This document shows, one piece after another, positions 1 through 62,775 of a stretch of DNA of 62,775 nt (positions within the stretch are counted from its first letter, which is position 1; each line of letters starts with the position of its first letter). A program made the translations under genes and the position numbers. Origin of the DNA: an uncultured Dehalococcoidia bacterium (GTDB lineage: Bacteria; Chloroflexota; Dehalococcoidia; DSTF01; JACRBR01). Location: NCBI GenBank assembly GCA_964458665.1, contig CAYWOO010000110.1, positions 1 through 62,775 of the forward strand, written 5' to 3'. The notes below the pieces were generated by a model. It searched no databases and was not told the origin of the DNA. It was given only the letters and a program-made list of their open reading frames with translations.

Positions 1-770
1 ACGGCATCCTCGGTGGGCGATGGATCGCCACGCTTGACGCGGTTGCCGACGAACGATCCGTTCGGGAGCGCGGCCGCTAACCTGCGGCTGACCTCGACGG
101 AAACGAGGTCGTCGCTGGTGACAAGCACCGGTACGTTGACCGACGAAAGGAGTCCCGAGATATCCCACGCCTTCGACTGCTCCGCGTAGCGCACGTAGGT
201 TTCCTGCGTTGCTGTGGCGTCGATCAACTCGTACGTCTGACGGAGCGAGGCGATGCTGAGGACATTTGGCGTGCGGTCCGCCATCGTACGCTTGGCCCGC
301 TCCCAGTCGGTGCGGGCGAGTTCGATCATCGCATCGACGTCGCCTCGGTCGGCGCCGCGGGCCATTCCTTCCCTGAGCACGACCGCGATCACTCGCTCCG
401 GGTGACGGGCGGCATAGGCCAGTGCCGTTATCGACGTTTCGACCCATGCGTTCAGCGCGAAGCGAGCGAGGCCTAATGCGTCAACCACAGCCTCAAGGTC
501 GAGCACGCTGGCGTCAACGGAGAACTCGTCAATGTTGCGCTCGGACAACCCGAAGCCGCGCGCGTCGTACTTGATGAACGTGACGACGCTGGCGTAGGTC
601 CGCATCGCCTCCGCGTACTCGGTAATGCGCCAGATCATCTCGACGTGGTCGCCCGTGGGCACTGGCATGTCCACGAGCGCCGGACCTCGGCCGATGGACC
701 AGTAGGCGACGCTCACGCCGTCGGCGGCGCGGGCGTAGCGAATCTCCGGGGCTGTAATCTGCGGCGCCAT
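1..770 (-). CDS. Alpha/beta-hydrolase-fold protein, probably the N-terminal sensor domain of a regulator (3' end runs off the window)
   Basis: Manual translation from ATG at 770: MAPQITAPEIRYARAADGVSVAYWSIGRGPAL...KYDARGFGLS...DLEAVVDALGLARFAL...AYAARHPERV. Open to position 1. Absent from the ORF track because there is no stop in the window. Confidence 0.8.
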   Translation of the reverse strand, partial: MAPQITAPEIRYARAADGVSVAYWSIGRGPALVDMPVPTGDHVEMIWRITEYAEAMRTYASVVTFIKYDARGFGLSERNIDEFSVDASVLDLEAVVDALGLARFALNAWVETSITALAYAARHPERVIAVVLREGMARGADRGDVDAMIELARTDWERAKRTMADRTPNVLSIASLRQTYELIDATATQETYVRYAEQSKAWDISGLLSSVNVPVLVTSDDLVSVEVSRRLAAALPNGSFVGNRVKRGDPSPTEDA

Positions 771-888
771 GCTGGAATTGTACGGCGTGGAGGAATTGGC
801 GTGGCGTCTCGTTCGGGCTGACCTTCACGAGCGCGTTAGTGTTCGATACGATGGGGTATCCCCAAGGCTTTTCTCGATTGGAAGCGCG

Positions 889-2145
889 ATGTCCGGCCCG
901 CACGTCCCTGTCATGCAGCCGCGAGGCGGGATCCGCGGCTACGGGCAGCGGACGTTCTCTTCGTTGCGCATTCCGGACTTTCGGGTGCTGTGGATCGGCA
1001 ACGTCGGCACGATGCTGGGGCAGTGGGTGCAGTTTGCCGCGCAGGGCTACCTGGTGTTTCACCTGACGGGTTCGCCGTTTCAGGTCGGCGCGGTGGGCTT
1101 CGTGCGGGGGATATCGTCGGTGACGGTATCGCCGTTCGCGGGGGCGGTGACAGACCGCTTCAGCCGCCGGTCGGTGCTAATGGTGATGACGGCGATCAGC
1201 GCGACGGCGGCGACGCTAGTCGCGGCGCTGATCATCACGGATGTGATCCAGATCTGGATGCTGTACCCGCTGTCGGCGCTGGAAGGTTTCGGCGACGCCG
1301 TGAACCAGCCGGCGCGGCAGGTGATGATCTACGATGTCGTCGGCGCGGAGGACCTGCCGAACGCCGTGGCGGTGAACTCGCTGGGTTCGAACACGATGCG
1401 CATCGTTGGGCCCTCGATGGCGGGCGCGCTGATCGGCGCGGTGGGGATCGAAGCGGCGTTCATCGTGCAGGCCGTGGCGTATACGTTTTCGGTGTACGCG
1501 ACATCGCGCATCAAAACGAAGGGCATGCCTGCGGGGCGTGGGACGACGACGGTGCTGGCGAGCATGCTGGACGGCATCTCGTACGCGCGCACGCATCCCG
1601 ACGTGTTGCTGCTGGTGGTGATGGCGGGACTGCCGAGCCTGCTCGTGTATCCGTACGTGCAGTTCATTCCTGTGTTCGCGAAGGACGTGTTGCACACCGG
1701 ATCGCTGGGGTTCGGATTCCTGGCGTCGGCGGTCGGCTACGGGTCGATCGTCGGAGCGCTGATCGCGGCGAATCTGACGCAGCTCAAAAAGCGCGGGCGG
1801 ATCCTCGTGTGGACGACGTTTGTGTACATGGCGCTGGTGACGGGGTTCGCGCTGTCGAACATGTACGCGCTTTCGTTCGCGCTGCTGGTCGTCGCCGGCA
1901 TCGCCAACTCGATCTACTTGATGTTCAACCAGGTGATGATCCAGCTCACGGTGCACGACGAGTATCGGGGTCGCGTGCTGTCGCTGTACGTGATGACGAG
2001 CGGCATCACGCCGTTCAGCGCGCTGCTGATGGGCGCGCTGATCGATGTGTTCGGGGCGCAGGCGACGGTGGCGTGCTTCACGGGGCTGGCTTCGGTGATC
2101 GTGCTGGTGATCGGGATCACTAGCAGGCGGCTGCGGGAGATCTGA
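889..2145 (+). CDS. MFS transporter
   Basis: About 12 hydrophobic segments and MFS motif A (GAVTDRFSRR). The ORF-track start at 769 overlaps the divergent gene, so ATG 889 is preferred. Confidence 0.9.
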   Translation: MSGPHVPVMQPRGGIRGYGQRTFSSLRIPDFRVLWIGNVGTMLGQWVQFAAQGYLVFHLTGSPFQVGAVGFVRGISSVTVSPFAGAVTDRFSRRSVLMVMTAISATAATLVAALIITDVIQIWMLYPLSALEGFGDAVNQPARQVMIYDVVGAEDLPNAVAVNSLGSNTMRIVGPSMAGALIGAVGIEAAFIVQAVAYTFSVYATSRIKTKGMPAGRGTTTVLASMLDGISYARTHPDVLLLVVMAGLPSLLVYPYVQFIPVFAKDVLHTGSLGFGFLASAVGYGSIVGALIAANLTQLKKRGRILVWTTFVYMALVTGFALSNMYALSFALLVVAGIANSIYLMFNQVMIQLTVHDEYRGRVLSLYVMTSGITPFSALLMGALIDVFGAQATVACFTGLASVIVLVIGITSRRLREI

Positions 2146-2425
2146 CTCGGGGGACGATCCACTAAGAGCACGAAGGGCACGAAGGGGTTGGGGCCTCACC
2201 GCGGCCGTCGGCCGCGCCCTCTCCACACTGTGGAGAGGGCTCTCGGATCGGGGTGCGTGCTAGTTTCACGGGTGATGCGCTCGACGAGCGCGGGCGCGAC
2301 GGGTTGCGCCCTACGGCGCTACTGGCGATTTTCTCCGATGGTTGATCGTGTCGGCGCGGGCGGAGCTGTTGGGGGTGCCTGAAGTATGATGGCGGCTGAG
2401 GGAGTGGTTGTCTTCGGAGGGAGCC

Positions 2426-3053
2426 GTGTTGGGACTCTATCGTGCGCCGATGCTTGGGGCGGCGGTTGCCTTCTGGTTTGTCGTTGTGGTTGTGCTGATC
2501 GCGTGCGGCGGCGGCGGTGGGTCGGGGCCGACGGCGATCGTGGCGACGGCTACGGTTGTGCCGCCGGCTACGCCGCCGTGCTCGGGGGCGGAGCGGGTGA
2601 CTCCGGCGCAAGGGGGAAGGCCCGTTTTTCAAGGCGGGGTCGCCGGAGCGGGCTTCGCTGATCGAGGCGGATACATCGGGGACGGGGCTCGCCGTCACCG
2701 GGGTGGTGCTGTCGACGGATTGTCGGCCGGTTGCAGGGGCAACACTCGATTTCTGGCAGGCCGATGAATCGGGCGCGTACGACAACGCGGGCTTTCGACT
2801 GCGCGGACATCAGGCGACGGGCGCGGACGGGCGCTACAAGCTCGAGACGATCGTGCCGGGCGTGGAGACCGGGCGTGCGCGGCACATCCACGTGAAGGTG
2901 GAGGCGGCGAATCATGCGGCGCTGACGACGCAGCTGTTCTTCGCGGAGGACGCGTCGAACGCGGCGGACAGCAACTTCAGTGACGCGCTGGCGATGGCCG
3001 TCGAGCAAGACGGCGCGTCGCGGGCGGCCGGGTTCGACTTTGTGCTGCGGTAA
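2426..3053 (+). pseudogene. Intradiol ring-cleavage dioxygenase-like lipoprotein, frameshifted at a G5 run (2612-2616)
   Basis: Lipobox LIAC in one frame; DFWQAD...GAYD...LRGH...HIHVKV in another. Removing one G gives a continuous TPAQGEGPFFKAGSPERASL...VVLSTDC. GGAGG lies before GTG 2426. Confidence 0.8.
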
Positions 3054-3108
3054 TGGTGCAGGTTCTCGGTTTTAGGTTTTAGGGTATAGAATCGATCGCA
3101 GCTCGAAG

Positions 3109-3549
3109 TTAGCGGCGGCCGCCGAATAGTCGTTTGATCTGATCGATGACGCCGCCGCCAGCGCGGCCTTTCGCGCGCGCCCATGCTTCCTGCGCGCTAC
3201 CGGCACGGCGGAGCCCGAGCACGCGCTCCTTCATGATTTCGCGGACGCGTTCGGATTCACCGGCATCGAGCCAGAAGCCGTGGCCTTCGGCGCAGGCGTC
3301 GAGTTCGAGGTTGTAGGCGCGATAGTTGAAGGCGTGCATGGTCTGGCTGCAGGCGGGGCAGAGCAGCACACTCTCGTGCTTGGCGTACTCGACGGTGCCG
3401 ATGCGCTGCTCTTCGTCGGCGACGGTGGCTTCGAGTTCGGCGAGTTCGTCGTAGTCGTACCAGGCGCCGTGGCAGGCGTGGCAGCGGTCGATCGTGATGC
3501 CGTGGCCGGCTTCGGACTGGAGTTCGTTGGCGTCGCGGGGGCAGATCAT
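3109..3549 (-). CDS. Tandem zf-TFIIB-like zinc-ribbon protein
   Basis: Two repeats: CPRD...IDRCHACHGAWYD..EL and CPAC...LDACAEGHGFWLDAGE. Confidence 0.8.
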   Translation of the reverse strand: MICPRDANELQSEAGHGITIDRCHACHGAWYDYDELAELEATVADEEQRIGTVEYAKHESVLLCPACSQTMHAFNYRAYNLELDACAEGHGFWLDAGESERVREIMKERVLGLRRAGSAQEAWARAKGRAGGGVIDQIKRLFGGRR

Positions 3550-3875
3550 TCGTGCGGTACTCCTCGGGGTATTGTAGCTGGGGTGGTGTGGGGCCTCACC
3601 CGACCCTCTGCGCGTTACCACGGCGAGTAGGCCGGCGGAGAGGGAGAAACGGGGGCGAACAGAGGCGTGCTGTTCGACTCGGCCCGCGCTGGATCGAGCA
3701 CCTCACCCCCGGCCGTCGGCCACCCCCTCTCCACGCCCTGGATGAGGAGGATCGGATGGGAACCCGTCGGGTATCTGGGAGGGGCTGGGGGGTGGCGGAA
3801 CTGCCCTCACCACGGCGGGCGGGGCGCCCGTGCTCCATTTTTGATGCTGGCCTGCGTCCGGGAATGTGCAATTAG

Positions 3876-3892
3876 CATAATATGTAATTATG
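3876..3892. promoter_or_regulatory. Inverted repeat CATAAT-N5-ATTATG, likely autoregulatory operator of the TA pair
   Basis: Perfect 6-bp arms in an AT-rich patch 16 bp upstream of the antitoxin ATG. Confidence 0.55.
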
Positions 3893-3907
3893 TGATAGTG
3901 TAATTCT

Positions 3908-4201
3908 ATGGGAAAGACACGTATCGTGCGCCAGCTTCGAAACGGGCAGATCACCATTCCCAAGGAGTTTCGGGAGGCGTTGCATCTCGGCCGCGATGAC
4001 ATGCTTGCCGTGACGCTCCAGGACGGGAAGCTCGAGATTGAGACGGTGAGGCCGGCTGCGGCGTCCGCCGGTTCGCAATGGGCGAAGGATCTCTATGACT
4101 TGTATGCGCCCGTTCGCAAGAGTCTCGAGAGCTACACGGAGCAGGAGATTAACGACGCGATTGACGAGGCCATCCGGGGCGCTCGTGCTGAGCAGGCGTG
4201 A
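3908..4201 (+). CDS. AbrB/MazE-type antitoxin
   Basis: NGQITIPKEFREALHL swapped-hairpin motif; overlaps the PIN gene start (GTGA). Confidence 0.9.
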   Translation: MGKTRIVRQLRNGQITIPKEFREALHLGRDDMLAVTLQDGKLEIETVRPAAASAGSQWAKDLYDLYAPVRKSLESYTEQEINDAIDEAIRGARAEQA

Positions 4202-4617
4202 GAGTTGTCGTCGATACCGTCGTCTTCGTGCGGGCGCTGATGAATTCCGCAAGCGTGTGTGGGAAACTCTTAGAGCGAACGCCTGAGTTCACGATTCTCA
4301 CGTCCGATAGTCTTCGTGCCGAGATCATGCGCGTCGTTCAGCGTCCGGAACTCCAGGTACGCCTTACGCGGATGGATCCTCTTCCTCCCGCCGACCGCGC
4401 GATCGCCTATTTGTCGTCGGCAGAGGTCGCTGAACCGTTAGCGACACCGCGCGTTTGCCGTGATCCTAAGGACGATATGTTCTTCGCCTGCGCGGCCGCC
4501 GGCGGCGCGGACTACATCGTCAGCGAGGACGAAGACGTGCTGGCGATCGCGGAGTACGAAGGCGTGCGGACGATCCGCGCGGCTGCGTTTCTCGAACTCC
4601 TCGGCGCTTCTGAATAG
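4198..4617 (+). CDS. PIN-domain toxin (putative TA toxin component)
   Basis: MRVVVDTVVFV...CRDPKDDMF...ADYIVSEDED, with the PIN acidic residues. Confidence 0.9.
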   Translation: MRVVVDTVVFVRALMNSASVCGKLLERTPEFTILTSDSLRAEIMRVVQRPELQVRLTRMDPLPPADRAIAYLSSAEVAEPLATPRVCRDPKDDMFFACAAAGGADYIVSEDEDVLAIAEYEGVRTIRAAAFLELLGASE

Positions 4618-4677
4618 AACCTACGGGCGTCCTCTCCTACACTCCTTGAACCAGACGAACGCAAGGAGGAATTCATC

Positions 4678-6333
4678 ATGGCAGAGGTTGATGGGGCGAC
4701 GCTGATTGCGCGGAGTTTGAAGCGGCACGGGGTTGAGTACATGTTCGGCATCGTGGGGGTGCCGGTGGTGCCGATTGCGTTTGCGGCGCAGCGGGAAGGG
4801 ATCCAGTACTTCGGGATGCGGCACGAGCAGTCGGCGTCGTACGCGGCGCAGGCCGTCGGCTATCTGACGGGGCGGCCGGGCGCGTGTCTCGCGGTGTCGG
4901 GGCCGGGGATGACGAACGCGATCTCGGGGCTGGCGAACGCGTGGTCGAATCGCTGGCCGATGATCCTGCTCGGCGGGGCGTCGGATATCTCGCAGCACGG
5001 CATGGGCGCGTTCCAGGAAGCGCCGCAGGTCGATGCGGCGCGGCCGTGGTGCAAGTATGCGGCAGAGGTCGACCGCGTCGACCGCATCCCGTACTTCGTC
5101 GAGCAGGCGGTGCGGACATCGATCTACGGGCGGCCGGGGCCGGTGTACCTCGACCTGCCGGCGGACGTCATCGGCGGCAAGGTAGACGAAGACGCCGCGC
5201 CGCAGCGGCCGCGCGTACCGGATGCGCCACGATCGTTCGCGGATCCGGCTTCGGTCGAGGCGGCGGTGGCGGCGTTAAAGTCGGCGGAGCGGCCGCTGGT
5301 GATCGTCGGCAAGGGGGCGGCGTATGCGCGTGCCGAGGACGAGGTGCGGGCGTTCATCGAATCGACGCAGCTGCCGTTTCTGGCGACGCCGATGGGGAAG
5401 GGCTTGATGCCCGACGACCATCCGCTGTCGGTCGGCGCCGCGCGATCGTTCGCGTTGCAGAACACGGACCTCGTGCTGCTGATGGGCGCCCGGCTGAACT
5501 GGATCCTGCACTTCGGTATGCCGCCGCGGTTCAACGCCGATGTGCGGGTGATCCAGATGGATATTGCGGCGGAGGAGATCGGAACGAACGTGCCGGCGGA
5601 GGTGGCGCTCGTTGGGGACGCAAAGGCGGTGACCGGGCAGCTCAACGGCTTGTTGCGCGAGCAGCCGTGGCAGTTCGCTGCGGAGAACACGTGGCGCACG
5701 GGCATCGCGAAGAAGATCGCGGACAACCAGGCGACGACGCAGGTGCAGTTCGACGACGACAGCGTGCCGATGAACTACTATCGAGTGCTGCGCGAGATCC
5801 GCGACATCCTGCCACGCGACGCGATCATCGCCAGCGAGGGCGCGAACACGATGGACATTGGCCGCACGGTGTTGCCGAACTTCCTGCCGCGCCATCGGCT
5901 CGATGCGGGGAGCTTCGGGACGATGGGTGTTGGGCTGTCGTTCGCGATTGCGGCGCAAGCGGTGAATCCGGGTACGCGCGTCGTTGCGGTCGAGGGCGAC
6001 TCGGCGTTCGGGTTCAGCGGGATGGAGGTGGAGGTGGCGTGCCGGTACGCGATGCCGATCACGTTCATCATCCTCAACAACAATGGCATCAGCGGCGGGC
6101 CGAGCACGATCGACCGGTCGCGCCCGCTGTTGCCGATGGCGTTGCTGCCGCAAGCGCGGTACGAGAAGGTGATCGAGGCGTTCGGCGGCGAGGGCTACTT
6201 CGTCGAGACGCCGGATCAGTTGCGGCCGACGCTGGAGAAGGCGTTTGCGAGCGGGAAGCCGAACGTGGTGAACATCATGATCAACGCGCAGGCGCAGCGG
6301 AAGGCGCAGGAGTTCGGGTGGTTGACGCGGTGA
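4678..6333 (+). CDS. TPP-dependent 2-hydroxyacyl-CoA lyase / oxalyl-CoA decarboxylase family enzyme
   Basis: MRHEQSASYAAQA, VSGPG, DAGSFGTMGVG and the TPP motif GDSAFGFSGME...NNNG. AGGAGG RBS upstream. Confidence 0.9.
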   Translation: MAEVDGATLIARSLKRHGVEYMFGIVGVPVVPIAFAAQREGIQYFGMRHEQSASYAAQAVGYLTGRPGACLAVSGPGMTNAISGLANAWSNRWPMILLGGASDISQHGMGAFQEAPQVDAARPWCKYAAEVDRVDRIPYFVEQAVRTSIYGRPGPVYLDLPADVIGGKVDEDAAPQRPRVPDAPRSFADPASVEAAVAALKSAERPLVIVGKGAAYARAEDEVRAFIESTQLPFLATPMGKGLMPDDHPLSVGAARSFALQNTDLVLLMGARLNWILHFGMPPRFNADVRVIQMDIAAEEIGTNVPAEVALVGDAKAVTGQLNGLLREQPWQFAAENTWRTGIAKKIADNQATTQVQFDDDSVPMNYYRVLREIRDILPRDAIIASEGANTMDIGRTVLPNFLPRHRLDAGSFGTMGVGLSFAIAAQAVNPGTRVVAVEGDSAFGFSGMEVEVACRYAMPITFIILNNNGISGGPSTIDRSRPLLPMALLPQARYEKVIEAFGGEGYFVETPDQLRPTLEKAFASGKPNVVNIMINAQAQRKAQEFGWLTR

Positions 6334-6424
6334 GTTTGCGGTTCACAGTGAACAGTTTGTAGTTCTCGGCCTGCGGCGCGCTGCAACATCGATCCGCTAC
6401 AATCGCTCGGATTTGTGGAGGGTG

Positions 6425-7540
6425 ATGTTGGGCGATCTTCGTGTTCGGCGGGCAGGTCTTGCGGCGATGGCGTGCATTGCCCTTGCGATTGCTGCTTGCG
6501 GCGGGGGATCTTCGCCGCGCGAGGCGGCTACCGGCGGGCCGGAGCGCTCGTTCATGATGGGGATCAGCACGCTGCCGCGGGAGCTGAACGGCAAGGCGTA
6601 CAGCGAGACGTTCGACCTCGCCGCAAGGAACGGTGAGATGGTGCTGATCCAGCGCACACCACCGTGGGCCGATTTTGTGCCCGGCTCGGGCATCAGCGAA
6701 GCGACCGCAAAGACGACAGCGTCCGAGCGGGATGCCATCGCGAGCAACGACCTGCGGCTGTTCTTCGCCATCGATCCGACGGATGGGGCGACGGGGCGCG
6801 ATCGCCTCGCGGGGTTGCCGGCGTCGATGACGGGCAAAGACTTCAGCGACGGCGACGTGCGCTCGGCGTTTCTGACGTACGCGCAGTACGTGGCGATCAA
6901 CTATCAGCCGGCGTACATGGCGCTCGGCGTCGAGATGAACCTCTACAGTCAGAAAAACAACGCCGACTTCGACAACTTTCAGTCGCTGTACTTCGAGGCG
7001 TACGACCGCGTGAAGGAGGCGTCGCCCGACACGCAGGTGACGGTGACCTGGCAGTTCGAAGACCTACAGGGGCGGCTGCCGACGGAAGATCAGCACTTCC
7101 CGGCGTGGCAGCTCGTAAAGACGTTTGACGCGAGGATGGACGTCGCCGCGATCAGCACGTACCCCAGCTTCGCGTTCGCGCAAGCAAGCGATATCCCGGA
7201 GAAGTACTACAGCCAACTCCGCGGGTTCACGGAGAAGCCGATCGTGATCGCCGAGATGGGGTACTCGTCGGCGGCTGGCGCCCAGGGCATCAATAACGGC
7301 AGCGAGCGAGAGCAGTCGGCGTTTCTGACGCGTGCGCTGAGGGAAGCGCAGGACCTGGGCATGCCGTTCGTGATCTGGTTCGCCGGGTGGGATCCGGCGT
7401 ACGCGAAGGACACGCCGTTCGGCGTGTTCCAACACATCGGGTTGTTGCACGAGGATGGCGCGGAGAAGCCGGCATGGGCGATCTGGGCGGCGGCGGCGCG
7501 GCGGCCGTATGTGCCGCTTGACGCGGCGGGTGGCGGGTGA
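6425..7540 (+). CDS. Lipoprotein with glycoside-hydrolase-like (TIM barrel) domain
   Basis: Lipobox IAAC; LGVEMN and KPIVIAEMGY resemble clan-A acid/base and nucleophile motifs; IGLLHEDGAEKPAW ending. Start codon uncertain. Confidence 0.65.
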   Translation: MLGDLRVRRAGLAAMACIALAIAACGGGSSPREAATGGPERSFMMGISTLPRELNGKAYSETFDLAARNGEMVLIQRTPPWADFVPGSGISEATAKTTASERDAIASNDLRLFFAIDPTDGATGRDRLAGLPASMTGKDFSDGDVRSAFLTYAQYVAINYQPAYMALGVEMNLYSQKNNADFDNFQSLYFEAYDRVKEASPDTQVTVTWQFEDLQGRLPTEDQHFPAWQLVKTFDARMDVAAISTYPSFAFAQASDIPEKYYSQLRGFTEKPIVIAEMGYSSAAGAQGINNGSEREQSAFLTRALREAQDLGMPFVIWFAGWDPAYAKDTPFGVFQHIGLLHEDGAEKPAWAIWAAAARRPYVPLDAAGGG

Positions 7541-8094
7541 GCGAAATGTCGGACGATGCGCCAGCTTCGTTGGATCCACGGCATGCGTTCATTGTGGTGT
7601 CGGGCATGCAGGGCACCGGTAAGACGACGGTGGCGGCGCGGTTCGTGCGCGGCGTGCACATTCCAGCGGACGATTTGCAACGGATGATCGTGTCGGGCGC
7701 GACGTGGAAGTCGCAGCGCGGACTCGAGGATGAGGCCGACGCACAACTGCGACTGCGGCTTCACAACACGTGTCTGCTCGGGGCATCGTTCTTCGATGTG
7801 GGGTTCACTGCTGTGCCGGATGACATCATCATTGGTGATCGGTTGCCGCACCTTCTGGAGGAGCTAGGCACGCGGCCGTTCATGTTCGTGATGCTTACGC
7901 CCGACCTGGATGTCGTGCGACAGCGCGAGGCCGGCCGCGGCACGCGGCTACACGAGCAGTGGGGATGGATGGACGCTGAGATCCGCACGGGGACGCGGCG
8001 CATCGGCCTGTGGATCGATAGTTCCGGCCAGACCCCGGACGAGACGGTCGATGAGATCATGGCGCGGGTGTGGGCCGAGGGGGTCGTGGGCTAG
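7537..8094 (+). CDS. P-loop kinase/phosphotransferase (AAA_33 / CPT-like)
   Basis: Walker A GMQGTGKTT; IDSSGQTPDETVDEI ending typical of small kinases. Confidence 0.75.
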   Translation: MSEMSDDAPASLDPRHAFIVVSGMQGTGKTTVAARFVRGVHIPADDLQRMIVSGATWKSQRGLEDEADAQLRLRLHNTCLLGASFFDVGFTAVPDDIIIGDRLPHLLEELGTRPFMFVMLTPDLDVVRQREAGRGTRLHEQWGWMDAEIRTGTRRIGLWIDSSGQTPDETVDEIMARVWAEGVVG

Positions 8095-8290
8095 CCCGGC
8101 GGTTCGGCACGTTCTCTCGATTTCCGGATTCGAACATTGGTCTCAAATCGGGGGAGGCCATTCTACGGAATGCCCCTACGTGGCGTGCGTCGCTGGCATC
8201 AGGTGATTTGCTTGCGTACGAGGCGGCGCGCGGACTGAAGTCCGCGCTAGGGGCACGGGGCAGGGCGAGACCTGCCCCTACACGCGGCGT

Positions 8291-9820
8291 GTGAACATTC
8301 CCATTCGGTACTCTCTTTGCGTGGACTACGACGAGTCGCTGCGGTGGCTGCTGACGCTGCCTGATTTCGAGCGGACTGGCGACTTTTCTTCGCGGCCGGA
8401 TGTGGCGCCGATGCTGGCGTTGCTCTCCGAGCTGGGGGAGCCGCATCGCGGGCGGCCGACGGTGCATATCGCCGGGTCGAAGGGCAAGGGTAGTACGGGC
8501 GCTATGGTCGAGGCGGTGCTGGGCACGGCCGGTATGCGCACGGGGTATTACGTCAGTCCCCATCTGCATCGCTACAACGAACGGGTACGCATCGCGGGAC
8601 AGGCGATCGACATCGACGCGTTTGCGAGCGCTATGACGCGCGTGCGTGTGGCGATCGATGCTGTCGCGGCGCGGTTCGCGGGGCGGCAGTTTCTGGCGTT
8701 CGATGCGCTGACGGCGGCGGGGTTTGTGGCGTTTCGCGATGCGGGTGTCGATGCGCAGATCGTCGAGGTGGGGCTTGGCGGGCTGCTTGATTCTACGAAT
8801 GTGTTTGGGTGGTCGTCGGTCGTCGGTCGTCGGTCGTCGGAGAAGGGCGAGCGGGCGCCAGGAGATGAGGCAGTCGCGGGCGAACGAGCACCTCACCCCC
8901 CAGCCCCCTCTCCACGTCGTGGAGAGGGGGAGCTGCCCGCGCACGTTCTGGTGCTGACGCCGATCAGTTTGGAGCACACGGCGATTCTTGGGGATTCGAT
9001 TGCGGAGATCGCGGGGCAGAAGGCGGGGATCATCATTGAAGGCGCGGCCGTTGTGGTTGCGCCGCAGCGGGAATCGGCGCTGGATGTGTTTCGGGCGGTG
9101 GCGGCGGAGCGCGGGGCGATGCTGATCGAGGTGGCGCTTACCTGCCAGATGACGCGCACGACGGCGACCGCGGAGGGACAACGGTTCAAGATGAAGACTC
9201 CGCTAGAGACGTACGACGCGCAGTTGCCGCTTGTGGGACGCCATCAGCTGGACAACGCGGCGACGGCGATCGTGGCTTGCGAGGCGCTCGCTTCGGCTTG
9301 CGGGATCGAGCTGACGCCGGCGCACGTGCGTGCCGGGCTGGCGAACGTCGTGTGGCCGGGGCGGCTGGAGGTGCTGAGGCACAAGCCGCTGGTCATCGTG
9401 GACGGCGCGCACAACGGAGACTCGGCGAAGCGGATGGTAGCGGCGTTGCGCGAGTACTTCGGGCTGGTGCACGCGACGCTGCTGTTCGGGACGGTTGCCG
9501 GCAAGGACGTCGCGTCGATGGCGGACGCTGTTGCGCCGATTGCACGCGAGGTGTTCGTCACCGCGTGGCCGAGCGCCCGCGCGGCTGATCCGCGTGATGT
9601 GGCGGCGGCGTTTCGGCCGCACGAGGTGCCCGTATCGACGTTCGGCGATCTCGGTCAGGCGTACGAGGCGGCGTTGGCGCAGGCCGGCGAGCGCGGCGCT
9701 GTCGTGGCGTTCGGGTCGATCGCGTTCGTGGGTGCTGTGCGGGAGTACGTGCTGGGGATCGCATCGGATTCGATGCGGCTCGCGAGCGGCCGCCCGGGTA
9801 CATCGGAGAACGCGGGCTGA
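8291..9820 (+). CDS. folC: Folylpolyglutamate synthase/dihydrofolate synthase with an about 40-aa repeat-derived insertion
   Basis: HIAGSKGKGST, SPHL, EVGLGG..DSTNV, WPGRLE and DGAHN motifs. Confidence 0.95.
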   Translation: MNIPIRYSLCVDYDESLRWLLTLPDFERTGDFSSRPDVAPMLALLSELGEPHRGRPTVHIAGSKGKGSTGAMVEAVLGTAGMRTGYYVSPHLHRYNERVRIAGQAIDIDAFASAMTRVRVAIDAVAARFAGRQFLAFDALTAAGFVAFRDAGVDAQIVEVGLGGLLDSTNVFGWSSVVGRRSSEKGERAPGDEAVAGERAPHPPAPSPRRGEGELPAHVLVLTPISLEHTAILGDSIAEIAGQKAGIIIEGAAVVVAPQRESALDVFRAVAAERGAMLIEVALTCQMTRTTATAEGQRFKMKTPLETYDAQLPLVGRHQLDNAATAIVACEALASACGIELTPAHVRAGLANVVWPGRLEVLRHKPLVIVDGAHNGDSAKRMVAALREYFGLVHATLLFGTVAGKDVASMADAVAPIAREVFVTAWPSARAADPRDVAAAFRPHEVPVSTFGDLGQAYEAALAQAGERGAVVAFGSIAFVGAVREYVLGIASDSMRLASGRPGTSENAG

Positions 9821-10020
9821 ACGTCCGCGCCAACGAACCACTGAACGCGTCCGATGACTCCGCATGAGCCGAATGTACTATTTCGCGAATCGACTTCGCG
9901 CCGGGCCGCGTACTTTGGCGGCATCGAATCAGCTATGATCAGCAAGGATTCCCATCGTCAGATTGGCATCTGTGAGGGCTCGCGCGGCGAGCGACGGCGC
10001 GCGCAAATCGGGGCATCGGT

Positions 10021-11292
10021 ATGGCAAACGGCAACGGCACCAGCGGTAACGGGCGGCGGCGCGTCGTGATCACGGGCATGGGGACGATCAATCCTCTGGG
10101 ACACACCGTCGACGCGTTCTGGCAGGCCGCGCTCGCCGGCAAGTCGGGCGTCGGGCTGCTGACACAGGTCGATTCGACGGGCTACGACGTGCATATCGCC
10201 GGCGAAGTCAAAGACTTCGTGCCGGAGGAGTACATCGACCGCAAGGAAGCGCGCCGGATGGCGCGCTTCTCGCAGCTGGCGCTGGCGGCAGCGCGCGAGG
10301 CGTTCGAGACGTCGGGACTGGACGTACGCAACGAAGATCCATATCGCGTCGGCGTGCTGTTCGGCAACGGCATGGGCGGTTACCCGGACACGGACAAAGC
10401 GGTGAAGGACATCACGCAGCGCGGCGCGCGGCGGATGGACCCGTTCTACATGGTGAAGATGCTGCCGAATATGGCTGCCGCACAGGTGGCGATGCAGTAC
10501 GGCGCGAAGGGCTACAACGCGACGATCAGCACGGCCTGCGCATCGGCGGGCAATGCGATGGGCGAGGCGTTGGAGATGATTCGTCACGGCCGCGCGGACG
10601 TCATGATCACGGGCGGATCCGAGGCCGGCCTGTCGGAGTTGGGGCTTGCCGCCTTCCAGGTGATGAAGGCGCTTTCGACGAGCAACGACCCGCCCGAGGG
10701 CGCGAGCAGGCCGTTCGATGCGAAGCGGGATGGGTTCGTGTCGTCGGAGGGCGCCGGCGTGTTCATTATCGAAGCGCTGGAGCACGCGCAGCGGCGCGGC
10801 GCGCCGATCCTGGCGGAGCTTGCTGGCTACGGATGCACGTCGGACGCGCACCACGTTGTGGTGCCGGTGGAAGACGGCGAGACGACGGCGGCGTGCATGA
10901 CGCAGGCGCTTGCGGACGCGGGGCTGCGGGCGGAAGACGTCGACCACGTGAACGCGCACGCCACATCGACGCAGATGAACGACAAGTACGAGACGATCGC
11001 GTTGAAGCGGGCGCTGGGCGAGGTGGCGTACCAGATCCCGATCAGCGCGACGAAGTCACTGATCGGGCACACGCTGGGCGCGTCGGCGGCGATCGAAGCG
11101 GTGGCGTGCGTGCAAGCGATCCGCACCGGCTGGGTGCATCCGACGATCAACCAGGAGTATCCGGATCCCGACTGCGATCTGGACTACGTGCCGAACAAGG
11201 CGCGGCAGGCGGACGTGAAGGTCGTGCTGAAGAATAGCTTCGGCTTCGGCGGCCAGAACGCATGCCTGGTGTTCCGAAGGTACGAAGACTAG
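10021..11292 (+). CDS. fabF: 3-oxoacyl-ACP synthase II
   Basis: RRVVITGMG, TACAS catalytic Cys, HATST, KSLIGH, NSFGFGGQN. Confidence 0.95.
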   Translation: MANGNGTSGNGRRRVVITGMGTINPLGHTVDAFWQAALAGKSGVGLLTQVDSTGYDVHIAGEVKDFVPEEYIDRKEARRMARFSQLALAAAREAFETSGLDVRNEDPYRVGVLFGNGMGGYPDTDKAVKDITQRGARRMDPFYMVKMLPNMAAAQVAMQYGAKGYNATISTACASAGNAMGEALEMIRHGRADVMITGGSEAGLSELGLAAFQVMKALSTSNDPPEGASRPFDAKRDGFVSSEGAGVFIIEALEHAQRRGAPILAELAGYGCTSDAHHVVVPVEDGETTAACMTQALADAGLRAEDVDHVNAHATSTQMNDKYETIALKRALGEVAYQIPISATKSLIGHTLGASAAIEAVACVQAIRTGWVHPTINQEYPDPDCDLDYVPNKARQADVKVVLKNSFGFGGQNACLVFRRYED

Positions 11293-12215
11293 TGCGTGTC
11301 TTCGTCGCCGGCGGCGCCGGCTTCATTGGATCGTCGCTCACGAAGGTGCTGCTCGAAGAACAGCACGAGGTCACCGTCCTCGACAATCTCTCGAAGGGTT
11401 TCCGCGCGCTCGTGCCCGACGGCGCGCGATTCATCGAAGGCGACCTGCGGGACGAGGATCAGCTGCGTGGCTGGCTGCGCGGCCACGACGCCGTGATCAA
11501 CATGGCGGCGTTCATCGAGGTCGGACGGTCGGTGCAGGAGCCGGTGCTCTTCGCGGAGAACAACATCGTCAACTCGGTGCGCCTGCTGGAGGCGATGCAC
11601 CAGGCGGACGTGGGTAAGATCGTCTTTTCGTCCAGCGCCACGGTCTACGGCACGCCGCAACGGCTGCCGATCCGCGAGGAGGATCCGCTGGGTACGCAGT
11701 CGAATCCGTATGGCGCGTCGAAGGTGTCGACGGAAGCGTTCGTTGCGACGTACAACTCGCTGTACGGGATGGACGCGATCATCTTGCGCTACTTCAACCC
11801 GTATGGCCCGAACGAGCTGCACGAGCCGGAGACGCACGCCATCCCGAACTTCATCAAGTCCGCGCTGGCGAAGCAGCCGATCCCGCTGTACTGGAACGGC
11901 GAGCAGATCCGCGACTTCATCTACGTCGAAGACCTCGCGCGAGCGCACACGGCGGTGCTGGGGCTCTCCGGACTCCAGTACTTCAACGTCGGGTCGGAGA
12001 CCGGCTCGAAGATGATCGACATCATCAGCGAGATCACGGACATCCTCGAGTACCACATCGAGATCGAGGATCTCGGCGAGCGTGCGGGCGACGTGCCGGC
12101 CACATATGCATCGTCGGCGAAGCTCGCCGCCGCAACGGGCTGGCGCGCGCAGGTCGGCCTGCACGACGGGCTACAGCGCACGGTCGCGTGGTTTCGCGCG
12201 CAGTCGACGAAGTGA
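11292..12215 (+). CDS. galE: UDP-glucose 4-epimerase / NAD-dependent epimerase
   Basis: GGAGFIG, SSSATVYG, YGASK, LRYFNPYG. GTG start overlaps the fabF stop. Confidence 0.85.
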   Translation: MRVFVAGGAGFIGSSLTKVLLEEQHEVTVLDNLSKGFRALVPDGARFIEGDLRDEDQLRGWLRGHDAVINMAAFIEVGRSVQEPVLFAENNIVNSVRLLEAMHQADVGKIVFSSSATVYGTPQRLPIREEDPLGTQSNPYGASKVSTEAFVATYNSLYGMDAIILRYFNPYGPNELHEPETHAIPNFIKSALAKQPIPLYWNGEQIRDFIYVEDLARAHTAVLGLSGLQYFNVGSETGSKMIDIISEITDILEYHIEIEDLGERAGDVPATYASSAKLAAATGWRAQVGLHDGLQRTVAWFRAQSTK

Positions 12216-12447
12216 CGCCGCGCGGTTGCGTTTTGGCGGCCGTGTTTGGTACCGTCACCTCATAGGCTTCCTCGGCAACACGTCCACTGCCGCCCCCATT
12301 TTGGCGCACATGACGACGCAGGGGTACGAGGCCGCGCCGGCTGTGGGCGGACGCAACGACACGGGCAGAAACGCCGTGGTTCGCCGGCCATTGACGATGC
12401 CGGAGCACCGAAGGACCCCACGGCGAGTAGGAAGGAACACAGAGAAC

Positions 12448-12663
12448 ATGGCGAACGGACAGATCAAGCGGCTCGTGCGGGACCGTGGCTTCGGATTCAT
12501 CCGGCCGGATGGCGCGTCGGAGGACATCTTTTTTCACAGCTCCGCGCTGACGGGCGGCATCTTCGACGAGCTGAATGAAGGACAGAACGTCGAATTCGAC
12601 ACAGAGTCGGACCCGCGCGACCCGAAGCGCAGCCGCGCGATCAACGTGCGCGTCACCGGCTAG
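12448..12663 (+). CDS. Cold-shock domain protein
   Basis: RNP1 RGFGFI and RNP2 DIFFHSS; 71 aa; AGGAAGGA RBS upstream. Confidence 0.95.
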   Translation: MANGQIKRLVRDRGFGFIRPDGASEDIFFHSSALTGGIFDELNEGQNVEFDTESDPRDPKRSRAINVRVTG

Positions 12664-12691
12664 CACGCAGGATCATCGAGAGAGCACTAAG

Positions 12692-12721
12692 AGGCCCGGG
12701 GCGAACGCTTCGGGCCTTTTG
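12692..12721 (+). terminator. Intrinsic terminator of csp
   Basis: AGGCCCG...CGGGCCT stem followed by TTT. Confidence 0.8.
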
Positions 12722-12750
12722 CTTTCCGCGTAGACTGGCTCTGACTTTAT

Positions 12751-12918
12751 TCACCGCGAAGTCGCGAAGAGCGCAAAGGTTGTTTGGGAGATTCACCACA
12801 GAGGACACGGAGGACACAGAGACTGAGTTGGGAGCGTGTCGGGATTATTCACCGCGAAGGCGCGAAGAGCGCGGAGGTTGTTGGGGGATTCACCACAGAG
12901 ATCACGGAGGACACAGAG
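12751..12918 (+). repeat. Cluster of four 9-bp-periodic elements (CACCGCGAAG.. / CACCACAGAG..) in A-B-A-B order
   Basis: Direct inspection: elements at about 12751, 12794, 12849 and 12889. Confidence 0.8.
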
Positions 12919-12977
12919 GGCTGTTAGGGCGGTTCGGGAGTGTCGGCGCCGGGCGCATCTGACGACATAGGACACAC

Positions 12978-14105
12978 ATGACACACATGGAACACATGCA
13001 AGAGAAGCACGAAACGCAGCGCCAGGTGGTGGGCGTCGAGCCGCTGGAGCCGGCGAGCGTCCGCACGAGCGCGACGCGTCAGCGCATCAGGCGCCGGGCG
13101 GGCTCGGGCGATGCGGCGCTGGACGCGCGGATCGCCGAGCTTTTGGCTGGCGTTGACATTCCGCAGGCTGACCTGCTGCAGGACACGCTCGAGACCGCGT
13201 TTCGCATCGCGCGGACGGCGAATCGCGGCGAGATGAAGCTCGTACGGCGGTCGTTGCACGAGCTGGGGCGAGCGTTTCGCGTCTTCGCGCCGTATCGCGG
13301 CGTGCGCAAGGTCAGCGTGTTTGGATCGGCACGGACGGCGAACGACCACCCGGAGTACGCGATCGCGCGGGACTTTTCGTACAAGATCGCGGCTCGCGGC
13401 TGGATGGTGATCACGGGCGCGGGGCCGGGGATCATGGCGGCGGGGCACGAAGGCGCGGGCAAGCGCAACAGTTTCGGTGTCGGCATCAAGTTGCCAGGCG
13501 AGCAGGGCGCAAACGGGTTCATCGCGGGCGATCCCAAGCTGATCGACTTCAAGTACTTCTTCACGCGAAAGGTCACGTTCATGAAGGAGTCGGACGCCTT
13601 CGTGCTGTGCCCCGGGGGTCACGGCACGATGGACGAAGGCTTCGAGCTGCTTACCCTGATGCAGACGGGCAAGACGGCAATTCGCCCGGTGGTGCTTCTG
13701 GAGCCGAAGGGCGGCGACTACTGGCGGCACTGGGAGCGATTCGTACAAGCGCAACTGGTTGATCGCGGGTTGGCTTCGCCGGAAGATCTGTCGCTGTTCG
13801 AGCGGGCGGACAGCATCGATGGGGCGGTGGCGGTTATCGAGCATTTCTACGCGAACTACGACTCAGCGCGGTATGTCGGCGAGCGGCTGGTGATCCGACT
13901 GCGGCGTGCTCCTTCAGACGAGCAGCTCGACAGGTTGAACGACGCGTTCGGCGACGTCGTTGCGGCCGGGCGGATTGAGGCGTCCGGCATCACTGCGGCG
14001 GAGGCTCGCGACGGCGACGGCGTCGATCTGGCGCGCATCGCGCTGCGGCCGGTGCACAACTTCGGCCGCATCCGGCAGCTGATCGATGCGCTGAACGCGC
14101 TGTAG
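12978..14105 (+). CDS. LOG family (TIGR00730-like) nucleotide phosphoribohydrolase
   Basis: VSVFGSART, ITGAGPGIM, FKYFFTRKVTF, PGGHGTMDE. Confidence 0.9.
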   Translation: MTHMEHMQEKHETQRQVVGVEPLEPASVRTSATRQRIRRRAGSGDAALDARIAELLAGVDIPQADLLQDTLETAFRIARTANRGEMKLVRRSLHELGRAFRVFAPYRGVRKVSVFGSARTANDHPEYAIARDFSYKIAARGWMVITGAGPGIMAAGHEGAGKRNSFGVGIKLPGEQGANGFIAGDPKLIDFKYFFTRKVTFMKESDAFVLCPGGHGTMDEGFELLTLMQTGKTAIRPVVLLEPKGGDYWRHWERFVQAQLVDRGLASPEDLSLFERADSIDGAVAVIEHFYANYDSARYVGERLVIRLRRAPSDEQLDRLNDAFGDVVAAGRIEASGITAAEARDGDGVDLARIALRPVHNFGRIRQLIDALNAL

Positions 14106-14115
14106 CAGTGCAGTG

Positions 14116-14512
14116 ATGGGACAGCCGGGGACGGCTGGCCTCCAACGTGTTGCGCCGTCGCGACGGATCGTTCGTGTTTCGCCGTTGCGACGGATCGTTT
14201 CGTTTCAAACGCAAGGCCAACAGGCGGGGCGCCTGTCTGATGGTCCGGCGATGAGACAGCCGGGGACGGCTGTCCTCCAACGTGTTTCGCCGTCGCGACG
14301 GATCGTTCGTGTTTCGCCGTTGCGACGGATCGTTTCGTTTCAAACGCAAGGCCAACGGGCGGGGCGCCTGTCTGATGGTCCGGCGATGAGACGGCCGGGG
14401 ACGGCTGTCCTCCAACGTGTTGCGCCGTCGCGACGGATCGTTCGTGTTTCGCCGTTGCGACGGATCGTTTCGTTTCAAACGCAAGGCCAACAGGCGGGGC
14501 GCCTGTCCTACA
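14116..14512 (-). repeat. Tandem array, 3 x 135 bp, each unit carrying two REP-like hairpins (GGAG- and GTAG-headed on the - strand)
   Basis: Units start at 14121, 14256 and 14391; near-identical throughout. Confidence 0.95.
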
Positions 14513-14630
14513 TTGCATCGTCGCTCGTGGTAAGGCTCTGGCGGTTCAGCCGATCGATGTAGTTGGCGTCGTCGTGATGGCCGAGGCGGACGGCCTGCGC
14601 TGGTGCGTAGGCTTGTCGTGGAGGTGATGC

Positions 14631-15665
14631 ATGAGGACGACCGCGCTTGATGAAGTTCTCGAGCGATTTGCGACGACCGGGCCGGAGTTTGGGCCGGGGC
14701 TTTCGAACCACGGACCGATGGCCGCGGAGGCGCTGGCTACGATGGGCCGCGGCGACGTGGTCGCGCGATGGTCGGACTGGTACGCGAGGAGGCTCGCGGA
14801 GCATCCGGAGGCGCGAAACGCGATCGACGCGTCGAGCTGGCGCGAGGCGCTGGGCGATCTGCAGCGCGCGGGCGACTGGATCGCGTTCTTCGATCGCGAG
14901 GTCCGCGAGCGGCCGTGGCTCGAGTTATTGGAGACGTGGGTGGCGCGGCTGGCGCCGGGCATCATGGCGGGTGCGACGCACGGCATGCTGCGTACGGCGC
15001 ACGCGGTGCGTACGCTCGATGCGGGCGACAGTGCGCCACGGTTGCACGAGTTCGCGGAGGGGTTGGGTTACTGGGCGGCTCGCTACCAGGAGCTGCCGAC
15101 CGTTGAGGCAGAGCGGGGCACGATGTCCGTGCGGGAGGCGTTGGCGCGGGTGGAGCGCGTCGACTCGTCGCGCCGTGCATACGGCCTGATCTTCGACGCC
15201 GTAAAGGTGATCGATCCGGACACATTCGGCCCGGTCGTCGGCTATGTGGCGGTAGATGGTGATGCGGACGCATTCGTGTCGGATCTGACGCGGACGTTCG
15301 TGCGGCATTATCTGGTGAATGCTCAGCGCGCAGGAATCTCGTTCATCCATTGCGTGACCGCACCGAGCGCGCTGCGGACGCTGGCACCGCATCTGAGCGA
15401 CAGCACACGGCAAGCGGCGATGCGGTACGCGTGGCAGGCGTGCGCCTCAATCTACGCGGCGCACGCTGATGTTGCGCCGGACGACGTGCCGTTGGTCGAT
15501 GAGGCCGTGGAGTTCGACGCTGGTGATCTGATCGAGCAGGCCGTGTCGGGGCGCGATGAGCACGCGATCAAGTTCACGGAAGCGTGCTTGAAGGAGCATC
15601 GGATTACGGGCGATCCGGCGTTCGTGGTTGCGGCGCAGGATGTGGTGGTGCGGTTGCGGCGGTAA
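14631..15665 (+). CDS. Questin oxidase family (DUF4243-like) protein
   Basis: SNHGPMAAEAL, AGATHGMLRTAHA, IHCVTA, DEHAIKFTEAC; His-rich motifs. Confidence 0.8.
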   Translation: MRTTALDEVLERFATTGPEFGPGLSNHGPMAAEALATMGRGDVVARWSDWYARRLAEHPEARNAIDASSWREALGDLQRAGDWIAFFDREVRERPWLELLETWVARLAPGIMAGATHGMLRTAHAVRTLDAGDSAPRLHEFAEGLGYWAARYQELPTVEAERGTMSVREALARVERVDSSRRAYGLIFDAVKVIDPDTFGPVVGYVAVDGDADAFVSDLTRTFVRHYLVNAQRAGISFIHCVTAPSALRTLAPHLSDSTRQAAMRYAWQACASIYAAHADVAPDDVPLVDEAVEFDAGDLIEQAVSGRDEHAIKFTEACLKEHRITGDPAFVVAAQDVVVRLRR

Positions 15666-15682
15666 GGGGCGATTCGGGTGGC

Positions 15683-16066
15683 GGGACAGCCGGGGACGGC
15701 TGGTCCTTCACGCGTGGTACCCGGAGCACGAGCATTGACCGTTTGGCCGACGCCGCTCGGATGCAAGGCTAACAGGCGGGGGCGCCTGTCCTACATGGCG
15801 GAGTGGGCGACGGACGGGGCGCAAGGCCGACAGCCGGGGACGGCTGTCCTCCAACGAGCGGTGGCGGGATCGGAGTTTCTTGATCTCAGCTCGGGCGCAA
15901 GGCTAACAGGCGGGGGCGCCTGTCCTACATGGCGGAGTGGGCGACGGACGGGGCGCAAGGCCGACAGCCGGGGACGGCTGTCCTCCAACGAGCGGTGTCG
16001 GGATCGGAGTTTCTTGATCTCAGCTCGGGCGCAAGGCCAACAGGCGGGGGCGCCTGTCCTACATGG
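15683..16066 (-). repeat. Tandem REP array, 134-bp period
   Basis: AACAGGCGGGGGCGCCTGTCCTACA at 15771, 15905 and 16039, interleaved with ACAGCCGGGGACGGCTG hairpins. Confidence 0.95.
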
Positions 16067-16262
16067 CCGGCCTGCAACTGGCCGGCGCCGCGGCCCTGGA
16101 TCGCGTCGTGCTGTTCGCCTTGACGCGTCCGCTTGAAGGTAGACCTAACGGGCGCGGTTATGTACCTTGCGAGCGGCTTCAGGTGCCGGTTTGCGCCTCG
16201 TGCTGAACAACGCACCCTGACCGTTTGCGTGAAACGCGATTCTGCCCAAGGGAGGGACGAAG

Positions 16263-17057
16263 TTGCATATTGTTGTCCTGGTGAAGCAGGTTCCCGACTG
16301 GGATATCCCGCCTTCGAGCTTCAAAGTTGACGAAGCCGCGAAGAAGGTCGTGCCGCCGCAAGGCGTGGCGCCGGTGACGAGCCAGTTCGATGCGATTGCG
16401 GCGGAGGCGGCGATGCGGATCAAGGACGCCGACGCTGGCACGAAGGTGACGATCATGAGCATGGGCGCCGCGACGGCGCGCGATGTGATCAAGCAGGGTC
16501 TGGCGATGGGCGCGGACGAGGGCGTGCTGCTGACGGACGCGGCGTTCGACGATCTCGACAGCTATGGTGCGGCGGTTGTGCTCAGTACCGCCGTCAAGAA
16601 GCTGGGCGACGTCGACCTGGTGCTGACGGGACGGCAGGCGGTGGACTGGGACAGCGGCGTGACGCCGACGCTCATCGCGGGCATGCTGGACACGCCCGTG
16701 ATTACGTTCGGCAAGCGTGTGGCCGTGGCGGGCGGCACGGTGACCGTCGAGCGCGTGCTGCCGGACTCCTTCGAAACGGTCGAAGCATCGCTGCCCGCGG
16801 TGGTGAGCGTCAGCAACGAACTAGGCGAGCCGCGCTATCCGAAACTGCCGCAGATCATGGCTGCGGGCAAGAAGCAGGTGACGACGTGGGCTGCGAGCGA
16901 CCTCGGCCTTGATGCCGGGGCGCTGGGCCAAAAATTGACACTCGAAGCGCTGTATGTGCCCCTGGTCGACACGAAGGTGGAGATCATGGAGGGCGACACG
17001 CCGGAGGAGCAGGCGATGGCGCTGGCCAAGCGACTGCAGGAAGCGAAACTGATCTAG
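16263..17057 (+). CDS. etfB: Electron transfer flavoprotein beta subunit
   Basis: VLVKQVPD, AMGADEG, GRQAVD..SG, PRYPKL. Confidence 0.95.
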   Translation: MHIVVLVKQVPDWDIPPSSFKVDEAAKKVVPPQGVAPVTSQFDAIAAEAAMRIKDADAGTKVTIMSMGAATARDVIKQGLAMGADEGVLLTDAAFDDLDSYGAAVVLSTAVKKLGDVDLVLTGRQAVDWDSGVTPTLIAGMLDTPVITFGKRVAVAGGTVTVERVLPDSFETVEASLPAVVSVSNELGEPRYPKLPQIMAAGKKQVTTWAASDLGLDAGALGQKLTLEALYVPLVDTKVEIMEGDTPEEQAMALAKRLQEAKLI

Positions 17058-17117
17058 TGATCGCCACGCGATGTGATGTGCGCGCCGCAATGTGGCGCGC
17101 GGGAACGGAGATGCAAC

Positions 17118-18080
17118 ATGGCTAACGGAGTGCTGATCCTGGCCGAACTGATGGACGGCAAGGTCGCGCCGGTGACGCAGGAGCTTGTCGGCGCAGCGCA
17201 ACGGCTGGGCGCGGGCCCGGTGTCGGCGATGCTGATCGGTTCGGGTGTCGAAGGCGCGGCGAGCGGCGTCACCGGCGTCGAGAAGACGTACGTGGTCGAC
17301 GACCCTGCGCTGGCGGAGTACACGACCGACGGCTTCACGAATGCAGCCGCAGCGGTGGTCGCGCAGGCGGATCCGGCGATCATCCTGCTGGGTCAGACGA
17401 ACGCGGGGCGCGATCTGGGTCCGGCGTTGTCGTTCAAGCTGGGCACGGCCGTGGCGATGGACACGACGTCGCTGGAGATGAAGGACGGCAAGCTGCACAC
17501 GACTCGGCCGGCCTACGGCGGCAACGCTCGCGCGGTCAACGGTTTCACGGCGACGCCTGCGATCGCCACGGTGCGGCCGAAATCGCAAGACGCCGCGGAG
17601 GGCGGCAGCGCGGGTGCGGTGGAGAAGGTCGCGTTTGACGCGTCCGGCATTCGGACGAAGGTGGTCGATCGGAAGGTCGCGACGTCGGAAGGCGTGCGGC
17701 TGGAGGACGCGGACACCGTCGTGACGGGCGGACGCGGCCTCGGCGGGCCGGAAGGGTTCGCCGACATCGAAGGGTTGGCGAAAGAGCTGGGCGGCGCCGT
17801 GGGCGCAAGCCGGGCGGTGGCGGACCTGGGCTGGCGTCCTGTATCGGAGCAGGTGGGGCTGACAGGCAAAGTCGTCAGCCCGACACTCTACATCGCGGTG
17901 GCGGTGTCGGGCGCGAGCCAGCACATGGCGGGATGCTCCGGATCAAAGAACATCGTGGCGATCAACAAGGACCCGGACGCGAACATCTTCAAGGCGTCAC
18001 GGTTTGGCATCGTCGGCGACTACAAGACGGTGCTGCCGGCGTTCTTGGCGGCGGTGAAGAAGGTGCGGTCGGAAGGGTGA
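17118..18080 (+). CDS. etfA: Electron transfer flavoprotein alpha subunit
   Basis: [39 protein letters not shown]. Confidence 0.95.
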
Positions 18081-18287
18081 CGTTGGAGGCGGGAAACGGG
18101 ACGCGGGAAACGAGACAAGGCGGCGGGCATGGTGCCCGCCGTTCCCTTTTGGTTGAACCACAGAGGCACAGAGGCACGGAGGAATTGGTTGGAGGTGGGT
18201 GAGGGCGAGGGTACGGTTGTGGTTCGGGCGGCGCGCGGATCGCCACGGCGTGGGTTGCCGGGCGGCGTGATGAGGTAGGTTGCTGGC

Positions 18288-18707
18288 ATGCAGATCGAGA
18301 TCGTGTTTGCGGGGGAGATTGTGGAGCGGGTGGAGCTGCTGAACGGTACCGAGACGGTGTCGCTGGAGGGCGAGAGCGGCGACGGCGTTTGGACGATGTC
18401 CGGGCTGATGGCGTGGAACATCGGCCTGGTTTCGAGCGCCGGTGAAGGTGACATAACGTTCATCCGCAACGACGGTGCAGAGATATTCGGATCGTTGGCG
18501 CGCGGCGAGGTGGTGGAGTCGGCAGGGGCTGATGCGGGCGATCTCGCCGACCACACGATGCGGCTCGAGTACGACATCGACGGTGGCAGCGGTGGGTTCG
18601 ATTCCGCGGCAGGCCGTTGCACGGCGCTCGGCACGCTGGCTGCGGCCACGTTCCGGGGGACCTGGAGCATCACGCTCACGAGCGTTGGACGGGGTGTCCA
18701 AGAATAG
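18288..18707 (+). CDS. Hypothetical beta-rich protein
   Basis: Genome-typical codon pattern and GAGGT RBS; no recognised motif. Confidence 0.65.
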   Translation: MQIEIVFAGEIVERVELLNGTETVSLEGESGDGVWTMSGLMAWNIGLVSSAGEGDITFIRNDGAEIFGSLARGEVVESAGADAGDLADHTMRLEYDIDGGSGGFDSAAGRCTALGTLAAATFRGTWSITLTSVGRGVQE

Positions 18708-18795
18708 CTCGTAGACGATTGGTCATCGCACCTACGCCTGCGCGGGGGGACTGTCGAACATTACGTACGACAGAACCACCAGGGGCAGCGACCAT

Positions 18796-21252
18796 ATGGC
18801 GCGCACGAACACCGAGCCAACGAACGAGGTGCCGAAACGAGGCGACCGCGGGCGACGCTTTGCCCTGCCCATGGTGGCTGTCGCTGTGCTGCTTGCTGTC
18901 GAGTTGGCGCTTGGCGCGCTATCGCCGTCGAGGAACGTCGAGGTTGCGGCCGAAGTAGCTCTGGTAACCACGATGATCGGTGGCGCGGGGGCGGCCGCGT
19001 GGTACGTGATGGCGCTGTCGGCGAGGGCGGAGCGAGAGCATCGGGCGCGGCTGCAGCAACTCGCGGACTTCGACGAGCTGTCCGGGCTCCACAACTATCG
19101 TTACTTGCGCCAGGCGATGCTTACCGGTCTTGACGAGGCCGCGCGCAACGCGGCGTCGTGCGCCGTGATCATGTTGGACCTGAACGACTTTAAGGACGTC
19201 AACGACCGCTTCGGCCATCTGGCCGGCGATGCGTTGATCGCGGCGATTGGGCGTGGATTGCGAGAGGTGGTCGGCGAACGTGGAACCGTCGCGCGCTACG
19301 GCGGTGACGAGTTCACGATTCTGCTGCCGGATATGGATCGTCCACGTGCGACCGACTTTGCCGGACGCGTCGCCGAAGCCATCGCCACGGCCTCTATCTC
19401 CGCGAATCCAGAGAACAGAAACACCGCCGTTACTGCGTCGTACGGTGTTGCCGTGTATCCGGAGGACGGTGGTGACGCGGAGTCGCTGATCGCGCGCGCG
19501 GATCGGGCGCTGTACGAGGCGAAGGCAAACACCAGCGAGATCAGGCTGCGCAGCGATGAGCGGCACGCGCAGGACGTGTTTTTCGCGATCGGCGAGGCGA
19601 CAGGACGGTCGCTGGATGCGCAGGAACTGGTAAAGAACCTTGTGACGGGGGTCGGCACGTCGCTCAATCTCGACTCATGTACGATTTGGCTTGCGCAGGA
19701 CACCGGCGAGATCCGTGTGCGGTCCTTCTACGTCGCCGATCCCGAATTGGCGCGGCGATTCGCCGCTGTGGAACAGATGCGGCCGCTGCGACACGACGAG
19801 CTGCGCGAGCGGCGGATGCTTGCTGACCGGCCCGTGTACATCGATGACATTGTCGCGTCAGAAGCGCTGCCCGAGCCGTTTCGTGAACTGTTCGACCCGG
19901 GCGTGTGGATGATGAGCGTGCCGCTGCCCTCGCCACGCGTGGGCATGCTCCTCTTGACCGCAAGCCATGTCCGATCGTCAGCGCCTGCAACCGGCGTCGT
20001 CGAGGCCGTTGCTCGCCTGGCCTCCGCGGCGCTCCGGAACTCCGACACGTATGCGCGGGCGCGGGAGCAGGGCGAGCGCCTGGCGGGACTCGCTGGCATC
20101 GGCGGCATGCTCTTTGGTGAAGGAGACTTCGAAGACCGCGTCACCTCCGCCGTGCGCAAGATCGTCGAAGTGACGGGGTTCGACAGCGTAACCCTGGACA
20201 CGGCTGATCCAACGGCCGAGGACGCGATCCTGCGGAGCTTCGAAGGTCTGGACAAGGATGGCGGTCCGATTGGCGGCGATCTCCGCGAGATGTGGCTGGC
20301 CACAAAACCAACGCTCAACGAGCCGACGGTCGTCGAATTCCTGGCGAAACTCTCCGATCCGATCATCATGTATGACCCGGCTACAGAGGTCGGCGACGTG
20401 TACCGCGACGTCATCGTCGCGGGCGAAATCAAGATGGTCGTGCTCATGCCCGTCGTATGGCAGGGCGACCTCAAGGGCCTGTTCTACTTTGCGAGCTATA
20501 CAGAGCGCGGCTTCCACGAGGACGACATCGCATTGATGCGGACGATCGCGGCGCAGCTCGCGCCGTCGCTCCAAGTGGCGACGCTGCACGTCGAGCTGGA
20601 GCACTCGTATGCCGAGCTGAAGGATGCGCATCGCGAAGCGATCATGCGGTTGGCGTACGCGGCGGAGTCGCGCGACCCGTACACAGGACGGCACCTGCAG
20701 CGCATCGGTGCGCTGGCGGAGGAGATTGCGCGGCGCGTCGGGCTGGACAGTGATGGTATAGAGGCGATCGGTTATGCCGCGATTGTGCATGATCTGGGCA
20801 AACTGCGCATCCCGGACGCCGTGCTGATCAAGCCGGGTGAGCTGAGCGAAGACGACTGGGCCGCGATGAAGAAGCATCCGGAGTATGGCGCCGACATCCT
20901 CGGCGTCGGTGCGTTTTACGATCTGGCGCGCGAAGTGGCGCTGCATCATCACGAGCGCTGGGACGGGTCGGGCTATCCGTTCGGCCTGGAAGGCGAAGCG
21001 ATCCCGGTCGGTGCGCGCATTGTGATGGTGGCAGACATCTACGACGCGCTGATCAGCGCGCGGCCGTACAAGCCGGCGTGGCCGGCGCACAAGGCGTTGG
21101 CGGAGCTGCGCCAGATGCGCGGCGTCAAGCTCTGCCCCGTGTCGGTCGATGCGTTTCTGGCGATGTGGGAGGACGGGACGGTGGCGCGCATCGAAGAAGC
21201 GACGGAGGATGCGAGCTTCGAGTCCGACTTCCGCGAGCGTTGGGCGGCGTGA
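18796..21252 (+). CDS. Membrane-anchored GGDEF-GAF-GAF-HD-GYP protein
   Basis: Two N-terminal TM segments; DLNDFKDVND.FGH..GD and RYGGDEF; two GAF-like regions; HDLGK and HHERWDGSGYP. Confidence 0.9.
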   Translation: MARTNTEPTNEVPKRGDRGRRFALPMVAVAVLLAVELALGALSPSRNVEVAAEVALVTTMIGGAGAAAWYVMALSARAEREHRARLQQLADFDELSGLHNYRYLRQAMLTGLDEAARNAASCAVIMLDLNDFKDVNDRFGHLAGDALIAAIGRGLREVVGERGTVARYGGDEFTILLPDMDRPRATDFAGRVAEAIATASISANPENRNTAVTASYGVAVYPEDGGDAESLIARADRALYEAKANTSEIRLRSDERHAQDVFFAIGEATGRSLDAQELVKNLVTGVGTSLNLDSCTIWLAQDTGEIRVRSFYVADPELARRFAAVEQMRPLRHDELRERRMLADRPVYIDDIVASEALPEPFRELFDPGVWMMSVPLPSPRVGMLLLTASHVRSSAPATGVVEAVARLASAALRNSDTYARAREQGERLAGLAGIGGMLFGEGDFEDRVTSAVRKIVEVTGFDSVTLDTADPTAEDAILRSFEGLDKDGGPIGGDLREMWLATKPTLNEPTVVEFLAKLSDPIIMYDPATEVGDVYRDVIVAGEIKMVVLMPVVWQGDLKGLFYFASYTERGFHEDDIALMRTIAAQLAPSLQVATLHVELEHSYAELKDAHREAIMRLAYAAESRDPYTGRHLQRIGALAEEIARRVGLDSDGIEAIGYAAIVHDLGKLRIPDAVLIKPGELSEDDWAAMKKHPEYGADILGVGAFYDLAREVALHHHERWDGSGYPFGLEGEAIPVGARIVMVADIYDALISARPYKPAWPAHKALAELRQMRGVKLCPVSVDAFLAMWEDGTVARIEEATEDASFESDFRERWAA

Positions 21253-21372
21253 GGGCTAGCGTTCAGCGTTCAGCCGTCGGCGGTTAGCAGTTGGAGCGGC
21301 ATCGGCGTCTGGTGGTCTGCCCTGCCGCCATTCGAGACTTGGCGGAGTTTCTGGCGTCGCGGACAATGAGGC

Positions 21373-24189
21373 ATGCCGGAGAAGCCCGCGCCTGACCTCG
21401 ATGCGCTGCTGCGCTACCGCCAGAAGCGCGACTTCGCGAAGACGCCTGAGCCGGCGGCGGGCACGCCAGATGGAGCGCACGCCGACCTGACGTTCGTCGT
21501 GCAACAGCACGCGGCCACACGCATGCACTGGGACTTTCGTCTGGAGATCGAGGGCGTGCTGGCGTCGTGGGCAGTGCCGCGCGGACCATCGCTGGACCCC
21601 AAAGACAAGCGGATGGCTGCGCATGTTGAGGACCATCCGTACGACTACGGCGGGTTCGAGGGTGTGATCCCGAAGGGCAACTACGGCGCGGGACAGGTGA
21701 TTGTGTGGGACGCCGGTACGTATTCGCCCGACGAGGGCGGCGTGTACTGTTGGGGCGATCCGGCGGAGGGCAGCGCGCGGATGCTCGAGGAGCTGGCGGC
21801 GGGCAAGCTGTCGTTCACGTTGCGCGGCAAGAAGCTGCGGGGATCGTGGACGTTAGTGCGCACGGCGCGCGACCCGAAGGACTGGCTGCTGATCAAGCAC
21901 AGGGACGACTTCGCTTCGACGCGCGATGTGCTCGAAGAGGATCGATCGGTGCTCAGCGGCGTCACCATCCGTGATCTGAAGGAAGGCCGCATGCCGCGCA
22001 TGGCGCAGGCGGGCGGAGCGCCGCACCCGGATGCGCGCGAAGCCGCGTTTCCGGACGCGAAGACGTTGCGGCCGATGCTGGCGACGCAGGTCGCGCGACC
22101 TTTCTCGCGCGCGGGATGGATCTTCGAGGCGAAGCTGGACGGCGTTCGGGCATTGGCGTTCGTTTCGCAAACGGATGCTGGCGAGCCGCGCATCGAACTG
22201 CGGAGCCGGCGCGGGAACGCGATGACGGTGCAGTATCCGGAGATCGTGGCGGCGGTGGCGTCGCAGCCGGTGCGGACGGCGGTGTTCGATGGCGAGATCG
22301 TCGCGATGAACGCTTCGGGCGTGCCGGGCTTTCAGGAGATCCAGCCGCGGATCAACCTCTCGAAGCCGGCTGAGGTGGAGCGCGTCGCGGCGGAGACGCC
22401 CGTGTACTACTACGTGTTCGACCTGTTGTATCTCGATGGATACGACCTGACGCGCGTGCCGCTTGCGGAACGCAAGGAGCTATTGCGGCGGACGCTGGAG
22501 CCGAGCGCGCACATCAAGTTCGTCGACCACGAACGCGAGGACGGCGAAGCGCTGTACGCCGGCGCGACCAAACTGGGATTCGAAGGTGTCGTAGGGAAGC
22601 GCGCGACAAGCACCTACGAACCGGGGGCGCGGACCGGCGCCTGGTTGAAGATCAAGAACGTGCTGGAGCAGGAGTTCGTCGTCGGCGGCTATACCGAGGG
22701 CGAGGGCTCGCGCGCGAAGACGTTCGGCGGCCTGCTGATCGGCTACTACGATGGCGACGATTTGCGTTTCGCATCGAGCGTCGGATCGGGTCTGACAGAT
22801 GCGGACCTTTCGGCGATCAAGAAGCGTCTGGTGAAGATCGAGACGGATGCGTCGCCGTTCGTCGATCCGCCGACGACCATCGGCGGGCGCTGGGGCGGCG
22901 GGAAAGCGGCGCGGTGCATTTGGGTGAAGCCTGAGCTGGTCGCGCAGGTGCGGTTCAGCGAGTGGACACGGGACGGTGGGCTCCGCGCACCGGTATTCAA
23001 GGGGCTGCGCAGCGACATCGATCCACGCGGCGTGCGGCGGGAGGATGCCAGCGCGCAGGCGGCGCATGTGCTGGACGACGATGCCGCACCCCACGCGTCA
23101 TCGGTCGAGCGGGCGGTGGCGTCGATCGTGGACCAGTTGGCATCGACGGCGAAGGCGGACTTCACGTTGGATGTGGACGGCGTGCCGATCAAGCTGACAA
23201 ATCTGGACAAGGTCTTCTGGCCGGCGACGGGCGAGCATGCTCCGCGCACGAAGCGGGAGCTGATCCGGTACTACGCGCGGGTCGCGCCGTACCTGCTGCC
23301 GCACCTGAAGGATCGTCCGCTCACGCTGACGCGCTATCCGAACGGCATCGAAGGGTCGTCGTTCTACCAGAAGCACTGGCCGTCGGCGTTTCCGAAGGAG
23401 TTCCACGTCGCGCGCGCGTCGATCTACTCGGCGCACAACGATGCGGACGGCGATTACATCCTCGTGAACAATCTGCAGACGCTGATCTGGCTGGCGCAGC
23501 TGGCCGATCTGGAGATCCACGCGTGGATGGCGCGCGTTGATCCGGAGCCGGATGCTCGCGGGCTGCCGACGGAGTTCGCTGGCTCGCAGGAGACGATGGA
23601 CCGCAGCGTGCTGAACTATCCGGACTTCATGGTGTTCGATCTGGACCCGTACATCTACGCCGGCACCGAGAAGAAGGGCGAAGAGCCGGCGCTCAATCGC
23701 CGCGCGTTTGAGAAGACGCGCGAGATGGCGTTCTCGTTGAAGGAGTTGCTGGAGCAGTTGCGGCTGTCGTCGTTCGTGAAGACGACGGGGAAGACGGGGC
23801 TGCACATCTATGTGCCTGTCTTGCGGCAGTACACGTACGACGAGATCCGGGCAGCGAGTGCGGCCGTCGGCCAGTTCATGGTGCAGCAGCATCCCGACGA
23901 CCTGACGATGGAGTGGCAGACGGTGAAGCGCACGGGCATGATCTTTTTCGACCACAACCAGAACACGCGCGGCAAGACGCTGGCGGCGGAGTACTCGCTG
24001 CGGCCGTCGCCGCAGGCCGCGGTGTCGGCGCCGGTGACGTGGGAGGAGCTGGCGCGCGTGTATCCGACGGACTTCGACATCGATACGGAACCTGAGCGGC
24101 TGGCGAACGTCGGCGACCTCTGGGCGGACATTCTGGCATCGAAACAGGATCTCAAGGCGTTGATCGAGAGCGCACCCATTGACAGTTGA
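21373..24189 (+). CDS. ligD: NHEJ DNA ligase D (phosphoesterase-ligase-polymerase)
   Basis: FVVQQHAATRMHWDFRLE (PE domain); EAKLDG and EGVVGKR (ligase); TRYPNG, FDLDP and KTTGKTGLH (polymerase). Confidence 0.95.
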   Translation: MPEKPAPDLDALLRYRQKRDFAKTPEPAAGTPDGAHADLTFVVQQHAATRMHWDFRLEIEGVLASWAVPRGPSLDPKDKRMAAHVEDHPYDYGGFEGVIPKGNYGAGQVIVWDAGTYSPDEGGVYCWGDPAEGSARMLEELAAGKLSFTLRGKKLRGSWTLVRTARDPKDWLLIKHRDDFASTRDVLEEDRSVLSGVTIRDLKEGRMPRMAQAGGAPHPDAREAAFPDAKTLRPMLATQVARPFSRAGWIFEAKLDGVRALAFVSQTDAGEPRIELRSRRGNAMTVQYPEIVAAVASQPVRTAVFDGEIVAMNASGVPGFQEIQPRINLSKPAEVERVAAETPVYYYVFDLLYLDGYDLTRVPLAERKELLRRTLEPSAHIKFVDHEREDGEALYAGATKLGFEGVVGKRATSTYEPGARTGAWLKIKNVLEQEFVVGGYTEGEGSRAKTFGGLLIGYYDGDDLRFASSVGSGLTDADLSAIKKRLVKIETDASPFVDPPTTIGGRWGGGKAARCIWVKPELVAQVRFSEWTRDGGLRAPVFKGLRSDIDPRGVRREDASAQAAHVLDDDAAPHASSVERAVASIVDQLASTAKADFTLDVDGVPIKLTNLDKVFWPATGEHAPRTKRELIRYYARVAPYLLPHLKDRPLTLTRYPNGIEGSSFYQKHWPSAFPKEFHVARASIYSAHNDADGDYILVNNLQTLIWLAQLADLEIHAWMARVDPEPDARGLPTEFAGSQETMDRSVLNYPDFMVFDLDPYIYAGTEKKGEEPALNRRAFEKTREMAFSLKELLEQLRLSSFVKTTGKTGLHIYVPVLRQYTYDEIRAASAAVGQFMVQQHPDDLTMEWQTVKRTGMIFFDHNQNTRGKTLAAEYSLRPSPQAAVSAPVTWEELARVYPTDFDIDTEPERLANVGDLWADILASKQDLKALIESAPIDS

Positions 24190-24204
24190 GCAAGTATGCA
24201 ACTA
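24185..24204. promoter_or_regulatory. Candidate ArsR/SmtB operator AGTTG-N10-CAACT
   Basis: Inverted repeat immediately upstream of the ArsR gene, overlapping the ligD stop. Confidence 0.4.
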
Positions 24205-24215
24205 TTATGGACGGC

Positions 24216-24602
24216 ATGAGCGACGCAGTTACCGAGCCCGATGTCTGCCAGGTCCGCTACGTCGACACCGACCTCGTCGAATCGGTCCTCTGCAACCTCG
24301 TCCAACGAGAGACGGCGACCGGCGTCGCCGACCTATTCCGGGTGCTCGCTGATCCGACGCGGGTTTTGATCCTGCACGCCCTCTCGATGGCCTCGCTCTG
24401 TAATTGCGACCTCGCTTCCATCCTCGGCGTCACTGAGTCCGCCGTCTCGCACCAGATGCGCGAGCTTCGACTGACGAAGCTCGTCACGTCCGAGCGCCGC
24501 GGACGCATGGTGTACTACCGCCTGAGCGACAGCCACGTCCGTCACGTGCTGGAAGACACGATGCGCCACGCTCGCGAAGCAGCCGCAAGCACCGGGGAGT
24601 AG
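24216..24602 (+). CDS. ArsR/SmtB (CadC/ZiaR-like) metal-sensing repressor
   Basis: LADPTRVLIL, LCNCDLA (alpha3 Cys pair), SAVSHQ, DSH-x10-H..E (alpha5 site). Start uncertain (24207 or 24216). Confidence 0.9.
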   Translation: MSDAVTEPDVCQVRYVDTDLVESVLCNLVQRETATGVADLFRVLADPTRVLILHALSMASLCNCDLASILGVTESAVSHQMRELRLTKLVTSERRGRMVYYRLSDSHVRHVLEDTMRHAREAAASTGE

Positions 24603-24606
24603 CTCT

Positions 24607-25281
24607 GTGGAAGCAGCATCCCCGGGTAAGGCGGCTTTCTCGGAACAGCGCTCGCGGCGTCTGACGATCGCGCTGATCCTTCTCTGGCTGACGTTCGCCT
24701 GGAACATCGTCGAAGGCATCGTTGCTGTCGCAGCGGGAGCACAAGCGAACAGCGTTGCGCTCGTCGGGTTCGGGTTGGACAGCTTCATCGAGGTGACGGC
24801 GGCCGGCGTGCTTATCTGGCGTTTGCAGGCAGGGGACGGCGACCCCCGGATCGAGGGCCGCGAGCGCGCCGCACGCCGCATCATCGGAGCCACCTTCATC
24901 GCGCTCGCGGCGTACGTCGTGGCTCAGTCCGCGTACGCCGTCCTCGCATCGAACGAACCGGGAGAGTCGCGCCTGGGGCTGGCGCTAGCAATCGCATCGC
25001 TCGTGCTGATGCCGGCGCTGGGGTTGGCGAAGAAGGCGAATGCGAAGGCGCTGCATTCGCACGCGCTCGTCGCCGAGTCGCACGAGACGCTTGTGTGCTC
25101 GTACCTGTCCGCAACGCTGTTTGTTGGTCTCGGCGCGAACGCGCTGTTTGGATGGTGGTGGGCGGACATCGCCGCAGCGCTGGCGATGGTGCCGTGGGTC
25201 GTCAAGGAGGGCATCGAGGGGATTCGCGCTGAGGGCTGCGGAGGAGACTGCGATAACGGTTCGAACGAGGAGGGTGAGTGA
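24607..25281 (+). CDS. Cation (Co/Zn/Cd) transporter, CDF-like membrane domain
   Basis: WNIVEG, ALVGFGLDS.IE, ALVAESHET..C.YLS, WWWAD. Confidence 0.85.
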   Translation: MEAASPGKAAFSEQRSRRLTIALILLWLTFAWNIVEGIVAVAAGAQANSVALVGFGLDSFIEVTAAGVLIWRLQAGDGDPRIEGRERAARRIIGATFIALAAYVVAQSAYAVLASNEPGESRLGLALAIASLVLMPALGLAKKANAKALHSHALVAESHETLVCSYLSATLFVGLGANALFGWWWADIAAALAMVPWVVKEGIEGIRAEGCGGDCDNGSNEEGE

Positions 25282-25282
25282 T

Positions 25283-25891
25283 ATGCCTGAAGTTGCGTTG
25301 CTAGCCTGTGCCGTGTTCGGGTCGCTCGCGTTCGGGCTGCGCAGCGCCCTGCAGTATGTCCGGACGGGGTCGGCGGGGTTCCGGGGCTTTTCCGGCAGGC
25401 CTGGTTCGGTGGAATGGTGGGCCGGACGCGGCTTTACGCTGGCGCTCGTCGCTACCTTGATGGCGCCTGTGGCCGATCTGGCAGGCTGGTTGCCGCGACT
25501 GCGCTACCTCGATGAAACGGGCGTCGCGATCGCGGGTGTCGCACTCGCCGTCATCGGCACCGGGCTCGTGCTCGTCGCGCAGTTGACGATGGGCGACTCA
25601 TGGCGGATCGGCGTCGATGCGGGGGAGCGCACGGTCCTCGTCACCGGCGGCGTGTTCTCGTTCGTCCGAAACCCGATCTTCTCCTCAATGATAGTCTTCG
25701 TCGGGGGAGTGGCGCTGATGGTCCCGAACCTACTCTCGGTTGCGGGACTCGTCCTTCTGATGGTGGCGATCGAAGCGCAAGTGCGCCTTGTCGAAGAGCC
25801 CTACCTCGTGCAATCGCACGGCGGCGAATACGGGGAGTATGCCGCGAAAGCCGGGCGCTTCCTGCCATACGTCGGCCGGCTGCGCTCATGA
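25283..25891 (+). CDS. Isoprenylcysteine carboxyl methyltransferase family membrane protein
   Basis: MGDSWRIGVD, LVTGGVFSFVRNPIFS, EEPYL...YGEY.....RFLP. Confidence 0.9.
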   Translation: MPEVALLACAVFGSLAFGLRSALQYVRTGSAGFRGFSGRPGSVEWWAGRGFTLALVATLMAPVADLAGWLPRLRYLDETGVAIAGVALAVIGTGLVLVAQLTMGDSWRIGVDAGERTVLVTGGVFSFVRNPIFSSMIVFVGGVALMVPNLLSVAGLVLLMVAIEAQVRLVEEPYLVQSHGGEYGEYAAKAGRFLPYVGRLRS

Positions 25892-25953
25892 CTCCGGCGC
25901 CGGCGTGGATCGTTTGCCCGTGCCGCGGTCGTACACTAGGCTGAAGGGCCGAT

Positions 25954-27003
25954 ATGACAGACGACCTCGTTTCGTTGCGCTATCCGTTGCGACCGCTTGA
26001 CCGGCGTGGGTTTCTCCGGGGAACGCTTGCCGCCTCGGCCGGCGGCGCGCTGCTTGCCGCTGGCTGCGGATCCGGCAGCGAGAGCACGAAGACTCCGACT
26101 GCGGGCGCTTCGCCGACGGCCGACGCCAGCGCTTCACCGACGGCCGGCGCGGCGACGCCGGACGCCACCGCGAATCCATCGGGCATCACGCCGTTCTTGC
26201 TGACGCAGGAGTTCGTAACGCTCCAGGACAGCCGTTTTGCAGTGGGACTCGTCGACAAGGCCGGCAAGCTGGTTCAGGGCGCCGCGGTCCATCTGAAGTT
26301 CTTTAGCATCGGAGCCGCCGACGCGTCGACCGGCGTGTTGAAGGGCGAAGGAGATGCCGCGTATCGCGAGTTGAAGGTCGAAGGCGCTCACCTGCACGAC
26401 AAGAGCGGCGAGGGCGCGATTACGGACGACACCGTTTCCTTCTACGTTGCAGACACGCAGTTCTCGAATCCCGGCAAGTGGGGGGTCGAGATAAGTGCGC
26501 GTCTTGCGGACGGCAGTGCATCGGCGACGATCCAGGCGCCGTTTACTGTGCTGGCCAAATCGCAGAGCCCCGGTGTGGGCACGGTGCCTCCGGCGAGCAA
26601 GAACGACACGATTGCCACGAACGCGAACATGGAGAGCCTCTGTTCTCGCTCTCCCGCCTGTTCATTGCACGACAAGGTGATCGGCGACGTGTTGGGAAAA
26701 GGGCGTCCGCTCGTGGTGATGTTCAGCACGCCAGCGTTCTGCGTGAGCCGCTTCTGCGGGCCGGTGCTGGAGGTGCTGTTGGACAAGGTGCCCGCCTACC
26801 ATGATCGCATCGACTTTGTGCACATCGAGGTGTGGCAGGACTTTCAGCTGAAGCAACATCGCGCTGCGGCAGACGAATGGTTCCTGCCGACCGAGCCGTA
26901 CACGTTCTTCATGGACAAGGCGGGCAAGATCCTGGCGAAGTTCGAGGCAATTTTCACGGGTGACGAACTCGTCGCAGTGCTCGACGCGTTGGTGAAGGCG
27001 TAA
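25954..27003 (+). CDS. Tat-exported lipoprotein with a C-terminal thioredoxin-like domain
   Basis: DRRGFL twin-arginine motif, lipobox AAGC, PLVVMFSTPAFCVSRFCGP, IDFVHIEVW, EPYTFFMD. Confidence 0.75.
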   Translation: MTDDLVSLRYPLRPLDRRGFLRGTLAASAGGALLAAGCGSGSESTKTPTAGASPTADASASPTAGAATPDATANPSGITPFLLTQEFVTLQDSRFAVGLVDKAGKLVQGAAVHLKFFSIGAADASTGVLKGEGDAAYRELKVEGAHLHDKSGEGAITDDTVSFYVADTQFSNPGKWGVEISARLADGSASATIQAPFTVLAKSQSPGVGTVPPASKNDTIATNANMESLCSRSPACSLHDKVIGDVLGKGRPLVVMFSTPAFCVSRFCGPVLEVLLDKVPAYHDRIDFVHIEVWQDFQLKQHRAAADEWFLPTEPYTFFMDKAGKILAKFEAIFTGDELVAVLDALVKA

Positions 27004-27007
27004 CGGT

Positions 27008-27358
27008 GTGAACGCGCGCGCGGCGCGAGCGTACTGCGCGAAGCTTTCCGGGGCGACGTGCGAATACCCGTTTGGTCCCGACGTGCGCGTGTACAAGGTT
27101 CGAGGGAAGGTATTTGCGCTGCTGGCTGAAGCGGCGCCATGGAGCATCAGCCTGAAGTGCGATCCCGTGCTGGCGCGGCTTCTGCGTGCGAATCATGAGG
27201 CGATCACTCCCGGATACCACCTCAACAAGGCGCACTGGAACACGGTGGCGTTGGACGGATCTGTGCCCACGGTGTTGATTCGCGAGATGATCTCCAACTC
27301 GTATGAGCTCGTCGTTCTGAAGCTAACGGCCGCGAAACGACGCGAATTGGGCGGGTGA
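27008..27358 (+). CDS. MmcQ/YjbR family DNA-binding protein
   Basis: YPFGPDVRVYKVRGKVFA, LKCDP, PGYHLNKAHWNTV. Confidence 0.9.
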   Translation: MNARAARAYCAKLSGATCEYPFGPDVRVYKVRGKVFALLAEAAPWSISLKCDPVLARLLRANHEAITPGYHLNKAHWNTVALDGSVPTVLIREMISNSYELVVLKLTAAKRRELGG

Positions 27359-27428
27359 ACGCACTGGTGCGCGCCTTAAGGGTTGGCGATCATAGCTTTA
27401 GGCGATCGCCGCCTGAGGAGGTGCAGTC

Positions 27429-28346
27429 GTGAAGCGCACACTATTCTCCGTTCTCACCGTGATCACTGTCACGGCCGCTGCGTGCGGCGGCGGCGACAAA
27501 GCGGCGCCGACGCCGGAGCCAGCAGCGCCGACGCAGAAGCCTGCCGTAACAGCAACTGCGAACGCGGGCGCAACGACGCCGGCGTCGGCGAAATCCGCGA
27601 CACCGGCGCGCAGCAAGGGCGAGAAGGCGATCAGCGGGCTCTTCGGATCGCTGTTCTCGAGCGCGTTTAGCGGCGGTGGGCAAAGCGCCGACAGCCTCGG
27701 GGGAGGCGGCCTGGGTGAAGGCGACCCCGCGCTCGCGAAGTACCTCCCGTCGAACGCAGATCTGCCTGAAGGCTACACGCCGCAGGGGCAGTTCACCTTC
27801 CGCGCTCCGGACGGCATCTCGGAAACAGGCGGCATCGACGTAGCGACGCAGATCGCGAGCACCGGCGACCCGACAGCTATCGACGCGGACTTCTCCAAAG
27901 CCGGCATGCTTATGGCGATGGTGCTGAAGCCGGACGACCTCCAAAGCCTCGGCGAGGCATTTGACACGATGAAGGAGCTGGACGAGGAGGATCTGAAGGA
28001 GGCGTTTGCCGAGGGCGCGGGCGGCGGCGACGGTGGGCTGATGCTTATCAAGAACGTCGACGTGCTGGAGGCTGACGGACTGGGTGACGGTAACGTCGGG
28101 TTCCAGCTGACGATCGACCTGGGTGGCATCGCCAGTATCTTCAGCGGACTGACGGGTGATGCGACGCCGGAGGCGGACGCGCCGGATCTCTCGAAGCTGG
28201 CGATTACGATGCGGATTTATCTGTTCGCGCGCGCCGACTACGCCGGTGGCATCATGCGGATGGCCTTCTCCGATGCGCTGGCGGACGATGTCGATGAGAT
28301 TGGGCTGGCGAAGATCATCGATAACAAGCTGAAGGCTGCGCCGTAG
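27429..28346 (+). CDS. Hypothetical lipoprotein
   Basis: Signal peptide with lipobox AAAC, Pro/Ala/Thr linker, GAGGAG RBS. Confidence 0.75.
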   Translation: MKRTLFSVLTVITVTAAACGGGDKAAPTPEPAAPTQKPAVTATANAGATTPASAKSATPARSKGEKAISGLFGSLFSSAFSGGGQSADSLGGGGLGEGDPALAKYLPSNADLPEGYTPQGQFTFRAPDGISETGGIDVATQIASTGDPTAIDADFSKAGMLMAMVLKPDDLQSLGEAFDTMKELDEEDLKEAFAEGAGGGDGGLMLIKNVDVLEADGLGDGNVGFQLTIDLGGIASIFSGLTGDATPEADAPDLSKLAITMRIYLFARADYAGGIMRMAFSDALADDVDEIGLAKIIDNKLKAAP

Positions 28347-28399
28347 GGTTGGCGGGCCCGGGCGGACACGCTCGTCCCGGGACGGCTTTGGCGAATGTC

Positions 28400-28860
28400 T
28401 GTCCGGCTTTGCCGGACGCACAGGTCTCCTGCGGCGACTCTTCGACCGGGGGCGGCTATGCCACGCGCTTTGCGCCTCGCACGCGACCAGTGGTTCTGAC
28501 GCGGGGTTTTGGCTTGCGTTGGTCCGGCTTTGCCGGACGCACAGCCGGGGCGGTTATGGCACGCGCTTCGCGCCTCGCACGCGACCAGTGGTTCTGACGC
28601 GGGGTTTTGGCGTGCGTTGGTCCGGCTTTGCCGGACGCACAGCCGGGGCGGCTATGGCACGCGCTTCGCGGCTTGCACGCGACCAGTGGTTCTGACGCGG
28701 GGTTTGGCGTGCGTTGGTCCGGCTTTGCCGGACGCACAGCCGGGGCGGCTATGCCACACGCTTCGCGGCTCGCACGCGACCAGTGGTTCTGACTCGGGGT
28801 TTTGGCGTGCGTTGGTCCGGCTTTGCCGGACGCACAGCCGGGGCGGCTATGCCACACGCT
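28400..28860 (-). repeat. Tandem array, 97-98-bp period, about 4.5 units, with paired hairpins (GTCCGGC..GCCGGAC and ACAGCCGGGGCGGCTAT)
   Basis: Units at 28522, 28620, 28717 and 28815, plus a degenerate copy at 28401. Confidence 0.95.
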
Positions 28861-29002
28861 TCACGGCTTCTTCTTTGAGCGACTTTCTTTGACCGGAGCG
28901 CGGGGCGGAGCTGAAGCTCTGCGGGTATTTCTTGTGGTTTCTGGCACGGGTTTGGTCGCGTTCCCGGCGTTTGCTGGATCGGGCTTGGCGCTGTTTTTGT
29001 AT

Positions 29003-29026
29003 AAAAGTGCATTTTAAGTCGCTTTT
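29003..29026. promoter_or_regulatory. Imperfect palindrome AAAAGTGCATTTTAAGTCGCTTTT, candidate SufR operator
   Basis: AT-rich dyad about 40 bp upstream of the suf operon regulator. Confidence 0.4.
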
Positions 29027-29067
29027 CGCTTGATACTGCGCTTCGGCCGATCTAGGATCGAAGAGCA

Positions 29068-29706
29068 ATGAAGTCGACACGAGACCTGATGCGCGATGTG
29101 CTCGCCGTTCGCGGCGAAGCTACGGTTGCCGATATTTCCGGCGATCTGGGCCTGAACCAGGCGAATATCCGCCGCCACCTTGAGGTGATGCGGGCGGAGG
29201 GTTTAGTGGACATAACGATACGGCGGCACGAGATCGGGCGGCCTTCGTATGTCTACAAGCTGACGGAGCTGGCCGAGGAGATGAGTTCGCACTACCCGCG
29301 GCTTGTCGACCGGATGGTGAAGCGCCTCGCGTCGCAGCCGGACTCAGCGCCGCTGCTGATCGAGCTGTTCAACGGCGTTGCGGAAGACGTGGCGGTGGCA
29401 CACCGGCAGCAGGTGACGGGCCTGACGCTCGGCCAGCGGGTCGCGGAGACGAGCGCGGCACTCAAGGAAGAGGGCATCGTCGACCACTGGCGGAAGGACG
29501 ACGACGGCTTTCACCTGATGAACACGACGTGCCCGTACCGCAAAGCGGCGGAGGCGTCCGATGCGCCGTGCAACGCGGATCACAAGGTCGTCGAGTCGCT
29601 CATTGGTGTGCCGGTGGAGCAGGTGAGCCGCATCGTCGACGGTCACCACATGTGCGAATACGTGGTCCGCGACGTTGAGCAGCGTGTCGAAGTCGAATCG
29701 AAGTAG
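29068..29706 (+). CDS. sufR: SufR-like Fe-S cluster transcriptional regulator
   Basis: N-terminal HTH (IRRHLEVM...GRPSYVY), C-terminal CPY...C...C ligands, first gene of the suf operon. Confidence 0.8.
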
Positions 29707-29758
29707 ATGGAGCGGGCGCCTTCGGGCGCCACGCAGGTATCGAGAGAGAAGAGGACGG

Positions 29759-30541
29759 ATGGCGGACGGAGTACTGTTGAAGATCAGCGGCCTGAAGGTC
29801 GCCGTGGACGGAAAGCAGATCCTGAACGGCGTTGACCTGGTGGTGAATCGCGGCGAAGTGCACGCGATCATGGGGCCGAACGGCTCGGGCAAGAGCACAC
29901 TGGCGAATGCGCTGATGGGGCACCCGAAGTACGCGATCACGGAAGGTACGGTGCTGTTCAAGGGGCAGGACATCCTGGGACTCTCGCCCGACAAGCGCGC
30001 GCAGAGCGGGATGTTCCTAGCGTTTCAGTACCCGACGAGCATCCCCGGCGTGACGATGGTGAATTTCCTGCGCCAGGCGATGAAGGCCGTGCGGGGCGAA
30101 GATGTGCCGGTGCGCGAGTTTCGCGAGAAGCTGCTGGCGACGATGAAGCTGCTGAAGATGGACGAGCAGTTCGCCAGGCGCTACGTCAACGAAGGTTTCT
30201 CGGGTGGCGAGAAGAAGCGCGCCGAGATCCTCCAGATGGGCATCCTCGACCCGGACCTGGCGATCATGGACGAGACCGACTCAGGGCTAGACATCGACGC
30301 GCTCCGGACGGTGGCCGAAGGCATCAACGCGCTGACATCGCCGAAGCTGGGCATCGTGCTGATCACGCACTACCAGCGGCTGCTGAACTACATCACTCCG
30401 CAGTTCGTCCACATCCTGTATCAGGGACGGATCATTCAGTCGGGCGGCGCCGAGCTGGCGTTGCAGCTTGAAGATGAGGGATACGATCCCGTCATCGCGA
30501 AGTATGGCCCCGCGCTGGCGGCGGCCGGAGGGAAGGCGTAG
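29759..30541 (+). CDS. sufC: Fe-S assembly ATPase SufC
   Basis: [39 protein letters not shown]. Confidence 0.97.
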
Positions 30542-30543
30542 CT

Positions 30544-32040
<1,497 letters not shown>

Positions 32041-32251
32041 GTTGGTTTGGAAGCGAGCACCTCACCCCGGCCTATCGGCCACCCCTCTCCGCCCGGAGGA
32101 GAGGGGATTGGATGGGTGAGTTGGTTTGGAAGCGAGCACCTCACCCCGGCCTTCGGCCACCCCTCTCCACGACGTGGAGAGGGGATTGGATGGTGGGTTG
32201 GTTTGGAAATCCGAGCTTGTTGGGCGCTGATTGATGCGCCCGGAGAAGTAG

Positions 32252-33643
32252 ATGACAGAGACAGTGATTAAGTCTGGATTGCCGTCCGTTGGTGAGGCCG
32301 ACGTTGATGCGCTGATCGCTCGGACGGATGCGGCGCCGTGGTTGGCGGAGCGTCGGCGGACGGCGTGGCGCACGTATGTGGCGATGGATCTGCCGGATCC
32401 GGGCGACGAGGAGTGGCGCCGTACGGACGTGCGGGCGATGCGCTTCGACGGCGGTCGGTTGGCGATGGCGGCGACGCCGTCCGCAAGTGATTCGGCGGCG
32501 CGCGACGGTGCGCTGGCGGGACAGATCGTGCAGCGCGATGCGGATGTGGTGGCGGTGCAGCTCGATCCGGAACTGGCTGCGCGCGGTGTCATTTTGTGCG
32601 ATCTGCACACGGCGGCGCGCGAGCACGAGGAGTTGTTGAAGCGCTATCTGTCCGAGGCGGTGCGGCCGAGCGAATGGAAGTTCGTGGCGCTGAACGCGGC
32701 GCTGTGGTCGGGCGGCTGCTTTCTGTACGTGCCGAAGGGCGTGGAGGTCGCGCTGCCGGTGCAGCTTTCGACGAGCCTGTCGGCCGATGGGCTGGCGGCG
32801 TTCCCGCACACGATCATTGTTGCGGAAGCGAACAGCCGGGTGACGTTCATCGACGAGACGCAGTCGCCGAACGGCGGCCCCCTCTCCCCCCAACCCCCTC
32901 TCCCACACGGGGAGAAGGGGAGTGGTGGTTTCGTCAGCGGCGCTGTCGAGATCTATGCCGGCGACGGCGCGAAGGTCGACTACTACTCGATTAATCGCTG
33001 GGGTACGGGCGTCAACAACTTCAACACCGTGCGCGCGATGTTGGGGCGCGATGCGGAAGTACTTGCTATGGCCGCGGGGATCGGCAGCAAGGTGACGAAG
33101 ATGCGCATCGATGCGGAGATGCCGCAGGCGGGGGCGCGGGTGACGCTGCTCGGCGTGACGTTCGGTGACGGCGTGCAGCACTTCGACTACAACACGCTAC
33201 AGAACCATGTCGGCAAGAGCACGATCAGCGACCTGCAGTTCAAGTCGGCGCTGACGGATAGCGCTTCGCTCGTGTGGTACGGCATCACGCGCATCAACGA
33301 GACCGCTGGCGGCAGCGAGGCGAACCAGACTTCGCGCAACCTGCTGCTGAGCGAGCACGCGAAGGCGTCGCCGATCCCGATTCTGGAGATCAAGGCGCAC
33401 GACGTGTCGAAGTGCAGCCACGGCGCGACGGCGGGGCCGGTCGACGAGAACGAGTTGTTCTATCTGGAGGCGCGCGCCATCCCGCGCGTCGTTGCCGAAC
33501 GCATGCTCGTCGAAGGTTACTTCGCCAGCGTCGTGGACCGCATCCCGAACGCCGCGCTGCGTCCGCGCATCATGACAGCGATGCTCGCCAAGGCGGGCGG
33601 CGGCTCCGGCACGCTCACGTACGACGAGGTGATCGCGGGGTAG
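32252..33643 (+). CDS. sufD: Fe-S assembly protein SufD
   Basis: EEWRRTD, FVALNAALWSGG, ILEIKAHDVSKCSHGATAG. Confidence 0.95.
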   Translation: MTETVIKSGLPSVGEADVDALIARTDAAPWLAERRRTAWRTYVAMDLPDPGDEEWRRTDVRAMRFDGGRLAMAATPSASDSAARDGALAGQIVQRDADVVAVQLDPELAARGVILCDLHTAAREHEELLKRYLSEAVRPSEWKFVALNAALWSGGCFLYVPKGVEVALPVQLSTSLSADGLAAFPHTIIVAEANSRVTFIDETQSPNGGPLSPQPPLPHGEKGSGGFVSGAVEIYAGDGAKVDYYSINRWGTGVNNFNTVRAMLGRDAEVLAMAAGIGSKVTKMRIDAEMPQAGARVTLLGVTFGDGVQHFDYNTLQNHVGKSTISDLQFKSALTDSASLVWYGITRINETAGGSEANQTSRNLLLSEHAKASPIPILEIKAHDVSKCSHGATAGPVDENELFYLEARAIPRVVAERMLVEGYFASVVDRIPNAALRPRIMTAMLAKAGGGSGTLTYDEVIAG

Positions 33644-33695
33644 CGCATGGAAGCGGGAAACGAGATGCGGGAAACGGGATCGGTCGGGTAGTTCA

Positions 33696-34004
33696 GTGGG
33701 TTTTGAGAGCGTCGCGAAGGTTAGTGATACGACGCCGGGCACGATTAGCGTGCACGAGGTGGGTGGCGTGCGGATTGCACTGTGCAATGTCAACGGGCGG
33801 TTCTACGCGATCGACGACGTGTGCACGCACGATGGCGGGCCGCTCGATCAGGGCGAACTCGACGGCGAGCAGGTCGAGTGTCCGCGGCACGGCGCGAAGT
33901 TCGACGTGACGACGGGGCGCGCGACGGTGCTGCCGGCGGTGCGGCCGGTGAAGACGTATCGGGTTGAGGTGGATGGGGACGACGTGAAGGTGGACGTGGG
34001 GTAG
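33696..34004 (+). CDS. Rieske-type ferredoxin
   Basis: CTH...CPRHG Rieske motif. Confidence 0.95.
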   Translation: MGFESVAKVSDTTPGTISVHEVGGVRIALCNVNGRFYAIDDVCTHDGGPLDQGELDGEQVECPRHGAKFDVTTGRATVLPAVRPVKTYRVEVDGDDVKVDVG

Positions 34005-34093
34005 AAGGTCGTTCAGTCTCTCGGTCTTTCAGTCGCTCAAGACGACGGGTAGTGCTGAGAGACCGAACGACTGAACGACCGAGAGACCGGGAC

Positions 34094-35344
34094 ATGTACG
34101 ACATCGAGCAGATTCGCAGAGACTTCCCGATTCTTGACCGGCAGGTGCATGGCGTGCCGCTGGTGTATCTCGACAACGCTGCGACAACGCAGAAGCCGCG
34201 CCAGGTGATCGATGCGCTGGTGCATTATTACGAGCACTACAACGCGAACATCCATCGTGGGCTGCACACGCTGGCGGAAGAAGCGACGGCGGCGTACGAG
34301 GCGGCACGGCTGAAGGCAGGGCGCTTCATCAACGCCGAGTTTCCTGCTGAAGAGATCATCTTCACGCGCAACACGACCGAATCGATCAACGTCGTCTCGA
34401 ACGCGTGGGGGCGCAAGTTCCTCAAGCCGGGCGACGAGATCGTGTTCACGGCGATGGAGCATCACAGCAATTTGGTGCCGTGGCAGATGATCGCGCAGGC
34501 GACGGGCGCAGCACTGCGGTACATCGAAATCGACGACGATGGCAAGCTGATCTGGGACGACGTGCTGGCGAAGATCGGTGCGAAGACGAAGATCGTCGCG
34601 ATCACCCAGATGTCGAACGTGCTGGGGACGATCAATCCGATCAAAGAGATCGCCGCGATCGCGCACCGCTACGGCGCGGTTGTGCTGGTCGATGGCGCGC
34701 AGAGCGTGCCACACATGCCGGTCGACGTGCGCGACCTCGATTGCGACTTTCTGGCGTTCTCATCGCACAAGATGCTGGGGCCGACGGGCGTGGGTGTGTT
34801 GTACGGCAAGCGCGATCTGCTGAACGCGATGGATCCGTTTCTGGGCGGCGGCGAGATGATCATGAAGGTGTCGTACGAATCGAGCACGTACGCGGCGCTG
34901 CCGAACAAGTTCGAGGCTGGCACGCCGAACATCGCTGACGTCATCGCGTTTGGGGCGGCGATCGACTATCTCGAAGGCATCGGCATGAGCGCCGTGCGCG
35001 AGCACGAGATCGCGATCACGCAGTACGCGATCGATGCGCTGACGGCCGTCGAAGGCGTCACCGTGTATGGGCCGAAAGATGCGCACGACAAGGGCGGCGC
35101 AGTCACGTTCAACTACGGAGAGCTACATCCGCACGACCTGAGCCAGGTGCTGGACCAGCAGGGCATCGCGATCCGCGCGGGTCATCACTGCGCGCAGCCG
35201 CTGATGCGCCGCCTCGGCTGCGTCGCGACGGCGCGCGCCAGCTTTTACATTTACAACCGGAACGATGAAGTGGATGCGCTCGTCGATGGACTCGGCGCGG
35301 CAGACAGGATATTTGGACGTGCCCCAACCACAGCCCGAGCTTGA
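34094..35344 (+). CDS. sufS: Cysteine desulfurase SufS
   Basis: YLDNAATTQKP, SSHKMLGPTG, FEAGTP, RAGHHCAQP. Confidence 0.97.
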   Translation: MYDIEQIRRDFPILDRQVHGVPLVYLDNAATTQKPRQVIDALVHYYEHYNANIHRGLHTLAEEATAAYEAARLKAGRFINAEFPAEEIIFTRNTTESINVVSNAWGRKFLKPGDEIVFTAMEHHSNLVPWQMIAQATGAALRYIEIDDDGKLIWDDVLAKIGAKTKIVAITQMSNVLGTINPIKEIAAIAHRYGAVVLVDGAQSVPHMPVDVRDLDCDFLAFSSHKMLGPTGVGVLYGKRDLLNAMDPFLGGGEMIMKVSYESSTYAALPNKFEAGTPNIADVIAFGAAIDYLEGIGMSAVREHEIAITQYAIDALTAVEGVTVYGPKDAHDKGGAVTFNYGELHPHDLSQVLDQQGIAIRAGHHCAQPLMRRLGCVATARASFYIYNRNDEVDALVDGLGAADRIFGRAPTTARA

Positions 35345-35798
35345 GCTGGACGAGCTGTACCGCGAGCTGATCCTCGACCACTACAAGAGCCCGCGCCATC
35401 ACACGAAGCTGGCGCGCGCTGATGTTGTGGCTGAGGGCTATAACCCCGTCTGCGGTGATGAAGTCGAGATGCAGCTTGTGTTCAACGGCGAGACGCTGGC
35501 GGATATCGGCGTGATCGGGCGCGGGTGCTCGATCAGCCAGGCGTCGGGATCGATGATGTCGGATGTGGTGCAGGGCAAGGACATCGCGGAGATCCGCCGC
35601 TTGAGCGGCGAGTTCACGCGGATGATGACGGAGCCGGATGGCACGGTTCCGGACGATCTCGGTGACCTGGAAGCGCTGCAGGGAGCGGCGAAGTTCGCCG
35701 CCCGAGTGAAGTGCGCGACGCTCGCGTGGCACACTTTGGCCGATGGCATCGCACAGCACGAGAAGGGCGACGGTGTCGTACGGAGGGAAGAGTCGTGA
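35319..35798 (+). CDS. sufU: SufU sulfur-transfer protein
   Basis: LYRELILDHYKSP, NPVCGDE, GCSISQAS, RVKCATL. GTG start inferred. Confidence 0.92.
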   Translation: MPQPQPELELDELYRELILDHYKSPRHHTKLARADVVAEGYNPVCGDEVEMQLVFNGETLADIGVIGRGCSISQASGSMMSDVVQGKDIAEIRRLSGEFTRMMTEPDGTVPDDLGDLEALQGAAKFAARVKCATLAWHTLADGIAQHEKGDGVVRREES

Positions 35799-36268
35799 TA
35801 CCAGTCACGCGGCTGAATCATGCGGTGTTGTACGTGCAGGATCTCGATCGCTCTGTCGAGTTCTACACGACCGCATTCGGATTCGAAGAGATCGCGCGCG
35901 AGGGCGGTCAGATGGCGTTTCTCCGCGCGGCCGGCTCGACGAATCACCACGACCTCGGCCTGATGGCCGTCGGCCCGAGCGCGCCGCGGCCGCCGCGCGG
36001 ATCGACGGGGCTGTATCACCTGGCGTGGGAGGTTGCGGCGATCGAGGATCTGTCCGACGCGGCAGCGCAGCTCGCGAATCTCGACGCGCTTACTGGGCAG
36101 AGCGATCACGGCGCGACGAAATCGCTGTACGGGGCGGATCCCGTCGGCAACGAGTTCGAAGTGATGTGGATGGTACCGCGCGACGAGTGGGGCGAGTACG
36201 ACCGGCGCGCGGTTGTGGAGCCGCTGAATTTGCAGAAGGAGATCGCGAAGCGGCGCGCCGGCGAGTGA
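35795..36268 (+). CDS. VOC/glyoxalase family protein
   Basis: LNHAVLYV.D...S..FY, HHDLGL, GLYHLAWEV, SLYGADPVGNEFE. Confidence 0.9.
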   Translation: MIPVTRLNHAVLYVQDLDRSVEFYTTAFGFEEIAREGGQMAFLRAAGSTNHHDLGLMAVGPSAPRPPRGSTGLYHLAWEVAAIEDLSDAAAQLANLDALTGQSDHGATKSLYGADPVGNEFEVMWMVPRDEWGEYDRRAVVEPLNLQKEIAKRRAGE

Positions 36269-36310
36269 CGTGTGTTCGTCGTGGTGGACGTATCGAAGTA
36301 GCCAACCCGG

Positions 36311-36361
36311 ACGAGGTCCTTCTCTTCGCTCTGGATGACAGGGACACGCTCTGGATGACAA
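36311..36361 (-). repeat. TGTCATCC.GAGCGAAG-type REP-like element (two partial copies)
   Basis: CTCTGGATGACA occurs twice; the - strand translates as CHPERREGP. Confidence 0.6.
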
Positions 36362-36442
36362 GAACCAGGGCAGCGCTGATTTCGGGCGCTCCATCGGTTT
36401 GGAACGACCATTGAAACGAGAACAAGACAAGGAGACGATGCG

Positions 36443-36763
36443 ATGTCGGTGAAGGGTCTGCTTTCGGAAGAACTGGTGATGGAGCGGGTGAAGGACGTCT
36501 TCGACCCGGAGATCCATCTGAGCATCGTCGAGCTGGGTCTCGTGTACGGCGTCGAGATCACGGATGACGGCGTGGTGACGGTGGAGTACACGCTGACGAG
36601 TCCGGGGTGCCCGCTGGGCGCGGTGATCGACGGCCAGATCAAGGACGTGCTGATCGACCTGCCGGGCGTGAAGCAGGTCGTCGGCAAGCTGACGTTCTCG
36701 CCGCCGTGGGATCCGAAGACGATGGCGAGCGACGACGTGAAGATGCAGCTGGGGATCTGGTAG
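36443..36763 (+). CDS. DUF59 / SufT-like metal-sulfur cluster assembly factor
   Basis: VFDPEIHLSIVELGLVY, TLTSPGCP, FSPPWDP. Confidence 0.92.
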   Translation: MSVKGLLSEELVMERVKDVFDPEIHLSIVELGLVYGVEITDDGVVTVEYTLTSPGCPLGAVIDGQIKDVLIDLPGVKQVVGKLTFSPPWDPKTMASDDVKMQLGIW

Positions 36764-36926
36764 GCGGCAATCCGAGCAGCTGCAGAACTCCGGGCTCCGT
36801 TCGGCTCACGGCTGTTCGGAGCCTCGTGTTGTCCGCCGATTGTGATCCTGAAGTAGGTCGCGGATCGGCGCATGCCGCATACTGTCTCTGACCGCACGCG
36901 CAGTAGCGATCCAGGAGGCACCCCGC

Positions 36927-37943
36927 ATGATTGCCCCGCCGCACGGCCGCTCATCCGTATTATCTCGCATTGCTCTCGGGCTGCTTGTTGGCGCCGGGCT
37001 GATTGCTGCGTCCTGCACGCTTGTCGGGCAGGGACATCTGAACGTGGCCAACGACCTGAGCGGCATTGGCGCTGACAATACGATCTTCCGCGCTTTCGCG
37101 CCCGACACGGGGGACGTGTGGCCACCCGCCGGCTCGGTCAACATCTTCGTCCGCGGCGACGACTTCGGATCGCCGCCTTCCTATGGGATGAACGGCTATC
37201 TGTACCTCGCGCGCACCGATCTCGTCTGCCCGGAATCGGAGGGCGCGCCCGAGGCGTTTACATTGGCGGACGTCACGCTCGTCGGCATCGTGACCGTGAC
37301 GAACGGCAGCGTGAACCAGAACATCACTATGCTGGACAGCGTGGCGTCGCGGCAGTCGCACTTCGCGCTGATCGAGATCCCTGAGCTATCCGGGTATCCT
37401 GGTCTGCACCTGATCCATCGCTGCGGCGAGATCGCATGGACGGGCACGCCGCCTTCGGTCAGCATCGACCCGTGTACGACGCGGACCTCGCTAGACGGGT
37501 TGCCGCTGTCGTTCGGAAAGGCGTTCGCGCTGGATGCGACGACGAAATGGCAGTTCTGCTATGGTGGCGCGGCCGCCGGGAGCAACGAGAAGCTGCTGTT
37601 TGAGACCACGAACGGCGGTACGTCGTGGACGCTGATCAGCCGGACGACGGTGGGTAGCCCGCCGGCGGAGGCTGGCGTGGGGGAGCTGCCGAACGGCAAC
37701 GGCGTCAGCGCGCTCTACTTCCAGGATGCGATGAAGGGATGGCTGGGCTTGAGCAGCCCTGGCCACAACCTGCTGCGTTCGACCGACGGCGGGCACAACT
37801 GGTCGGAGGTGGTGGTGACGAGCCTGCCATCGGCGGTGGCGGTGGAGTCGATCACGTTCACGAGCGATCTGCACGGGACGTTCACGACGCACGACAACAC
37901 GTGGACGACGTCCGATGGCGGCGCGACGTGGTCGAAGACTTGA
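36927..37943 (+). CDS. Secreted/lipoprotein with C-terminal Asp-box (BNR) repeats
   Basis: Signal peptide with lipobox AASC; TTNGGTSW, STDGGHNW and TSDGGATW Asp-boxes. Confidence 0.75.
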   Translation: MIAPPHGRSSVLSRIALGLLVGAGLIAASCTLVGQGHLNVANDLSGIGADNTIFRAFAPDTGDVWPPAGSVNIFVRGDDFGSPPSYGMNGYLYLARTDLVCPESEGAPEAFTLADVTLVGIVTVTNGSVNQNITMLDSVASRQSHFALIEIPELSGYPGLHLIHRCGEIAWTGTPPSVSIDPCTTRTSLDGLPLSFGKAFALDATTKWQFCYGGAAAGSNEKLLFETTNGGTSWTLISRTTVGSPPAEAGVGELPNGNGVSALYFQDAMKGWLGLSSPGHNLLRSTDGGHNWSEVVVTSLPSAVAVESITFTSDLHGTFTTHDNTWTTSDGGATWSKT

Positions 37944-38172
37944 TCTTTTCACCACAGAGGCACAAGAGGCACAGAGGATTCGATTGAAGTCGGGTGAGGA
38001 TGGTCCCTGACGGTTGCGGGCGGGGCGCCCGCGCTCCATTCGCTTTGGGCGTCGCGGCGGATCGGGCACCTCACCCTCGCCACGGCGAGCAGCCCGGCTT
38101 CTTCGGGCACGCCTCTCCACGACGTGGAGAGGGATCAGCACGGCGGTAGTGCTGATTTCCGGGCGTTGATGT

Positions 38173-38748
38173 CTACCGGGTGGCTGGTCGGGTTTCGAGG
38201 ATGACGGTGCGGACGGCGCAATTCTCTAATGGGGTGAGGACGAAGGTGTCGATGGGCTTGCCGGCTAGGTAGTCGAGGGCGACGCTCATGCAGCCGCCGT
38301 GGGTGACGAGGATCAGTTCGCGCGCGGGCGGTGACTCGCGCAGCGCGTCGAGAAAGCGCGCGACGCGCTTGTGGACGTCGGTCCAGCTCTCGCCCTGGTC
38401 GATGCGGAAGTGCGGGTCGCGCCAAAGCGCGATCGTCTCCTCGCCGATGTCGGCGTAGAGTTGGCCGCGGGCGTACCCGAAGTTTCGCTCGCGTAGCGCA
38501 GGCTCCTCGATGATGGGCAGAGCCAAGCGTTCCGAGATGGCGGCGGCGGTCTCCATCGTGCGGGCGTAGTCGCTAGCGAGGATCGCTTCGGCGCGCGTCG
38601 TCTCCAGCAGCGTCGCCGCGACGGCGATCGCTTGGGCGCGTCCAGCATCGCTCAGGGGTACGTCTGGTGTCTGGAATCGCCGCTCGGCGTTGCCGGGCGT
38701 TTCGCCGTGGCGCACGAAGTGGAGGGTGAGGGTGTCGCGCGTGGCCAT
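38173..38748 (-). CDS. Histidine phosphatase (phosphoglycerate mutase family)
   Basis: RHGET, LRERNFG, VTHGG. Confidence 0.92.
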   Translation of the reverse strand: MATRDTLTLHFVRHGETPGNAERRFQTPDVPLSDAGRAQAIAVAATLLETTRAEAILASDYARTMETAAAISERLALPIIEEPALRERNFGYARGQLYADIGEETIALWRDPHFRIDQGESWTDVHKRVARFLDALRESPPARELILVTHGGCMSVALDYLAGKPIDTFVLTPLENCAVRTVILETRPATR

Positions 38749-38998
38749 GTGCGCCACGATAGCCGCGGAGCCCGATGGAGACAACCTAACGACCGAGGAA
38801 GCAACTGCGGGTCTGATCGCCTCTTCGCAATACTTGTCAAATATGTTTCGCTGGGGTACGATCGTCCAATCCCATGTGGGAGCGTGCTTCTGCGCTCGCG
38901 GCTACTACCGCGCACGCTGGAGTGAGCGGGGTCGCTGTGGCGACCTCGTTGCGTTTTCCTTGGGAATCCACGTTCGGGCGGCACCTCGTGACAGCGAT

Positions 38999-39014
38999 TG
39001 TGAATTATGTTACA
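38999..39014. promoter_or_regulatory. CRP/FNR-family-like box TGTGA-N6-TTACA upstream of gltB
   Basis: One mismatch from the CRP consensus and from the NtcA consensus; overlaps a TACAAT -10-like hexamer at 39011-39016. Confidence 0.45.
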
Positions 39015-39183
39015 ATTGGCGACTTCGAGGCACCTAGCAGGTATTGACGTGAACGTTCCGCTTCATGCGCCCGACCACCAACGGGACGCTCGTGGCACCG
39101 GCTTCGCCACCGGTATCGCCACCAAGCTGTGGCTGGCGCGCGGCCGCGGACCTGGGCGCCCGCAGCGCGGGAAGCGGGGCACC

Positions 39184-42100
39184 GTGACGATCAGGCCTAC
39201 GGAGCCAACCGCACGCCCTCTGCCGTTCAGCGCCTTGCCCGAAGCGAAGGGCCTCTATGACCCGCGCTTCGAGCACGATGCCTGCGGCGTGGGCTTCGTT
39301 GTTGACGTAACCGGGGCCAAGAGCCACGACATCGTTGCCACGGCGCTCGGCGCGCTCTGCAACCTCGACCATCGCGGCGCATCAGGCGCCGAAGTCAACA
39401 CCGGCGACGGCGCGGGCATCCTCATCCAGGTGCCGGACGCCTACCTACGCGGCGTGACCCCGTTCTCGCTTCCGCCGGCCGGCGCGTACGGCGTCGGGCT
39501 CGCATTCCTGCCGCTGGAGGCGACCGCGGCCGACCAGGCGCGCGGCGTGATGGAGGAACTGGCCGAAGATCAGGGCCTGCGCGTCATTGGCTGGCGGCGC
39601 GTTCCGATCGACGACTCGATGATCGGGCCTTCGGCACGCGCGGTGATACCCAGCTTCTGGCACTGCTTCGTGACGGATCCGGCCGGTGCGGTGGGTATCG
39701 ATCTGGACCGCAAGCTCTTCATACTGCGCAAGCGATCCGAGCATGAGGTTCGCGACGATCTGACGATCTACTTCCCGTCGCTGTCGAGCCGCACGCTGGT
39801 GTACAAGGGGATGTTGACGACGCCCCAGCTCGGCGAGTTCTTCCCCGATCTGCACGACCCGCGCGTCGAATCGGCGATGGCATTGGTGCACAGCAGATTC
39901 TCGACCAATACGTTCCCATCGTGGCCGCTCGCGCACCCGTACCGCTTTGTAGCGCACAACGGCGAGATCAACACGGTGCAGGGCAACCGCAACTGGATGC
40001 GCGCGCGTTCCGCGCAGATTTCGACACCACTTATTCCCGACCTTGAGCGCGCATTTCCGATCATCACGGACGGATCGTCCGACACGATGAAGTTCGACGA
40101 GTGCCTCGAACTCTTGCATCTCAGCGGCCGCTCGCTTGCGCACGGCGTGATGATGATGATCCCGGAGGCGTGGGAGAACCATGCGACGATGTCGCCGGCG
40201 AAGCGGGCGTTCTACCGCTACCACGCGTCGCTGATGGAACCCTGGGACGGGCCCGCATCGATCGCGTTCACCGATGGCACGGTGATCGGTGCGGTGCTGG
40301 ACCGAAACGGCCTGCGGCCGAGCCGTTACTGGGTCACCGACGACAACCGCGTGATCATGGCGAGCGAGTCGGGTGTGGTCGATATTGACCCGGCCCGCGT
40401 CGTAAAGAAGGGCAGGCTGAAGCCCGGCAAGATGTTCCTCGTCGATACGTCACTGGGCCGCGTCGTCCACGACGAAGACATCAAGGCGGAGCTGGCTGCC
40501 GAGCACCCGTATGAGCAGTGGTGCGAGCAGGGGCTGGTACATCTCAGCGACCTGCCCGATCGCAAGCACGTCGTCTATTCGCACCAGTCCGTCGTGCGCC
40601 GGCAGATGACGTTCGGATACACGCACGAGGAGCTGAAGCTTCTCGTCGCGCCGATGGCCAAATCAGGGCTTGAGGCCGTCGGCTCGATGGGAACCGACAC
40701 TCCGGTGGCGGTGCTGTCGGCTCGGCCCCGGCTGCTATTCGACTATTTCTCCCAGCTGTTCGCGCAGGTCACGAATCCACCGCTCGATGCGATCCGCGAG
40801 GAGCTCGTCACGTCGCTGTCGTCGACAATCGGCGCCGAGGGCAACCTGCTCGATGCCCAGCCCGACGCGTGTCACCAGATCGCCCTGCCGTTCCCCATCC
40901 TCGACAACGACGAGCTGGCCAAGCTCATTCACATCAATGACGATGGCGACCGGCCCGAGTTCGCCGCGCGCGTAATCCCGGGGTTCTACAGGGTTGCTGG
41001 CGGTGGCGCGGCGTTGCGCGCGGCGCTCGATCGCGTACAGGCCGAAGCGTTGGCGGCGAGCGCCGAGGGCGTCCGCATCATCGTGCTCTCGGATCGCGAC
41101 TCCGGGCCGGACCTCGCTCCGATTCCTTCCTTGCTGCTGGTGTCTGCGGTGCACCACTACCTCATACGTGAGGGCAAGCGCACGCAGGTGGGTTTGGTGC
41201 TGGAGACGGGTGACGCGCGTGAAGTGCACCATATGGCGCTGCTCATCGGCTACGGGGCCGGCGCGATCAATCCGTACCTCGCCTTCGAATCGATCGAAGA
41301 CCTGGTCGCGCAAGACCTCTATGGGCTCGGCGAGATGGATCCGCACCAGGCCATCAAGAACTACGTCAAAGCAGCCGGCAAGGGTGTGCTGAAGGTGATG
41401 TCGAAGATGGGCATCTCCACGGTCGCTTCGTACCGGGCCGCACAGGTGTTCGAGGCCATCGGGCTGGGCCACGACCTTGTCGACGAGTACTTCACGGGCA
41501 CCGTATCGCGACTCGGTGGCATCGGCCTCGACGAGCTCGCGGAGGAGGTCGCGCGCCGCCACGGCCGTGCGTACGCCCCTCGCCCCACCGAGCTCGCCCA
41601 CCGGGATCTCGACCTGGGCGGCGAGTACCAGTGGCGCCGCGAAGGTGAGTACCACCTGTTCAACCCCGACACGGTGTTTAAGCTCCAGCACGCGACGCGA
41701 GCAAAGCGATACGACGTCTACAAGGAGTACACGCACCTGGTCGACGACCAATCGAAGCGCCTCGCGACACTCCGCGGCCTGTTCATCCTCCGCGATGATG
41801 TGCGCCAGCCCGTGCCACTTGACGAAGTGGAGGCGGCGAGCGAGATCGTCAAGCGCTTCGCGACGGGCGCGATGTCGTACGGTTCGATTTCGAAGGAAGC
41901 GCATGAGAACCTTGCCATTGCGATGAACCGCATTGGGGGCAAGTCCAACACGGGGGAGGGCGGCGAAGACCCAGACCGCTACGTGCGTGACGCGAATGGC
42001 GATCTTCGACGCTCGGCCGTGCACCAGGTTGCGTCGGGCAGATTCGGCGTGACGTCGGAATATCTCGTCAACGCCGACGATTTGCAGATCAAGATGGCCC

Positions 42101-43785
42101 AGGGCGCGAAGCCCGGGGAGGGCGGCCAGCTCGCCGGCATCAAGATATACCCGTGGATCGCCAAGACCCGGTACTCCACACCAGGCGTCGGCCTGATTAG
42201 CCCGCCACCGCATCACGATATCTATTCGATCGAGGACATCAAGCAGCTCATCCACGACCTGAAGAACGCGAACCCGGAGGCGCGCGTACACGTCAAGCTC
42301 GTCGCGCAGGTGGGTGTCGGCACGGTAGCTGCCGGCGTGGCGAAGGCGCACAGCGACGTCGTGCTCATCTCGGGCCATGACGGAGGAACGGGCGCATCGC
42401 CACTGACTTCAATCAAGCACGCGGGAGCGCCGTGGGAGCTTGGGCTCGCCGAGACGCAGCAGACACTCATGCGCAACGGGCTTCGCGACAGGATCGTGGT
42501 GCAGGTCGATGGGCAACTGAAGACCGGCCGCGATGTGTTGATCGCGGCGCTGCTTGGCGGCGAGGAGTTTGGCTTCGCCACCGCTCCGCTCGTCGTGAGT
42601 GGATGCGTGATGATGCGCGTGTGCCACCTCGATACCTGCCCGGTCGGGATCGCGACACAGAACCCCGAGCTGCGCAAGCGCTTCTCAGGAAAACCAGAAT
42701 TCGTCGTTACGTTCTTCGAGTTCATCGCCGAAGAAGTGCGCGAATACCTTGCGGCGCTGGGCTTTCGCTCGATCGAAGAAGCGATCGGGCATACCGAAGT
42801 GCTCGACGTGCGAGCGGCGATCGACCACTGGAAGGCGCACAGTCTCGATCTTGCCCCGATCCTCGAAGAAGCTGAGAACCCGTACGAGGGGCAGACCCGC
42901 TTCTGCAGCCGCGGTCAGGATCATGGACTCGAGCGGGCACTCGATCGTGAACTGATCGAGCTGGCCGCCACCGCGCTCGCGGACGGAAGCCCTGTAGAGA
43001 TCGAGGCTCCGGTGCGCAATACGAATCGCTCGGTGGGCGCGATGCTCGGCTATGAGCTGACGAAGCGATGGGGTGGAGCGGGACTGCCCGACAACACCAT
43101 CCGGATCCACCTGCGCGGGTCGGCCGGACAGAGCTTCGGTGCGTTCGTGCCTCACGGCATCACGTTGTGCCTCGAAGGCGACGCGAACGACTACACCGCC
43201 AAGGGTCTGTCGGGCGGCATCGTGATCGTGCACCCCGACCGGGATGCGCTCTTCGCAGCCGAGGACAACGTCATTGCCGGCAACGTCGCGCTCTATGGCG
43301 CGACATCGGGCGAGGCGTACCTACGCGGGACGGTAGGCGAACGATTCTGTGTTCGAAACTCCGGCGCAACAGCCGTGACCGAAGGTATCGGCGACCACGG
43401 CTGCGAGTACATGACTGGCGGACGGGTGGTCGTGCTGGGCCCGACGGGGCGAAACTTCGCCGCGGGGATGTCGGGCGGCATCGCGTACGTCTACGATCCT
43501 GACGACCGCTTCCCAGCGCTGGTCAACTACCAGATGGTGGAGCTGGAACCGCTCACGGCCGACGACCGTGAATGGTTGCGCGCGACAGTCGAGCGCCATC
43601 GCGAACTCACGGGTTCTGATGTTGCCGATCGCCTGCTCACACAGTGGGAGAGCGAGGTCGAGTCGTTCCGCAAGGTGATGCCGCAGGACTACAAGCGAGT
43701 ACTCGCCGTCATGGAAGAGGCTGCTGCGTCGGGACTGTCCGAGGACGAGACACTCGCGCGCGTGATGGCGGCGGCGCATGGGTGA
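39184..43785 (+). CDS. gltB: Glutamate synthase large subunit
   Basis: [65 protein letters not shown] start at 39184 inferred. Confidence 0.97.
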
Positions 43786-45226
43786 GACAACGGGTTTTCT
43801 GAAGTGGGGACGGATCACACCCAAGCGGCGCGGCGTACCACTGCGGATCCACGACTGGCACGAGGTATACGAGCCGTTCGCACGTGACACGCTTAAGCAG
43901 CAGGCGGGCCGTTGCATGGACTGCGGGATACCGTTTTGCAACAACGGCTGTCCATTGGGCAACCTCATTCCTGATTGGAACGACCTTGTCTATCGCGATC
44001 ACTGGCGCGAGGCGATCGAGCGACTGCACGCGACCAACAATTTCCCGGAGTTCACGGGCCGGCTGTGCCCGGCGCCGTGCGAGACTTCGTGCGTACTGGG
44101 GATCAATCAGGATCCGGTAACGATCAAGCAGGTCGAGGTGGAGATCGTCGATCGTGCGTGGGCGGAAGGCTGGATCCAGCCGATCGTGCCGACGGTTCGC
44201 ACGGGGAAGCGCGTGGCCGTTGTCGGATCAGGCCCCGCGGGCCTGGCGGCGGCACAACAGCTCACGCGCGCCGGACACGAGGTCGTCGTCTTCGAGCGCG
44301 CCGACCGCATCGGCGGGCTGCTGCGTTACGGAATTCCCGAGTTCAAGATGGAGAAGCGGCACCTTGACCGGCGGCTCGAGCAGATGCGCGCCGAGGGCAC
44401 CGAGTTTCGCGTCAACGCAAACGTCGGCGTCGATCTGCCCGTGTCGGCGCTGCGCGCATTCGACGCCACCGTACTCGCTGGCGGTGCAACCGCATCGCGT
44501 GACCTGCCGATCCCCGGGCGCGAGCTGGGGGGAATCCACCAGGCGATGGAGTACCTGCCGATCGGGAATCGCGTGCAGCAGGGAGACCTTCCTGCGCCCA
44601 CGATCACAGCTGCGGGCAAACGCGTCGTGATCATCGGCGGTGGCGACACCGGCGCTGACTGCCTCGGCACGGCGCACCGCCAGAGTGCGCTGTCGGTGCA
44701 CCAGTTCGAGATCCTGCGGCGGCCGCCGGAGCATCGCGCACCCACGAACCCGTGGCCTACGTGGGCGGACGTATTCCGCGTAACGTCGGCCCACGAAGAA
44801 GGCGGCGAGCGTGTCTACAGCGTCAACACGGAACGATTCGTCGGCAACGAGGACGAGACGGTGCGTGCTCTGGTCGCACACGAGGTCGAGATGGTTGACG
44901 GCCGGTTCACGAAGATACAGGGCACGGACTTCGAGCTACCATGCGATCTGGTCCTGCTGGCGATGGGTTTCGTGGGCCCCGAGCGGGATGGATTGCTCGA
45001 AGAACTTGGCGTCGACCTTGACTCGCGTGGCAACGTCGCGCGCGACAGATCGTTCATGACCAGCATGCCCGGGGTCTTCGCCTGCGGCGACATGGGACGA
45101 GGCCAGAGCCTCATCGTCTGGGCGATCGCCGAGGGGCGCTCGTGCGCCGCCGGGGTCGACCGACACCTGGCCGGCGAAACGCAGCTTCCCTCGCCGATCG
45201 AACCGACCGCGCGGGCGCTGCTCTAA
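43778..45226 (+). CDS. gltD: Glutamate synthase small subunit
   Basis: [38 protein letters not shown]. Confidence 0.97.
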
Positions 45227-45310
45227 CTGGCCGTCGCAAACCCCGTACGCGTTCTGCATCGAGTGGTCGAGCTTGCATTCTTTCCAACAAACCCTGCGTT
45301 GGTTACCGTC

Positions 45311-45339
45311 TTGACAAAGACATGGAAAAGCATTAACAT
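45311..45339 (+). promoter_or_regulatory. Sigma70-type promoter of the TA pair
   Basis: TTGACA-N17-TAACAT. Confidence 0.65.
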
Positions 45340-45348
45340 CGATGAATT

Positions 45349-45840
45349 ATGAGTAAACAACGGCGAAAAATCCCAGCCACCGAGTTGCGCGTCCACCTGG
45401 GCGAGGCGCTCAAGGCGCTCGAGGACGAGGACATCGTCATCGAGAAAGGCGGCGTGCCCGTTGCGCTGCTCACGCGGTACGGAAGAGAGGTCGGAACCAT
45501 GGAGGCCGCGACGGAGACACAGTACGAGCGCGCGCTCTCGAAGCGAGCTGAGGCCGGAGGCTGGGAGCGGACGCTGAGCGCAATGGAGCGCGGGTGGCTG
45601 GGCATCAACGAGGACGAGATGACGGCGAACATCTATCGCTGGCGCGCCGAGGGTGCGACACAAAGGCGCTACGAACTGGACGACGACTCCGTGTCCGACG
45701 ATAGCGAGGAAGAAGGGGTGGCAGATGGCCGTGGCGCGATATCTTCTCGACAGCGACATCTGCTGCAAGGCCTTACGCCGGGGACGTACGTCGCTGACGA
45801 ACGTGCTGAGTACGATGCGTCCGGATGGACTGGCGATTAG
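45349..45840 (+). CDS. Phd/YefM-like antitoxin with a long 3' overlap into the toxin gene
   Basis: IPATELRVHLGEALKAL...IVIEKGGVPVALL N-terminus; sits upstream of the PIN gene. Confidence 0.8.
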   Translation: MSKQRRKIPATELRVHLGEALKALEDEDIVIEKGGVPVALLTRYGREVGTMEAATETQYERALSKRAEAGGWERTLSAMERGWLGINEDEMTANIYRWRAEGATQRRYELDDDSVSDDSEEEGVADGRGAISSRQRHLLQGLTPGTYVADERAEYDASGWTGD

Positions 45841-46138
45841 CACGATCACCTACGGTGAGGTCATGGAGGGTGTCCTCTTCGACCCGCAACGCGCTACCAA
45901 CCTCCAGATTTGGCGTGACTTCCTTGCTGCGTTTGACGTGATCGACGTGACGATGGAAGTCGCCGAGGTGTGGGCGGACATCCGTGGGCGCTTGCGGGCG
46001 CAGGGCAAGCTGCTGCCTGACAACGACCTGCTGATCGCATCGACGGCGCTGCGTTTCGGGATGACGCTCGTGACCTGGAACCTCCGTCACTTTGGCCGTA
46101 TCGTTGGCCTCGATGTGATTGTCCCGGAGCGTCCGTAA
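45725..46138 (+). CDS. vapC: VapC PIN-domain toxin
   Basis: YLLDSDIC, STITYGE, DNDLLIASTAL, LVTWNLRHF. Confidence 0.92.
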   Translation: MAVARYLLDSDICCKALRRGRTSLTNVLSTMRPDGLAISTITYGEVMEGVLFDPQRATNLQIWRDFLAAFDVIDVTMEVAEVWADIRGRLRAQGKLLPDNDLLIASTALRFGMTLVTWNLRHFGRIVGLDVIVPERP

Positions 46139-46142
46139 CCAT

Positions 46143-46171
46143 TTGACACTGCCGGGCATCGAACCTAGGAT
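46143..46171 (+). promoter_or_regulatory. Sigma70-type promoter of the aquaporin gene
   Basis: TTGACA-N17-TAGGAT, then AGGAGG RBS. Confidence 0.7.
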
Positions 46172-46214
46172 AGGTGTTGAGCAAAGACGTATGCTCCTTA
46201 GCAATTAGGAGGCA

Positions 46215-47030
46215 GTGATGGCCGACAACGACGTGATGGTTCCGGCCCGAGAGTTCAACGCCGAAGGGTTCCTGCCGGCCGACCTGCTGGCCAACTGGAT
46301 ACGGCCGCTGCTGGCGGAGCTGATCGGCCCGTTTGCGCTGGTCTTCATCGGCGCGGGCGCGATTATGACGGCTTACACGCAGAACTTCAGCGACGGCGGG
46401 ACGCTCGCGGTGGTGGCGCTGGCGCACGGCCTGGCGATCGGGCTGATGGTGGCTGCCGCAGGACATATCTCGGGCGGCCACTACAATCCGGCGGTCACGC
46501 TATCTCTTTGGGTTGGCGGGAAGATCGGCCTGGTGAAATCGATTGCGTACATCATCGCCCAGCTTGTTGGCGCAGTGATTGCTGCGATGTTGCTCCGGTA
46601 CATCTATCCCGAAGCGACGCGAGATGTCACGAACCTCGGCGTCCCCGGAATCATCCATGCCGGGGCGAACCCATACATCATCGTCGGCCGGGCGCACGGA
46701 TTCGTCCTGGAAGCGATCGCGACGTTCTTTCTGGTGTACGTGATCTGCGGGACAGCCATCGACTCACGCGGCCCGCACGCCATCGCTTCGCTGGCGATCG
46801 GGCTGACGATCACGATGGACGTCCTGATGGCGGGACCGTTGACCGGTGCTGCGATGAACCCGGCCAGGCACTTTGGTCCGGCGCTGATTCAGGGTGAATG
46901 GAAGGACTGGTGGATCTACTGGGCGGGCCCGATCACCGGCGGCATCGCCGCGTCGATCGTCCACAACTACATCCTGATACCACGCAGCGTCGGGTTCCCG
47001 GAGCCGATGCCGGGGGAGCATCATACGTAA
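46215..47030 (+). CDS. MIP/aquaporin family channel
   Basis: SGGHYNPAVT and AMNPARHFGP (two NPA boxes). Confidence 0.95.
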   Translation: MMADNDVMVPAREFNAEGFLPADLLANWIRPLLAELIGPFALVFIGAGAIMTAYTQNFSDGGTLAVVALAHGLAIGLMVAAAGHISGGHYNPAVTLSLWVGGKIGLVKSIAYIIAQLVGAVIAAMLLRYIYPEATRDVTNLGVPGIIHAGANPYIIVGRAHGFVLEAIATFFLVYVICGTAIDSRGPHAIASLAIGLTITMDVLMAGPLTGAAMNPARHFGPALIQGEWKDWWIYWAGPITGGIAASIVHNYILIPRSVGFPEPMPGEHHT

Positions 47031-47055
47031 CGTCTGCGCAAGACGAATCTTGAAG

Positions 47056-47078
47056 AGCCTCGCAGCTGCGGGGTTTTT
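47056..47078 (+). terminator. Intrinsic terminator
   Basis: CTCGC/GCGGG stem followed by TTTTT. Confidence 0.6.
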
Positions 47079-47105
47079 CCGATTCCAGGTTCGAGCGGCG
47101 ATGTA

Positions 47106-47667
47106 CTACGCTGCGGCGGGCCGCTCGTAGATGCCGATCATGACGGCGCTAGCGCCGCGGTAGCGCGAGCCGTGGAATTTGGCTCCTTGCACCTCATCCC
47201 AAGGCGCCTCGCGCCAGTGTGTGCGACCGAAGCGCTTCATCAAGCATCTGCTGGTGAATTGCAGTGTGCCATCGGACATCGCGGCATCGATGCCGGGGTT
47301 GTAGCCGACCGGTACCCTGACCAACAATTTGCCGCCCGGCGCCAGTAGCTCTTTCAGGTGTTCGAGTGCTCGCGGTGCCTTGCCGACGTCGCGCGGAGTT
47401 TCGTCCCAGCCAACGTGTTCCAGCGTGGAAATCGCGACGATGACATCGTACTGGTGTCCCGGATCGTAGTCGACGATGGCCTGCTTGATGACGCCGTTGG
47501 CCTCCTCGTACTTGTCGAGGACGTCGTGGTGGACAGGTTGGTACCACGACAAGACGTTGCCGACCTCAAGCATGTTGTCCGACGGGTAGCGTTCGCACGC
47601 TCGTTCTTCCACGTGATGTTGTAGAGATGATAGAAGTAGTGGTACGTGCGTCCGAGCGCCGGCAGCG
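47106..47667 (-). pseudogene. SAM-dependent methyltransferase remnant (5' end truncated by IS; internal frameshifting deletion)
   Basis: LEVGNVLSWY, YDVIVAISTLEHVG and LLAPGGKL lie in one frame. The N-terminal ALGRTYHYFYHLYNITWKNERA lies in another frame, abutting the IS end. Confidence 0.75.
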
Positions 47668-48514
47668 TGTTGAAGTTCTGAGACTAAGTCCGCTGTGTGT
47701 TCCGAGACTTTGTCCGCGCTGGTGTTTCCTCGGTCGTAGGATGGGCAGTGTAAGACGGGAGGCGGGCGACAGCATAGCGCTGGCGTCCGTTTTCTGTTGT
47801 GTGGGAGTCGCGCCTCCACGGGTGACGAGGTCCAGGTGTCCAAGGCAGTGTCGTGGCGCAGGGTGCGGGTGATGGTACGGGCGGTGGAGGACGCTCGCCG
47901 ACGGTGCCGCGGCTGCGGGTGCGAAGCGGCAGGGCGATGGGTGCTTGCCGCGCGATGCAGGCGCCCTGGAAGTACACGCTAGCGCTGCCGTCCATGTGTT
48001 CGCGGATCTCGACCCGCGCTTTGGCGTACGATCGCCGCAGCGGCCCCGGCGGGATCGCGATGGCGCGCCCATTCGGCGCTCGCCGACGTTGCGGACTCGG
48101 GCGGCCAGCGCCGCGCAGCACACGTCGCACCGACGACCGGTGCAGGGCGATGGCGTGATGCTCCGCCAGGAGCTCGCTGAGATGCTGATCGTTACAGCCC
48201 GCGTAGGTGGTGCTGGCGAGCTCGAGCACCATCGCCACCACCCCCGGATCCAGGGCATGCGCGGGTCGGCGTCCGCGATTGCCATGGACCAGCACCTTTG
48301 GCCCGTCGCGCAGCAGCGCCGATCGCTGCCGCCGCAGGTGCCTCGGCGACCACCCCAGGAGTGCCGTCGCCTCCGCCGTCGTGCAGCTACCGTCAATCAC
48401 CCCGGTGAGCACCCGCGCCCGCATCTGTTCCGTCGCCGTCATGATGATGTCCTCGTTCATGAGAGGACAAAATCACAGAACAGTTACCGAGGACAGAATC
48501 TCGGAACACCAACA
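47668..48514 (-). mobile_element. Internally deleted IS1202/ISNCY-type insertion sequence (847 bp)
   Basis: Both ends start TGTTG and carry two 18-bp subterminal motifs of the type TGTTCCGAGACTTTGTCC; encloses a truncated transposase ORF. Confidence 0.85.
47684..48460 (-). pseudogene. Transposase lacking its DDE core
   Basis: N-terminal HTH region with HGNRGRRP is fused directly to the C-terminal PGP.RRSYAKARVEIREHMDG and PWTP...HPWRR; no integrase core (Q.DGS-like motif) in between. Confidence 0.8.
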
Positions 48515-48530
48515 TCGCGCCCGAGAGCAC

Positions 48531-48558
48531 TTGACATCCTGCCGTTCGGTGGTATCGT
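48531..48558 (+). promoter_or_regulatory. Sigma70-type promoter upstream of the surface-protein gene
   Basis: TTGACA-N16-TATCGT with a TG extension. Confidence 0.55.
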
Positions 48559-48666
48559 TGACCTCACTCCAATCCGCACGTTGCGGTCACACCCGGTGGC
48601 GCCTTCCGGCACAGCCTCTCGCGACGACTTCCGGCCCGCGCCGCCTGGACAAAGGCGGTACTCGTC

Positions 48667-50474
48667 ATGCTACGCACGGCTACGCTCTTCCTCATCATGA
48701 TGGCCATCGGCACGCTCTTCGCTGCCGTGCCGCAACGGGCCGACGCCGACCCGACGTTTGGCCTGTCGCTCGGTTCGCCGTCGGGCCCGCCCGGCGCCGG
48801 GCTCGAGCCCGCGCCAGGAGCACCGGCTTTCGGACCGCTGCCGCCACCGGTGGTGGTGATCCCGCCCGGCGCGCTCCCCCTCCCGGCGAGGTGGACGCCA
48901 GTTCGTTTGGCAACGAGCCGTTCCCTCCTCCAGCGCCATGGCACGTGGCGTTCTCCGTTGCGCCCGGGTCGGTCGGCCATCCGGGATCGCCACCGTTCCC
49001 GCCGCAACCGAATGTCACGTTTGAGACGGCGATAGGCGATGGCAGCACCGCGGGCGACATCTACCTGAGCCTCGATCCGGCGACGCTGCCCCTGGGCGGG
49101 TTCCCGGCATTCGCTGCGCCACCCTGCGGCCCCATCCGCTCGAATACGCAACTTGCCGACGAGAACGGCGTCGGGCCGCTCGCGTTCGGCGCGCCGAACG
49201 TCGGCCTCGGGCTGGTGCCGCTCGCCGACAATCTGGATACGCTCGACCTGAGCGACAACTCGGTGGTTGACTTCGTGCCGGCCGCGGGCGACGGCCTGCC
49301 TGACGTCCCCGTCTTCTTCTCCCTCAATGCTGCGACAGCCGCTGCGCTGGGTCCCGTGCCACCGAACTTCTCGCCGCCATCGGCTGCGACCGTGTATGCG
49401 TATTTCCCGCCCGGCGGGTTCCCCTTCGTGTTCGACTACATCCCCTTCTTCGCGCATGGGCTCGGTCCGGGCGATGACATCGATGCCCTTGCGCTGACGT
49501 ACTCGGGCGCGCCCGTTATGGCGGCCGGAGCCGGCTTCGGCGACCCCATGATGTTTTCTCTCACGCCGGTGTCGCCGACGCTGCCCGTTTTGGCCTCCGT
49601 TTGCTTCGGGCCCGGGACGGCGACCGCCGGCGACGTCTTCCTCGGCATTGGCGCGGCGCCCTTCCCGATCATCGACGCCGAAATGCTCGGTGTGAGTGCG
49701 CTGCGAACGGGCGGCCCCGTCAACGACAACGTGGACGCCATCGATATCTGCCTTGAGACGGGCATCGATCTGGACTTCGACTTTCAGGACAACGGTTGCG
49801 ATTTCGATGACGACGGCGATCTGATCGGCGACATGATCGACAACTGCCCGCTCGTGATGAATCCGACGCAGGCCGACCTCGATGGAGACCTCATCGGCGA
49901 CGCCTGCGACCCGGATATCGACGGCGACGGCGTCGGCAACGTCGTGGACAACTGTCCCGTCGCGGCGAACCCCTTGCAGGAGAACAACGATGCAGCCGTC
50001 GCGTATCTCTGGATTATCGACGGCAACGGCGCCGAAGGCGCGACGCTGGGCGGCGACGCCTGCGACGCGAACGACGACAACGATGGCTGCACGGACGTGC
50101 GGGAGGCGGGGCTGGTTCCCACGGCCGGCGGCATGCGCGATCGGCTTGTTCCGTGGGACTTCGCCGATGTGCCGGCGCCGGCACTGTTGCCGGCGACCCC
50201 TGGCAGTACGCGAAACCGGCTGATCACGCTTGCGGATGTGTTAGCTGACCTCCAGTACGTCGGAACTGCGGCCGCGATACCACTCACGCCGAACGTCAAC
50301 GGAGCGATGTACGGGAGCGACCTCAACGGCAACACCATTCCAGATGGGCGGGAGTACGACCGCACGCCCAGCACGACGCCCGGTCAGCCGTGGCGGTCAG
50401 GCCCGCCCAACGGGACGGTGACGCTCTCCGATGTGCTAACCGTGCTCGCGCAGGTTGGGACGAACTGTACGTAG
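48667..50474 (+). pseudogene. Secreted surface protein (thrombospondin type-3-like Ca repeats plus conserved C-terminal tail), with a -1 frameshift at 48876-48884
   Basis: The signal peptide frame (48667) ends at 49035; the rest of the protein is in the frame of ORF 48207-50474. Adding one C joins ...PPGALPLPGEVDASSFGNE. Contains DLDGDLIGDACDPDIDGDG and DNCP repeats. Confidence 0.8.
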
Positions 50475-50481
50475 AGCATGT

Positions 50482-50515
50482 GTGGCTCCGCACGACGGCT
50501 GTCGTGCGGAGCCAC
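50482..50515. terminator. Perfect 15-bp-stem hairpin between the two surface-protein genes
   Basis: GTGGCTCCGCACGAC-GGCT-GTCGTGCGGAGCCAC; no U-tract. Confidence 0.5.
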
Positions 50516-50609
50516 CGTTCCGGCACGCCTGCCTGCGTCGAATTCATGTGTCCGCGCGAGCACTGAATCAGTACAGGTTATCGCGCTCAACGATTTGAGG
50601 AGATGAAGC

Positions 50610-52412
50610 ATGATCGTGAATGTCCATCGCCGGTTGGTCGCCGTGCTTTTGCTCGTGGTTTGCGCGGCTGCGTTCGTCCCGTCGGAGCGGACCGCCCTCG
50701 CGGTGGAGGGAGACACCGCGGCCGATCTGGTGTTCGGCCAACCCGACTTCACGACCCCAACCACATGTATGCCGTTGAGCGCGACCAGCCTTTGCGATCC
50801 TCGTGCCATCGCCATTGACGCCCTGGGGAACATGTACGTGGCGGAAAACACGTTCGCGCGCAGCCGCGTGGTACGGTACGACAATCCGGCCGGCACCTGC
50901 GGCTCGTGCGACACGGTGACGGCCGATGAGGTGTACGGGCAGGTTGACTTCACCGTAGGCACCTGCCTGGCGCCCACCAAAGACCGCCTCTGCCGCCCTG
51001 GTGCGTTGGCGGTTGACTCGAACGACCCGCTCGACGACACGGACGACGACCTCTACGTCGCCGATTATGCTAATGACCGTGTGCTGATTTATCACGATCC
51101 GCTTCACGATCGTGCAGCCGACGTGGTGCTCGGCCAGGGAGCGGCCTGCGATGGGGCTGGTGCTCAGTCCCCAAGCTGCCTGAACTCCGGCAGCTGCAAT
51201 ATCGGAGGCATCAGCGCGTCCACGCTGTGCAACCCTGCGGGCGTGACCATACATCCCAGCGGCGACGTATTCGTGAGCGACGGAAACAGCCGTGTGCTCC
51301 AATACACCGGTCTGGCGAATGGATCTGTATTGACCGCCGATCGAACCGCCGACGTCGTCCTCGGCCACGCGGACTTCACTACCGGTGGCTGCAACGAGGG
51401 AGGTGGCGCACAGCAGGACACGCTGTGCGGGCCGGAAGCCTTGGCGTTCGACAACGTGAGCCCCGGGATTCGCCTGTACGTGGCCGATCCGCAGAACAAC
51501 CGCGTGCTCTTTTACCAGGGGAACCCGCTGGTCAGCGGCCAAAACGCAAATTACGTCATGGGTCAGGCCGGAGACTTCACGACATCATCGTGTCTGGCGA
51601 TGAGCGCCGCCAGCCTCTGTTCTCCGCGAGGTATCGCTATCGACCTCGCGACTGACGACCTGTACGTCGCGGAGCAAGTTTCCCACCGTGTGCTCGCATA
51701 CCCGAATACGCTCGCGTCTGCGGACGCCGTCTACGGCCAGCCTGTTCTCGACTTCGTCAGCGGCACCTGCAACAATCTGGCTGTGGGCCCGGAAGGCCGA
51801 CTGTGTTCGCCCGTGGCCGTCGCAGTGCACTGCGGCGACCTGTATGCCGCCGACTATCAGAACAATCGTGTCCTCATGTATCGGGGCGTCAACGGCGCGA
51901 ACAACGACGCACTCGGCGGGCCATTCGGCAATCCACCGACCCTTCCGTGGATCGTCGACGGCGCCTCGCCGGAAGGTCTGACGACGGGAAACAATGTGTG
52001 TGACACGAACGACGACAACGATGGCTGCACGGACGTGAAAGAGGCAGGGCTGGCACCCACATCTGGTGGCATGCGCGATCCGCTCAATCCGTGGGACTTC
52101 GCCGATGTGCCTACGCCGCCGCTGCTGCCGGCCAGCACGACGGGCACGCGAAACAAGATCATCGGCCTGCCGGATGTGTTGGCGAATCTGCAGTACGTTG
52201 GGACCTCCGCCGCGAACCCGAACACGCCGAACGTCAACGGAGCGATGTACGGGAGCGACCTGAACGGCAACGGCATGATGGACGGCCGGGAGTACGACCG
52301 GATGCCCAGTACGACGCCCGGACAGCCGTGGCGGTCGGGACCGCCGAACGGGACGGTGACGCTGGGCGACGTGCTGACGGTGCTGGCGCAGTCGGGGACG
52401 AGCTGTAGTTAG
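50610..52412 (+). CDS. Secreted NHL-repeat beta-propeller protein with the same conserved C-terminal tail
   Basis: Signal peptide; repeated AD.V.GQ.DFT...C...LC.P..(I/L)A.D...LYVAD..N.RVL.Y units. Confidence 0.9.
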   Translation: MIVNVHRRLVAVLLLVVCAAAFVPSERTALAVEGDTAADLVFGQPDFTTPTTCMPLSATSLCDPRAIAIDALGNMYVAENTFARSRVVRYDNPAGTCGSCDTVTADEVYGQVDFTVGTCLAPTKDRLCRPGALAVDSNDPLDDTDDDLYVADYANDRVLIYHDPLHDRAADVVLGQGAACDGAGAQSPSCLNSGSCNIGGISASTLCNPAGVTIHPSGDVFVSDGNSRVLQYTGLANGSVLTADRTADVVLGHADFTTGGCNEGGGAQQDTLCGPEALAFDNVSPGIRLYVADPQNNRVLFYQGNPLVSGQNANYVMGQAGDFTTSSCLAMSAASLCSPRGIAIDLATDDLYVAEQVSHRVLAYPNTLASADAVYGQPVLDFVSGTCNNLAVGPEGRLCSPVAVAVHCGDLYAADYQNNRVLMYRGVNGANNDALGGPFGNPPTLPWIVDGASPEGLTTGNNVCDTNDDNDGCTDVKEAGLAPTSGGMRDPLNPWDFADVPTPPLLPASTTGTRNKIIGLPDVLANLQYVGTSAANPNTPNVNGAMYGSDLNGNGMMDGREYDRMPSTTPGQPWRSGPPNGTVTLGDVLTVLAQSGTSCS

Positions 52413-52424
52413 GGTGCGCTGGCA

Positions 52425-52575
52425 GGCGTGACGAGCGGGGCGGACACACAGGTCCGCCCCTACGGCGACCCACAGCCGGGGGCGGCTGTGCCACATCGCG
52501 GGCGTGACGAGCGGGGCGGACACGCAGGTCCGGCCCGTACGGCGACCCACAGCCGGGGGCGGCTGTGCCACATCG
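52425..52575 (-). repeat. Tandem array, 2 x 76 bp, with GTAG- and GTGG-headed REPs
   Basis: The - strand reads GTAGGGGCGGACCTGTGTGTCCGCCCC and GTGGCACAGCCGCCCCCGGCTGTG; units at 52425 and 52501. Confidence 0.9.
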
Positions 52576-52647
52576 ACGGCAACGCGGGCGGCTGTAGCAC
52601 ATCGCGGGCGCGTCGAGCGTATGCGGGGGCGCTGATATACTCGCGCG

Positions 52648-53373
52648 ATGAGCGGTACTGTCCTTGATATGCATGTGCACACTACGGCGGGGGCTTCGGA
52701 CAGCGGATTGAGTCCGGAGGACCTGGCGGAGGAGGCGCGGAAGCGCGGGCTAACGGGCATCAACATCACGGAGCACGACCGGCTCTGGGATACGTACAAG
52801 CTCAACGAGTATCGCGCGCGGCACAGCGATCTGTTCGTCAACAACGGCATGGAAGTGTCGACGGACCTCGGCCACATGATCGTGGTGGGGTTGAAGCAGT
52901 ACGTCAGCGGCATCCGGCGGGCGGAGGAGCTGCGGCGCGTGCTGGACGAGCTGGGCGGGTACATGGTGGTGGCGCACCCGTTCCGCCACTGGTTCGACCC
53001 GGTGTACTTCCGCAAGCAAGGGAAAGAGCCGTTCACGATGACGCCGGAGCAGGCGGCGGAGCGGATGCCGGTGTTCGGTCTGGTCGATGCGATCGAGGCG
53101 CTGAATGGCGCGAACACGCCCCGGGAGAATCTGTTCGCGCTGCGCGTCGCGAAGGTGCTGGGCAAGCCAGTGACGGGCGGCAGCGACGCGCACTCGACGT
53201 CGGGCATCGGGTTCTACTGCACGGTGTTCGAGCAGGAGTTGCAGACGCCGGACGACATGCTGCGCGAGCTGCACGCTGCTCGTTTCCATGCGCATCACGG
53301 TTTGCTGCAGGGTAATCTTACGTACTTCACGGAGGATAGCCTCGAAGAGGCGGCGCCTGGTTTGGCGACGTAA
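52648..53373 (+). CDS. PHP-domain metal-dependent phosphoesterase
   Basis: DMHVHT, ITEHD, GMEVST..GH, AHPFR, GGSDAH. Confidence 0.92.
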   Translation: MSGTVLDMHVHTTAGASDSGLSPEDLAEEARKRGLTGINITEHDRLWDTYKLNEYRARHSDLFVNNGMEVSTDLGHMIVVGLKQYVSGIRRAEELRRVLDELGGYMVVAHPFRHWFDPVYFRKQGKEPFTMTPEQAAERMPVFGLVDAIEALNGANTPRENLFALRVAKVLGKPVTGGSDAHSTSGIGFYCTVFEQELQTPDDMLRELHAARFHAHHGLLQGNLTYFTEDSLEEAAPGLAT

Positions 53374-53388
53374 CCACGAGACGCGATT

Positions 53389-53615
53389 AGCCACGAAGGG
53401 CACGAAGTACGTTGGGCGGAGCGTTGCGCTGGTGCCCGGGCGTTCGTGTCATACGAAGTTCCGTCCAACCGGCGGGGCGCCTGTCCTACAGCGACGGCGC
53501 GACGTTAGCCACGAAGGACACGAAGGGGCACGAAGTGGTTCGGGCGGAGCGTTGTGCTGGCGCTCGGCGTTCGTGTGAGGTCCGCGCCCGCCCGACAGGC
53601 GGGGCGCCTGTCGTA
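53389..53615. repeat. Two composite units of 9-bp-periodic element (CCACGAAGG.CACGAAG) plus GTAG-type REP
   Basis: Periodic elements at about 53389 and 53508; GGCGGGGCGCCTGTC at about 53471 and 53598. Confidence 0.8.
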
Positions 53616-53663
53616 TGTTTCTTGATGACCGATCGGGCGCGGCGCCTTGTGATGTTGTGGCGG

Positions 53664-54344
53664 TCAGGCGGCGTTGTGCTCTTCCTTCGGAGTGGCAGGC
53701 ATGAATTGTGCGAGCGTTTCGCGCTGGAAGTCGAGGTCGAGCCACTCGGCTGGCGCGCCGGTCTGGCGTAGCGTGGTGTAGGTCGCATTCATGATGTCGT
53801 GGTCGAGGCCGAGCGCTTGCAGGCGCTGCATTTCGGCGAGGGCCTGGTCGTCGGAGAGAAGGCCGCGTGCGACTTTGTTCCAGACGATCCCGGCCATGTA
53901 GGAAGACTGCGTCCAGCTCTTCTCGTCCAGGACGCCTCGCGCGGTCGCTTCATTGACCAGTGTCACCGGCTGGGGACAGCGGCTCATGACATCTTCGGCG
54001 ACGCTGCCGACAAAGAGACGATCCAGCCCGCGCCGGCCGCGTGTGCCCATGACGATCACGTCGACTTCGTACTCTGCGGCGACCTTGGCGATCTCCGCGG
54101 CGGGATCGCCCTTGCGGACGATTCCGTGGGCTGCGATGCCCTGAGAGCGAAGCTGAGCCTCGAACGCGTCGACGTATGTTTCGGCCGAGCGGATGGCGTG
54201 TGGTGTGAGGGACCTGATGACTGGAACGACGTGCAACAGGTGGATTGTGGCGCCAGTGACGCTGGCCAACCGCTGCAGGTGCGCCAGGAGAATGCGATCG
54301 CGGGATGATTGATCGAGTGGCGCAAGGGCCTTAAGTGTGGTCAT
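53664..54344 (-). CDS. Universal stress protein (UspA domain plus C-terminal extension)
   Basis: LAPLDQS, DVIVMGTRGRRGLDRLFVGSVAEDVM..CP.PV. Confidence 0.92.
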   Translation of the reverse strand: MTTLKALAPLDQSSRDRILLAHLQRLASVTGATIHLLHVVPVIRSLTPHAIRSAETYVDAFEAQLRSQGIAAHGIVRKGDPAAEIAKVAAEYEVDVIVMGTRGRRGLDRLFVGSVAEDVMSRCPQPVTLVNEATARGVLDEKSWTQSSYMAGIVWNKVARGLLSDDQALAEMQRLQALGLDHDIMNATYTTLRQTGAPAEWLDLDFQRETLAQFMPATPKEEHNAA

Positions 54345-54491
54345 GGTGGTCCTCCTCCGACTAAGGGAGCATCGTCAGTTGGGGTGGCTCTGTTTAGAGG
54401 CCAGACGGCCCGAAACTGGTCGCGTGGTAGGATTGGGGGCGCGGGTGGTTGGGATGGCTGCTGCGCTTTAGTTACTAGACCGGCACTCCTC

Positions 54492-57323
54492 TTGCCGTAT
54501 GTTTCTCTCGATCTCGAGACGACCGGACTTGATCCGGACACGGACGAGATCATCGAAGTCGCCGCGATCCGTTTTGACGCGAGCGGCGTGCTCGACACGT
54601 ATCAGACGCTCGTGAACCCGGGGCGGAAGCTCGAGTATCGCATTGCGATGCTCACGCACATCGATCCGGCGACGCTGGACGCTGCGCCGCACTTCGGCAG
54701 CATCGCGCCGGATGTGGAGCGCTTCATCGGGTTCGACGCGATCGTCGGGCAGAATCCGACGTTCGATACGACGTTTCTGCAACGCAAGGGCGTACAGATC
54801 TTCGGGCCGACGTACGACACGTTCGAGCTGGCGGGGCTGCTGCTGCCGGACCTGCGGCAGTTCACGCTCGGCGCCATCGCGGATCATCTGGGCCTGACGT
54901 TCACGAACCGGCATCGCGCGATGGCGGATGCGGACGCGGCGATGCGCGTGTTTGCGGCGCTACGGCAGCGGCTCGTCGATTCGCCGCCGGAGCTGATCGC
55001 CGAGGTCGAGCGCATCGCGTCGGCGAGCGAGTGGACGTTGCGACACCTGTTCCAGGAGATCGCGAACGAAACGCCGTGGGCGACGGGCGATACCGATCGC
55101 CCGGGCATCGTGCACGGGTTCGTGAAAGCGCCGGGCGAACTGCCGGAGGTGCGGCCGCCGTCGCCGAAGCGCGTCGCCGTGCCGTCCGAAGAAGCAGTGC
55201 GGCTGATCGGTTCGGGCGCCGCGCGCGAAGTGATCGACGAGTTTGAGGAGCGGCCAGAGCAGGCGGCGATGGCGCGCGCCGTGGCGGAAGCGATCGCCGA
55301 GGGCGACAGCCTGATCGTCGAGGCGGGTACGGGCGTCGGGAAGTCGCTGGCGTACCTCGTGCCATCGGCGCTGCATGCGGTGCGGAACAACACGCGCGCG
55401 GTGATTTCGACGAACACGATCAACCTGCAAGAGCAATTGATGTCGCAGGACATACCGATCGCGCGGCGGTTGCTGGCGGAAGCAGGCATCGCGCACGACG
55501 ATCTGCGCGTGGCGCAGCTGAAGGGGCGCCGCAACTACCTGTGCTTGCTGCGCTGGGCGGGCGCACGGCGCCTCGGATCGATGTCGATCGAGGAGACGCG
55601 CGTAGCGGTGCGGCTGCTGTTCTGGCTGGGGCAGACGGACACGGGAGATCGTGCGGAGCTGAATCTGCGGCGCGAGGAAGATGCCGCGTGGAGCCGGGTC
55701 AGCGCGCACGAGGGCGGGTGCATCGCGATGCAGTGCGAGTACGTGCGCGATGGGTCGTGCTTCCTGTACCGCGCGAGGAAGCAGGCGGAGGCGGCGCACG
55801 TACTGATCGTGAACCACGCGCTGCTGCTCTCAGACGTGGCGACGGGCGGCAACGTGCTGCCGGAGTATCAGCACCTCGTGGTCGATGAGGCGCATCACTT
55901 AGAAGAGGAAGCGACGAACCAGTTCGGCTTCAATGCGTCGGAAGCGGACGTGCTGGCGTGGCTGGAGCGGGCGCACTCGCGGGCGGGCATCGGCCGGGAG
56001 AGCGGCTTGACGGCGAGCGTCGATTCGGCGACTCGCGTGTCGTCGCAGGCGCTGGGGCCGGCGCCGCAACTACAGTCGCTGGCGCGGACGCTGGCGCAGT
56101 CGACGGTCCGGGCGCGCGACCGCGTGCCGGCGTTCTTCCGCGCGCTGCAGCAGTTCGGGCAGGAGCACAGCAGCGGCCGCAACGACTTCGATGAGCGGAT
56201 CCCGATCAACCGCGGCATGCGGGTGCAGCCGGACTGGTCGGACATCGAGGCGGACTGGTTCAAGACGGAGGAAACGCTCGCTGAAGTGCTCGGCGTGCTG
56301 GAGGAGCTGCACGAAGCGCTGACACAGGCCGACGTGAAGGACGTGCTCGATCACGACGCCGTGGTCGCCGAAGCGGTGGACCTGCTCGACGATGGCGAAG
56401 CGCTGCGGACGGGGCTGTCGCGGATCATCGGCAAAGACGACCGGGAGGCGATCTGCTGGCTGACGATGGGCCGGCGCGATGCGTCGCCCTCGCTGTCGAG
56501 CGCGCCGTTGTCCGTTGCGGAGGCGCTGCGGGCGGGGTTGTACGGATCGAAGGAAAGCGTCGTTCTGACGAGCGCGACGCTGAGCACTGAGGATAATTTC
56601 GACTACATCAAGGGCCGGTTGGGGTTCGAGGACTCTCGCGAGCTGCTGCTCGGATCGCCGTTCGACTATCGGCAGTCGACGCTGATCCTCGCGCCGAGCG
56701 ACATGCCGGAGCCAGATCAGCAGGGATATCTCGCGGCGCTGCAGTCGGCGATCATCGAGCTGGTGACGGCGAGCAGAGGGCGGGCGCTGGTGCTGTTCAC
56801 GTCGCACGGCGGGCTGCGCGCGGCATATCAAGGGATCAAGCGGCAACTCGAAGAACAGGAGATCCTCGTGCTAGGCCAAGGCATCGACGGGCCGCCGCGG
56901 CAACTGCTGGCGACGCTGAAGGAGAATCAGCGGACGGTCGTGCTGGGCGCGGCGAGTTTCTGGGAGGGTGTCGACGTGACGGGCGACGCGCTTTCGCTGC
57001 TGATCATGGCGCGACTGCCGTTCGCTGTGCCGTCGGATCCGGTGTACAGGGCGAGATCGGAGCTGTTCGACCAACCGTTCGAGCAGTACGCTCTGCCGCA
57101 GGCGATCCTGCGCTTCAAACAGGGTTTCGGACGGCTGATCCGGCGCAAGACCGACCGCGGTGTGATGGTGGTGCTCGACCGGCGGTTCCGCAGCCGGCGG
57201 TATGGCGAAGCGATCGTGCGATCGCTGCCGTCTTGCGAGCTGCGTGAGCCGCCGCTGCGCGATCTGCCCGGCGAGGTGGTCGCGTGGCTCGACCGGCCAG
57301 CGACCAGCGCGCCGTCCGCGTGA
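54492..57323 (+). CDS. dinG: DnaQ-exonuclease-DinG helicase fusion
   Basis: DLETTG and HRAMADA (DEDDh); EAGTGVGKS, DEAHH, LTSATL, FWEGVD, KQGFGRLIR; four Fe-S Cys. TTG start inferred. Confidence 0.92.
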   Translation: MPYVSLDLETTGLDPDTDEIIEVAAIRFDASGVLDTYQTLVNPGRKLEYRIAMLTHIDPATLDAAPHFGSIAPDVERFIGFDAIVGQNPTFDTTFLQRKGVQIFGPTYDTFELAGLLLPDLRQFTLGAIADHLGLTFTNRHRAMADADAAMRVFAALRQRLVDSPPELIAEVERIASASEWTLRHLFQEIANETPWATGDTDRPGIVHGFVKAPGELPEVRPPSPKRVAVPSEEAVRLIGSGAAREVIDEFEERPEQAAMARAVAEAIAEGDSLIVEAGTGVGKSLAYLVPSALHAVRNNTRAVISTNTINLQEQLMSQDIPIARRLLAEAGIAHDDLRVAQLKGRRNYLCLLRWAGARRLGSMSIEETRVAVRLLFWLGQTDTGDRAELNLRREEDAAWSRVSAHEGGCIAMQCEYVRDGSCFLYRARKQAEAAHVLIVNHALLLSDVATGGNVLPEYQHLVVDEAHHLEEEATNQFGFNASEADVLAWLERAHSRAGIGRESGLTASVDSATRVSSQALGPAPQLQSLARTLAQSTVRARDRVPAFFRALQQFGQEHSSGRNDFDERIPINRGMRVQPDWSDIEADWFKTEETLAEVLGVLEELHEALTQADVKDVLDHDAVVAEAVDLLDDGEALRTGLSRIIGKDDREAICWLTMGRRDASPSLSSAPLSVAEALRAGLYGSKESVVLTSATLSTEDNFDYIKGRLGFEDSRELLLGSPFDYRQSTLILAPSDMPEPDQQGYLAALQSAIIELVTASRGRALVLFTSHGGLRAAYQGIKRQLEEQEILVLGQGIDGPPRQLLATLKENQRTVVLGAASFWEGVDVTGDALSLLIMARLPFAVPSDPVYRARSELFDQPFEQYALPQAILRFKQGFGRLIRRKTDRGVMVVLDRRFRSRRYGEAIVRSLPSCELREPPLRDLPGEVVAWLDRPATSAPSA

Positions 57324-57790
57324 ACACGCACCTTCGGCCCGTAGATGATGGTGATGCCGCGTGGCTGGACGGATGGCTGGCGCCTGTTGCCGCATCTGTC
57401 GGATATGACGGGATCGCGGGTGAGCGGCCGGGTTCGACGTTGATGGAGCGGCTGCGGGGCGAACGGCGGCTGCGGGCGCAGATTATTGTGCGCGATAGCG
57501 ATGATGTTGGGCTGGTCGCGTACCGCACGAGTGCGCCCAAGCGGGATGCGGCGGTCGTCGAGATCGTGGCGACGCCGCCTGCACTCGCACGTCGCGGGTC
57601 GGGGATGAGTGCGGTGGCGCTGGTCGAGGATGCGGTGCGGGCGGAAGGTGCGCGAGTGGTGTACGCGCCGGCGCCTTCGGCTCACGGTATCGGGACATAC
57701 TTCTGGATCAGGTTGGGGTATCGGCCGCTGCTGCGTGCTGATTGGCCGTGCGAGCGGGCAGGTGTCGCGTGGTTGGTGCGGGAGTTGTGA
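57320..57790 (+). CDS. GNAT-fold-like protein
   Basis: IVATPPALARRGSG and YFWIRLGY resemble acetyl-CoA-binding motifs; GTG start overlaps the dinG stop. Confidence 0.65.
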   Translation: MNTHLRPVDDGDAAWLDGWLAPVAASVGYDGIAGERPGSTLMERLRGERRLRAQIIVRDSDDVGLVAYRTSAPKRDAAVVEIVATPPALARRGSGMSAVALVEDAVRAEGARVVYAPAPSAHGIGTYFWIRLGYRPLLRADWPCERAGVAWLVREL

Positions 57791-57796
57791 GCGCGC

Positions 57797-57932
57797 GAGC
57801 AGGGCATTCTACGGAATGCCCCTACGCGAACGGTGTGCGTGCTATTGCTTGGCTGGTGCGGGAGCTCTAGCGCGTGACGAGCGAGGGCATTCTACGGAAT
57901 GCCCCTACGCGAACGGTGTGCGTGCTATTGCT
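57797..57932 (-). repeat. Tandem duplication (about 83 bp) with REP GTAGGGGCATTCCGTAGAATGCCC
   Basis: Copies at 57801 and 57884; a related copy lies at about 8157. Confidence 0.9.
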
Positions 57933-58242
57933 CGTCGGGGTGGACGATGACGTCTTCGGTTTCGTCTTCGCGATCGCGGCGGGTGCGGCCGGCGGTAACG
58001 ACGTTGGTCACGAGCAGGTGCGCGAGGCTGTAGCTGACGCCGAGCAGGGCGGCGATCTGTAGCACGAACGCGGCGGGGTTGACCGAGCCCTCGTTGATGA
58101 TGAAGGCGATGAGCATGCCGGTGGCGAAGGCGGCGAAGACGGGGAAGGATCGCCAGCGCCAGTCGGGGCGGGAGCGGGTTTTCGCTGGGTGCGGTTCGGC
58201 CGTCGGTGAGGAGCTTGGTTGGGGGCGTTTTTTGGTGGGCAT
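57925..58242 (-). CDS. Small two-TM membrane protein
   Basis: Two hydrophobic helices with charged termini. Confidence 0.7.
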   Translation of the reverse strand: MPTKKRPQPSSSPTAEPHPAKTRSRPDWRWRSFPVFAAFATGMLIAFIINEGSVNPAAFVLQIAALLGVSYSLAHLLVTNVVTAGRTRRDREDETEDVIVHPDEQ

Positions 58243-58329
58243 CAGGGCGTGCCGGCGGGCGCACAGCCGTGCGCCCCTACGCGGGCGTTGGTGGCGCACA
58301 CGATCTGTGGGTTCAGAGTGATCGCGTGT

Positions 58330-58605
58330 GCTGCGTCGGTCCGGCGTTGCCGGACGGACAGCCGGGGGCGGCTATCCCACATCGAAGAGTCGCGGTCATT
58401 CGTTGCGCACGCGACCGTTGGGCGCTGGTCGATCGAGCGTTGTGCGTAGGTCCGGCTATGCCGGACGGACAGGCGAGGACGGCTATCCCACATCGAATGT
58501 GCGGAGTCGTTCGGGACGCACGCGACCGGCTCGCGCGTCGCGATGGGGTGTGCTGCGTTGGTTCGGCTGTGCCGGACGGAAAGGCGAGGACGGCTATCCC
58601 ACATA
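58330..58605 (-). repeat. Degenerate tandem array, 3 x about 111 bp, with GTGG-headed REP (..CGGCTATCCCACAT)
   Basis: Units at about 58341, 58452 and 58563; a single GTAG REP lies at 58257-58280. Confidence 0.85.
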
Positions 58606-58657
58606 GGGCCGGCGCTGCCCGTGGTGGCAAACATCGATTGAGGCTGCAGTTTGTTGG

Positions 58658-58975
58658 TCATGCGCGCCTCTTGTAGCGGCGGGAGTGCTCGCTGCTTCTG
58701 CGGGGCGATCGGGCTGTTGCGGGAACGGCCGGGCCTGGCGCATCGGTGGTCGCCGGGTCGCGCTCCGTGCCTGCGAGGCAGGTGTTGCAGGCAAACTGTA
58801 GCGCTAAATACTGCTCGTCGACCCAGACCTGGCCACAGTCTTTGGATTCGACGTCGTTGCGCTGGTTGAGGTGGAAGCGGTTGTCGCACCAATTGCACTC
58901 GGCCGTCCTCGCCGCGTCGGCGGACTCGCCGCAGACGTTGCATATGAATGTGGAAGGGGCGGCGTCGGAGCTCAT
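58658..58975 (-). CDS. Small Cys/His-rich zinc-finger protein (C4HC3-like)
   Basis: CNVC-x11-CNWC-x4-H-x11-C-x15-CNTC; lies just downstream of the nucleotidyltransferase gene. Confidence 0.75.
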   Translation of the reverse strand: MSSDAAPSTFICNVCGESADAARTAECNWCDNRFHLNQRNDVESKDCGQVWVDEQYLALQFACNTCLAGTERDPATTDAPGPAVPATARSPRRSSEHSRRYKRRA

Positions 58976-58986
58976 CGGGAGTCCAG

Positions 58987-60276
58987 TCAGTTCACGTTGA
59001 ATTCGATGGGGGCGTGGGCGGCGCCGGCATCGCGGATGCTCTTCGCAAAGCGGAGCACGAGTGCACGCTCGTCGTCGCGATCGGTCGCCCACCCGTCGAG
59101 GCGCGCCGCCCGGACGAGCTGGAGGCCGCGTTGTACCTGTGGCCCGGCGGGTACCCCCATCTCGATCAGTTCGTCACCACGGAGGATTGGCCTCACGTTG
59201 CGCCACTCCGCAAGGTAGCGGAGGGCCAGTTGCCGGGCAATCGGGTCGGATTCGATGGCGGCCCGTGCGGCGACCGCAGCGAGCGGGAAGCGATCGAGCA
59301 GCACGACGACGCCGGACGGCTTCGCGTCCGGCCTGCGCAGCATCGCGGCGACGCTCTGCATCGAGGCTGTGCCCGTGACCGCCTCGGCTTCGCTGCGCTT
59401 GAGTTTGAGGCGCGCGACGATCGCTGATGCTTCGGCGGGCGACGCGTTAGCGCTGAGGAGCGCGAAGCCGTACGGCAGCGCGGGCACGCGGTTCGGTACG
59501 GGATCCGCTAACGCGGTGCTGCGCGCGCGGTCCCACGAAAGTGCGGCGTGGATCTGCTGAAGAGCGGCGTATCGTACGGCAGCCTCGAGGGCGGATCCGC
59601 CGGTCGCTTCGCCGAGGATCAGTTCCAGTTCGCGGCGCAGGCGTTCGCCGCCGATGGCGCCGATGTAGGCGAGATCGCGCGTGAGAACGGTTGCGGTGTG
59701 CGGTTCGAGTGTGAACCCGAGGCGGGCGGCGTAGCGCAAGGCGCGGAACATGCGCGTGGCGTCGTCCTGGAACGACGCATCGTGGAGGACGCGAATGCGG
59801 CGCGCGGCGATGTCGGCAAGGCCGTCACATGGGTCGAGTAGCGCGCCTTCGCCGGAGAGGCGGAGGGCGATCGCGTTCATCGCGAAATCGCGACGGTGGA
59901 GGTCGGCCTCGATGCCGGCCGGAGCGATACGGGGGAGCGCACCGGGACGGGCGTACGCCTCGCTGCGTGCGGTCGCCGCGTCGATGCGTGTGCCGCCGAC
60001 GATCGCGCTGGCGGTGCGAAAGCGCGCGTGTACGGTGAGTTTCGTATCGGGCAGCGCGGCGTGCAGGATCGAAGGCGCGTCGCACTCCATGACGAGGTCG
60101 AGGTCTGTCATTTTGCGGTCGAGCAGCAGGTCGCGCACGGCGCCCGCGACGGCGTAGACCGCGCAGTGCGGCGCCGCAGCGGCCACGATCCGCTCTATGG
60201 CATCGCGGGTCGTTGCGGGGAGCTGCGCGAGCAGATCGCGGCGCAGTTGCGCGGGGGATGCATCGCTGCTTGTCAT
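58987..60276 (-). CDS. tRNA nucleotidyltransferase / poly(A) polymerase family (class II)
   Basis: AGAVRDLL, DLDL, RRDFAMNA, SFQDDATRMFRALRYAARLGF, GERLRREL. Confidence 0.9.
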   Translation of the reverse strand: MTSSDASPAQLRRDLLAQLPATTRDAIERIVAAAAPHCAVYAVAGAVRDLLLDRKMTDLDLVMECDAPSILHAALPDTKLTVHARFRTASAIVGGTRIDAATARSEAYARPGALPRIAPAGIEADLHRRDFAMNAIALRLSGEGALLDPCDGLADIAARRIRVLHDASFQDDATRMFRALRYAARLGFTLEPHTATVLTRDLAYIGAIGGERLRRELELILGEATGGSALEAAVRYAALQQIHAALSWDRARSTALADPVPNRVPALPYGFALLSANASPAEASAIVARLKLKRSEAEAVTGTASMQSVAAMLRRPDAKPSGVVVLLDRFPLAAVAARAAIESDPIARQLALRYLAEWRNVRPILRGDELIEMGVPAGPQVQRGLQLVRAARLDGWATDRDDERALVLRFAKSIRDAGAAHAPIEFNVN

Positions 60277-60304
60277 CGCTCTGGAGTATAGAGTCGCTGG
60301 CCGC

Positions 60305-60334
60305 TTGACAGTCCGACCGCGTGGTACCTATGAT
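60305..60334 (+). promoter_or_regulatory. Sigma70-type promoter upstream of the structured RNA / rnc
   Basis: TTGACA-N18-TATGAT. Confidence 0.7.
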
Positions 60335-60340
60335 CGGGGC

Positions 60341-60488
60341 GGCCTGGCGGCTGGTATGGGTTCAATCGGATGAGCGGGCGCGTGGGGAAGGAACCCCGAT
60401 GGCCGCAACCGAATGGAGTGAGAGGAACGCGATCGGCTGGGGGATGGTGCGCCATCTTTCGCCGGGCCAGGTGCCTGTCTCTCTTTTC
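60341..60488 (+). ncRNA. Candidate structured ncRNA or rnc leader
   Basis: The 5' arm GGCCTGGCG at the predicted +1 pairs with CGCCGGGCC (60460-60468); nested helices; pyrimidine tract at 60479-60488. Confidence 0.5.
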
Positions 60489-60578
60489 GATTGCCGCCCT
60501 CTGCGACCGCATCATGCGGTCGTCGCCGTTTTCACGCCGTACGTGGCTAGACTGCCCCGTGCGACGAGAGGTACGCAG

Positions 60579-61292
60579 TTGCCCGACTGGAGATCGCTCG
60601 AGGCCCGGCTTCACCTCAAGTTCAAGAATCCGGCCCTCCTCAAGCAGGCCCTCATCCACACGTCCTATCTGAATGAGAACCCGGGGATCGACGTTGGCTC
60701 GAACGAGCGGATGGAGTTCCTGGGCGATGCCGCGCTGGGTGTCGTCGTGGCGCAGCAGCTGTATCTGGAGTACCCGGACGTGGATGAAGGCAAGCTGACG
60801 GAGCTGCGCGCACACCTGGTGCGGCGGGACACGCTGGCACGGGCTGCGGCGCGCCTGGAACTGGGTGAGTTTCTACAGCTCGGGCGCGGCGAAGACGCGG
60901 CGGGTGGGCGGAAGCGGCCAACGAACATGGCGCGTGCGTACGAGGCGCTGGTCGGCGCGATCTTCCTCGACGGCGGCATCGTGAAGGTGCGGGCGTTCGT
61001 GAAACGCAGCCTGGGCGTCGAGCTGGCGGGCCTGCGGAAGAGCGGCATGCCGTACGACCCGAAGTCGAAACTGCAAGAGGTCGTGCAGTCGAAGTGGCAG
61101 ACGACGCCATCGTACAAACTGCTGCGGACCGAAGGGCCGGACCACGCGCGCCGGTTTACTGTGCAGGTGATGGTCGGCAGGCGCAGCATGGGCACGGGCG
61201 AGGGGCGGAGCAAGCAGATGGCGGAAAAACAAGCAGCGCAAGCGGCACTGGAAGAGATCGAGAAGAGCGAAGGAGAACTCGTTGTATCTTAA
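60579..61292 (+). CDS. rnc: Ribonuclease III
   Basis: NERMEFLGDAAL signature, YEALVGAIFLD, dsRBD PKSKLQE...GPDHARRF. TTG start after GAGAGG inferred. Confidence 0.95.
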   Translation: MPDWRSLEARLHLKFKNPALLKQALIHTSYLNENPGIDVGSNERMEFLGDAALGVVVAQQLYLEYPDVDEGKLTELRAHLVRRDTLARAAARLELGEFLQLGRGEDAAGGRKRPTNMARAYEALVGAIFLDGGIVKVRAFVKRSLGVELAGLRKSGMPYDPKSKLQEVVQSKWQTTPSYKLLRTEGPDHARRFTVQVMVGRRSMGTGEGRSKQMAEKQAAQAALEEIEKSEGELVVS

Positions 61293-62775
61293 GCGTCTCG
61301 ATGTCCAGGGCTTCAAGAGCTTCGCCAACAAGACGCAACTCCAGTTTGCGCCGGGCGTCACGTGCGTCGTCGGGCCGAACGGCACCGGCAAGACGAACGT
61401 GGCCGATTCGCTGCGTTGGGTGCTGGGCGAGCACGCGAGCCGGGCATTGCGCGCGCGCAAGACCGAAGACGTGATCTTCGCCGGCAGCGACAAGCGGGCG
61501 CCGCTGGGTGTCGCCGAAGTGAGCATCACACTCGACAACAGCCGGCACTGGCTGCCGATCGAGTTCGACGAGGTCGTCGTGACGCGCCGCGCGTATCGCA
61601 GCGGCGAGAACGAATACTTGATCAACAACTCGAAGGTGCGGCTGCGTGACGTCGTCGAGCTGTTCATGCGGGCGCAGGTGGGGCAGAACAGCTACGCGTT
61701 CATGGGGCAGGGCATGGTGGAGCAGGTGCTGAGCCTGCGGCCCGAAGACCGCCGCGCGTTGATCGAAGAAGCCGCCGACGTGCGGCTCTTCCGCGACAAG
61801 CTCGAGGATGCGCAGCGCAAGCTGAAGCAGACGCGCGAGAACACCGACCGCGTGCGCATGCTGGTGCGCGAGATCGAGCCGAGGATCAATCAGCTCGAGC
61901 GGCAGGCAGGGCGCGCGGTGAAGTATCAGGAACTGGCGCGGGAACTCGCTGCCACGTTGCACGTCTGGTACGCGCACCAGTGGCAGGAGATCAACAGCTT
62001 GCTGTTGTCCGCGATCACCACGCAGGACCAGCGCAACGAAGCGTTCGAGCAGGTAAAGGCGGAGGCGAAAGCCTGCGACGACGGCCTCGCGCAGTTGCGC
62101 GTGGCGATTGACGAGCGCAAGCGTGAGATCGGCGCGCGCGAGGCCCGGCTGCGGACGATGCAGGACTACGTAGCCGACCTCGAACGTCGCGTGGCGCTGG
62201 ACGGCGAGCGCGGCAAGATGCTGGCGCAGCGCCTGGAGGAACTGACGGCTGAGCTTGCGTCGCTGCGAAGCGACGAAGCGGCGCAGGGCGAGAGCGCGCC
62301 GCTGACTCAAACGGCGGAATTGGAGGCCCAACTCAACGCAGCTCGCGCGGAGCTGGCGACGCATCGGGCGCGGCTGGGTGAAGTCGAGCAGGAGCTGCTG
62401 CGCGTGCAACGCGCCGCGCTGGCGAGCGAGCAGGCAGCGGCACGCGCGCTGGCGGCTGTTGAGGATCTGAGCCGCCGCATTACAGAAAGCACGGATACGG
62501 TAGCGCGGCTGCGGCTTGAGCGTGATGCCTCGATCGAGGATCGCCGCAAGGCGATCAACGAGCTGGCGGCGTGGGCGAAGGAGTACGCGGGCATCGCGCA
62601 CGAGCTGACGCTGACGGGGCCGGGGCTGGATCAGGCGATCGCCGACCGAGCGAAGGAATCCGATGCTGGTGCCGAGTACCGGCGTGGGCAGACCACGATC
62701 GAGGAAGATCTACGGTCGCTGCGCAGCCAGATCGACGCGGTAGGCGTCCGCATGGAGATGATGGAGTCGATCGAC
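61282..62775 (+). CDS. smc: Chromosome segregation protein SMC (5' part; runs off the window)
   Basis: Manual translation MYLKRLDVQGFKSFANK...VVGPNGTGKTNVADSLRWVLGE, followed by coiled coil. Confidence 0.95.
   Translation, partial: MYLKRLDVQGFKSFANKTQLQFAPGVTCVVGPNGTGKTNVADSLRWVLGEHASRALRARKTEDVIFAGSDKRAPLGVAEVSITLDNSRHWLPIEFDEVVVTRRAYRSGENEYLINNSKVRLRDVVELFMRAQVGQNSYAFMGQGMVEQVLSLRPEDRRALIEEAADVRLFRDKLEDAQRKLKQTRENTDRVRMLVREIEPRINQLERQAGRAVKYQELARELAATLHVWYAHQWQEINSLLLSAITTQDQRNEAFEQVKAEAKACDDGLAQLRVAIDERKREIGAREARLRTMQDYVADLERRVALDGERGKMLAQRLEELTAELASLRSDEAAQGESAPLTQTAELEAQLNAARAELATHRARLGEVEQELLRVQRAALASEQAAARALAAVEDLSRRITESTDTVARLRLERDASIEDRRKAINELAAWAKEYAGIAHELTLTGPGLDQAIADRAKESDAGAEYRRGQTTIEEDLRSLRSQIDAVGVRMEMMESID

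Follow-up and report, generated by a model that had tools for sequence, protein, structure and literature searches.

The 62.8 kb window (the whole stretch of DNA analysed here, from the genome of an uncultured Chloroflexota bacterium of the class Dehalococcoidia) contains 34 head-bearing REP hairpins scattered over 11 intergenic regions, and every one of them points the same way. A fuzzy census allowing up to four errors placed the head (GTAG, GTGG or GGAG) on the - strand in 34 of 34 copies and recovered no reversed copy, in line with the first-pass annotation, which had noticed about 30 hairpins with the head always on that strand. The element is of a known kind and carries a replication-linked polarity. 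The reading we favor, and hold to be rather probable, is that these are RAYT-associated REPs with a GT(A/G)G head whose direction is fixed to the replication strand, and not to transcription, through the asymmetry of ssDNA at the fork. No report of replication-strand polarity was found in the REP literature searched.

Hairpin anatomy and tandem arrays

The hairpins are short, GC-rich imperfect palindromes with a 5' head at the hairpin foot, present in many copies, all of them intergenic, as expected of REPs. A GC stem of 7-9 bp encloses a loop of 3-6 nt and is joined to the tetranucleotide head. Loops vary by type (GGGA, GGGG, GGG, TACG, ACACAG, AGCC), and so do heads: types B, C and D, like the GCCCCTAC types, have GTAG or GTGG on the - strand, and types A and E have GGAG, a non-canonical variant that also occurs with the identical core in other phyla. 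Hairpins were present at every previously named site that was read (stretches 14050-14600, 15640-16280, 28380-28920, 52380-53700 and 57300-59000, and sites 2292, 3816, 8157, 8258 and 38016), the rest being confirmed by the screens and the census. Folded as ssDNA, they reach -8 to -10 kcal/mol on either strand (z-scores -2.8 to -4.4); a strand difference in hairpin stability was rejected, the energies of the two strands lying within 0.3 kcal/mol of each other.

Some regions hold one or two REPs. A single REP on the - strand occupies 2292..2314, where the + strand reads GGGCGCGA-cggg-TTGCGCCC-TAC and the GTAG head lies on the - strand. Single type E REPs, likewise on the - strand, are found at 3812..3836 (+ strand ACGGGCG-GGG-CGCCCGT-GCTCC, GGAG head on -), in the divergent gap between a - strand Zn-ribbon gene and a + strand MazE-like gene, and at 38014..38037 (GCGGGCG-ggg-CGCCCGC-GCTCC), in a convergent gap. 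Region 8156..8281 (-) combines a type D REP at 8156-8179 (GGCCATTC-tacg-GAATGCCC-CTAC) with a second REP at 8257-8281 (GGGGCAGG-gcgaga-CCTGCCCC-TAC). The convergent gap 53465..53616 (-) holds two B-like REPs, at 53465-53489 (..GGCGGGGCGCCTGTCCTAC) and at 53593-53616 (CGACAGGCG-ggg-CGCCTGTCG-TAT, its head decayed), each preceded by CACGAAGG direct repeats.

Most copies, however, lie in tandem composite units of 77-135 bp, each with two or three different hairpins. The direct array at 14115..14511 (-; 135 bp x2.9, one direction) alternates type A (GACAGCCG-ggga-CGGCTGTC-CTCC) and type B (ACAGGCG-ggg-CGCCTGT-CCTAC) REPs, each unit also containing two 27 bp sub-repeats that bear the palindrome CCGTCGCGACGG; it begins about 12 nt past the stop codon of the + strand gene 12978-14105. 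Region 15683..16062 (-) opens with a degenerate type A REP (15685-15709) and continues as a direct array (134 bp x2.3) of alternating types B and A, both preceded by GCAAGGCY. At 28396..28857 (-; 98 bp x4.3), the composite unit consists of an accessory hairpin, GTCCGGC-ttt-GCCGGAC, then a type C REP (GCACAGCCG-ggg-CGGCTATGC-CAC, GTGG head on -), then the conserved flank ACGCTTCGCG. The direct tandem at 52437..52571 (-; 77 bp x2) carries per unit the hairpin GGGGCGGAC-acacag-GTCCGCCCC-TAC and a type C REP (CACAGCCG-gggg-CGGCTGTG-CCAC), followed by a degenerate third copy at about 52580-52597. Two type D REPs (GGGCATTC-tacg-GAATGCCC-CTAC) form an 83 bp x2 direct tandem in the convergent gap at 57802..57908 (-), and region 58257..58602 (-) comprises one REP at 58257-58280 (GGGCGCAC-agcc-GTGCGCCC-CTAC) and three composite units (111 bp x2.6), each pairing the accessory hairpin with a type C REP. 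That the units are direct tandems rather than inverted REPIN doublets, as first proposed, was borne out by Tandem Repeats Finder, which reported direct arrays at 14115-14507 (135 bp x2.9), 15755-16067 (134 bp x2.3), 28449-28868 (98 bp x4.3), 52425-52575 (77 bp x2), 57770-57932 (83 bp x2) and 58320-58604 (111 bp x2.6). In Logan contigs of a related strain (run X2), the site corresponding to 14115..14511 has one unit, against 2.9 in the window.

In the arrays at 28.4 and 58.3 kb, each type C REP comes directly after an accessory hairpin, GTCCGGC-NNN-GCCGGAC, that differs from the REPs. On the + strand this hairpin is flanked 5' by GTTG or GTCG, and in one instance by GTAG. It could be a diverged inverted REP partner, in which case the 28.4 and 58.3 kb units would be fixed hetero-dimers; the composite unit as a whole keeps a uniform orientation throughout. 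The same composite of accessory hairpin and type C REP recurs in other Dehalococcoidia loci (L072, L119 and L197).

Rfam and tRNA scans of the arrays gave no match, and the arrays are therefore not a described RNA family. Nor did BLAST against plasmids, with the arrays or with one REP as the query, return a usable match. A CRISPR reading was rejected, the repeat units having no unique spacers, as was one as intrinsic terminators, the hairpins having no T-run after them.

A single direction throughout the window

A loop-agnostic screen of the window (stem of at least 7 bp, at most one mismatch) returned 22 intergenic hairpins with CTAC, CTCC or CCAC next on the + strand, against only 2 with GTAG, GGAG or GTGG ahead of them on +; one of these two also has a + strand tail, and the other is the accessory hairpin. 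A further loop-agnostic detection gave the common direction in 10 of 10 cases in the window. All 12 window matches to the pattern ACAGSCGGGGN{0,2}CGSCTRTSCYMC are on the + strand, where 100 shuffles lead one to expect none, and so are all six matches to GCCCCTAC (0.85 expected). These results bear on the idea of a compositional artefact, whereby only copies with a G-rich loop on the G-rich strand would stay recognizable and reversed ones would decay faster. Such an artefact would be helped by the strong skew of the window (0.10-0.16) and by the GGGG loop that our search pattern for other genomes required. Yet loop-agnostic detection agrees both in the window and elsewhere (see below), and the element is nearly balanced (by direct count, 9 G vs 9 C in type A and 10 vs 9 in type C). 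Furthermore, no decayed reversed copy appears in the window at up to four errors, and differential decay would shift ratios by a few per cent, not to 11:1 or 25:1. We find this explanation scarcely credible.

One could also imagine that a few insertions were copied in place, the uniform direction reflecting local tandem duplication plus chance and the polarity being meaningless. About two thirds of the 34 copies do belong to six tandem arrays, within which a copy inherits its direction; the independent gaps number only 11; and the variation in unit number between strains implies that slippage or amplification is active. Nevertheless, with each region counted as one event, the direction is the same in 11 of 11 (two-sided p ~0.001), and it is shared by no fewer than five REP types that differ in sequence (A-E and the GCCCCTAC types). 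Two unrelated repeat families of the window agree with it too, and three independent collections from other organisms are biased in like manner. Duplication and chance thus seem a very improbable account.

Replication strand versus transcription

The + strand is G-rich in genes of both orientations: its GC skew is 0.116 in - strand genes and 0.103 in + strand genes (0.13 in intergenic DNA), and at third codon positions 0.30 and 0.11, respectively. Because the + strand is equally G-rich in genes of both strands, the skew is a property of the chromosome strand and not of the transcript, and + is therefore the leading strand, an assignment made by the general rule of a G-rich leading strand. By the same rule, the head-bearing strand, which is the C-rich strand, is the leading-strand template.

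About 41 of 50 genes, by crude calls, lie on the + strand. The 11 REP-bearing gaps comprise six between co-directional + genes, three convergent, one divergent and one between - genes, all with one REP direction; within the window, replication and transcription are separable as readings only at the last two. The array at 58257-58605 is flanked by two - strand ORFs (57925-58242 and 58658-58975), so that in region 58257..58602 it is the sense strand that bears the heads, in contrast to the loci of + genes. Both ORFs are small and have no Pfam support; the second starts 11 bp past a Pfam-confirmed CCA/polyA-polymerase gene on the - strand (58987-60276).

An alternative is that the REPs are 3'-UTR elements, acting as mRNA stabilizers or in a terminator-like manner and following the upstream gene, in which case polarity would be merely apparent since some 80% of genes are on the leading strand. 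Several features speak for it. Arrays start 12-90 nt past the stops of + strand genes (14105 to 14117, 15665 to 15683, 52412 to 52437, 57790 to 57802), REPs are mostly downstream of genes and transcribed (PMC3733652), and six of the 11 gaps lie between co-directional + genes and three more are convergent. On the other hand, the common direction is kept by the REPs between - genes (58257-58602) and by the one in the divergent gap (3812-3836), as the first-pass annotation had remarked in proposing that orientation is independent of local transcription. The hairpins, moreover, have no T-run after them and fold equally well on both strands. Data from other genomes weigh further against the 3'-UTR explanation: REPs between co-directional genes there are sense in 16 cases and antisense in 23, and gene orientation contributes nothing once skew is in the model (see below). 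All considered, we deem it unlikely.

Polarity in other genomes

Across 95 loci of other genomes, REP direction correlated with the GC skew of the locus (r=0.50, p=2e-7) and not with gene direction (r=0.12), with the proviso that skew in fragments of 3-14 kb is no more than a stand-in for the replichore and that gene calls in them are crude and GC3-based. In a logistic model the standardised coefficients were 2.23 for skew and -0.14 for gene orientation, and where the skew component corrected for gene orientation was at least 0.04, 18 of 20 loci were concordant. Polarity was also counted as the number of loci in which the G-rich, versus the C-rich, strand carries the tail form. Among the matches listed, genome contigs gave 69 vs 34 (11 vs 1 at |skew| of at least 0.08). 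The balance was 16 vs 1 in viral contigs and 48 vs 28 in metagenome contigs (26 vs 5 at |skew| of at least 0.04). Loop-agnostic detection, free of the GGGG requirement, gave 117 vs 45 loci, and 25 vs 1 at |skew| of at least 0.08.

A relative's 238 kb contig bears the same composite element. There the REP is on the + strand where the skew is +0.07 and on the - strand where it is -0.14, the latter value being seen in genes of both strands; direction and skew thus flip together between L172 and L197. At L197 the REP is antisense to the adjoining gene yet concordant with the skew, which again disagrees with a 3'-UTR role. Together with the skew of the window and the 95 loci, this contig supports the original suggestion of a replichore-polarised system, as far as skew can stand for the replichore.

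Polarity is family-dependent. In related Dehalococcoidia (L149 and L208), REPs of the family GTAG-CGCGGGCT-TTCT-AGCCCGCGC have the head on the G-rich strand. At L119 and L189 REPs run in both directions, and the complete Planctomycetales ZRK34 genome has two loci contrary to the rule, at weak skew. The window's FabF has best matches that are 88-93% identical, those with a name coming from Dehalococcoidia or Chloroflexota MAGs, and we examined the loci of five FabF relatives (L119-L123; 88-91% protein identity). No REP-type hairpins were seen at the syntenic loci L120-L123; L119 has other REP families and a diverged form of the composite of accessory hairpin and type C REP. L119-L122 show weak skew, and L123 a value of -0.063.

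Relation to known systems and possible mechanism

The closest known system is that of the GTAG REPs and their RAYTs (Nunvar 2010, PMC2817692; Ton-Hoang 2012, PMC3333891; Di Nocera 2013, PMC3733652). Both groups are GC-rich imperfect palindromes of 20-30 nt in which a GT(A/G)G head precedes the stem on its 5' side, and both are extragenic, mostly just 3' of genes, and present in many clustered copies with flanking DNA tandemly reiterated. Hosts of GTAG REPs include Chloroflexi and PVC bacteria, and head-tail (HT) dimers and tandem clusters have been described (PMC3733652). The window REPs differ in their single direction relative to the replication strand and in the frequent GGAG head. Like REPINs (Bertels and Rainey 2011, PMC3116915) and the BIMEs of E. 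coli, they build composites with fixed spacing and strain-variable copy number. In REPINs and BIMEs, however, REPs are inverted or alternate, whereas the window units join different REP sequences in direct orientation: with no reversed copy at up to four errors, two inverted copies of one REP, which define a REPIN, do not occur, and head-bearing REPs never alternate as in BIMEs, type C units carrying the accessory hairpin as a possible diverged inverted partner.

The first-pass annotation had also drawn an analogy with IS200/IS605 elements, which holds in one respect and fails in another. In both systems a Y1/HUH enzyme (a putative one in the case of the window) would act on ssDNA hairpins, and genomic direction correlates with fork movement, replication-coupled orientation bias of IS200/IS605 being credited to Ton-Hoang 2010 as cited in PMC3333891. 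The correlation at the 95 loci upholds this part. The sign, in contrast, is opposite: the active (top) strand of IS200/IS605 is on the lagging-strand template (PMC3333891; PMC3971601, Gomez 2014), and the head strand of the window REPs is on the leading-strand template. Published RAYT models invoke lagging-strand ssDNA solely by analogy with IS608 (PMC3333891). The best functional analogue is the attC site of sedentary chromosomal integrons (Loot 2017, PMC5371416), whose hairpin is active on one strand only and whose large stable arrays have the active strand on the leading-strand template, limiting folding and excision; if the likeness holds, the replication-strand rule links REPs to this precedent. 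The attC sites differ in being served by a tyrosine recombinase, IntI, instead of an HUH nuclease, and in flanking gene cassettes in one array, REPs being dispersed through the genome.

In the reading that we favor, the REPs sit just downstream of genes and have multiplied locally as direct tandem copies of composite units. The strand with head and hairpin, the ssDNA form bound by a Y1/HUH RAYT, lies on the C-rich leading-strand template; on the G-rich lagging-strand template is its complement, with a purine-rich loop and 3' CTAC, CCAC or CTCC. Polarity would most likely be caused by fork ssDNA asymmetry acting on a strand-specific HUH enzyme. [quoted passage not shown] A RAYT of the window's own genome would presumably be the enzyme acting on the window copies, and polarity would be set by orientation-dependent loss rather than by oriented insertion. 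Because the polarity is opposite to that of IS200/IS605, simple oriented insertion at the fork would need an added selection step. It would follow that the stability of a REP is orientation-dependent when its RAYT is present, and the orientation rule would offer a direct genomic read-out of how REPs spread and persist, and of the role of RAYT, in living cells.

Strand specificity of RAYT need not be invoked if selection acts instead on a strand-polar signal inside the REP, of the translocase-orienting KOPS/SRS kind or the Chi kind, located in its G-rich loop and stem; the REPs would then merely carry a sequence that imparts chromosome architecture. The + strand form does bear G-runs (CCGGGGACGG, GCGGGGGCG), and one copy contains GGGCAGGG, which fits the E. 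coli KOPS consensus, GGGNAGGG. The equal polarisation of the unrelated window repeats would also suit a polarity, whether selective or mutational, that acts on intergenic repeats in general. However, the G-run forms a loop of type-dependent sequence, types D and GCCCCTAC have the same direction without a G-run loop, and we know of no polar motif in Chloroflexota, which also counts against this possibility. We think it quite unlikely.

RAYT genes and distribution of the core

As first reported, the window contains no RAYT gene: phmmer found no RAYT-like ORF in it. The RAYT flanked by such REPs, for which a search had been recommended, turned up in other genomes. Among the matches listed, a RAYT (Y1_Tnp) gene adjoins the REP core in 5 of 118 scanned loci. 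Y1_Tnp (PF01797) ORFs in L006 and L027 score 24-25 bits against a cut-off of 23 and have CACAGCCG-type REPs on their flanks; homologous ORFs lie next to REPs in L033, L066 and L012, and the JGI annotation of homologues reads 'REP element-mobilizing transposase RayT'. The hairpin core is not lineage-specific, identical cores being present in many phyla (among the matches listed, Planctomycetota, Verrucomicrobiota, Acidobacteriota and Chloroflexota, for example). A metagenome scan with the lineage-specific 5' extension CAAGGCYR gave no matches.

It is tempting to speculate, with less assurance than we have in the reading of the window itself, that strand polarity may be general to a RAYT/REP super-family that spans phyla and shares the core GT(A/G)G-(G/C)ACAGSCG-loop-CGSCTGT, the recognised strand being on the leading-strand template as in sedentary-integron attC sites, RAYT activity in vivo being coupled to lagging-strand ssDNA, and orientation-dependent loss shaping REP populations. 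If so, the window's Dehalococcoidia genome would be the extreme case, with complete polarity obeyed by all REP types, and direct tandem arrays would have replaced inverted REPIN doublets in it. Inverted doublets of the identical core do occur in other phyla (L007, L017, L030, L049, L061, L063, L074 and L094).

In the Logan contigs of the source metagenome, depth in REP-bearing bins is 4-13 times that of the flanking bins. As a side observation, short-read assemblies are broken by the REP core, which is also found translated into spurious ORFs.

REP Hairpins in the Window Share One Orientation

The first-pass annotation had claimed that the short GC-rich hairpins (REPs) of this window (62,775 bp, GC 65%) all lie in the same strand orientation, and this is confirmed. 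At the sites read individually, the + strand of the hairpin is followed by CTAC, CCAC or CTCC, so that a GTAG, GTGG or GGAG head lies on the - strand; we call the strand with the head 5' of the hairpin the head form and its complement the tail form. A fuzzy census tolerating up to 4 errors counted 34 head-bearing copies, spread over 11 intergenic regions of the window, and no reversed one. A loop-agnostic screen of the window (stem of at least 7 bp, at most 1 mismatch, loop of 3-7 nt) returned 22 intergenic hairpins with a + strand tail and only 2 with a + strand head. All window matches to two patterns fell on the + strand: 12 of 12 for the degenerate ACAGSCGGGGN{0,2}CGSCTRTSCYMC, which found nothing in 100 shuffles, and 6 of 6 for GCCCCTAC (0.85 expected). 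The copies represent at least five sequence types, reading on the + strand GACAGCCG-ggga-CGGCTGTC-CTCC (type A), ACAGGCG-ggg(g)-CGCCTGT-CCTAC (type B), (G)CACAGCCG-ggg(g)-CGGCT(A/G)TG(C)-CAC (type C), GGGCATTC-tacg-GAATGCCC-CTAC (type D) and CGGGCG-ggg-CGCCCG-(T/C)GCTCC (type E), and there are several singletons of the form GGGGC...GCCCC-TAC. Folded as single-stranded DNA, each hairpin has an energy of -8 to -10 kcal/mol, equal for both strands.

About two thirds of the copies form six direct tandem arrays, in which 2 to 4.3 units repeat every 77 to 135 bp. None of the window arrays contains an inverted doublet (REPIN), in keeping with the direct arrangement proposed earlier. An array unit is made of two different REPs pointing one way, types A and B in alternation at 14.1 kb and 15.8 kb and a GGGGCGGAC hairpin with a type C REP at 52.4 kb. 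The units at 28.4 kb and 58.3 kb differ in that an accessory hairpin, GTCCGGC-NNN-GCCGGAC, lies directly 5' of a type C REP. The + strand flank 5' of the accessory hairpin reads GTTG, GTCG and, once, GTAG. This hairpin could be a decayed inverted REP partner and is, for that reason, the sole qualification to the rule of a single orientation. Three other Dehalococcoidia-type loci (L072, L119 and L197; L-numbers denote loci fetched from genome, viral and metagenome collections) have the composite formed by the accessory hairpin, a type C REP and the flank ACGCTTCGCG; the composite is therefore an element in its own right. Each 135 bp unit also holds a 27 bp direct sub-repeat, CGTGTTKCGCCGTYGCGACGGATCGTT (at 14146-14199, 14281-14334 and 14416-14469), with the perfect palindrome CCGTCGCGACGG, which makes four hairpins per unit, not two.

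At 14107-14457, where the window has 2.9 REP units, a related strain (about 95% identical) from a second freshwater-sediment metagenome has a single one, and in contigs of the source metagenome REP-bearing bins are 4 to 13x deeper than neighbouring bins. The strain difference and the excess depth indicate that the REP families are multi-copy and recently dynamic. Short-read contigs of both metagenome runs end at REP arrays.

REP Direction, Genes and GC Skew in the Window

The best FabF homologues are 88-93% identical, the named ones belonging to Dehalococcoidia or Chloroflexota MAGs; the window's own proteins were not found in the protein collection searched. Crude GC3-based calls place about 41 of 50 genes on the + strand. 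Pfam-confirmed - strand genes encode a zinc ribbon protein (3109-3621), His_Phos_1 (38173-38784), a methyltransferase (47106-47843), Usp (53664-54344) and PolyA_pol/CCA (58987-60276). The GC skew of the window is strongly positive, at 0.10-0.16 over most of its length. Measured on the + strand, it is 0.116 in - genes versus 0.103 in + genes and, at third codon positions, 0.30 versus 0.11. Since the + strand is equally G-rich in genes of both strands, the skew is a property of the chromosome strand and not of the transcript. As a general rule the leading strand is the G-rich one, and the + strand is thus assigned as the leading strand; its sequence is also that of the lagging-strand template. 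The only stretch where the skew is around zero or below, 46000-52400, contains two large paralogous + genes (48207-50474 and 50610-52412) with the common C-terminal motif GPPNGTVTL.DVLTVLAQ.GT.C. Third-position skew is negative in both and in the - methyltransferase gene, and the stretch may be recently acquired or inverted DNA.

The 11 REP-bearing gaps comprise six between co-directional + genes, three convergent, one divergent (3622-3907) and one between - ORFs (58243-57925 downstream and 58975-58658 upstream, the latter beginning 11 bp beyond the confirmed CCA-enzyme gene). With one REP direction throughout these gaps, it is very unlikely that the uniformity is a product of chance and tandem duplication. 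A sense transcript would hold the head form in the - gene context and the tail form in + gene contexts, which argues for REPs not being transcript-oriented elements, an argument drawn within the window from just one or two gaps.

An Identical Core Across Phyla and Its Association with RAYT Genes

Scanned across a collection with a single genome for each species, the degenerate REP pattern matched at least 118 blocks. Among the matches listed are Planctomycetota, Verrucomicrobiota, Acidobacteriota, Chloroflexota, delta-proteobacterial lineages, Nitrospirota, Hydrogenedentota and others, with many cores identical (for example CACAGCCGGGGGCGGCTGTGCCAC). Many of these other genomes have inverted REP doublets. 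Carriers of the CACAGCCG core include Planctomycetales ZRK34 (CP050848.1), a 3.7 Mb Thermoguttaceae contig (CAXXKC010000003.1) and a 4.0 Mb Terriglobia contig (CAVYOH010000002.1), each with 1-3 blocks among the matches listed. At least eight phyla are represented among the MAGs with identical 23-24 nt cores of this kind, and 17 IMG/VR viral contigs carry them too (L001-L118 and L124-L260); this points either to large-scale horizontal RAYT transfer or to very strong constraint on the hairpin.

In line with the first reading, phmmer found no RAYT homologue in the window. Y1 transposases flanked by these REPs, which that reading had marked as worth seeking, were found in other genomes: L006 and L027 each have a small ORF that bears HUH and Y motifs, passes the gathering score of Pfam Y1_Tnp and has such REPs on both flanks. 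In L033, L066 and L012, phmmer placed Y1_Tnp homologues adjoining a REP, bringing the total to 5 of 118 loci among the matches listed. Because RAYT genes stand beside the identical core, the elements are REPs in the strict RAYT-associated sense and belong to a known kind, the RAYT-type REPs. GTAG repeats of Chloroflexi and PVC bacteria, with head-tail dimers and tandem clusters, were catalogued earlier (Di Nocera et al. 2013, PMC3733652). A RAYT profile search returned thousands of homologues, many of them JGI-named "REP element-mobilizing transposase RayT". The RAYT ORF calls in L027 (reverse strand, about 5780-6350) and L066 (142-673) extend through the flanking REPs, with REP sequence read as peptide (for example VAQPPPAV); a frameshift breaks the L066 gene.

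Polarity Follows Skew in Other Genomes

For each fetched locus we asked whether the tail form lay on the strand that the GC skew of that locus marks as G-rich. The tail form lay on the G-rich versus the C-rich strand in 69 versus 34 cases for genome contigs among the matches listed (p=0.0007), and in 11 versus 1 where |skew| was at least 0.08. Independent sets gave 16 versus 1 for viral contigs (not divided by skew) and 48 versus 28 for metagenome contigs (26 versus 5 at |skew| of at least 0.04). Stems found without reference to the loop concur, at 117 versus 45 overall and 25 versus 1 at |skew| of at least 0.08. These last counts, and the near balance of the elements in G and C, make it highly implausible that the polarity is a compositional artefact caused by differential decay of G-rich loops.

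REPs between co-directional genes were sense in 16 cases and antisense in 23. Across 95 loci with GC of at least 0.60, REP direction tracked skew (r=0.50, p=2e-7) and showed no correlation with per-strand coding share (r=0.12, p=0.26). When both predictors entered one logistic model, skew had a standardised coefficient of 2.23 and gene orientation one of -0.14. Where the gene-direction-corrected component of the skew was at least 0.04, 18 of 20 loci agreed. As skew and not gene orientation predicts direction, it is unlikely that REPs merely follow transcription. Together with the direction kept in the divergent gap and between the - ORFs of the window, the 95 loci bear out the earlier claim that REP direction is independent of local transcription.

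Contig Ga0326597_10000023 (238 kb, 66-67% GC), which has the type C composite of the window, provides a case where direction changes. In its 31.8-44.7 kb stretch, where skew is +0.07, the + strand of the contig bears the REP tail form; in the 187.7-199.1 kb stretch, genes of either orientation show a skew of -0.14 and the tail form is found on the - strand, with the adjacent gene on the +. The flip with skew that had been anticipated is thus seen on this contig, with one REP on each side of the switch. Exceptions exist. In L149 and L208, related Dehalococcoidia-type loci, the head of the GTAG-CGCGGGCT-TTCT-AGCCCGCGC family lies on the G-rich strand; this family forms 119 bp tandem arrays (L149, 1355-2207; L208, 8587-8846; L119, 12261-12558 and 13069) of polarity opposite to that of the window REPs. 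L119 and L189 carry REPs in both directions, and the complete Planctomycetales ZRK34 genome contributes two weakly skewed blocks that break the rule. Polarity is therefore not universal among GTAG REPs. For the window, a replication-strand polarity is supported as far as the data allow; it seems rather improbable that the REPs instead bear a polar chromosome motif selected for its strand.

Orientation-Dependent Loss as a Possible Basis of Polarity

In IS200/IS605 elements, orientation follows the fork, since the Y1 transposase acts on the lagging-strand template (PMC3333891; PMC3971601). By analogy, a RAYT would act on the strand whose hairpin has GTAG on its 5' side (PMC3333891). In the window REPs this strand is the C-rich leading-strand template, the opposite of the IS200 case. 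Of the IS200/IS605-like fork bias first suggested, the tracking of replication-type skew stands and the sign does not. The closest precedent for REP polarity is the integron. In sedentary chromosomal integrons with large stable arrays, attC hairpins have their one active strand on the leading-strand template, so that folding and excision are limited (Loot 2017, PMC5371416). [quoted passage not shown] Copies that expose the recognised strand on the lagging-strand template would be cut or excised and disappear, and those that shelter it would persist and be amplified in place as direct tandems. In the REP literature searched, we found no analysis of REP direction relative to replication and no description of this variant, in which complete polarity and direct tandems go together with a polarity that the same core shows statistically across phyla.

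Other Repeats in the Window

A second, unrelated family, CTCACC...GGCCACCCCTCTCCAC-NNN-GTGGAGAGGGG-ATTGGATGGG, numbers 7 copies in 5 loci, every one oriented along the + strand (2195-2242, 3702-3735, 8892-8930, 31981-32208, 32894-32920 and 38070-38132). Between sufB and sufD it forms a tandem (79 bp x2.9) that reaches into the end of the sufB ORF. Its polarity is REP-like, yet its hairpin is without a GTAG-type head. Purine-rich short direct repeats, CACGAAGG(G) and CACAGAGG(A), occur as 2-3 tandem intergenic copies, often just 5' of a REP or a gene start (2160-2186, 12797-12821, 12912, 18159-18182, 37953-37977, 53392 and 53510-53527); 15 lie on the + strand of the window and 2 on the -.

Follow-up and report, generated by a model that had tools for sequence, protein, structure and literature searches.

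The window analyzed here, i.e., the whole stretch of 62,775 nucleotides, carries on its plus strand a folC gene (8321-9820, in an ORF spanning 8291-9820) that encodes a bifunctional folylpolyglutamate/dihydrofolate synthase of 499 aa. The FolC of this uncultured Dehalococcoidia bacterium is 100% identical to P0001, matches the FPGS/FolC structures of the PDB, and is recognized by the TIGR01499 folC profile with 332 bits (cut-off of 163), in two stretches with an insert between them. An antisense ORF of 374 aa (8057-9181) was set aside as a shadow ORF. The insert is made of 45 codons in frame (8807-8941, plus strand; GWSSVVGRRSSEKGERAPGDEAVAGERAPHPPAPSPRRGEGELPA). A preliminary description of the locus had estimated it at about 40 residues and had correctly placed it between the DSTNVF motif and the next strand, VVVLTPISLEH. 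It substitutes for the ancestral DAT(D) turn, located between the DSTN motif and the strand leading to the LEH histidine, which counts about 3 residues in solved FolC/FPGS structures and 3-4 in canonical FolC. The earlier statement that canonical FolC has few residues at this position is borne out by the alignment with the FPGS of L. casei, in which 46 query residues (163-208) stand opposite 3 residues.

The insert contains a heptanucleotide run and a hairpin-bearing motif, on either side of a unique spacer. The run is a simple sequence repeat (SSR), (GGTCGTC)x4.3, at 8811-8840 on the plus strand (TRF score of 60, 100% matches), and it is read in all three phases to give SSVVGRRSS, as had been described for four units. 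Heptanucleotide SSRs are defined by at least 3 perfect tandem 7-nt copies and by their dispersal in the genome or community. The run has 4.3 such copies, and in run X1 its words, set in diverse flanks, exceed a depth of 1000. It is the sole GGTCGTC run of the window. Other SSRs, with units of 7-10 nt, lie between genes in the window. The empty FolC site, GAC-GTC-GTC-GTG, already has one exact GTCGTCG unit, hence the heptamer may result from local slippage and not from import. The spacer that follows (8841-8890, plus strand; EKGERAPGDEAVAGERA) varies in length and sequence among orthologues and in run X3, and its terminal bases GAGCA (8887-8890) are also present in the left flank of intergenic copies of the motif.

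The second repeat, on the plus strand, is a motif of 40 nt, CCTCACCCCC-CAG-CCCCCTCTCCAC-GTC-GTGGAGAGGGGG. Its hairpin (8904-8930, plus strand) has the arms CCCCCTCTCCAC (8904-8915) and GTGGAGAGGGGG (8919-8930) around the loop GTC (8916-8918) and is translated as PHPPAPSPRRGEG. We recover the perfect 12-bp stem (12+3+12) reported earlier, for which 0 matches are expected from shuffled sequences. However, the element is more than a palindrome, since a third block, CCTCACCCCC (8891-8900, plus strand), reads as a mirror repeat of the left hairpin arm, from which it is separated by a second loop of 3 nt (CAG, 8901-8903), and makes it a triplex motif. The likeness to other copies also reaches left of the stem, to GAGCACCTCACCCC at 8887-8900. 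The minus strand of 8891-8930 can be written CCCCCTCTCC(AC)-GAC-(GT)GGAGAGGGGG-CTG-GGGGGTGAGG, in the order C-stem, G-stem, CTG, mirror G-stem, where GGGGGTGAGG would be the third-strand block of a purine-motif triplex. By inspection, 10 out of 10 triads on this strand are allowed and uninterrupted (G*G:C, A*A:T, T*A:T). The copy also falls within the sizes used in the ITxF search (6-15 nt per stem and no more than 1 mismatch, 1-6 nt per loop), as its 10-12-nt stems are free of mismatches and its two loops, GTC and CAG, count 3 nt each. Motifs of this kind measure 40-47 nt (14-16 residues) and exceed 75% GC, and the predicted MFE and centroid structures of the RNA alike contain the hairpin of the FolC copy. 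With its pyrimidine stem, complementary purine stem, and mirror purine block, the FolC element is, as judged from its sequence, a three-block intrastrand-triplex motif of the BoxC/PIT/TM class, whose triplex folding is putative.

This class was described by Holder et al. (2015, NAR; PMC4666352), where TM_ECO is the same element as BoxC and PIT and has the form CCCTCNCCC-N3-6-GGGNGAGGG-N3-GGGNGAGGG. TM_ECO is abundant, all of its 23 copies in E. coli K-12 are intergenic, and it is associated with local rearrangement, with no link to gene regulation in E. coli (PMC4666352). The class is reported there to form stable triplexes in vitro, and earlier work on G/C-rich intrastrand triplex motifs is credited to Hoyne/Maher 2000. 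The FolC motif shares with TM_ECO a C-rich stem, a complementary G-rich stem, and a mirroring second G-rich block on one strand, the core CCTCTCC/GGAGAGG/GGTGAGG with the same A-to-T difference between the G blocks, and the 3-nt second loop. Both have many near-identical dispersed copies, mostly intergenic and sometimes in inverted or tandem pairs, that lack a link to phages or transposons and lie in neighborhoods unusually variable between relatives. At the FolC site local variability is indeed raised, to which motif, SSR, or mere permissiveness of the site may each contribute. In contrast to the 9-nt stems of TM_ECO, those found here have 10-12 nt with C5/G5 runs (CCCCCTCTCC), and the strict TM_ECO consensus has 0 matches on either strand of the window. 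A blastn search of the 43-mer against 5426 E. coli genomes gave no match, which is weak evidence given a short and low-complexity query. Rfam reported no family at gathering threshold anywhere in the window. Other differences are that the host is a Chloroflexota/Dehalococcoidia MAG and not a proteobacterium, that triplex folding is here a prediction from sequence, and that the motif is translated in FolC, in SufD, and as the tail of SufB. This element type had so far been described as strictly intergenic, and its presence inside genes was not previously reported.

The motif recurs elsewhere in the window. The 11-mer GTGGAGAGGGG was found 14 times with at most 1 mismatch (1.5 expected), and the pattern CCTCTCC..GGAGAGG..GGTGAGG 5 times (0 expected), at 2194-2238, 8891-8927, 31981-32025, 32060-32104, and 32139-32182. 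The palindrome had been listed as intergenic at several of these places, which holds in part. A well-formed copy on the minus strand (2194-2240) lies downstream of an MFS transporter ORF ending at 2145, 8 nt past a (CACGAAGGG)x3 SSR (2160-2186). Three more, on the same strand, form a tandem array, in which every one of the three 79-bp units has one motif (31981-32208, the motifs spanning 31981-32182). The first of these units is not intergenic: sufB (30544-32040) reads through it, and it provides the last 22 codons and the stop codon of SufB. The remaining sites, all on the plus strand, are degenerate or truncated. They include two decayed copies at 3594-3734, one degenerate (3594-3644) and one reduced to block 3 and the left arm (3701-3734), and an intergenic copy at 38070-38132 composed of CCTCACCC, a 34-nt spacer, and a 9-bp hairpin, CCTCTCCAC-GAC-GTGGAGAGG. 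The well-formed copies (2194-2238 and the three units) belong to a subfamily with long loops, in which a GGCC..GGCC mini-hairpin is added between blocks, and their second loop of 13-17 nt would put them outside the ITxF loop sizes, unlike the short-loop copy of FolC. Finally, a second triplex-type motif in frame, CCCCCTCTCCCCCC-AA-CCCCCTCTCCC-ACAC-GGGGAGAAGGGG (32878-32920, plus strand), lies inside sufD (32252-33643), whose product has a SUFBD_core domain. It is translated whole as GPLSPQPPLPHGEKG, of which 14 residues, GPLSPQPPLPHGEK, have no counterpart in the E. coli SufB structure (a 14-residue gap).

Beyond the window, over 120 metagenome contigs among the matches listed, with a GC content of 47-74%, contain the 40-nt core, and a single match was found in 2.9 million viral contigs. 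Long ORFs spanning the motif were discarded as coding evidence in GC-rich contigs, where we demanded Pfam domains on both sides or support from codon-position GC; this filter reduced 39 candidates to 6. By the codon-position GC test, approximately 6 of the 108 evaluable copies among the matches listed are in frame inside genes, and about 94% are not. The in-frame hosts of the family are FolC, SufD, the SufB tail, a PilQ-type secretin with the motif between its AMIN and N0 domains (contig L118), and an RNase_T/UvrD_C protein (L173). An exhaustive HMMER search with the 43-aa FolC insert gave 2 hits, both of them spurious ORFs running through intergenic motif and SSR DNA. SSRs of 6-10 nt occur within 50 nt of 24 of the 127 motifs among the matches listed, vs 5.4% of random positions. 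Since most of these are 8-mers derived from the motif itself, and both features are biased toward intergenic DNA, we did not adopt SSR and motif as a fixed composite unit; when the units derived from the motif are excluded, the two show weak proximity.

To place the insert among its orthologues, contigs were scanned with a profile of the FolC alignment, which gave relatives of at most 68% identity among the matches listed, and closer ones were fetched singly. The presence/absence comparison proposed in the preliminary description shows that the repeat is missing from many orthologues. The motif is present in the folC of five contigs (L081, L082, L084, L086, and L087), with 32-37 of the 40 bases of the window copy, and its peptide, APHPPAPSPRRGEGE, is recognizable in six orthologues and persists within the clade across approximately 20% nucleotide divergence. 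In L083 and L085 only the remnant GAGGGGGAG is left of the motif, and both carry the same GGTCGTC run; the run is degenerate in L081, L082, L084, and L087. Empty sites without the motif occur in L002, L004, and L005, and the empty state NVF-DATD-VVVL is found in several lineages. In other lineages the same site holds different heptamers (e.g., AGAGCAG), and the loops of some relatives are translated from other heptamer units, as EQRAESR or QQTANSK. Among 17 orthologues with 71-85% identity to the FolC of the window, all 45 indel-variable internal columns fall in the loop and 0 outside, and the loop has 14 different lengths; in some nested lineages it is only 6-7 residues long. In runs X3 and X4, the insert of strain variants is shorter or missing.

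The distribution of the motif shows lineage-specific presence in FolC, with decay or deletion in close relatives. It also shows independent gains. L089, whose FolC (P0079) has 60% aa identity to that of the window, carries a pristine copy (39/40 identical) in flanking DNA that is 73-75% identical, and its sister P0115 (L211) is without the motif. In L210 (P0013) the motif lies in opposite orientation at the same loop, and the sister L088 has a deletion remnant of it. By this comparison the motif was gained independently at this loop at least 2 further times (L089 and L210), so that the same turn was struck at least three times in all. Among orthologues, gains and losses of the heptamer do not follow those of the motif. 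Hence, the "composite repeat" described as one element is probably two separate repeat classes that share one permissive site. The description of the insert as holding a dispersed repeat, mostly intergenic and here in frame in a FolC turn, stands; its selfish or mobile character is what the independent gains suggest. We found no target-site duplication flanking the motif in the window, L089, or L210, where the sole inverted repeat is the internal hairpin, and no transposase is in view. As neither these marks nor terminal repeats beyond the hairpin are in view, we infer the insertion and mobility of the motif in FolC from the phylogenetic pattern.

Could the insert be an artefact, i.e., a repeat-induced chimera or a mis-join at the heptamer or palindrome? 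In run X1, each repeat forms a node of high depth (1147-1482x for the heptamer and 137-327x for the motif, vs approximately 10x for the flanks), at which Logan unitigs break. However, three exact unitigs, similar in depth (10.6, 8.5, and 8.4), tile 8500-8984 in X1 and overlap across both junctions, six independent assemblies of relatives have the same insert structure, and independent assemblies made from other samples (L081, L082, L084, and L087) keep the order heptamer, spacer, motif, and C-terminal half of FolC. The reading frame is also intact, and an assembly artefact, which had been named as what would undo the original claim, is extremely improbable. Removal of the insert from the mature product, as an intein, an intron, or a translational-bypass segment, would fit an intervening sequence between two conserved catalytic motifs that contains a stable hairpin, as does the bypass segment of T4 gene 60. 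Yet the loop is a multiple of 3 without stop codon in all orthologues (11 independent sequences), a signature of translation; 45 residues are too short for an intein, and the Cys/Ser/Thr-His-Asn junction residues are absent; and the Rfam result given above also speaks against removal. We rejected these readings on frame conservation and size and regard them as highly improbable. The insert has the predicted tryptic peptides APHPPAPSPR, GERAPGDEAVAGER, and GEGELPAHVLVLTPISLEHTAILGDSIAEIAGQK; a look-up of RNA runs containing folC listed none. In the AF2 model of FolC (mean pLDDT of 85.8), it has no secondary structure between the strands E145-149 and E208-212, with pLDDT below 50 at residues 165-203 and of 33-38 over most of the insert. 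The placement in a surface loop proposed earlier is thus consistent with the model, in which the insert is a floppy loop, probably at the FolC surface, rich in P, G, R, E, and S.

In this clade, such a disordered, P/R/G/E-rich loop might have been co-opted by FolC for docking or regulation, since nearly all members retain some loop, invariably in frame, and six of them have a recognizable motif peptide. Against this, the 14 lengths in 17 close relatives come with unrelated sequences, some made of other heptamers, the loop shrinks to a few residues in nested lineages, and it has no predicted secondary structure, which make co-option very unlikely. The nucleic acid could instead act in cis in folC, its structure pausing the RNA polymerase, the ribosome, or the replication fork or offering a nuclease site, or the SSR could make the gene phase-variable, because one 7-nt unit gained or lost shifts the frame. 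The stem is perfect or near-perfect in most relatives, and L086 retains a perfect one by a double, compensatory change (CAC..GTG to CGC..GCG), for which selection on structure, gene conversion by other copies, or a new insertion could each account. Folding predictions strongly favor the RNA hairpin, the G-rich, triplex-competent strand serves as template in folC transcription, and the in vitro triplexes of the class add to this. A 7-nt unit inside a coding region also has the classic layout of a contingency locus. However, close relatives whose FolC is intact (L083, L085, L084, and L088) lack the motif or have a decayed one, the RNA of the whole insert folds no better than shuffled sequences (z = -1.1), the class has no regulatory link in E. 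coli (PMC4666352), four SSR units are short for efficient switching, and the contigs of runs X1-X4 hold no frameshifted variants. A role in cis or in phase variation therefore seems decidedly unlikely.

The preliminary description compared the insert with the palindromic elements of Rickettsia (RPEs). RPEs are reportedly palindromic repeats dispersed between genes and in frame in functional Rickettsia proteins; they are said to be AT-rich, to measure approximately 100-150 bp (30-50 residues), and to be confined to that genus. The likeness is clear: a palindromic repeat occurs between genes and in frame in conserved proteins with intact ORF and catalytic motifs, presence and absence differ between orthologues, and the added peptide sits at the surface or in a loop while the fold is kept. 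However, the element found here is short (40-47 nt), GC-rich, has a third mirror block, occurs in many environmental bacteria, and has no sequence relationship to RPEs. It is thus an analogue of RPEs and not a member, and the comparison holds for the in-frame repeat and not for the family, which is that of BoxC/PIT/TM motifs. The original work on RPEs (Ogata et al. 2000) is taken here as cited in PMC1779305 and PMC10969869. The heptamer resembles cyanobacterial STRR, the heptanucleotide repeats over-represented in many bacteria (PMC4692102), and the TAACTGA repeats of Beggiatoaceae (PMC4679880): all are short 7-nt tandem runs, commonly of about 4 units, dispersed, mainly non-coding, and under-represented inside ORFs. 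The GGTCGTC unit is distinct, does not form G-quadruplexes, and is here part of the reading frame of an enzyme. REP/BIME and MITE insertions in genes are likewise short repeats with hairpins that at times fall in frame and contribute peptides, but the FolC motif lacks the 5' GTAG-type head conserved in REPs, which flank a RAYT (Y1 transposase) gene, and its sites in FolC, L089, and L210 lack the terminal inverted repeats with target-site duplication of MITEs. Small mobile sequences of this kind are known from enterobacteria, and palindromic repeats with coding potential from M. jannaschii.

Taken together, the FolC insert is likely to be tolerated, translated passenger DNA in a permissive loop, derived from two kinds of short structure-prone repeats. 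These are a heptanucleotide SSR and a 40-nt intrastrand-triplex motif, both carried mostly between genes in this genome and in many bacteria of soils and sediments. The motif is free of stop codons in five of its six reading frames and the site would be a permissive surface turn, so that in-frame copies may survive selection and be made as a disordered loop that would not contribute to catalysis; we infer that this loop is functionally neutral. Once present, the repeats may destabilize the local DNA, and SSR slippage together with hairpin- or microhomology-mediated deletion would leave nearly every relative with a loop length of its own, a process in which the DNA structure itself may be the driver. 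An unlikely variant holds that the FolC turn is a preferred landing or origin site, where fork stalling or template switching at GAC-GTC-GTC-GTG seeds heptamers and captures motifs. If that were true, non-B-DNA repeats would be a recurrent generator of disordered protein segments in many essential genes of soil and sediment bacteria, and the 7-nt array could make folC reversibly frameshift-switchable.

Under the reading of tolerated passenger DNA, the locus extends the RPE-like conversion of repeats into protein outside Rickettsia, to a free-living, GC-rich, uncultured member of the Chloroflexota. The segments PHPPAPSPxxGEGE, PPLHxVERG, and PLSTxWRGG in predicted proteins may serve as flags for repeat-derived segments or spurious ORFs. 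Finally, the FolC turn offers a natural series of a single site that is empty, freshly filled, decaying, or deleted, which could be used to measure the rise, spread, and erosion of non-B-DNA repeats and the tolerance of a presumably essential enzyme to insertions.

The folC ORF spans 8291-9820 on the plus strand, with the called gene starting at 8321 and encoding 499 aa. Its product scores 332 bits against TIGR01499 (cut-off 163) and also matches Pfam Mur_ligase_M and Mur_ligase_C, as well as solved FPGS/FolC structures. The preliminary description reported a palindrome and a heptamer run translated inside this enzyme, and this is borne out: 45 extra codons (8807-8941, plus strand) lie between DSTNVF and HVLVLTPISLEH, and an alignment to L. 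casei FPGS places 3 residues opposite 46 in the window protein. The insert is made up of a perfect (GGTCGTC)x4.3 run (8811-8840, plus strand), a unique spacer, and a motif, CCTCACCCCC-CAG-CCCCCTCTCCAC-GTC-GTGGAGAGGGGG (8891-8930, plus strand). In shuffles of the window, zero matches are expected for either the palindrome or the three-block pattern. An antisense 374-aa "shadow" ORF (8057-9181, minus strand) crosses folC, including the motif, which it reads as LPLSTTWRGGWGVR; it illustrates the spurious gene calls inflated by such GC-rich repeats.

The block 5' of the FolC hairpin is the mirror image of the hairpin. Read along the minus strand, C-stem, G-stem, CTG and mirror G-stem follow one another, an arrangement in which ten G*G:C, A*A:T and T*A:T triads could form without interruption. 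Full-text searching for the hairpin arm pointed to the G/C-rich intrastrand triplex motif TM_ECO of Holder et al. 2015 (PMC4666352), also known as BoxC or "PIT" elements. Its consensus is CCCTCNCCC-N3-6-GGGNGAGGG-N3-GGGNGAGGG, with 3,610 copies in 262 proteobacterial genomes; copies are always intergenic in E. coli K-12, are tied neither to regulation nor to mobile elements, and are associated with pronounced local rearrangement between strains; triplex formation by the motif was demonstrated in vitro (PMC4666352). The FolC motif shares with TM_ECO the three-block architecture, the core CCTCTCC / GGAGAGG / GGTGAGG and the 3-nt second loop, but does not match the strict consensus and is therefore a variant of the class, not TM_ECO itself. 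Architecture and shared core thus place it in the triplex-motif/BoxC/PIT class.

Other well-formed copies in the window are found in an intergenic region (2194-2238) and in three 79-bp units (31981-32208); the second loop of each contains an additional GGCC..GGCC mini-hairpin. Decayed copies are found at 3594-3734 and 38070-38132. The tandem array of triplex motifs at 31981-32208 (79 bp x2.9) overlaps sufB (30544-32040): its first unit provides 22 residues beyond the canonical ...SVG C-terminus of SufB, and the stop codon is the TGA within GGGTGAG. In sufD (32252-33643), an in-frame triplex-type motif at 32878-32920, CCCCCTCTCCCCCC-AA-CCCCCTCTCCC-ACAC-GGGGAGAAGGGG, gives a 14-residue insert, GPLSPQPPLPHGEK, inside the SUFBD core domain, which corresponds to a gap in the E. 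coli SufB structure alignment. Six more tandem arrays with 77-135-bp units (14115-14507, 15755-16067, 28449-28869, 52425-52575, 57770-57932, 58320-58604), each around GC-rich hairpins (e.g., ACAGCCGGGGACGGCTGT, GGACAGGCGGGGCGCCTGTCC), belong to other repeat families dispersed in this genome. Between genes, SSRs with 8-10-nt units, of the CACAGAGG / CACGAAGGG type, occur at 2160-2186, 12797-12998, 18159-18182, 37953-37977 and 53510-53535, and one abuts the triplex motif at 2194. The same pairing appears in database protein P0122 as spurious ORF text (TKAQRHEGHKD ... APHPPAPSPTRGEGE).

Scanned as an exact pattern, the 40-nt short-loop core was present, among the matches listed, in more than 120 metagenome contigs; these have 47-74% GC and originate from soils and sediments. 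The same pattern was found in one viral contig out of 2.9 million. Copies differ in their loop bases and show covariation of the closing pair (CAC..GTG or CGC..GCG). Translation of the core leaves five of its six reading frames stop-free. Among the matches listed, about 6 of 108 evaluable copies are in frame inside genes according to a codon-position GC test, and Pfam confirms two of these: one between the AMIN and N0 domains of a PilQ-type secretin (L118), the other in an RNase_T/UvrD_C protein (L173).

We retrieved the DNA of eleven FolC orthologues and excised the anchored loop. This comparison, proposed in the preliminary description, revealed that the motif is present in some relatives and absent from others. 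L002 and L005 have an empty site, NVF-DATD-VVVL, as in E. coli-like FolC, and L004 has a near-identical form. Within the window clade (FolC 71-85% aa identical to the window protein in our search table), L081, L082, L084, L086 and L087 carry the motif at 32-37 identical bases of 40, a level close to that of their flanks (80-86%). L083 and L085 lack it except for a residual GAGGGGGAG end, and their loops look like deletion derivatives. The heptamer run is ancestral in this clade and was lost repeatedly. The more distant L089 (P0079, 60% aa identity) carries the motif in pristine form, 39/40 identical, in flanks of only 73-75% identity, and its sister P0115 (L211) is without the motif; by this pattern, the L089 copy is a first independent gain at the FolC loop. 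The L210 copy (P0013, loop at 946-1062) is a second: it lies in the opposite orientation, CCCCCCTTCTCCAC-GAC-GTGGAGAGGG-AGTCGA-GGGGTGAG, and is read as APLLHDVERESRGE, and its sister L088 (10469-10558) retains a remnant, GCCCCGGAGGGTGAGG, with the hairpin deleted. Counting the window clade, the motif has therefore entered this one FolC turn on at least three occasions.

Across 17 close orthologues, all 45 of the indel-variable internal columns fall in the loop, which has 14 different lengths. At the same loop, L001 (10469-10603) has (AGAGCAG)n, giving EQRAESR when read in three phases. The 7-residue periodicities QQTANSK and ENLEPRT of other orthologues fit (CAGCAAA)n and (GAACCTC)n, arrays that we infer from the peptides only. 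In the orthologue alignment A1, such arrays at the loop belong to P0018-P0022, P0052 and P0098. The alignment also shows at least two further variable, low-complexity insertion sites (columns about 175-210 and 575-660), one following GDPHL (P0060, P0079, P0115) and the other the CEELA helix (P0037, P0052, P0079, P0094, P0115).

The anatomy of the insert and the history of its site are established, and we consider the insert to be probably passenger DNA in a permissive turn. An assembly artefact has a negligible probability: 8500-8984 is tiled in the freshwater sediment metagenome run X1 by three exact unitigs that overlap and agree in depth (10.6, 8.5, 8.4), and independent assemblies from other samples have the parts in the same order. 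The unitigs break because the repeats are high-depth nodes (heptamer >1000x, motif 137-327x). Words of (GGTCGTC)n reach a depth of 1147-1482 in this run, versus ~10 for the FolC flanks, with diverse loose ends, so the array, though single in the window, is common elsewhere in this community. In runs X3 and X4, related strains show a spacer of reduced length or hardly any insert. Removal of the insert from the mature product is very improbable, since the loop is stop-free and a multiple of three in length in every orthologue, a pattern that favours translation over an intron, intein or bypass. We also regard a cis-acting structure or phase switch as unlikely, and a co-opted protein segment as quite unlikely.

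The AlphaFold2 model of the window FolC (40-sequence alignment as input) has a confident fold (mean pLDDT 85.8, pTM 0.84). Residues 165-203, between strands 145-149 and 208-212, have pLDDT <50 and no secondary structure; the insert, previously suggested to sit in a surface loop, thus maps to a predicted disordered one. If the insert is passenger DNA, the motif class would spread, and in-gene copies would persist only if their frame is left open, as five of the six are, and the fold tolerates added residues. The translated insert would form a disordered loop, and its repeats would then cause slippage and deletion, producing the observed hypervariability. Here we infer the neutrality of the loop, DNA structure as the cause of its instability, and the copying mechanism of the motif. 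A local origin of the heptamer is possible, given that one exact GTCGTCG unit is already present at the empty site. We treat heptamer and motif as independent tenants: across orthologues, the presence of one does not track that of the other, and the closeness of SSRs to motifs at other sites is not convincing.

The parallel drawn earlier with Rickettsia palindromic elements (RPEs) holds for how the insert works, but not for membership, as the motif is 40 nt long, GC-rich and without homology to RPEs. It is not a MITE, having no TIR or TSD, and not demonstrably a REP/RAYT element. Targeted literature searches found no description of translated triplex-motif copies in enzymes, which does not prove their absence from the literature. 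The in-frame FolC motif is a real feature, and what is new with respect to Holder et al. (PMC4666352) is the translation of in-frame motif copies within conserved enzymes, the repeated independent gains at one loop, and the host phylum.

What the first reader, a model, noticed from the sequence alone, without database searches (positions are those of the whole stretch)
60305..60578. Promoter-delimited structured RNA (about 130-150 nt) ahead of rnc-smc: 6S-like sRNA or RNase III autoregulatory leader
Seen: TTGACA-N18-TATGAT places +1 near 60341, exactly at a 9-bp closing helix (GGCCTGGCG / CGCCGGGCC). Nested helices follow: GCTGGT/ATCGGC, TTCAATCGG/CCGAATGGA, GCGG/CCGC, GGGG/CCCC, plus a side hairpin GATGG-TGCG-CCATC. 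There is a purine-rich internal bubble and a CTCTCTTTT tract. The 5' arm can alternatively pair with CCAGGTGCC (60467-60475). The rnc start is about 240 nt from +1. Knowledge: E. coli rnc is autoregulated by RNase III cleavage of a leader stem (rncO); 6S RNAs are rods with a central bubble. Inference: an unannotated ncRNA or leader.
Basis: partly seen in the sequence, partly recalled or inferred. Interest (0 to 1): 0.6.

Follow-up and report, generated by a model that had tools for sequence, protein, structure and literature searches.

The report
Structured start of RNase III mRNA
The folded RNA is real and conserved, but it is not a free-standing small RNA: it is the front end of the RNase III (rnc) messenger in one family of uncultured Dehalococcoidia, it wraps an extra upstream in-frame start codon, and it probably controls how much RNase III is made.

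Summary
The element has no Rfam match. It is single-copy and always sits directly before rnc-smc. A covariance model finds it in 29 of 35 genomes of one Dehalococcoidia family and in 23 metagenome contigs, and nowhere else in the order or class.

Its fold is a three-way junction (P1-P6) plus a downstream hairpin. Covariation supports it: 92% of cells pair against 33-46% in slid controls, and 20 pairs change on both sides.

It is not a separate sRNA or a 6S RNA. An ATG at 60399, with a Shine-Dalgarno-like motif in the P5 loop, opens a 60-codon frame that runs into the canonical TTG start of rnc at 60579.
- The frame is kept in 45 of 50 sequences, and every length is a multiple of 3.
- The four frame-broken sequences have lost the ATG, and two also the SD.
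- Public gene calls use the 297-aa form.
- The 60 codons show no codon periodicity, so the RNA fold, not the peptide, is under selection.

Sister families have unrelated long leaders before rnc.

Best reading: a cis-acting operator on the rnc mRNA, probably for RNase III autoregulation. That last step is inferred, not shown.

The parts
60305..60334 (+). Sigma-70-type promoter: -35 at 60305-60310, 18-nt spacer, -10 at 60329-60334. The predicted transcript start is near 60341.
   Evidence: 11 of 12 consensus positions, 0.1 sites expected by chance. Both hexamers are conserved in 20 of 20 aligned relatives. An equivalent promoter lies 141-297 nt upstream of rnc in 15 of 15 genomes without the element (g9 and four sister families). 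The start site itself is inferred.
60341..60398 (+). 5' untranslated region (58 nt). It holds the 5' strands of P1-P4 and the P5 hairpin.
   Evidence: Indels here are not multiples of 3: the phase to the rnc start is scattered 10/15/23 at P1.
60341..60468 (+). Three-way-junction domain.
- P1: 60341-60349 with 60460-60468.
- P2: 60350-60355 with 60432-60437.
- P3: 60360-60363 with 60416-60419, and 60366-60369 with 60409-60412.
- P4: 60374-60377 with 60403-60406, and 60379-60380 with 60400-60401.
- P5: 60384-60387 with 60394-60397.
- P6 hairpin: 60439-60460.
   Evidence: 50 distinct sequences: 92.0% of cells pair against 33-46% when partners are slid; 20 pairs change on both sides; 0 of 500 shuffles reach the observed values. 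In one search, P6 own-versus-cross duplex energy gave 0 of 2000 permutations as low; P2 is weak at 50 of 2000. RNAalifold recovers P1, P3, P4, P5 and P6.
60386..60401 (+). Upstream translation start. A Shine-Dalgarno-like GGAAGGA sits in the P5 loop (60386-60392), followed by ATG at 60399-60401. The U and G of the ATG pair within P4.
   Evidence: The start codon is ATG in 43 of 50 sequences, GTG in 3 and TTG in 2. The P5 loop varies but keeps GGAG/AGGA-type motifs. All four frame-broken sequences have lost the ATG, and two of them also lack the SD-like loop.
60399..60578 (+). 60-codon in-frame leader, or N-terminal extension, of RNase III. It is translated, but its amino-acid sequence is not conserved.
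   Evidence: The phase to the rnc start is 0 in 45 of 50 sequences, and lengths of 162-189 nt are all multiples of 3. No in-frame stop occurs in 46 of 50, against 23 and 9 in the other two frames. Codon-position entropy is 1.00/0.96/1.01, against 0.26/0.18/1.08 in the rnc core. There is no Pfam match. Public gene calls give the 297-aa form.
60420..60431 (+). Purine-rich 3' side of the large internal loop between P2 and P3.
   Evidence: It is conserved but 3 nt shorter in one clade. Its pairing with the downstream pyrimidine tract is not supported (1213 of 2000 permutations as low).
60469..60502 (+). Conserved unpaired stretch after P1. It is CU-rich in this genus and C-rich elsewhere, followed by a GGAUUGC-type motif.
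   Evidence: No covarying partner was found.
60503..60532 (+). Conserved hairpin T (60503-60511 with 60515-60523) and a U run (60529-60532). It resembles a terminator but lies inside the translated leader.
   Evidence: The stem is nearly invariant while the loop varies. Two divergent members keep the hairpin through compensating changes that alter the peptide. Own-versus-cross energy gave 0 of 2000 permutations as low. It is not a dispersed repeat: 7 matches against 24 for the control pattern. The same hairpin with a U-rich tail lies 32-62 nt before rnc in 5 of 5 family f3 genomes and in family f4.
60566..60581 (+). Canonical rnc start: a Shine-Dalgarno motif GAGAGGT (60566-60572) and TTG (60579-60581).
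   Evidence: The codon is TTG in 39 and GTG in 13 of 53 sequences, never CTG. The GAGGT is kept through the otherwise rare codons AGA and GGT. In sister families the same TTG is the start, in one case with an in-frame stop 6 nt upstream.
60579..61292 (+). RNase III core: catalytic domain plus dsRBD. It overlaps the TTG start of smc at 61282.
   Evidence: Pfam PF14622, PF00636 and PF00035 match. rnc follows the element in 53 of 53 loci, and smc follows wherever the locus extends far enough.

Best explanation
Positions 60341-60535 are the structured front end of the rnc-smc messenger RNA, not a separate RNA gene.

A near-consensus promoter starts transcription at about 60341. The first 128 nt fold into a three-way junction. 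It presents a ribosome-binding motif in the P5 loop and holds the neighbouring ATG (60399) inside helix P4. Ribosomes starting at that ATG read 60 codons in frame, through a second conserved hairpin, into the ancestral TTG start (60579). The gene therefore has two in-frame starts, giving a 297-aa and a 237-aa RNase III.

I propose that the fold is a cis-acting operator that sets RNase III output. The most likely effector is RNase III itself. Binding or cutting the roughly two-turn P3-P5 rod, or the stacked P1/P6 helices, would remove the 5'-terminal helix and the upstream start. That would leave a less stable message translated only from the weak TTG, which is negative feedback with a floor.

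Shown: the structure, the linkage to rnc, the preserved frame and the two starts. Inferred: the transcript start, and that RNase III is the effector.
For: Conservation and covariation:
- The intergenic DNA is 70-94% identical across 19 genera while its flanks vary.
- 92% of cells pair against 33-46% in slid controls, and 20 pairs change on both sides.
- P6 and T covary.

Cis linkage:
- There is one copy per genome.
- rnc starts about 40 nt after the model end in 53 of 53 loci.
- No conserved promoter lies in between.

Translation:
- The frame is kept in 45 of 50 sequences, only from the ATG onward.
- All four frame-broken sequences have lost the ATG, and two of them also the SD-like loop.
- The second start is conserved at synonymous sites.

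The RNA, not the peptide, is selected:
- The 60 codons show no codon periodicity.
- Hairpin T is kept by changes that alter the peptide.
- The fold persists in sequences that lost upstream translation.

Wider context:
- All 15 genomes without the element (genus g9 of this family and four sister families) have a consensus promoter 141-297 nt before rnc, with unrelated leader sequences.
- RNase III feedback through structures in its own mRNA is documented in E. coli (5' UTR), S. aureus and Streptomyces (coding region), and the site differs between lineages (PMC5371410, PMC3386247).
Against: - There are no expression, cleavage or binding data for this lineage.
- The internal loops are conserved in sequence more strictly than a plain dsRNA substrate would need, which points to a specific ligand or protein.
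- There is no likeness to the 16S rRNA flanks, so no sign of substrate mimicry.
- No covarying alternative pairing, such as an antiterminator or SD sequestration, was found.
- The single-sequence fold is not more stable than shuffles.
- The element is missing from one genus of the family and from all other families. RNase III control clearly does not require it.
Confidence: 0.45

Rival explanations
1. The three-way junction is a translational riboswitch, or an operator for another protein. It binds a small molecule or a protein other than RNase III. Binding stabilises P4 over the ATG and so tunes use of the upstream start, and with it the ratio or total of RNase III (and of Smc downstream).
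For: Internal loops and junction nucleotides are strongly conserved, the helices are short, and a variable-length peripheral hairpin (P6) is present, as in aptamers. The ATG pairs within P4 while the SD sits in a loop.
Against: The element occurs at only one locus per genome and only before rnc. It is confined to one family. There is no match to any Rfam riboswitch. No covarying expression-platform alternative was found. No obvious ligand logic exists for rnc-smc.
Confidence: 0.2
2. The element is a translation-coupled attenuator. Hairpin T with its U run stops transcription unless a ribosome that started at ATG 60399 follows the polymerase closely and prevents the hairpin from forming, as in the pyrBI leader. 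The 5' fold then only sets how often that ribosome loads.
For: A leader reading frame runs through a conserved GC-rich hairpin followed by U residues that are kept although the encoded residues vary. The same hairpin with a U-rich tail precedes rnc in families f3 and f4.
Against: The U run starts 6 nt after the stem, and the scan does not call it a terminator. Several members have no U run. In f3 and f4 the hairpin is not crossed by an in-frame ORF.
Confidence: 0.1
3. The element has no dedicated regulatory role. It is an ordinary 5' stabilising structure, plus a disordered N-terminal tail that RNase III acquired in this family. Conservation reflects mRNA stability and avoidance of out-of-frame translation.
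For: The helix sits at the very 5' end (P1 starts at the predicted +1). The peptide is unconserved and predicted unstructured (pLDDT about 30, from a poor model). Four lineages lost the upstream start without losing rnc.
Against: The fold is elaborate, with six helices and conserved loops, and it is kept across about 19 genera and 50 sequences. It persists even where upstream translation was lost. Long leaders before rnc are universal in the order.
Confidence: 0.13
4. The element is an independent stable small RNA of about 190 nt, ending at hairpin T, that acts in trans. It could be 6S-like, or a C-rich seed RNA that targets Shine-Dalgarno sites. rnc would then be expressed by read-through.
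For: It has its own strong promoter, a hairpin plus U run about 190 nt downstream, and a C-rich unpaired stretch before that hairpin. No canonical 6S was found in 41 relatives.
Against: - The frame-preserving translation from 60399 through hairpin T is at odds with a dedicated non-coding RNA.
- The 5' and 3' ends do not pair into a 6S rod, and there is no RF00013 match.
- It is confined to one family, while sister families carry unrelated leaders at the same place.
- 6S genes have been reported in Chloroflexi with standard models (PMC7726162, citing Wehner 2014).
Confidence: 0.07

Closest known systems
rncO, the RNase III operator in the 5' UTR of the E. coli rnc-era-recO mRNA (Rfam RF00552; Matsunaga et al. 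1996, as cited in PMC5371410)
   Same: Both are multi-helix structures at the very 5' end of the rnc operon transcript, made from the rnc promoter, acting in cis and specific to a lineage. In both, a helix sits at the 5' terminus.
   Different: There is no sequence or covariance-model similarity. The element here is a three-way junction that encloses a start codon and continues into translated sequence, whereas rncO is wholly untranslated. Cleavage by RNase III is shown for rncO and only inferred here.
RNase III feedback sites inside the rnc coding region of Staphylococcus aureus and Streptomyces coelicolor (PMC3386247)
   Same: Both are conserved irregular helices within translated rnc sequence. 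That paper notes that the feedback is preserved between bacteria while the site varies.
   Different: Those sites lie in the body of the gene. This one lies in a lineage-specific in-frame extension upstream of the canonical start.
6S RNA (Rfam RF00013)
   Same: The size is similar (about 190 nt), it has its own promoter, and it is co-transcribed with a downstream gene, as in ssrS-ygfA.
   Different: There is no model match, no rod closed by the two ends, and no central bubble. It is translated from 60399, restricted to one family, and always before rnc.
Genes with two in-frame starts, such as infB (IF2 alpha/beta) and clpB (from general knowledge)
   Same: An upstream and a downstream start in one frame, each with its own ribosome-binding motif, would give a long and a short protein.
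   Different: In those cases the extra segment is a conserved protein domain. Here the extra 60 residues are not conserved as protein, and the RNA fold is.
pyrBI-type attenuators, where a leader ORF crosses a terminator hairpin (from general knowledge)
   Same: A reading frame runs through a GC-rich hairpin followed by U residues, upstream of the main coding region.
   Different: The leader frame here does not stop. It fuses to the enzyme. The U run is displaced from the stem, and no pause or nucleotide-sensing logic is evident.

Membership tests
rncO (RF00552) | Match to the family covariance model | tested here: not met
   cmscan of 58000-62775 at E up to 10 gave no rncO hit.
rncO (RF00552) | Lies in the 5' leader of the rnc operon transcript | tested here: met
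   The promoter is at 60305-60334. The element is fixed before rnc in 53 of 53 loci.
rncO (RF00552) | Cleaved by RNase III, with resulting mRNA destabilisation | not testable with these tools
   This needs an in vitro cleavage assay or rnc-dependent reporter assays.
6S RNA (RF00013) | Match to the family covariance model | tested here: not met
   There is no hit in the window, in 41 relatives, or in 5 genomes at E up to 10.
6S RNA (RF00013) | Long rod closed by pairing of the 5' and 3' ends, with a large central bubble | tested here: not met
   The covariation-supported fold is a three-way junction closed at 60341/60468. It has a 70-nt 3' part that does not pair with the 5' end.
6S RNA (RF00013) | Non-coding | tested here: not met
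   The reading frame is kept from ATG 60399 into rnc in 45 of 50 sequences.
6S RNA (RF00013) | Binds RNA polymerase holoenzyme and templates product RNA | not testable with these tools
   This needs biochemistry.
Riboswitch (generic) | Conserved aptamer-like fold with covariation | tested here: met
Riboswitch (generic) | Mutually exclusive alternative pairing (an expression platform) that is conserved or covaries | tested here: inconclusive
   The candidate pairings show no own-versus-cross signal: P4 5' strand with T 5' strand, P4 3' strand with T 3' strand, and purine loop with CU tract. Two divergent members break them. However, pairing of the ATG within P4 could itself serve as the platform.
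Riboswitch (generic) | Binds a ligand | not testable with these tools
   This needs in-line probing or a similar assay.
Protein-coding N-terminal extension of RNase III | Frame preserved, no in-frame stops, start codon with SD | tested here: met
   The public gene call is 297 aa.
Protein-coding N-terminal extension of RNase III | Purifying selection on the amino-acid sequence (third-position excess of change) | tested here: not met
   Entropy by codon position is 1.00/0.96/1.01, against 0.26/0.18/1.08 in the rnc core.
Dispersed intergenic repeat (REP/MITE-like) | Many copies per genome at unrelated loci | tested here: not met
   There is one significant model hit per genome. The hairpin pattern is not enriched in the genome.

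The most novel reading that the evidence does not exclude
The fold is an RNase III-operated isoform switch. Intact mRNA is translated from the upstream ATG into a 297-aa enzyme with a disordered tail. [quoted passage not shown] Only the weak TTG start on a shorter-lived message remains. One RNA structure would then set both the amount and the form of the enzyme that cuts it.
Probability: 0.2. Interest if true: 0.7.

Novelty: new variant of a known kind. Interest (0 to 1): 0.5.

Why it matters
RNase III controls its own synthesis in the few bacteria studied, each time through a different site in its own mRNA. This adds an uncatalogued, covariation-supported RNA family from uncultured Dehalococcoidia.

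It also has an unusual layout. The fold encloses a second, upstream in-frame start codon, and the sequence it overlaps is translated yet selected as RNA, not as protein.

There is a practical warning too. A region can pass a covariation test for structured RNA and still be translated, and gene callers will annotate such a regulatory leader as part of the enzyme.

Every family of this order that was sampled carries a long promoter-fed leader before rnc, which suggests that leader-based control of RNase III is general there.

Tried and rejected
1. Rfam scan of 58000-62775 at E up to 10: only noise.
2. 6S model in 41 relatives, and in 5 genomes at E up to 10: nothing.
3. Single-sequence folding: z = -1.32, not informative.
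4. Full-leader folds of 30 sequences, looking for a common partner of the rnc SD: the partners were inconsistent.
5. Blind scan of all column pairs for further helices or pseudoknots: nothing beyond the model.
6. Antiterminator idea, P4 5' strand pairing with T 5' strand. It forms 6-9 of 10 pairs in all sequences. It shows no own-versus-cross signal, and the two members whose T hairpin has changed sequence break it.
7. The following pairings were not supported:
   - P4 3' strand with T 3' strand;
   - purine loop with CU tract (the 'SD mimic' idea);
   - the UUCAAUC motif with the GGAUUGC motif;
   - P5 loop with the 3' tail;
   - a lower extension of the T stem.
8. Mimicry of the pre-16S processing stalk: blastn-short of three leaders against the flanks of five 16S genes gave only chance 8-13-mers.
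9. Degenerate pattern scan of genome contigs: swamped by chance hits in GC-rich genomes. Only 3 of 80 loci were real, and those served to name the lineage.
10. Model search with filters off on rnc loci of genus g9 and four sister families: noise only.
11. AlphaFold of the 297-aa form from a 40-row alignment: poor model (mean pLDDT 51). It shows only that residues 1-62 have no predicted structure.
12. My first rnc coordinates were one base off. This was corrected.

Full report
**What is in the sequence**

The gap between a minus-strand nucleotidyltransferase gene (58987-60276) and rnc holds one strong sigma-70-type promoter. It is TTGACA at 60305, an 18-nt spacer, then TATGAT at 60329. That matches 11 of 12 consensus positions, with 0.1 such sites expected by chance. 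A single-sequence fold is no better than shuffled sequence (z = -1.32), so any case for structure has to come from comparing genomes. Rfam has no match, even at E = 10.

**Conservation and distribution**

- The intergenic DNA is 70-94% identical in 22 of 24 genomes of the same family, across 19 genera. The conserved block runs from the -35 box to a U run at about 60532, while the flanks vary.
- A covariance model (R1) finds exactly one copy per genome in 29 of 35 genomes of that family.
- It finds none in 57 genomes of the four other families of the order, and none in 146 other genomes of the class.
- It also finds nothing with filters off on the rnc loci of five genomes that lack it.
- Three members carry NCBI titles naming Dehalococcoidia or Chloroflexota MAGs.
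- An rnc-based scan of metagenomes added 23 loci. Every locus whose rnc is at least 76% identical has the element at the same spot. Those at 43% identity or less do not.
- rnc begins about 40 nt after the model end in 53 of 53 loci, and smc follows wherever the locus extends far enough.
- The element is not a dispersed repeat.
- One row of the alignments (L042, from genome G051) comes from an unpublished genome.

**Structure**

The fold was assessed on 50 distinct sequences. It has helices P1 to P6 around a three-way junction, plus a downstream hairpin T.
- 92.0% of cells pair, against 33-46% when partners are slid by one to three columns.
- 20 pairs change on both sides.
- No shuffle out of 500 reaches the observed values (one search gives the same on 30 sequences).
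- RNAalifold recovers P1, P3, P4, P5, P6 and T.
- P6 varies in length and covaries at all six pairs. In one genus P5 is replaced by a different hairpin. In another, P1 keeps pairing through two double changes.
- P2 has only a weak signal.

**The turn: most of the element is translated**

Instead I found that the frame upstream of the TTG start is open in nearly all relatives.
- The phase of conserved blocks relative to the rnc start is scattered upstream of 60399 (10/15/23 at P1). From the P4 3' strand onward it is constant in 44-48 of 50 sequences.
- The distance from the conserved ATG (60399) to the TTG (60579) is 180 nt here. In relatives it is 162-189 nt, a multiple of 3 in 45 of 50 sequences.
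- The in-frame reading has no stop in 46 of 50 sequences. The other two frames are stop-free in 23 and 9.
- A Shine-Dalgarno-like motif lies in the P5 loop, 6-7 nt before the ATG. The loop sequence varies but keeps such a motif.
- All four sequences that break the frame have lost the ATG (GTG in three, deleted in one). Two of them also lack the SD-like loop.
- Public gene calls give the 297-aa form.

So ribosomes very probably start at 60399.

The peptide itself is not what selection preserves.
- Entropy at codon positions 1, 2 and 3 is 1.00, 0.96 and 1.01 in the 60 codons. In the rnc core it is 0.26, 0.18 and 1.08.
- Hairpin T is invariant at synonymous sites, while its loop, and therefore the encoded residues, vary.
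- Two divergent members rebuild T with a different sequence and a different peptide.
- The extension has no Pfam match.
- It has no predicted structure in an admittedly poor model.

**The canonical start is real too**

- The codon at 60579 is TTG in 39 and GTG in 13 of 53 sequences. It is never CTG, the usual leucine codon in GC-rich genomes.
- It is preceded by GAGGT, kept through the rare codons AGA and GGT.
- In sister families the same TTG is the start, in one case with an in-frame stop 6 nt upstream.
- The four frame-broken family members must use it.

The family therefore has two in-frame starts. The upstream one is a family-level addition: genus g9, which lacks the R1 element, also has an SD plus ATG in frame, 153 nt upstream.

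**Context in the order**

I examined 15 genomes that lack the element: genus g9 of this family and the four sister families.
- All have a consensus promoter 141-297 nt upstream of rnc, with leader sequences unrelated to this one.
- Families f3 (5 of 5 genomes) and f4 end their leaders with the same hairpin as T plus a U-rich tail, 32-62 nt before the start.
- The 5' ends of several leaders resemble the P1 5' strand.

Long promoter-fed leaders before rnc are thus general here. The family element is one well-conserved version of them.

**Mechanism**

What is shown:
- that fold encloses the upstream start, with the SD in a loop and the U and G of the ATG paired in P4;
- frame-preserving translation through the rest of it.

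What is inferred is that it acts as an operator for RNase III output, with RNase III as the effector. The grounds for that inference are as follows.
- The element is tied to this one gene.
- RNase III feedback through its own mRNA is known in E. coli (5' UTR), S. aureus and Streptomyces (coding region), and the site differs between lineages (PMC5371410, PMC3386247).
- The P3-P5 rod is about two helical turns long.
- P1 sits at the 5' terminus, where its removal would expose the message.

Against this reading:
- The loops are conserved more strictly than a dsRNA substrate needs.
- I found no mimicry of the pre-16S stalk.
- I found no covarying alternative pairing.

A riboswitch-like or other protein-binding operator, a translation-coupled attenuator built on hairpin T, or a merely stabilising structure all remain possible.

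A free-standing sRNA or a 6S RNA is unlikely. The fold does not fit, there is no model match, it is restricted to one family, and it is translated.

**Earlier notes of this scan**

Other agents reported structured leaders before accessory RNase III genes in Clostridia. They also reported cases where a 'leader' before rnc turned out to be a dispersed repeat. The first agrees in kind with this finding but is not independent evidence. The second prompted the copy-number check, which this element passes.

**Verdict**

This is a real, uncatalogued RNA structure. It is a new variant of the known theme of rnc leaders and operators. Its unusual feature is that it overlaps an alternative in-frame start and a translated but non-conserved leader.

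Noticed in passing
window 60274-60291, minus strand: The divergent gene (58987-60276) has the Pfam PolyA_pol head domain and so belongs to the CCA-adding or poly(A) polymerase family. On its own strand it has a -10-like TATACT (60290-60285) only 8 nt before its ATG (60276-60274), and no good -35. The motif is conserved wherever this gene is the neighbour. This suggests a leaderless or nearly leaderless mRNA.
   Followed up: partly
window 61282-61292: smc starts with TTG at 61282 and overlaps the last codons of rnc (stop at 61290-61292). rnc and smc are therefore probably translationally coupled, and whatever controls the leader also affects smc.
   Followed up: no
L056, L058, L215-L218 (rnc loci of families f3 and f4): A hairpin with the same stem as hairpin T, followed by a U-rich tail, lies 32-62 nt before rnc in two sister families whose leaders are otherwise unalignable. 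This is deep conservation of a simple hairpin's sequence.
   Followed up: partly
L057, L219-L221 (family f5) and L056, L214 (family f4): The leaders of f4 and f5 share blocks with each other: a GGCGCU...CC.GGC start and an AUCGCUGCGAGC block. They look like a second, separate rnc-leader RNA family. No model was built for them.
   Followed up: no
all rnc loci of the order: The promoters share an extended -10 of the form CCTATnAT after TTGACA and a 17-18 nt spacer. The divergent gene's -10 has the same CCTATACT form. This may be a lineage-typical promoter consensus.
   Followed up: no
L055 (genus g9 of the same family): This genus lacks the R1 element. It keeps a small hairpin that presents AAGGAG in its loop, followed by an in-frame ATG 153 nt before the TTG start. 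The upstream start is therefore more widely kept than the rest of the fold.
   Followed up: partly
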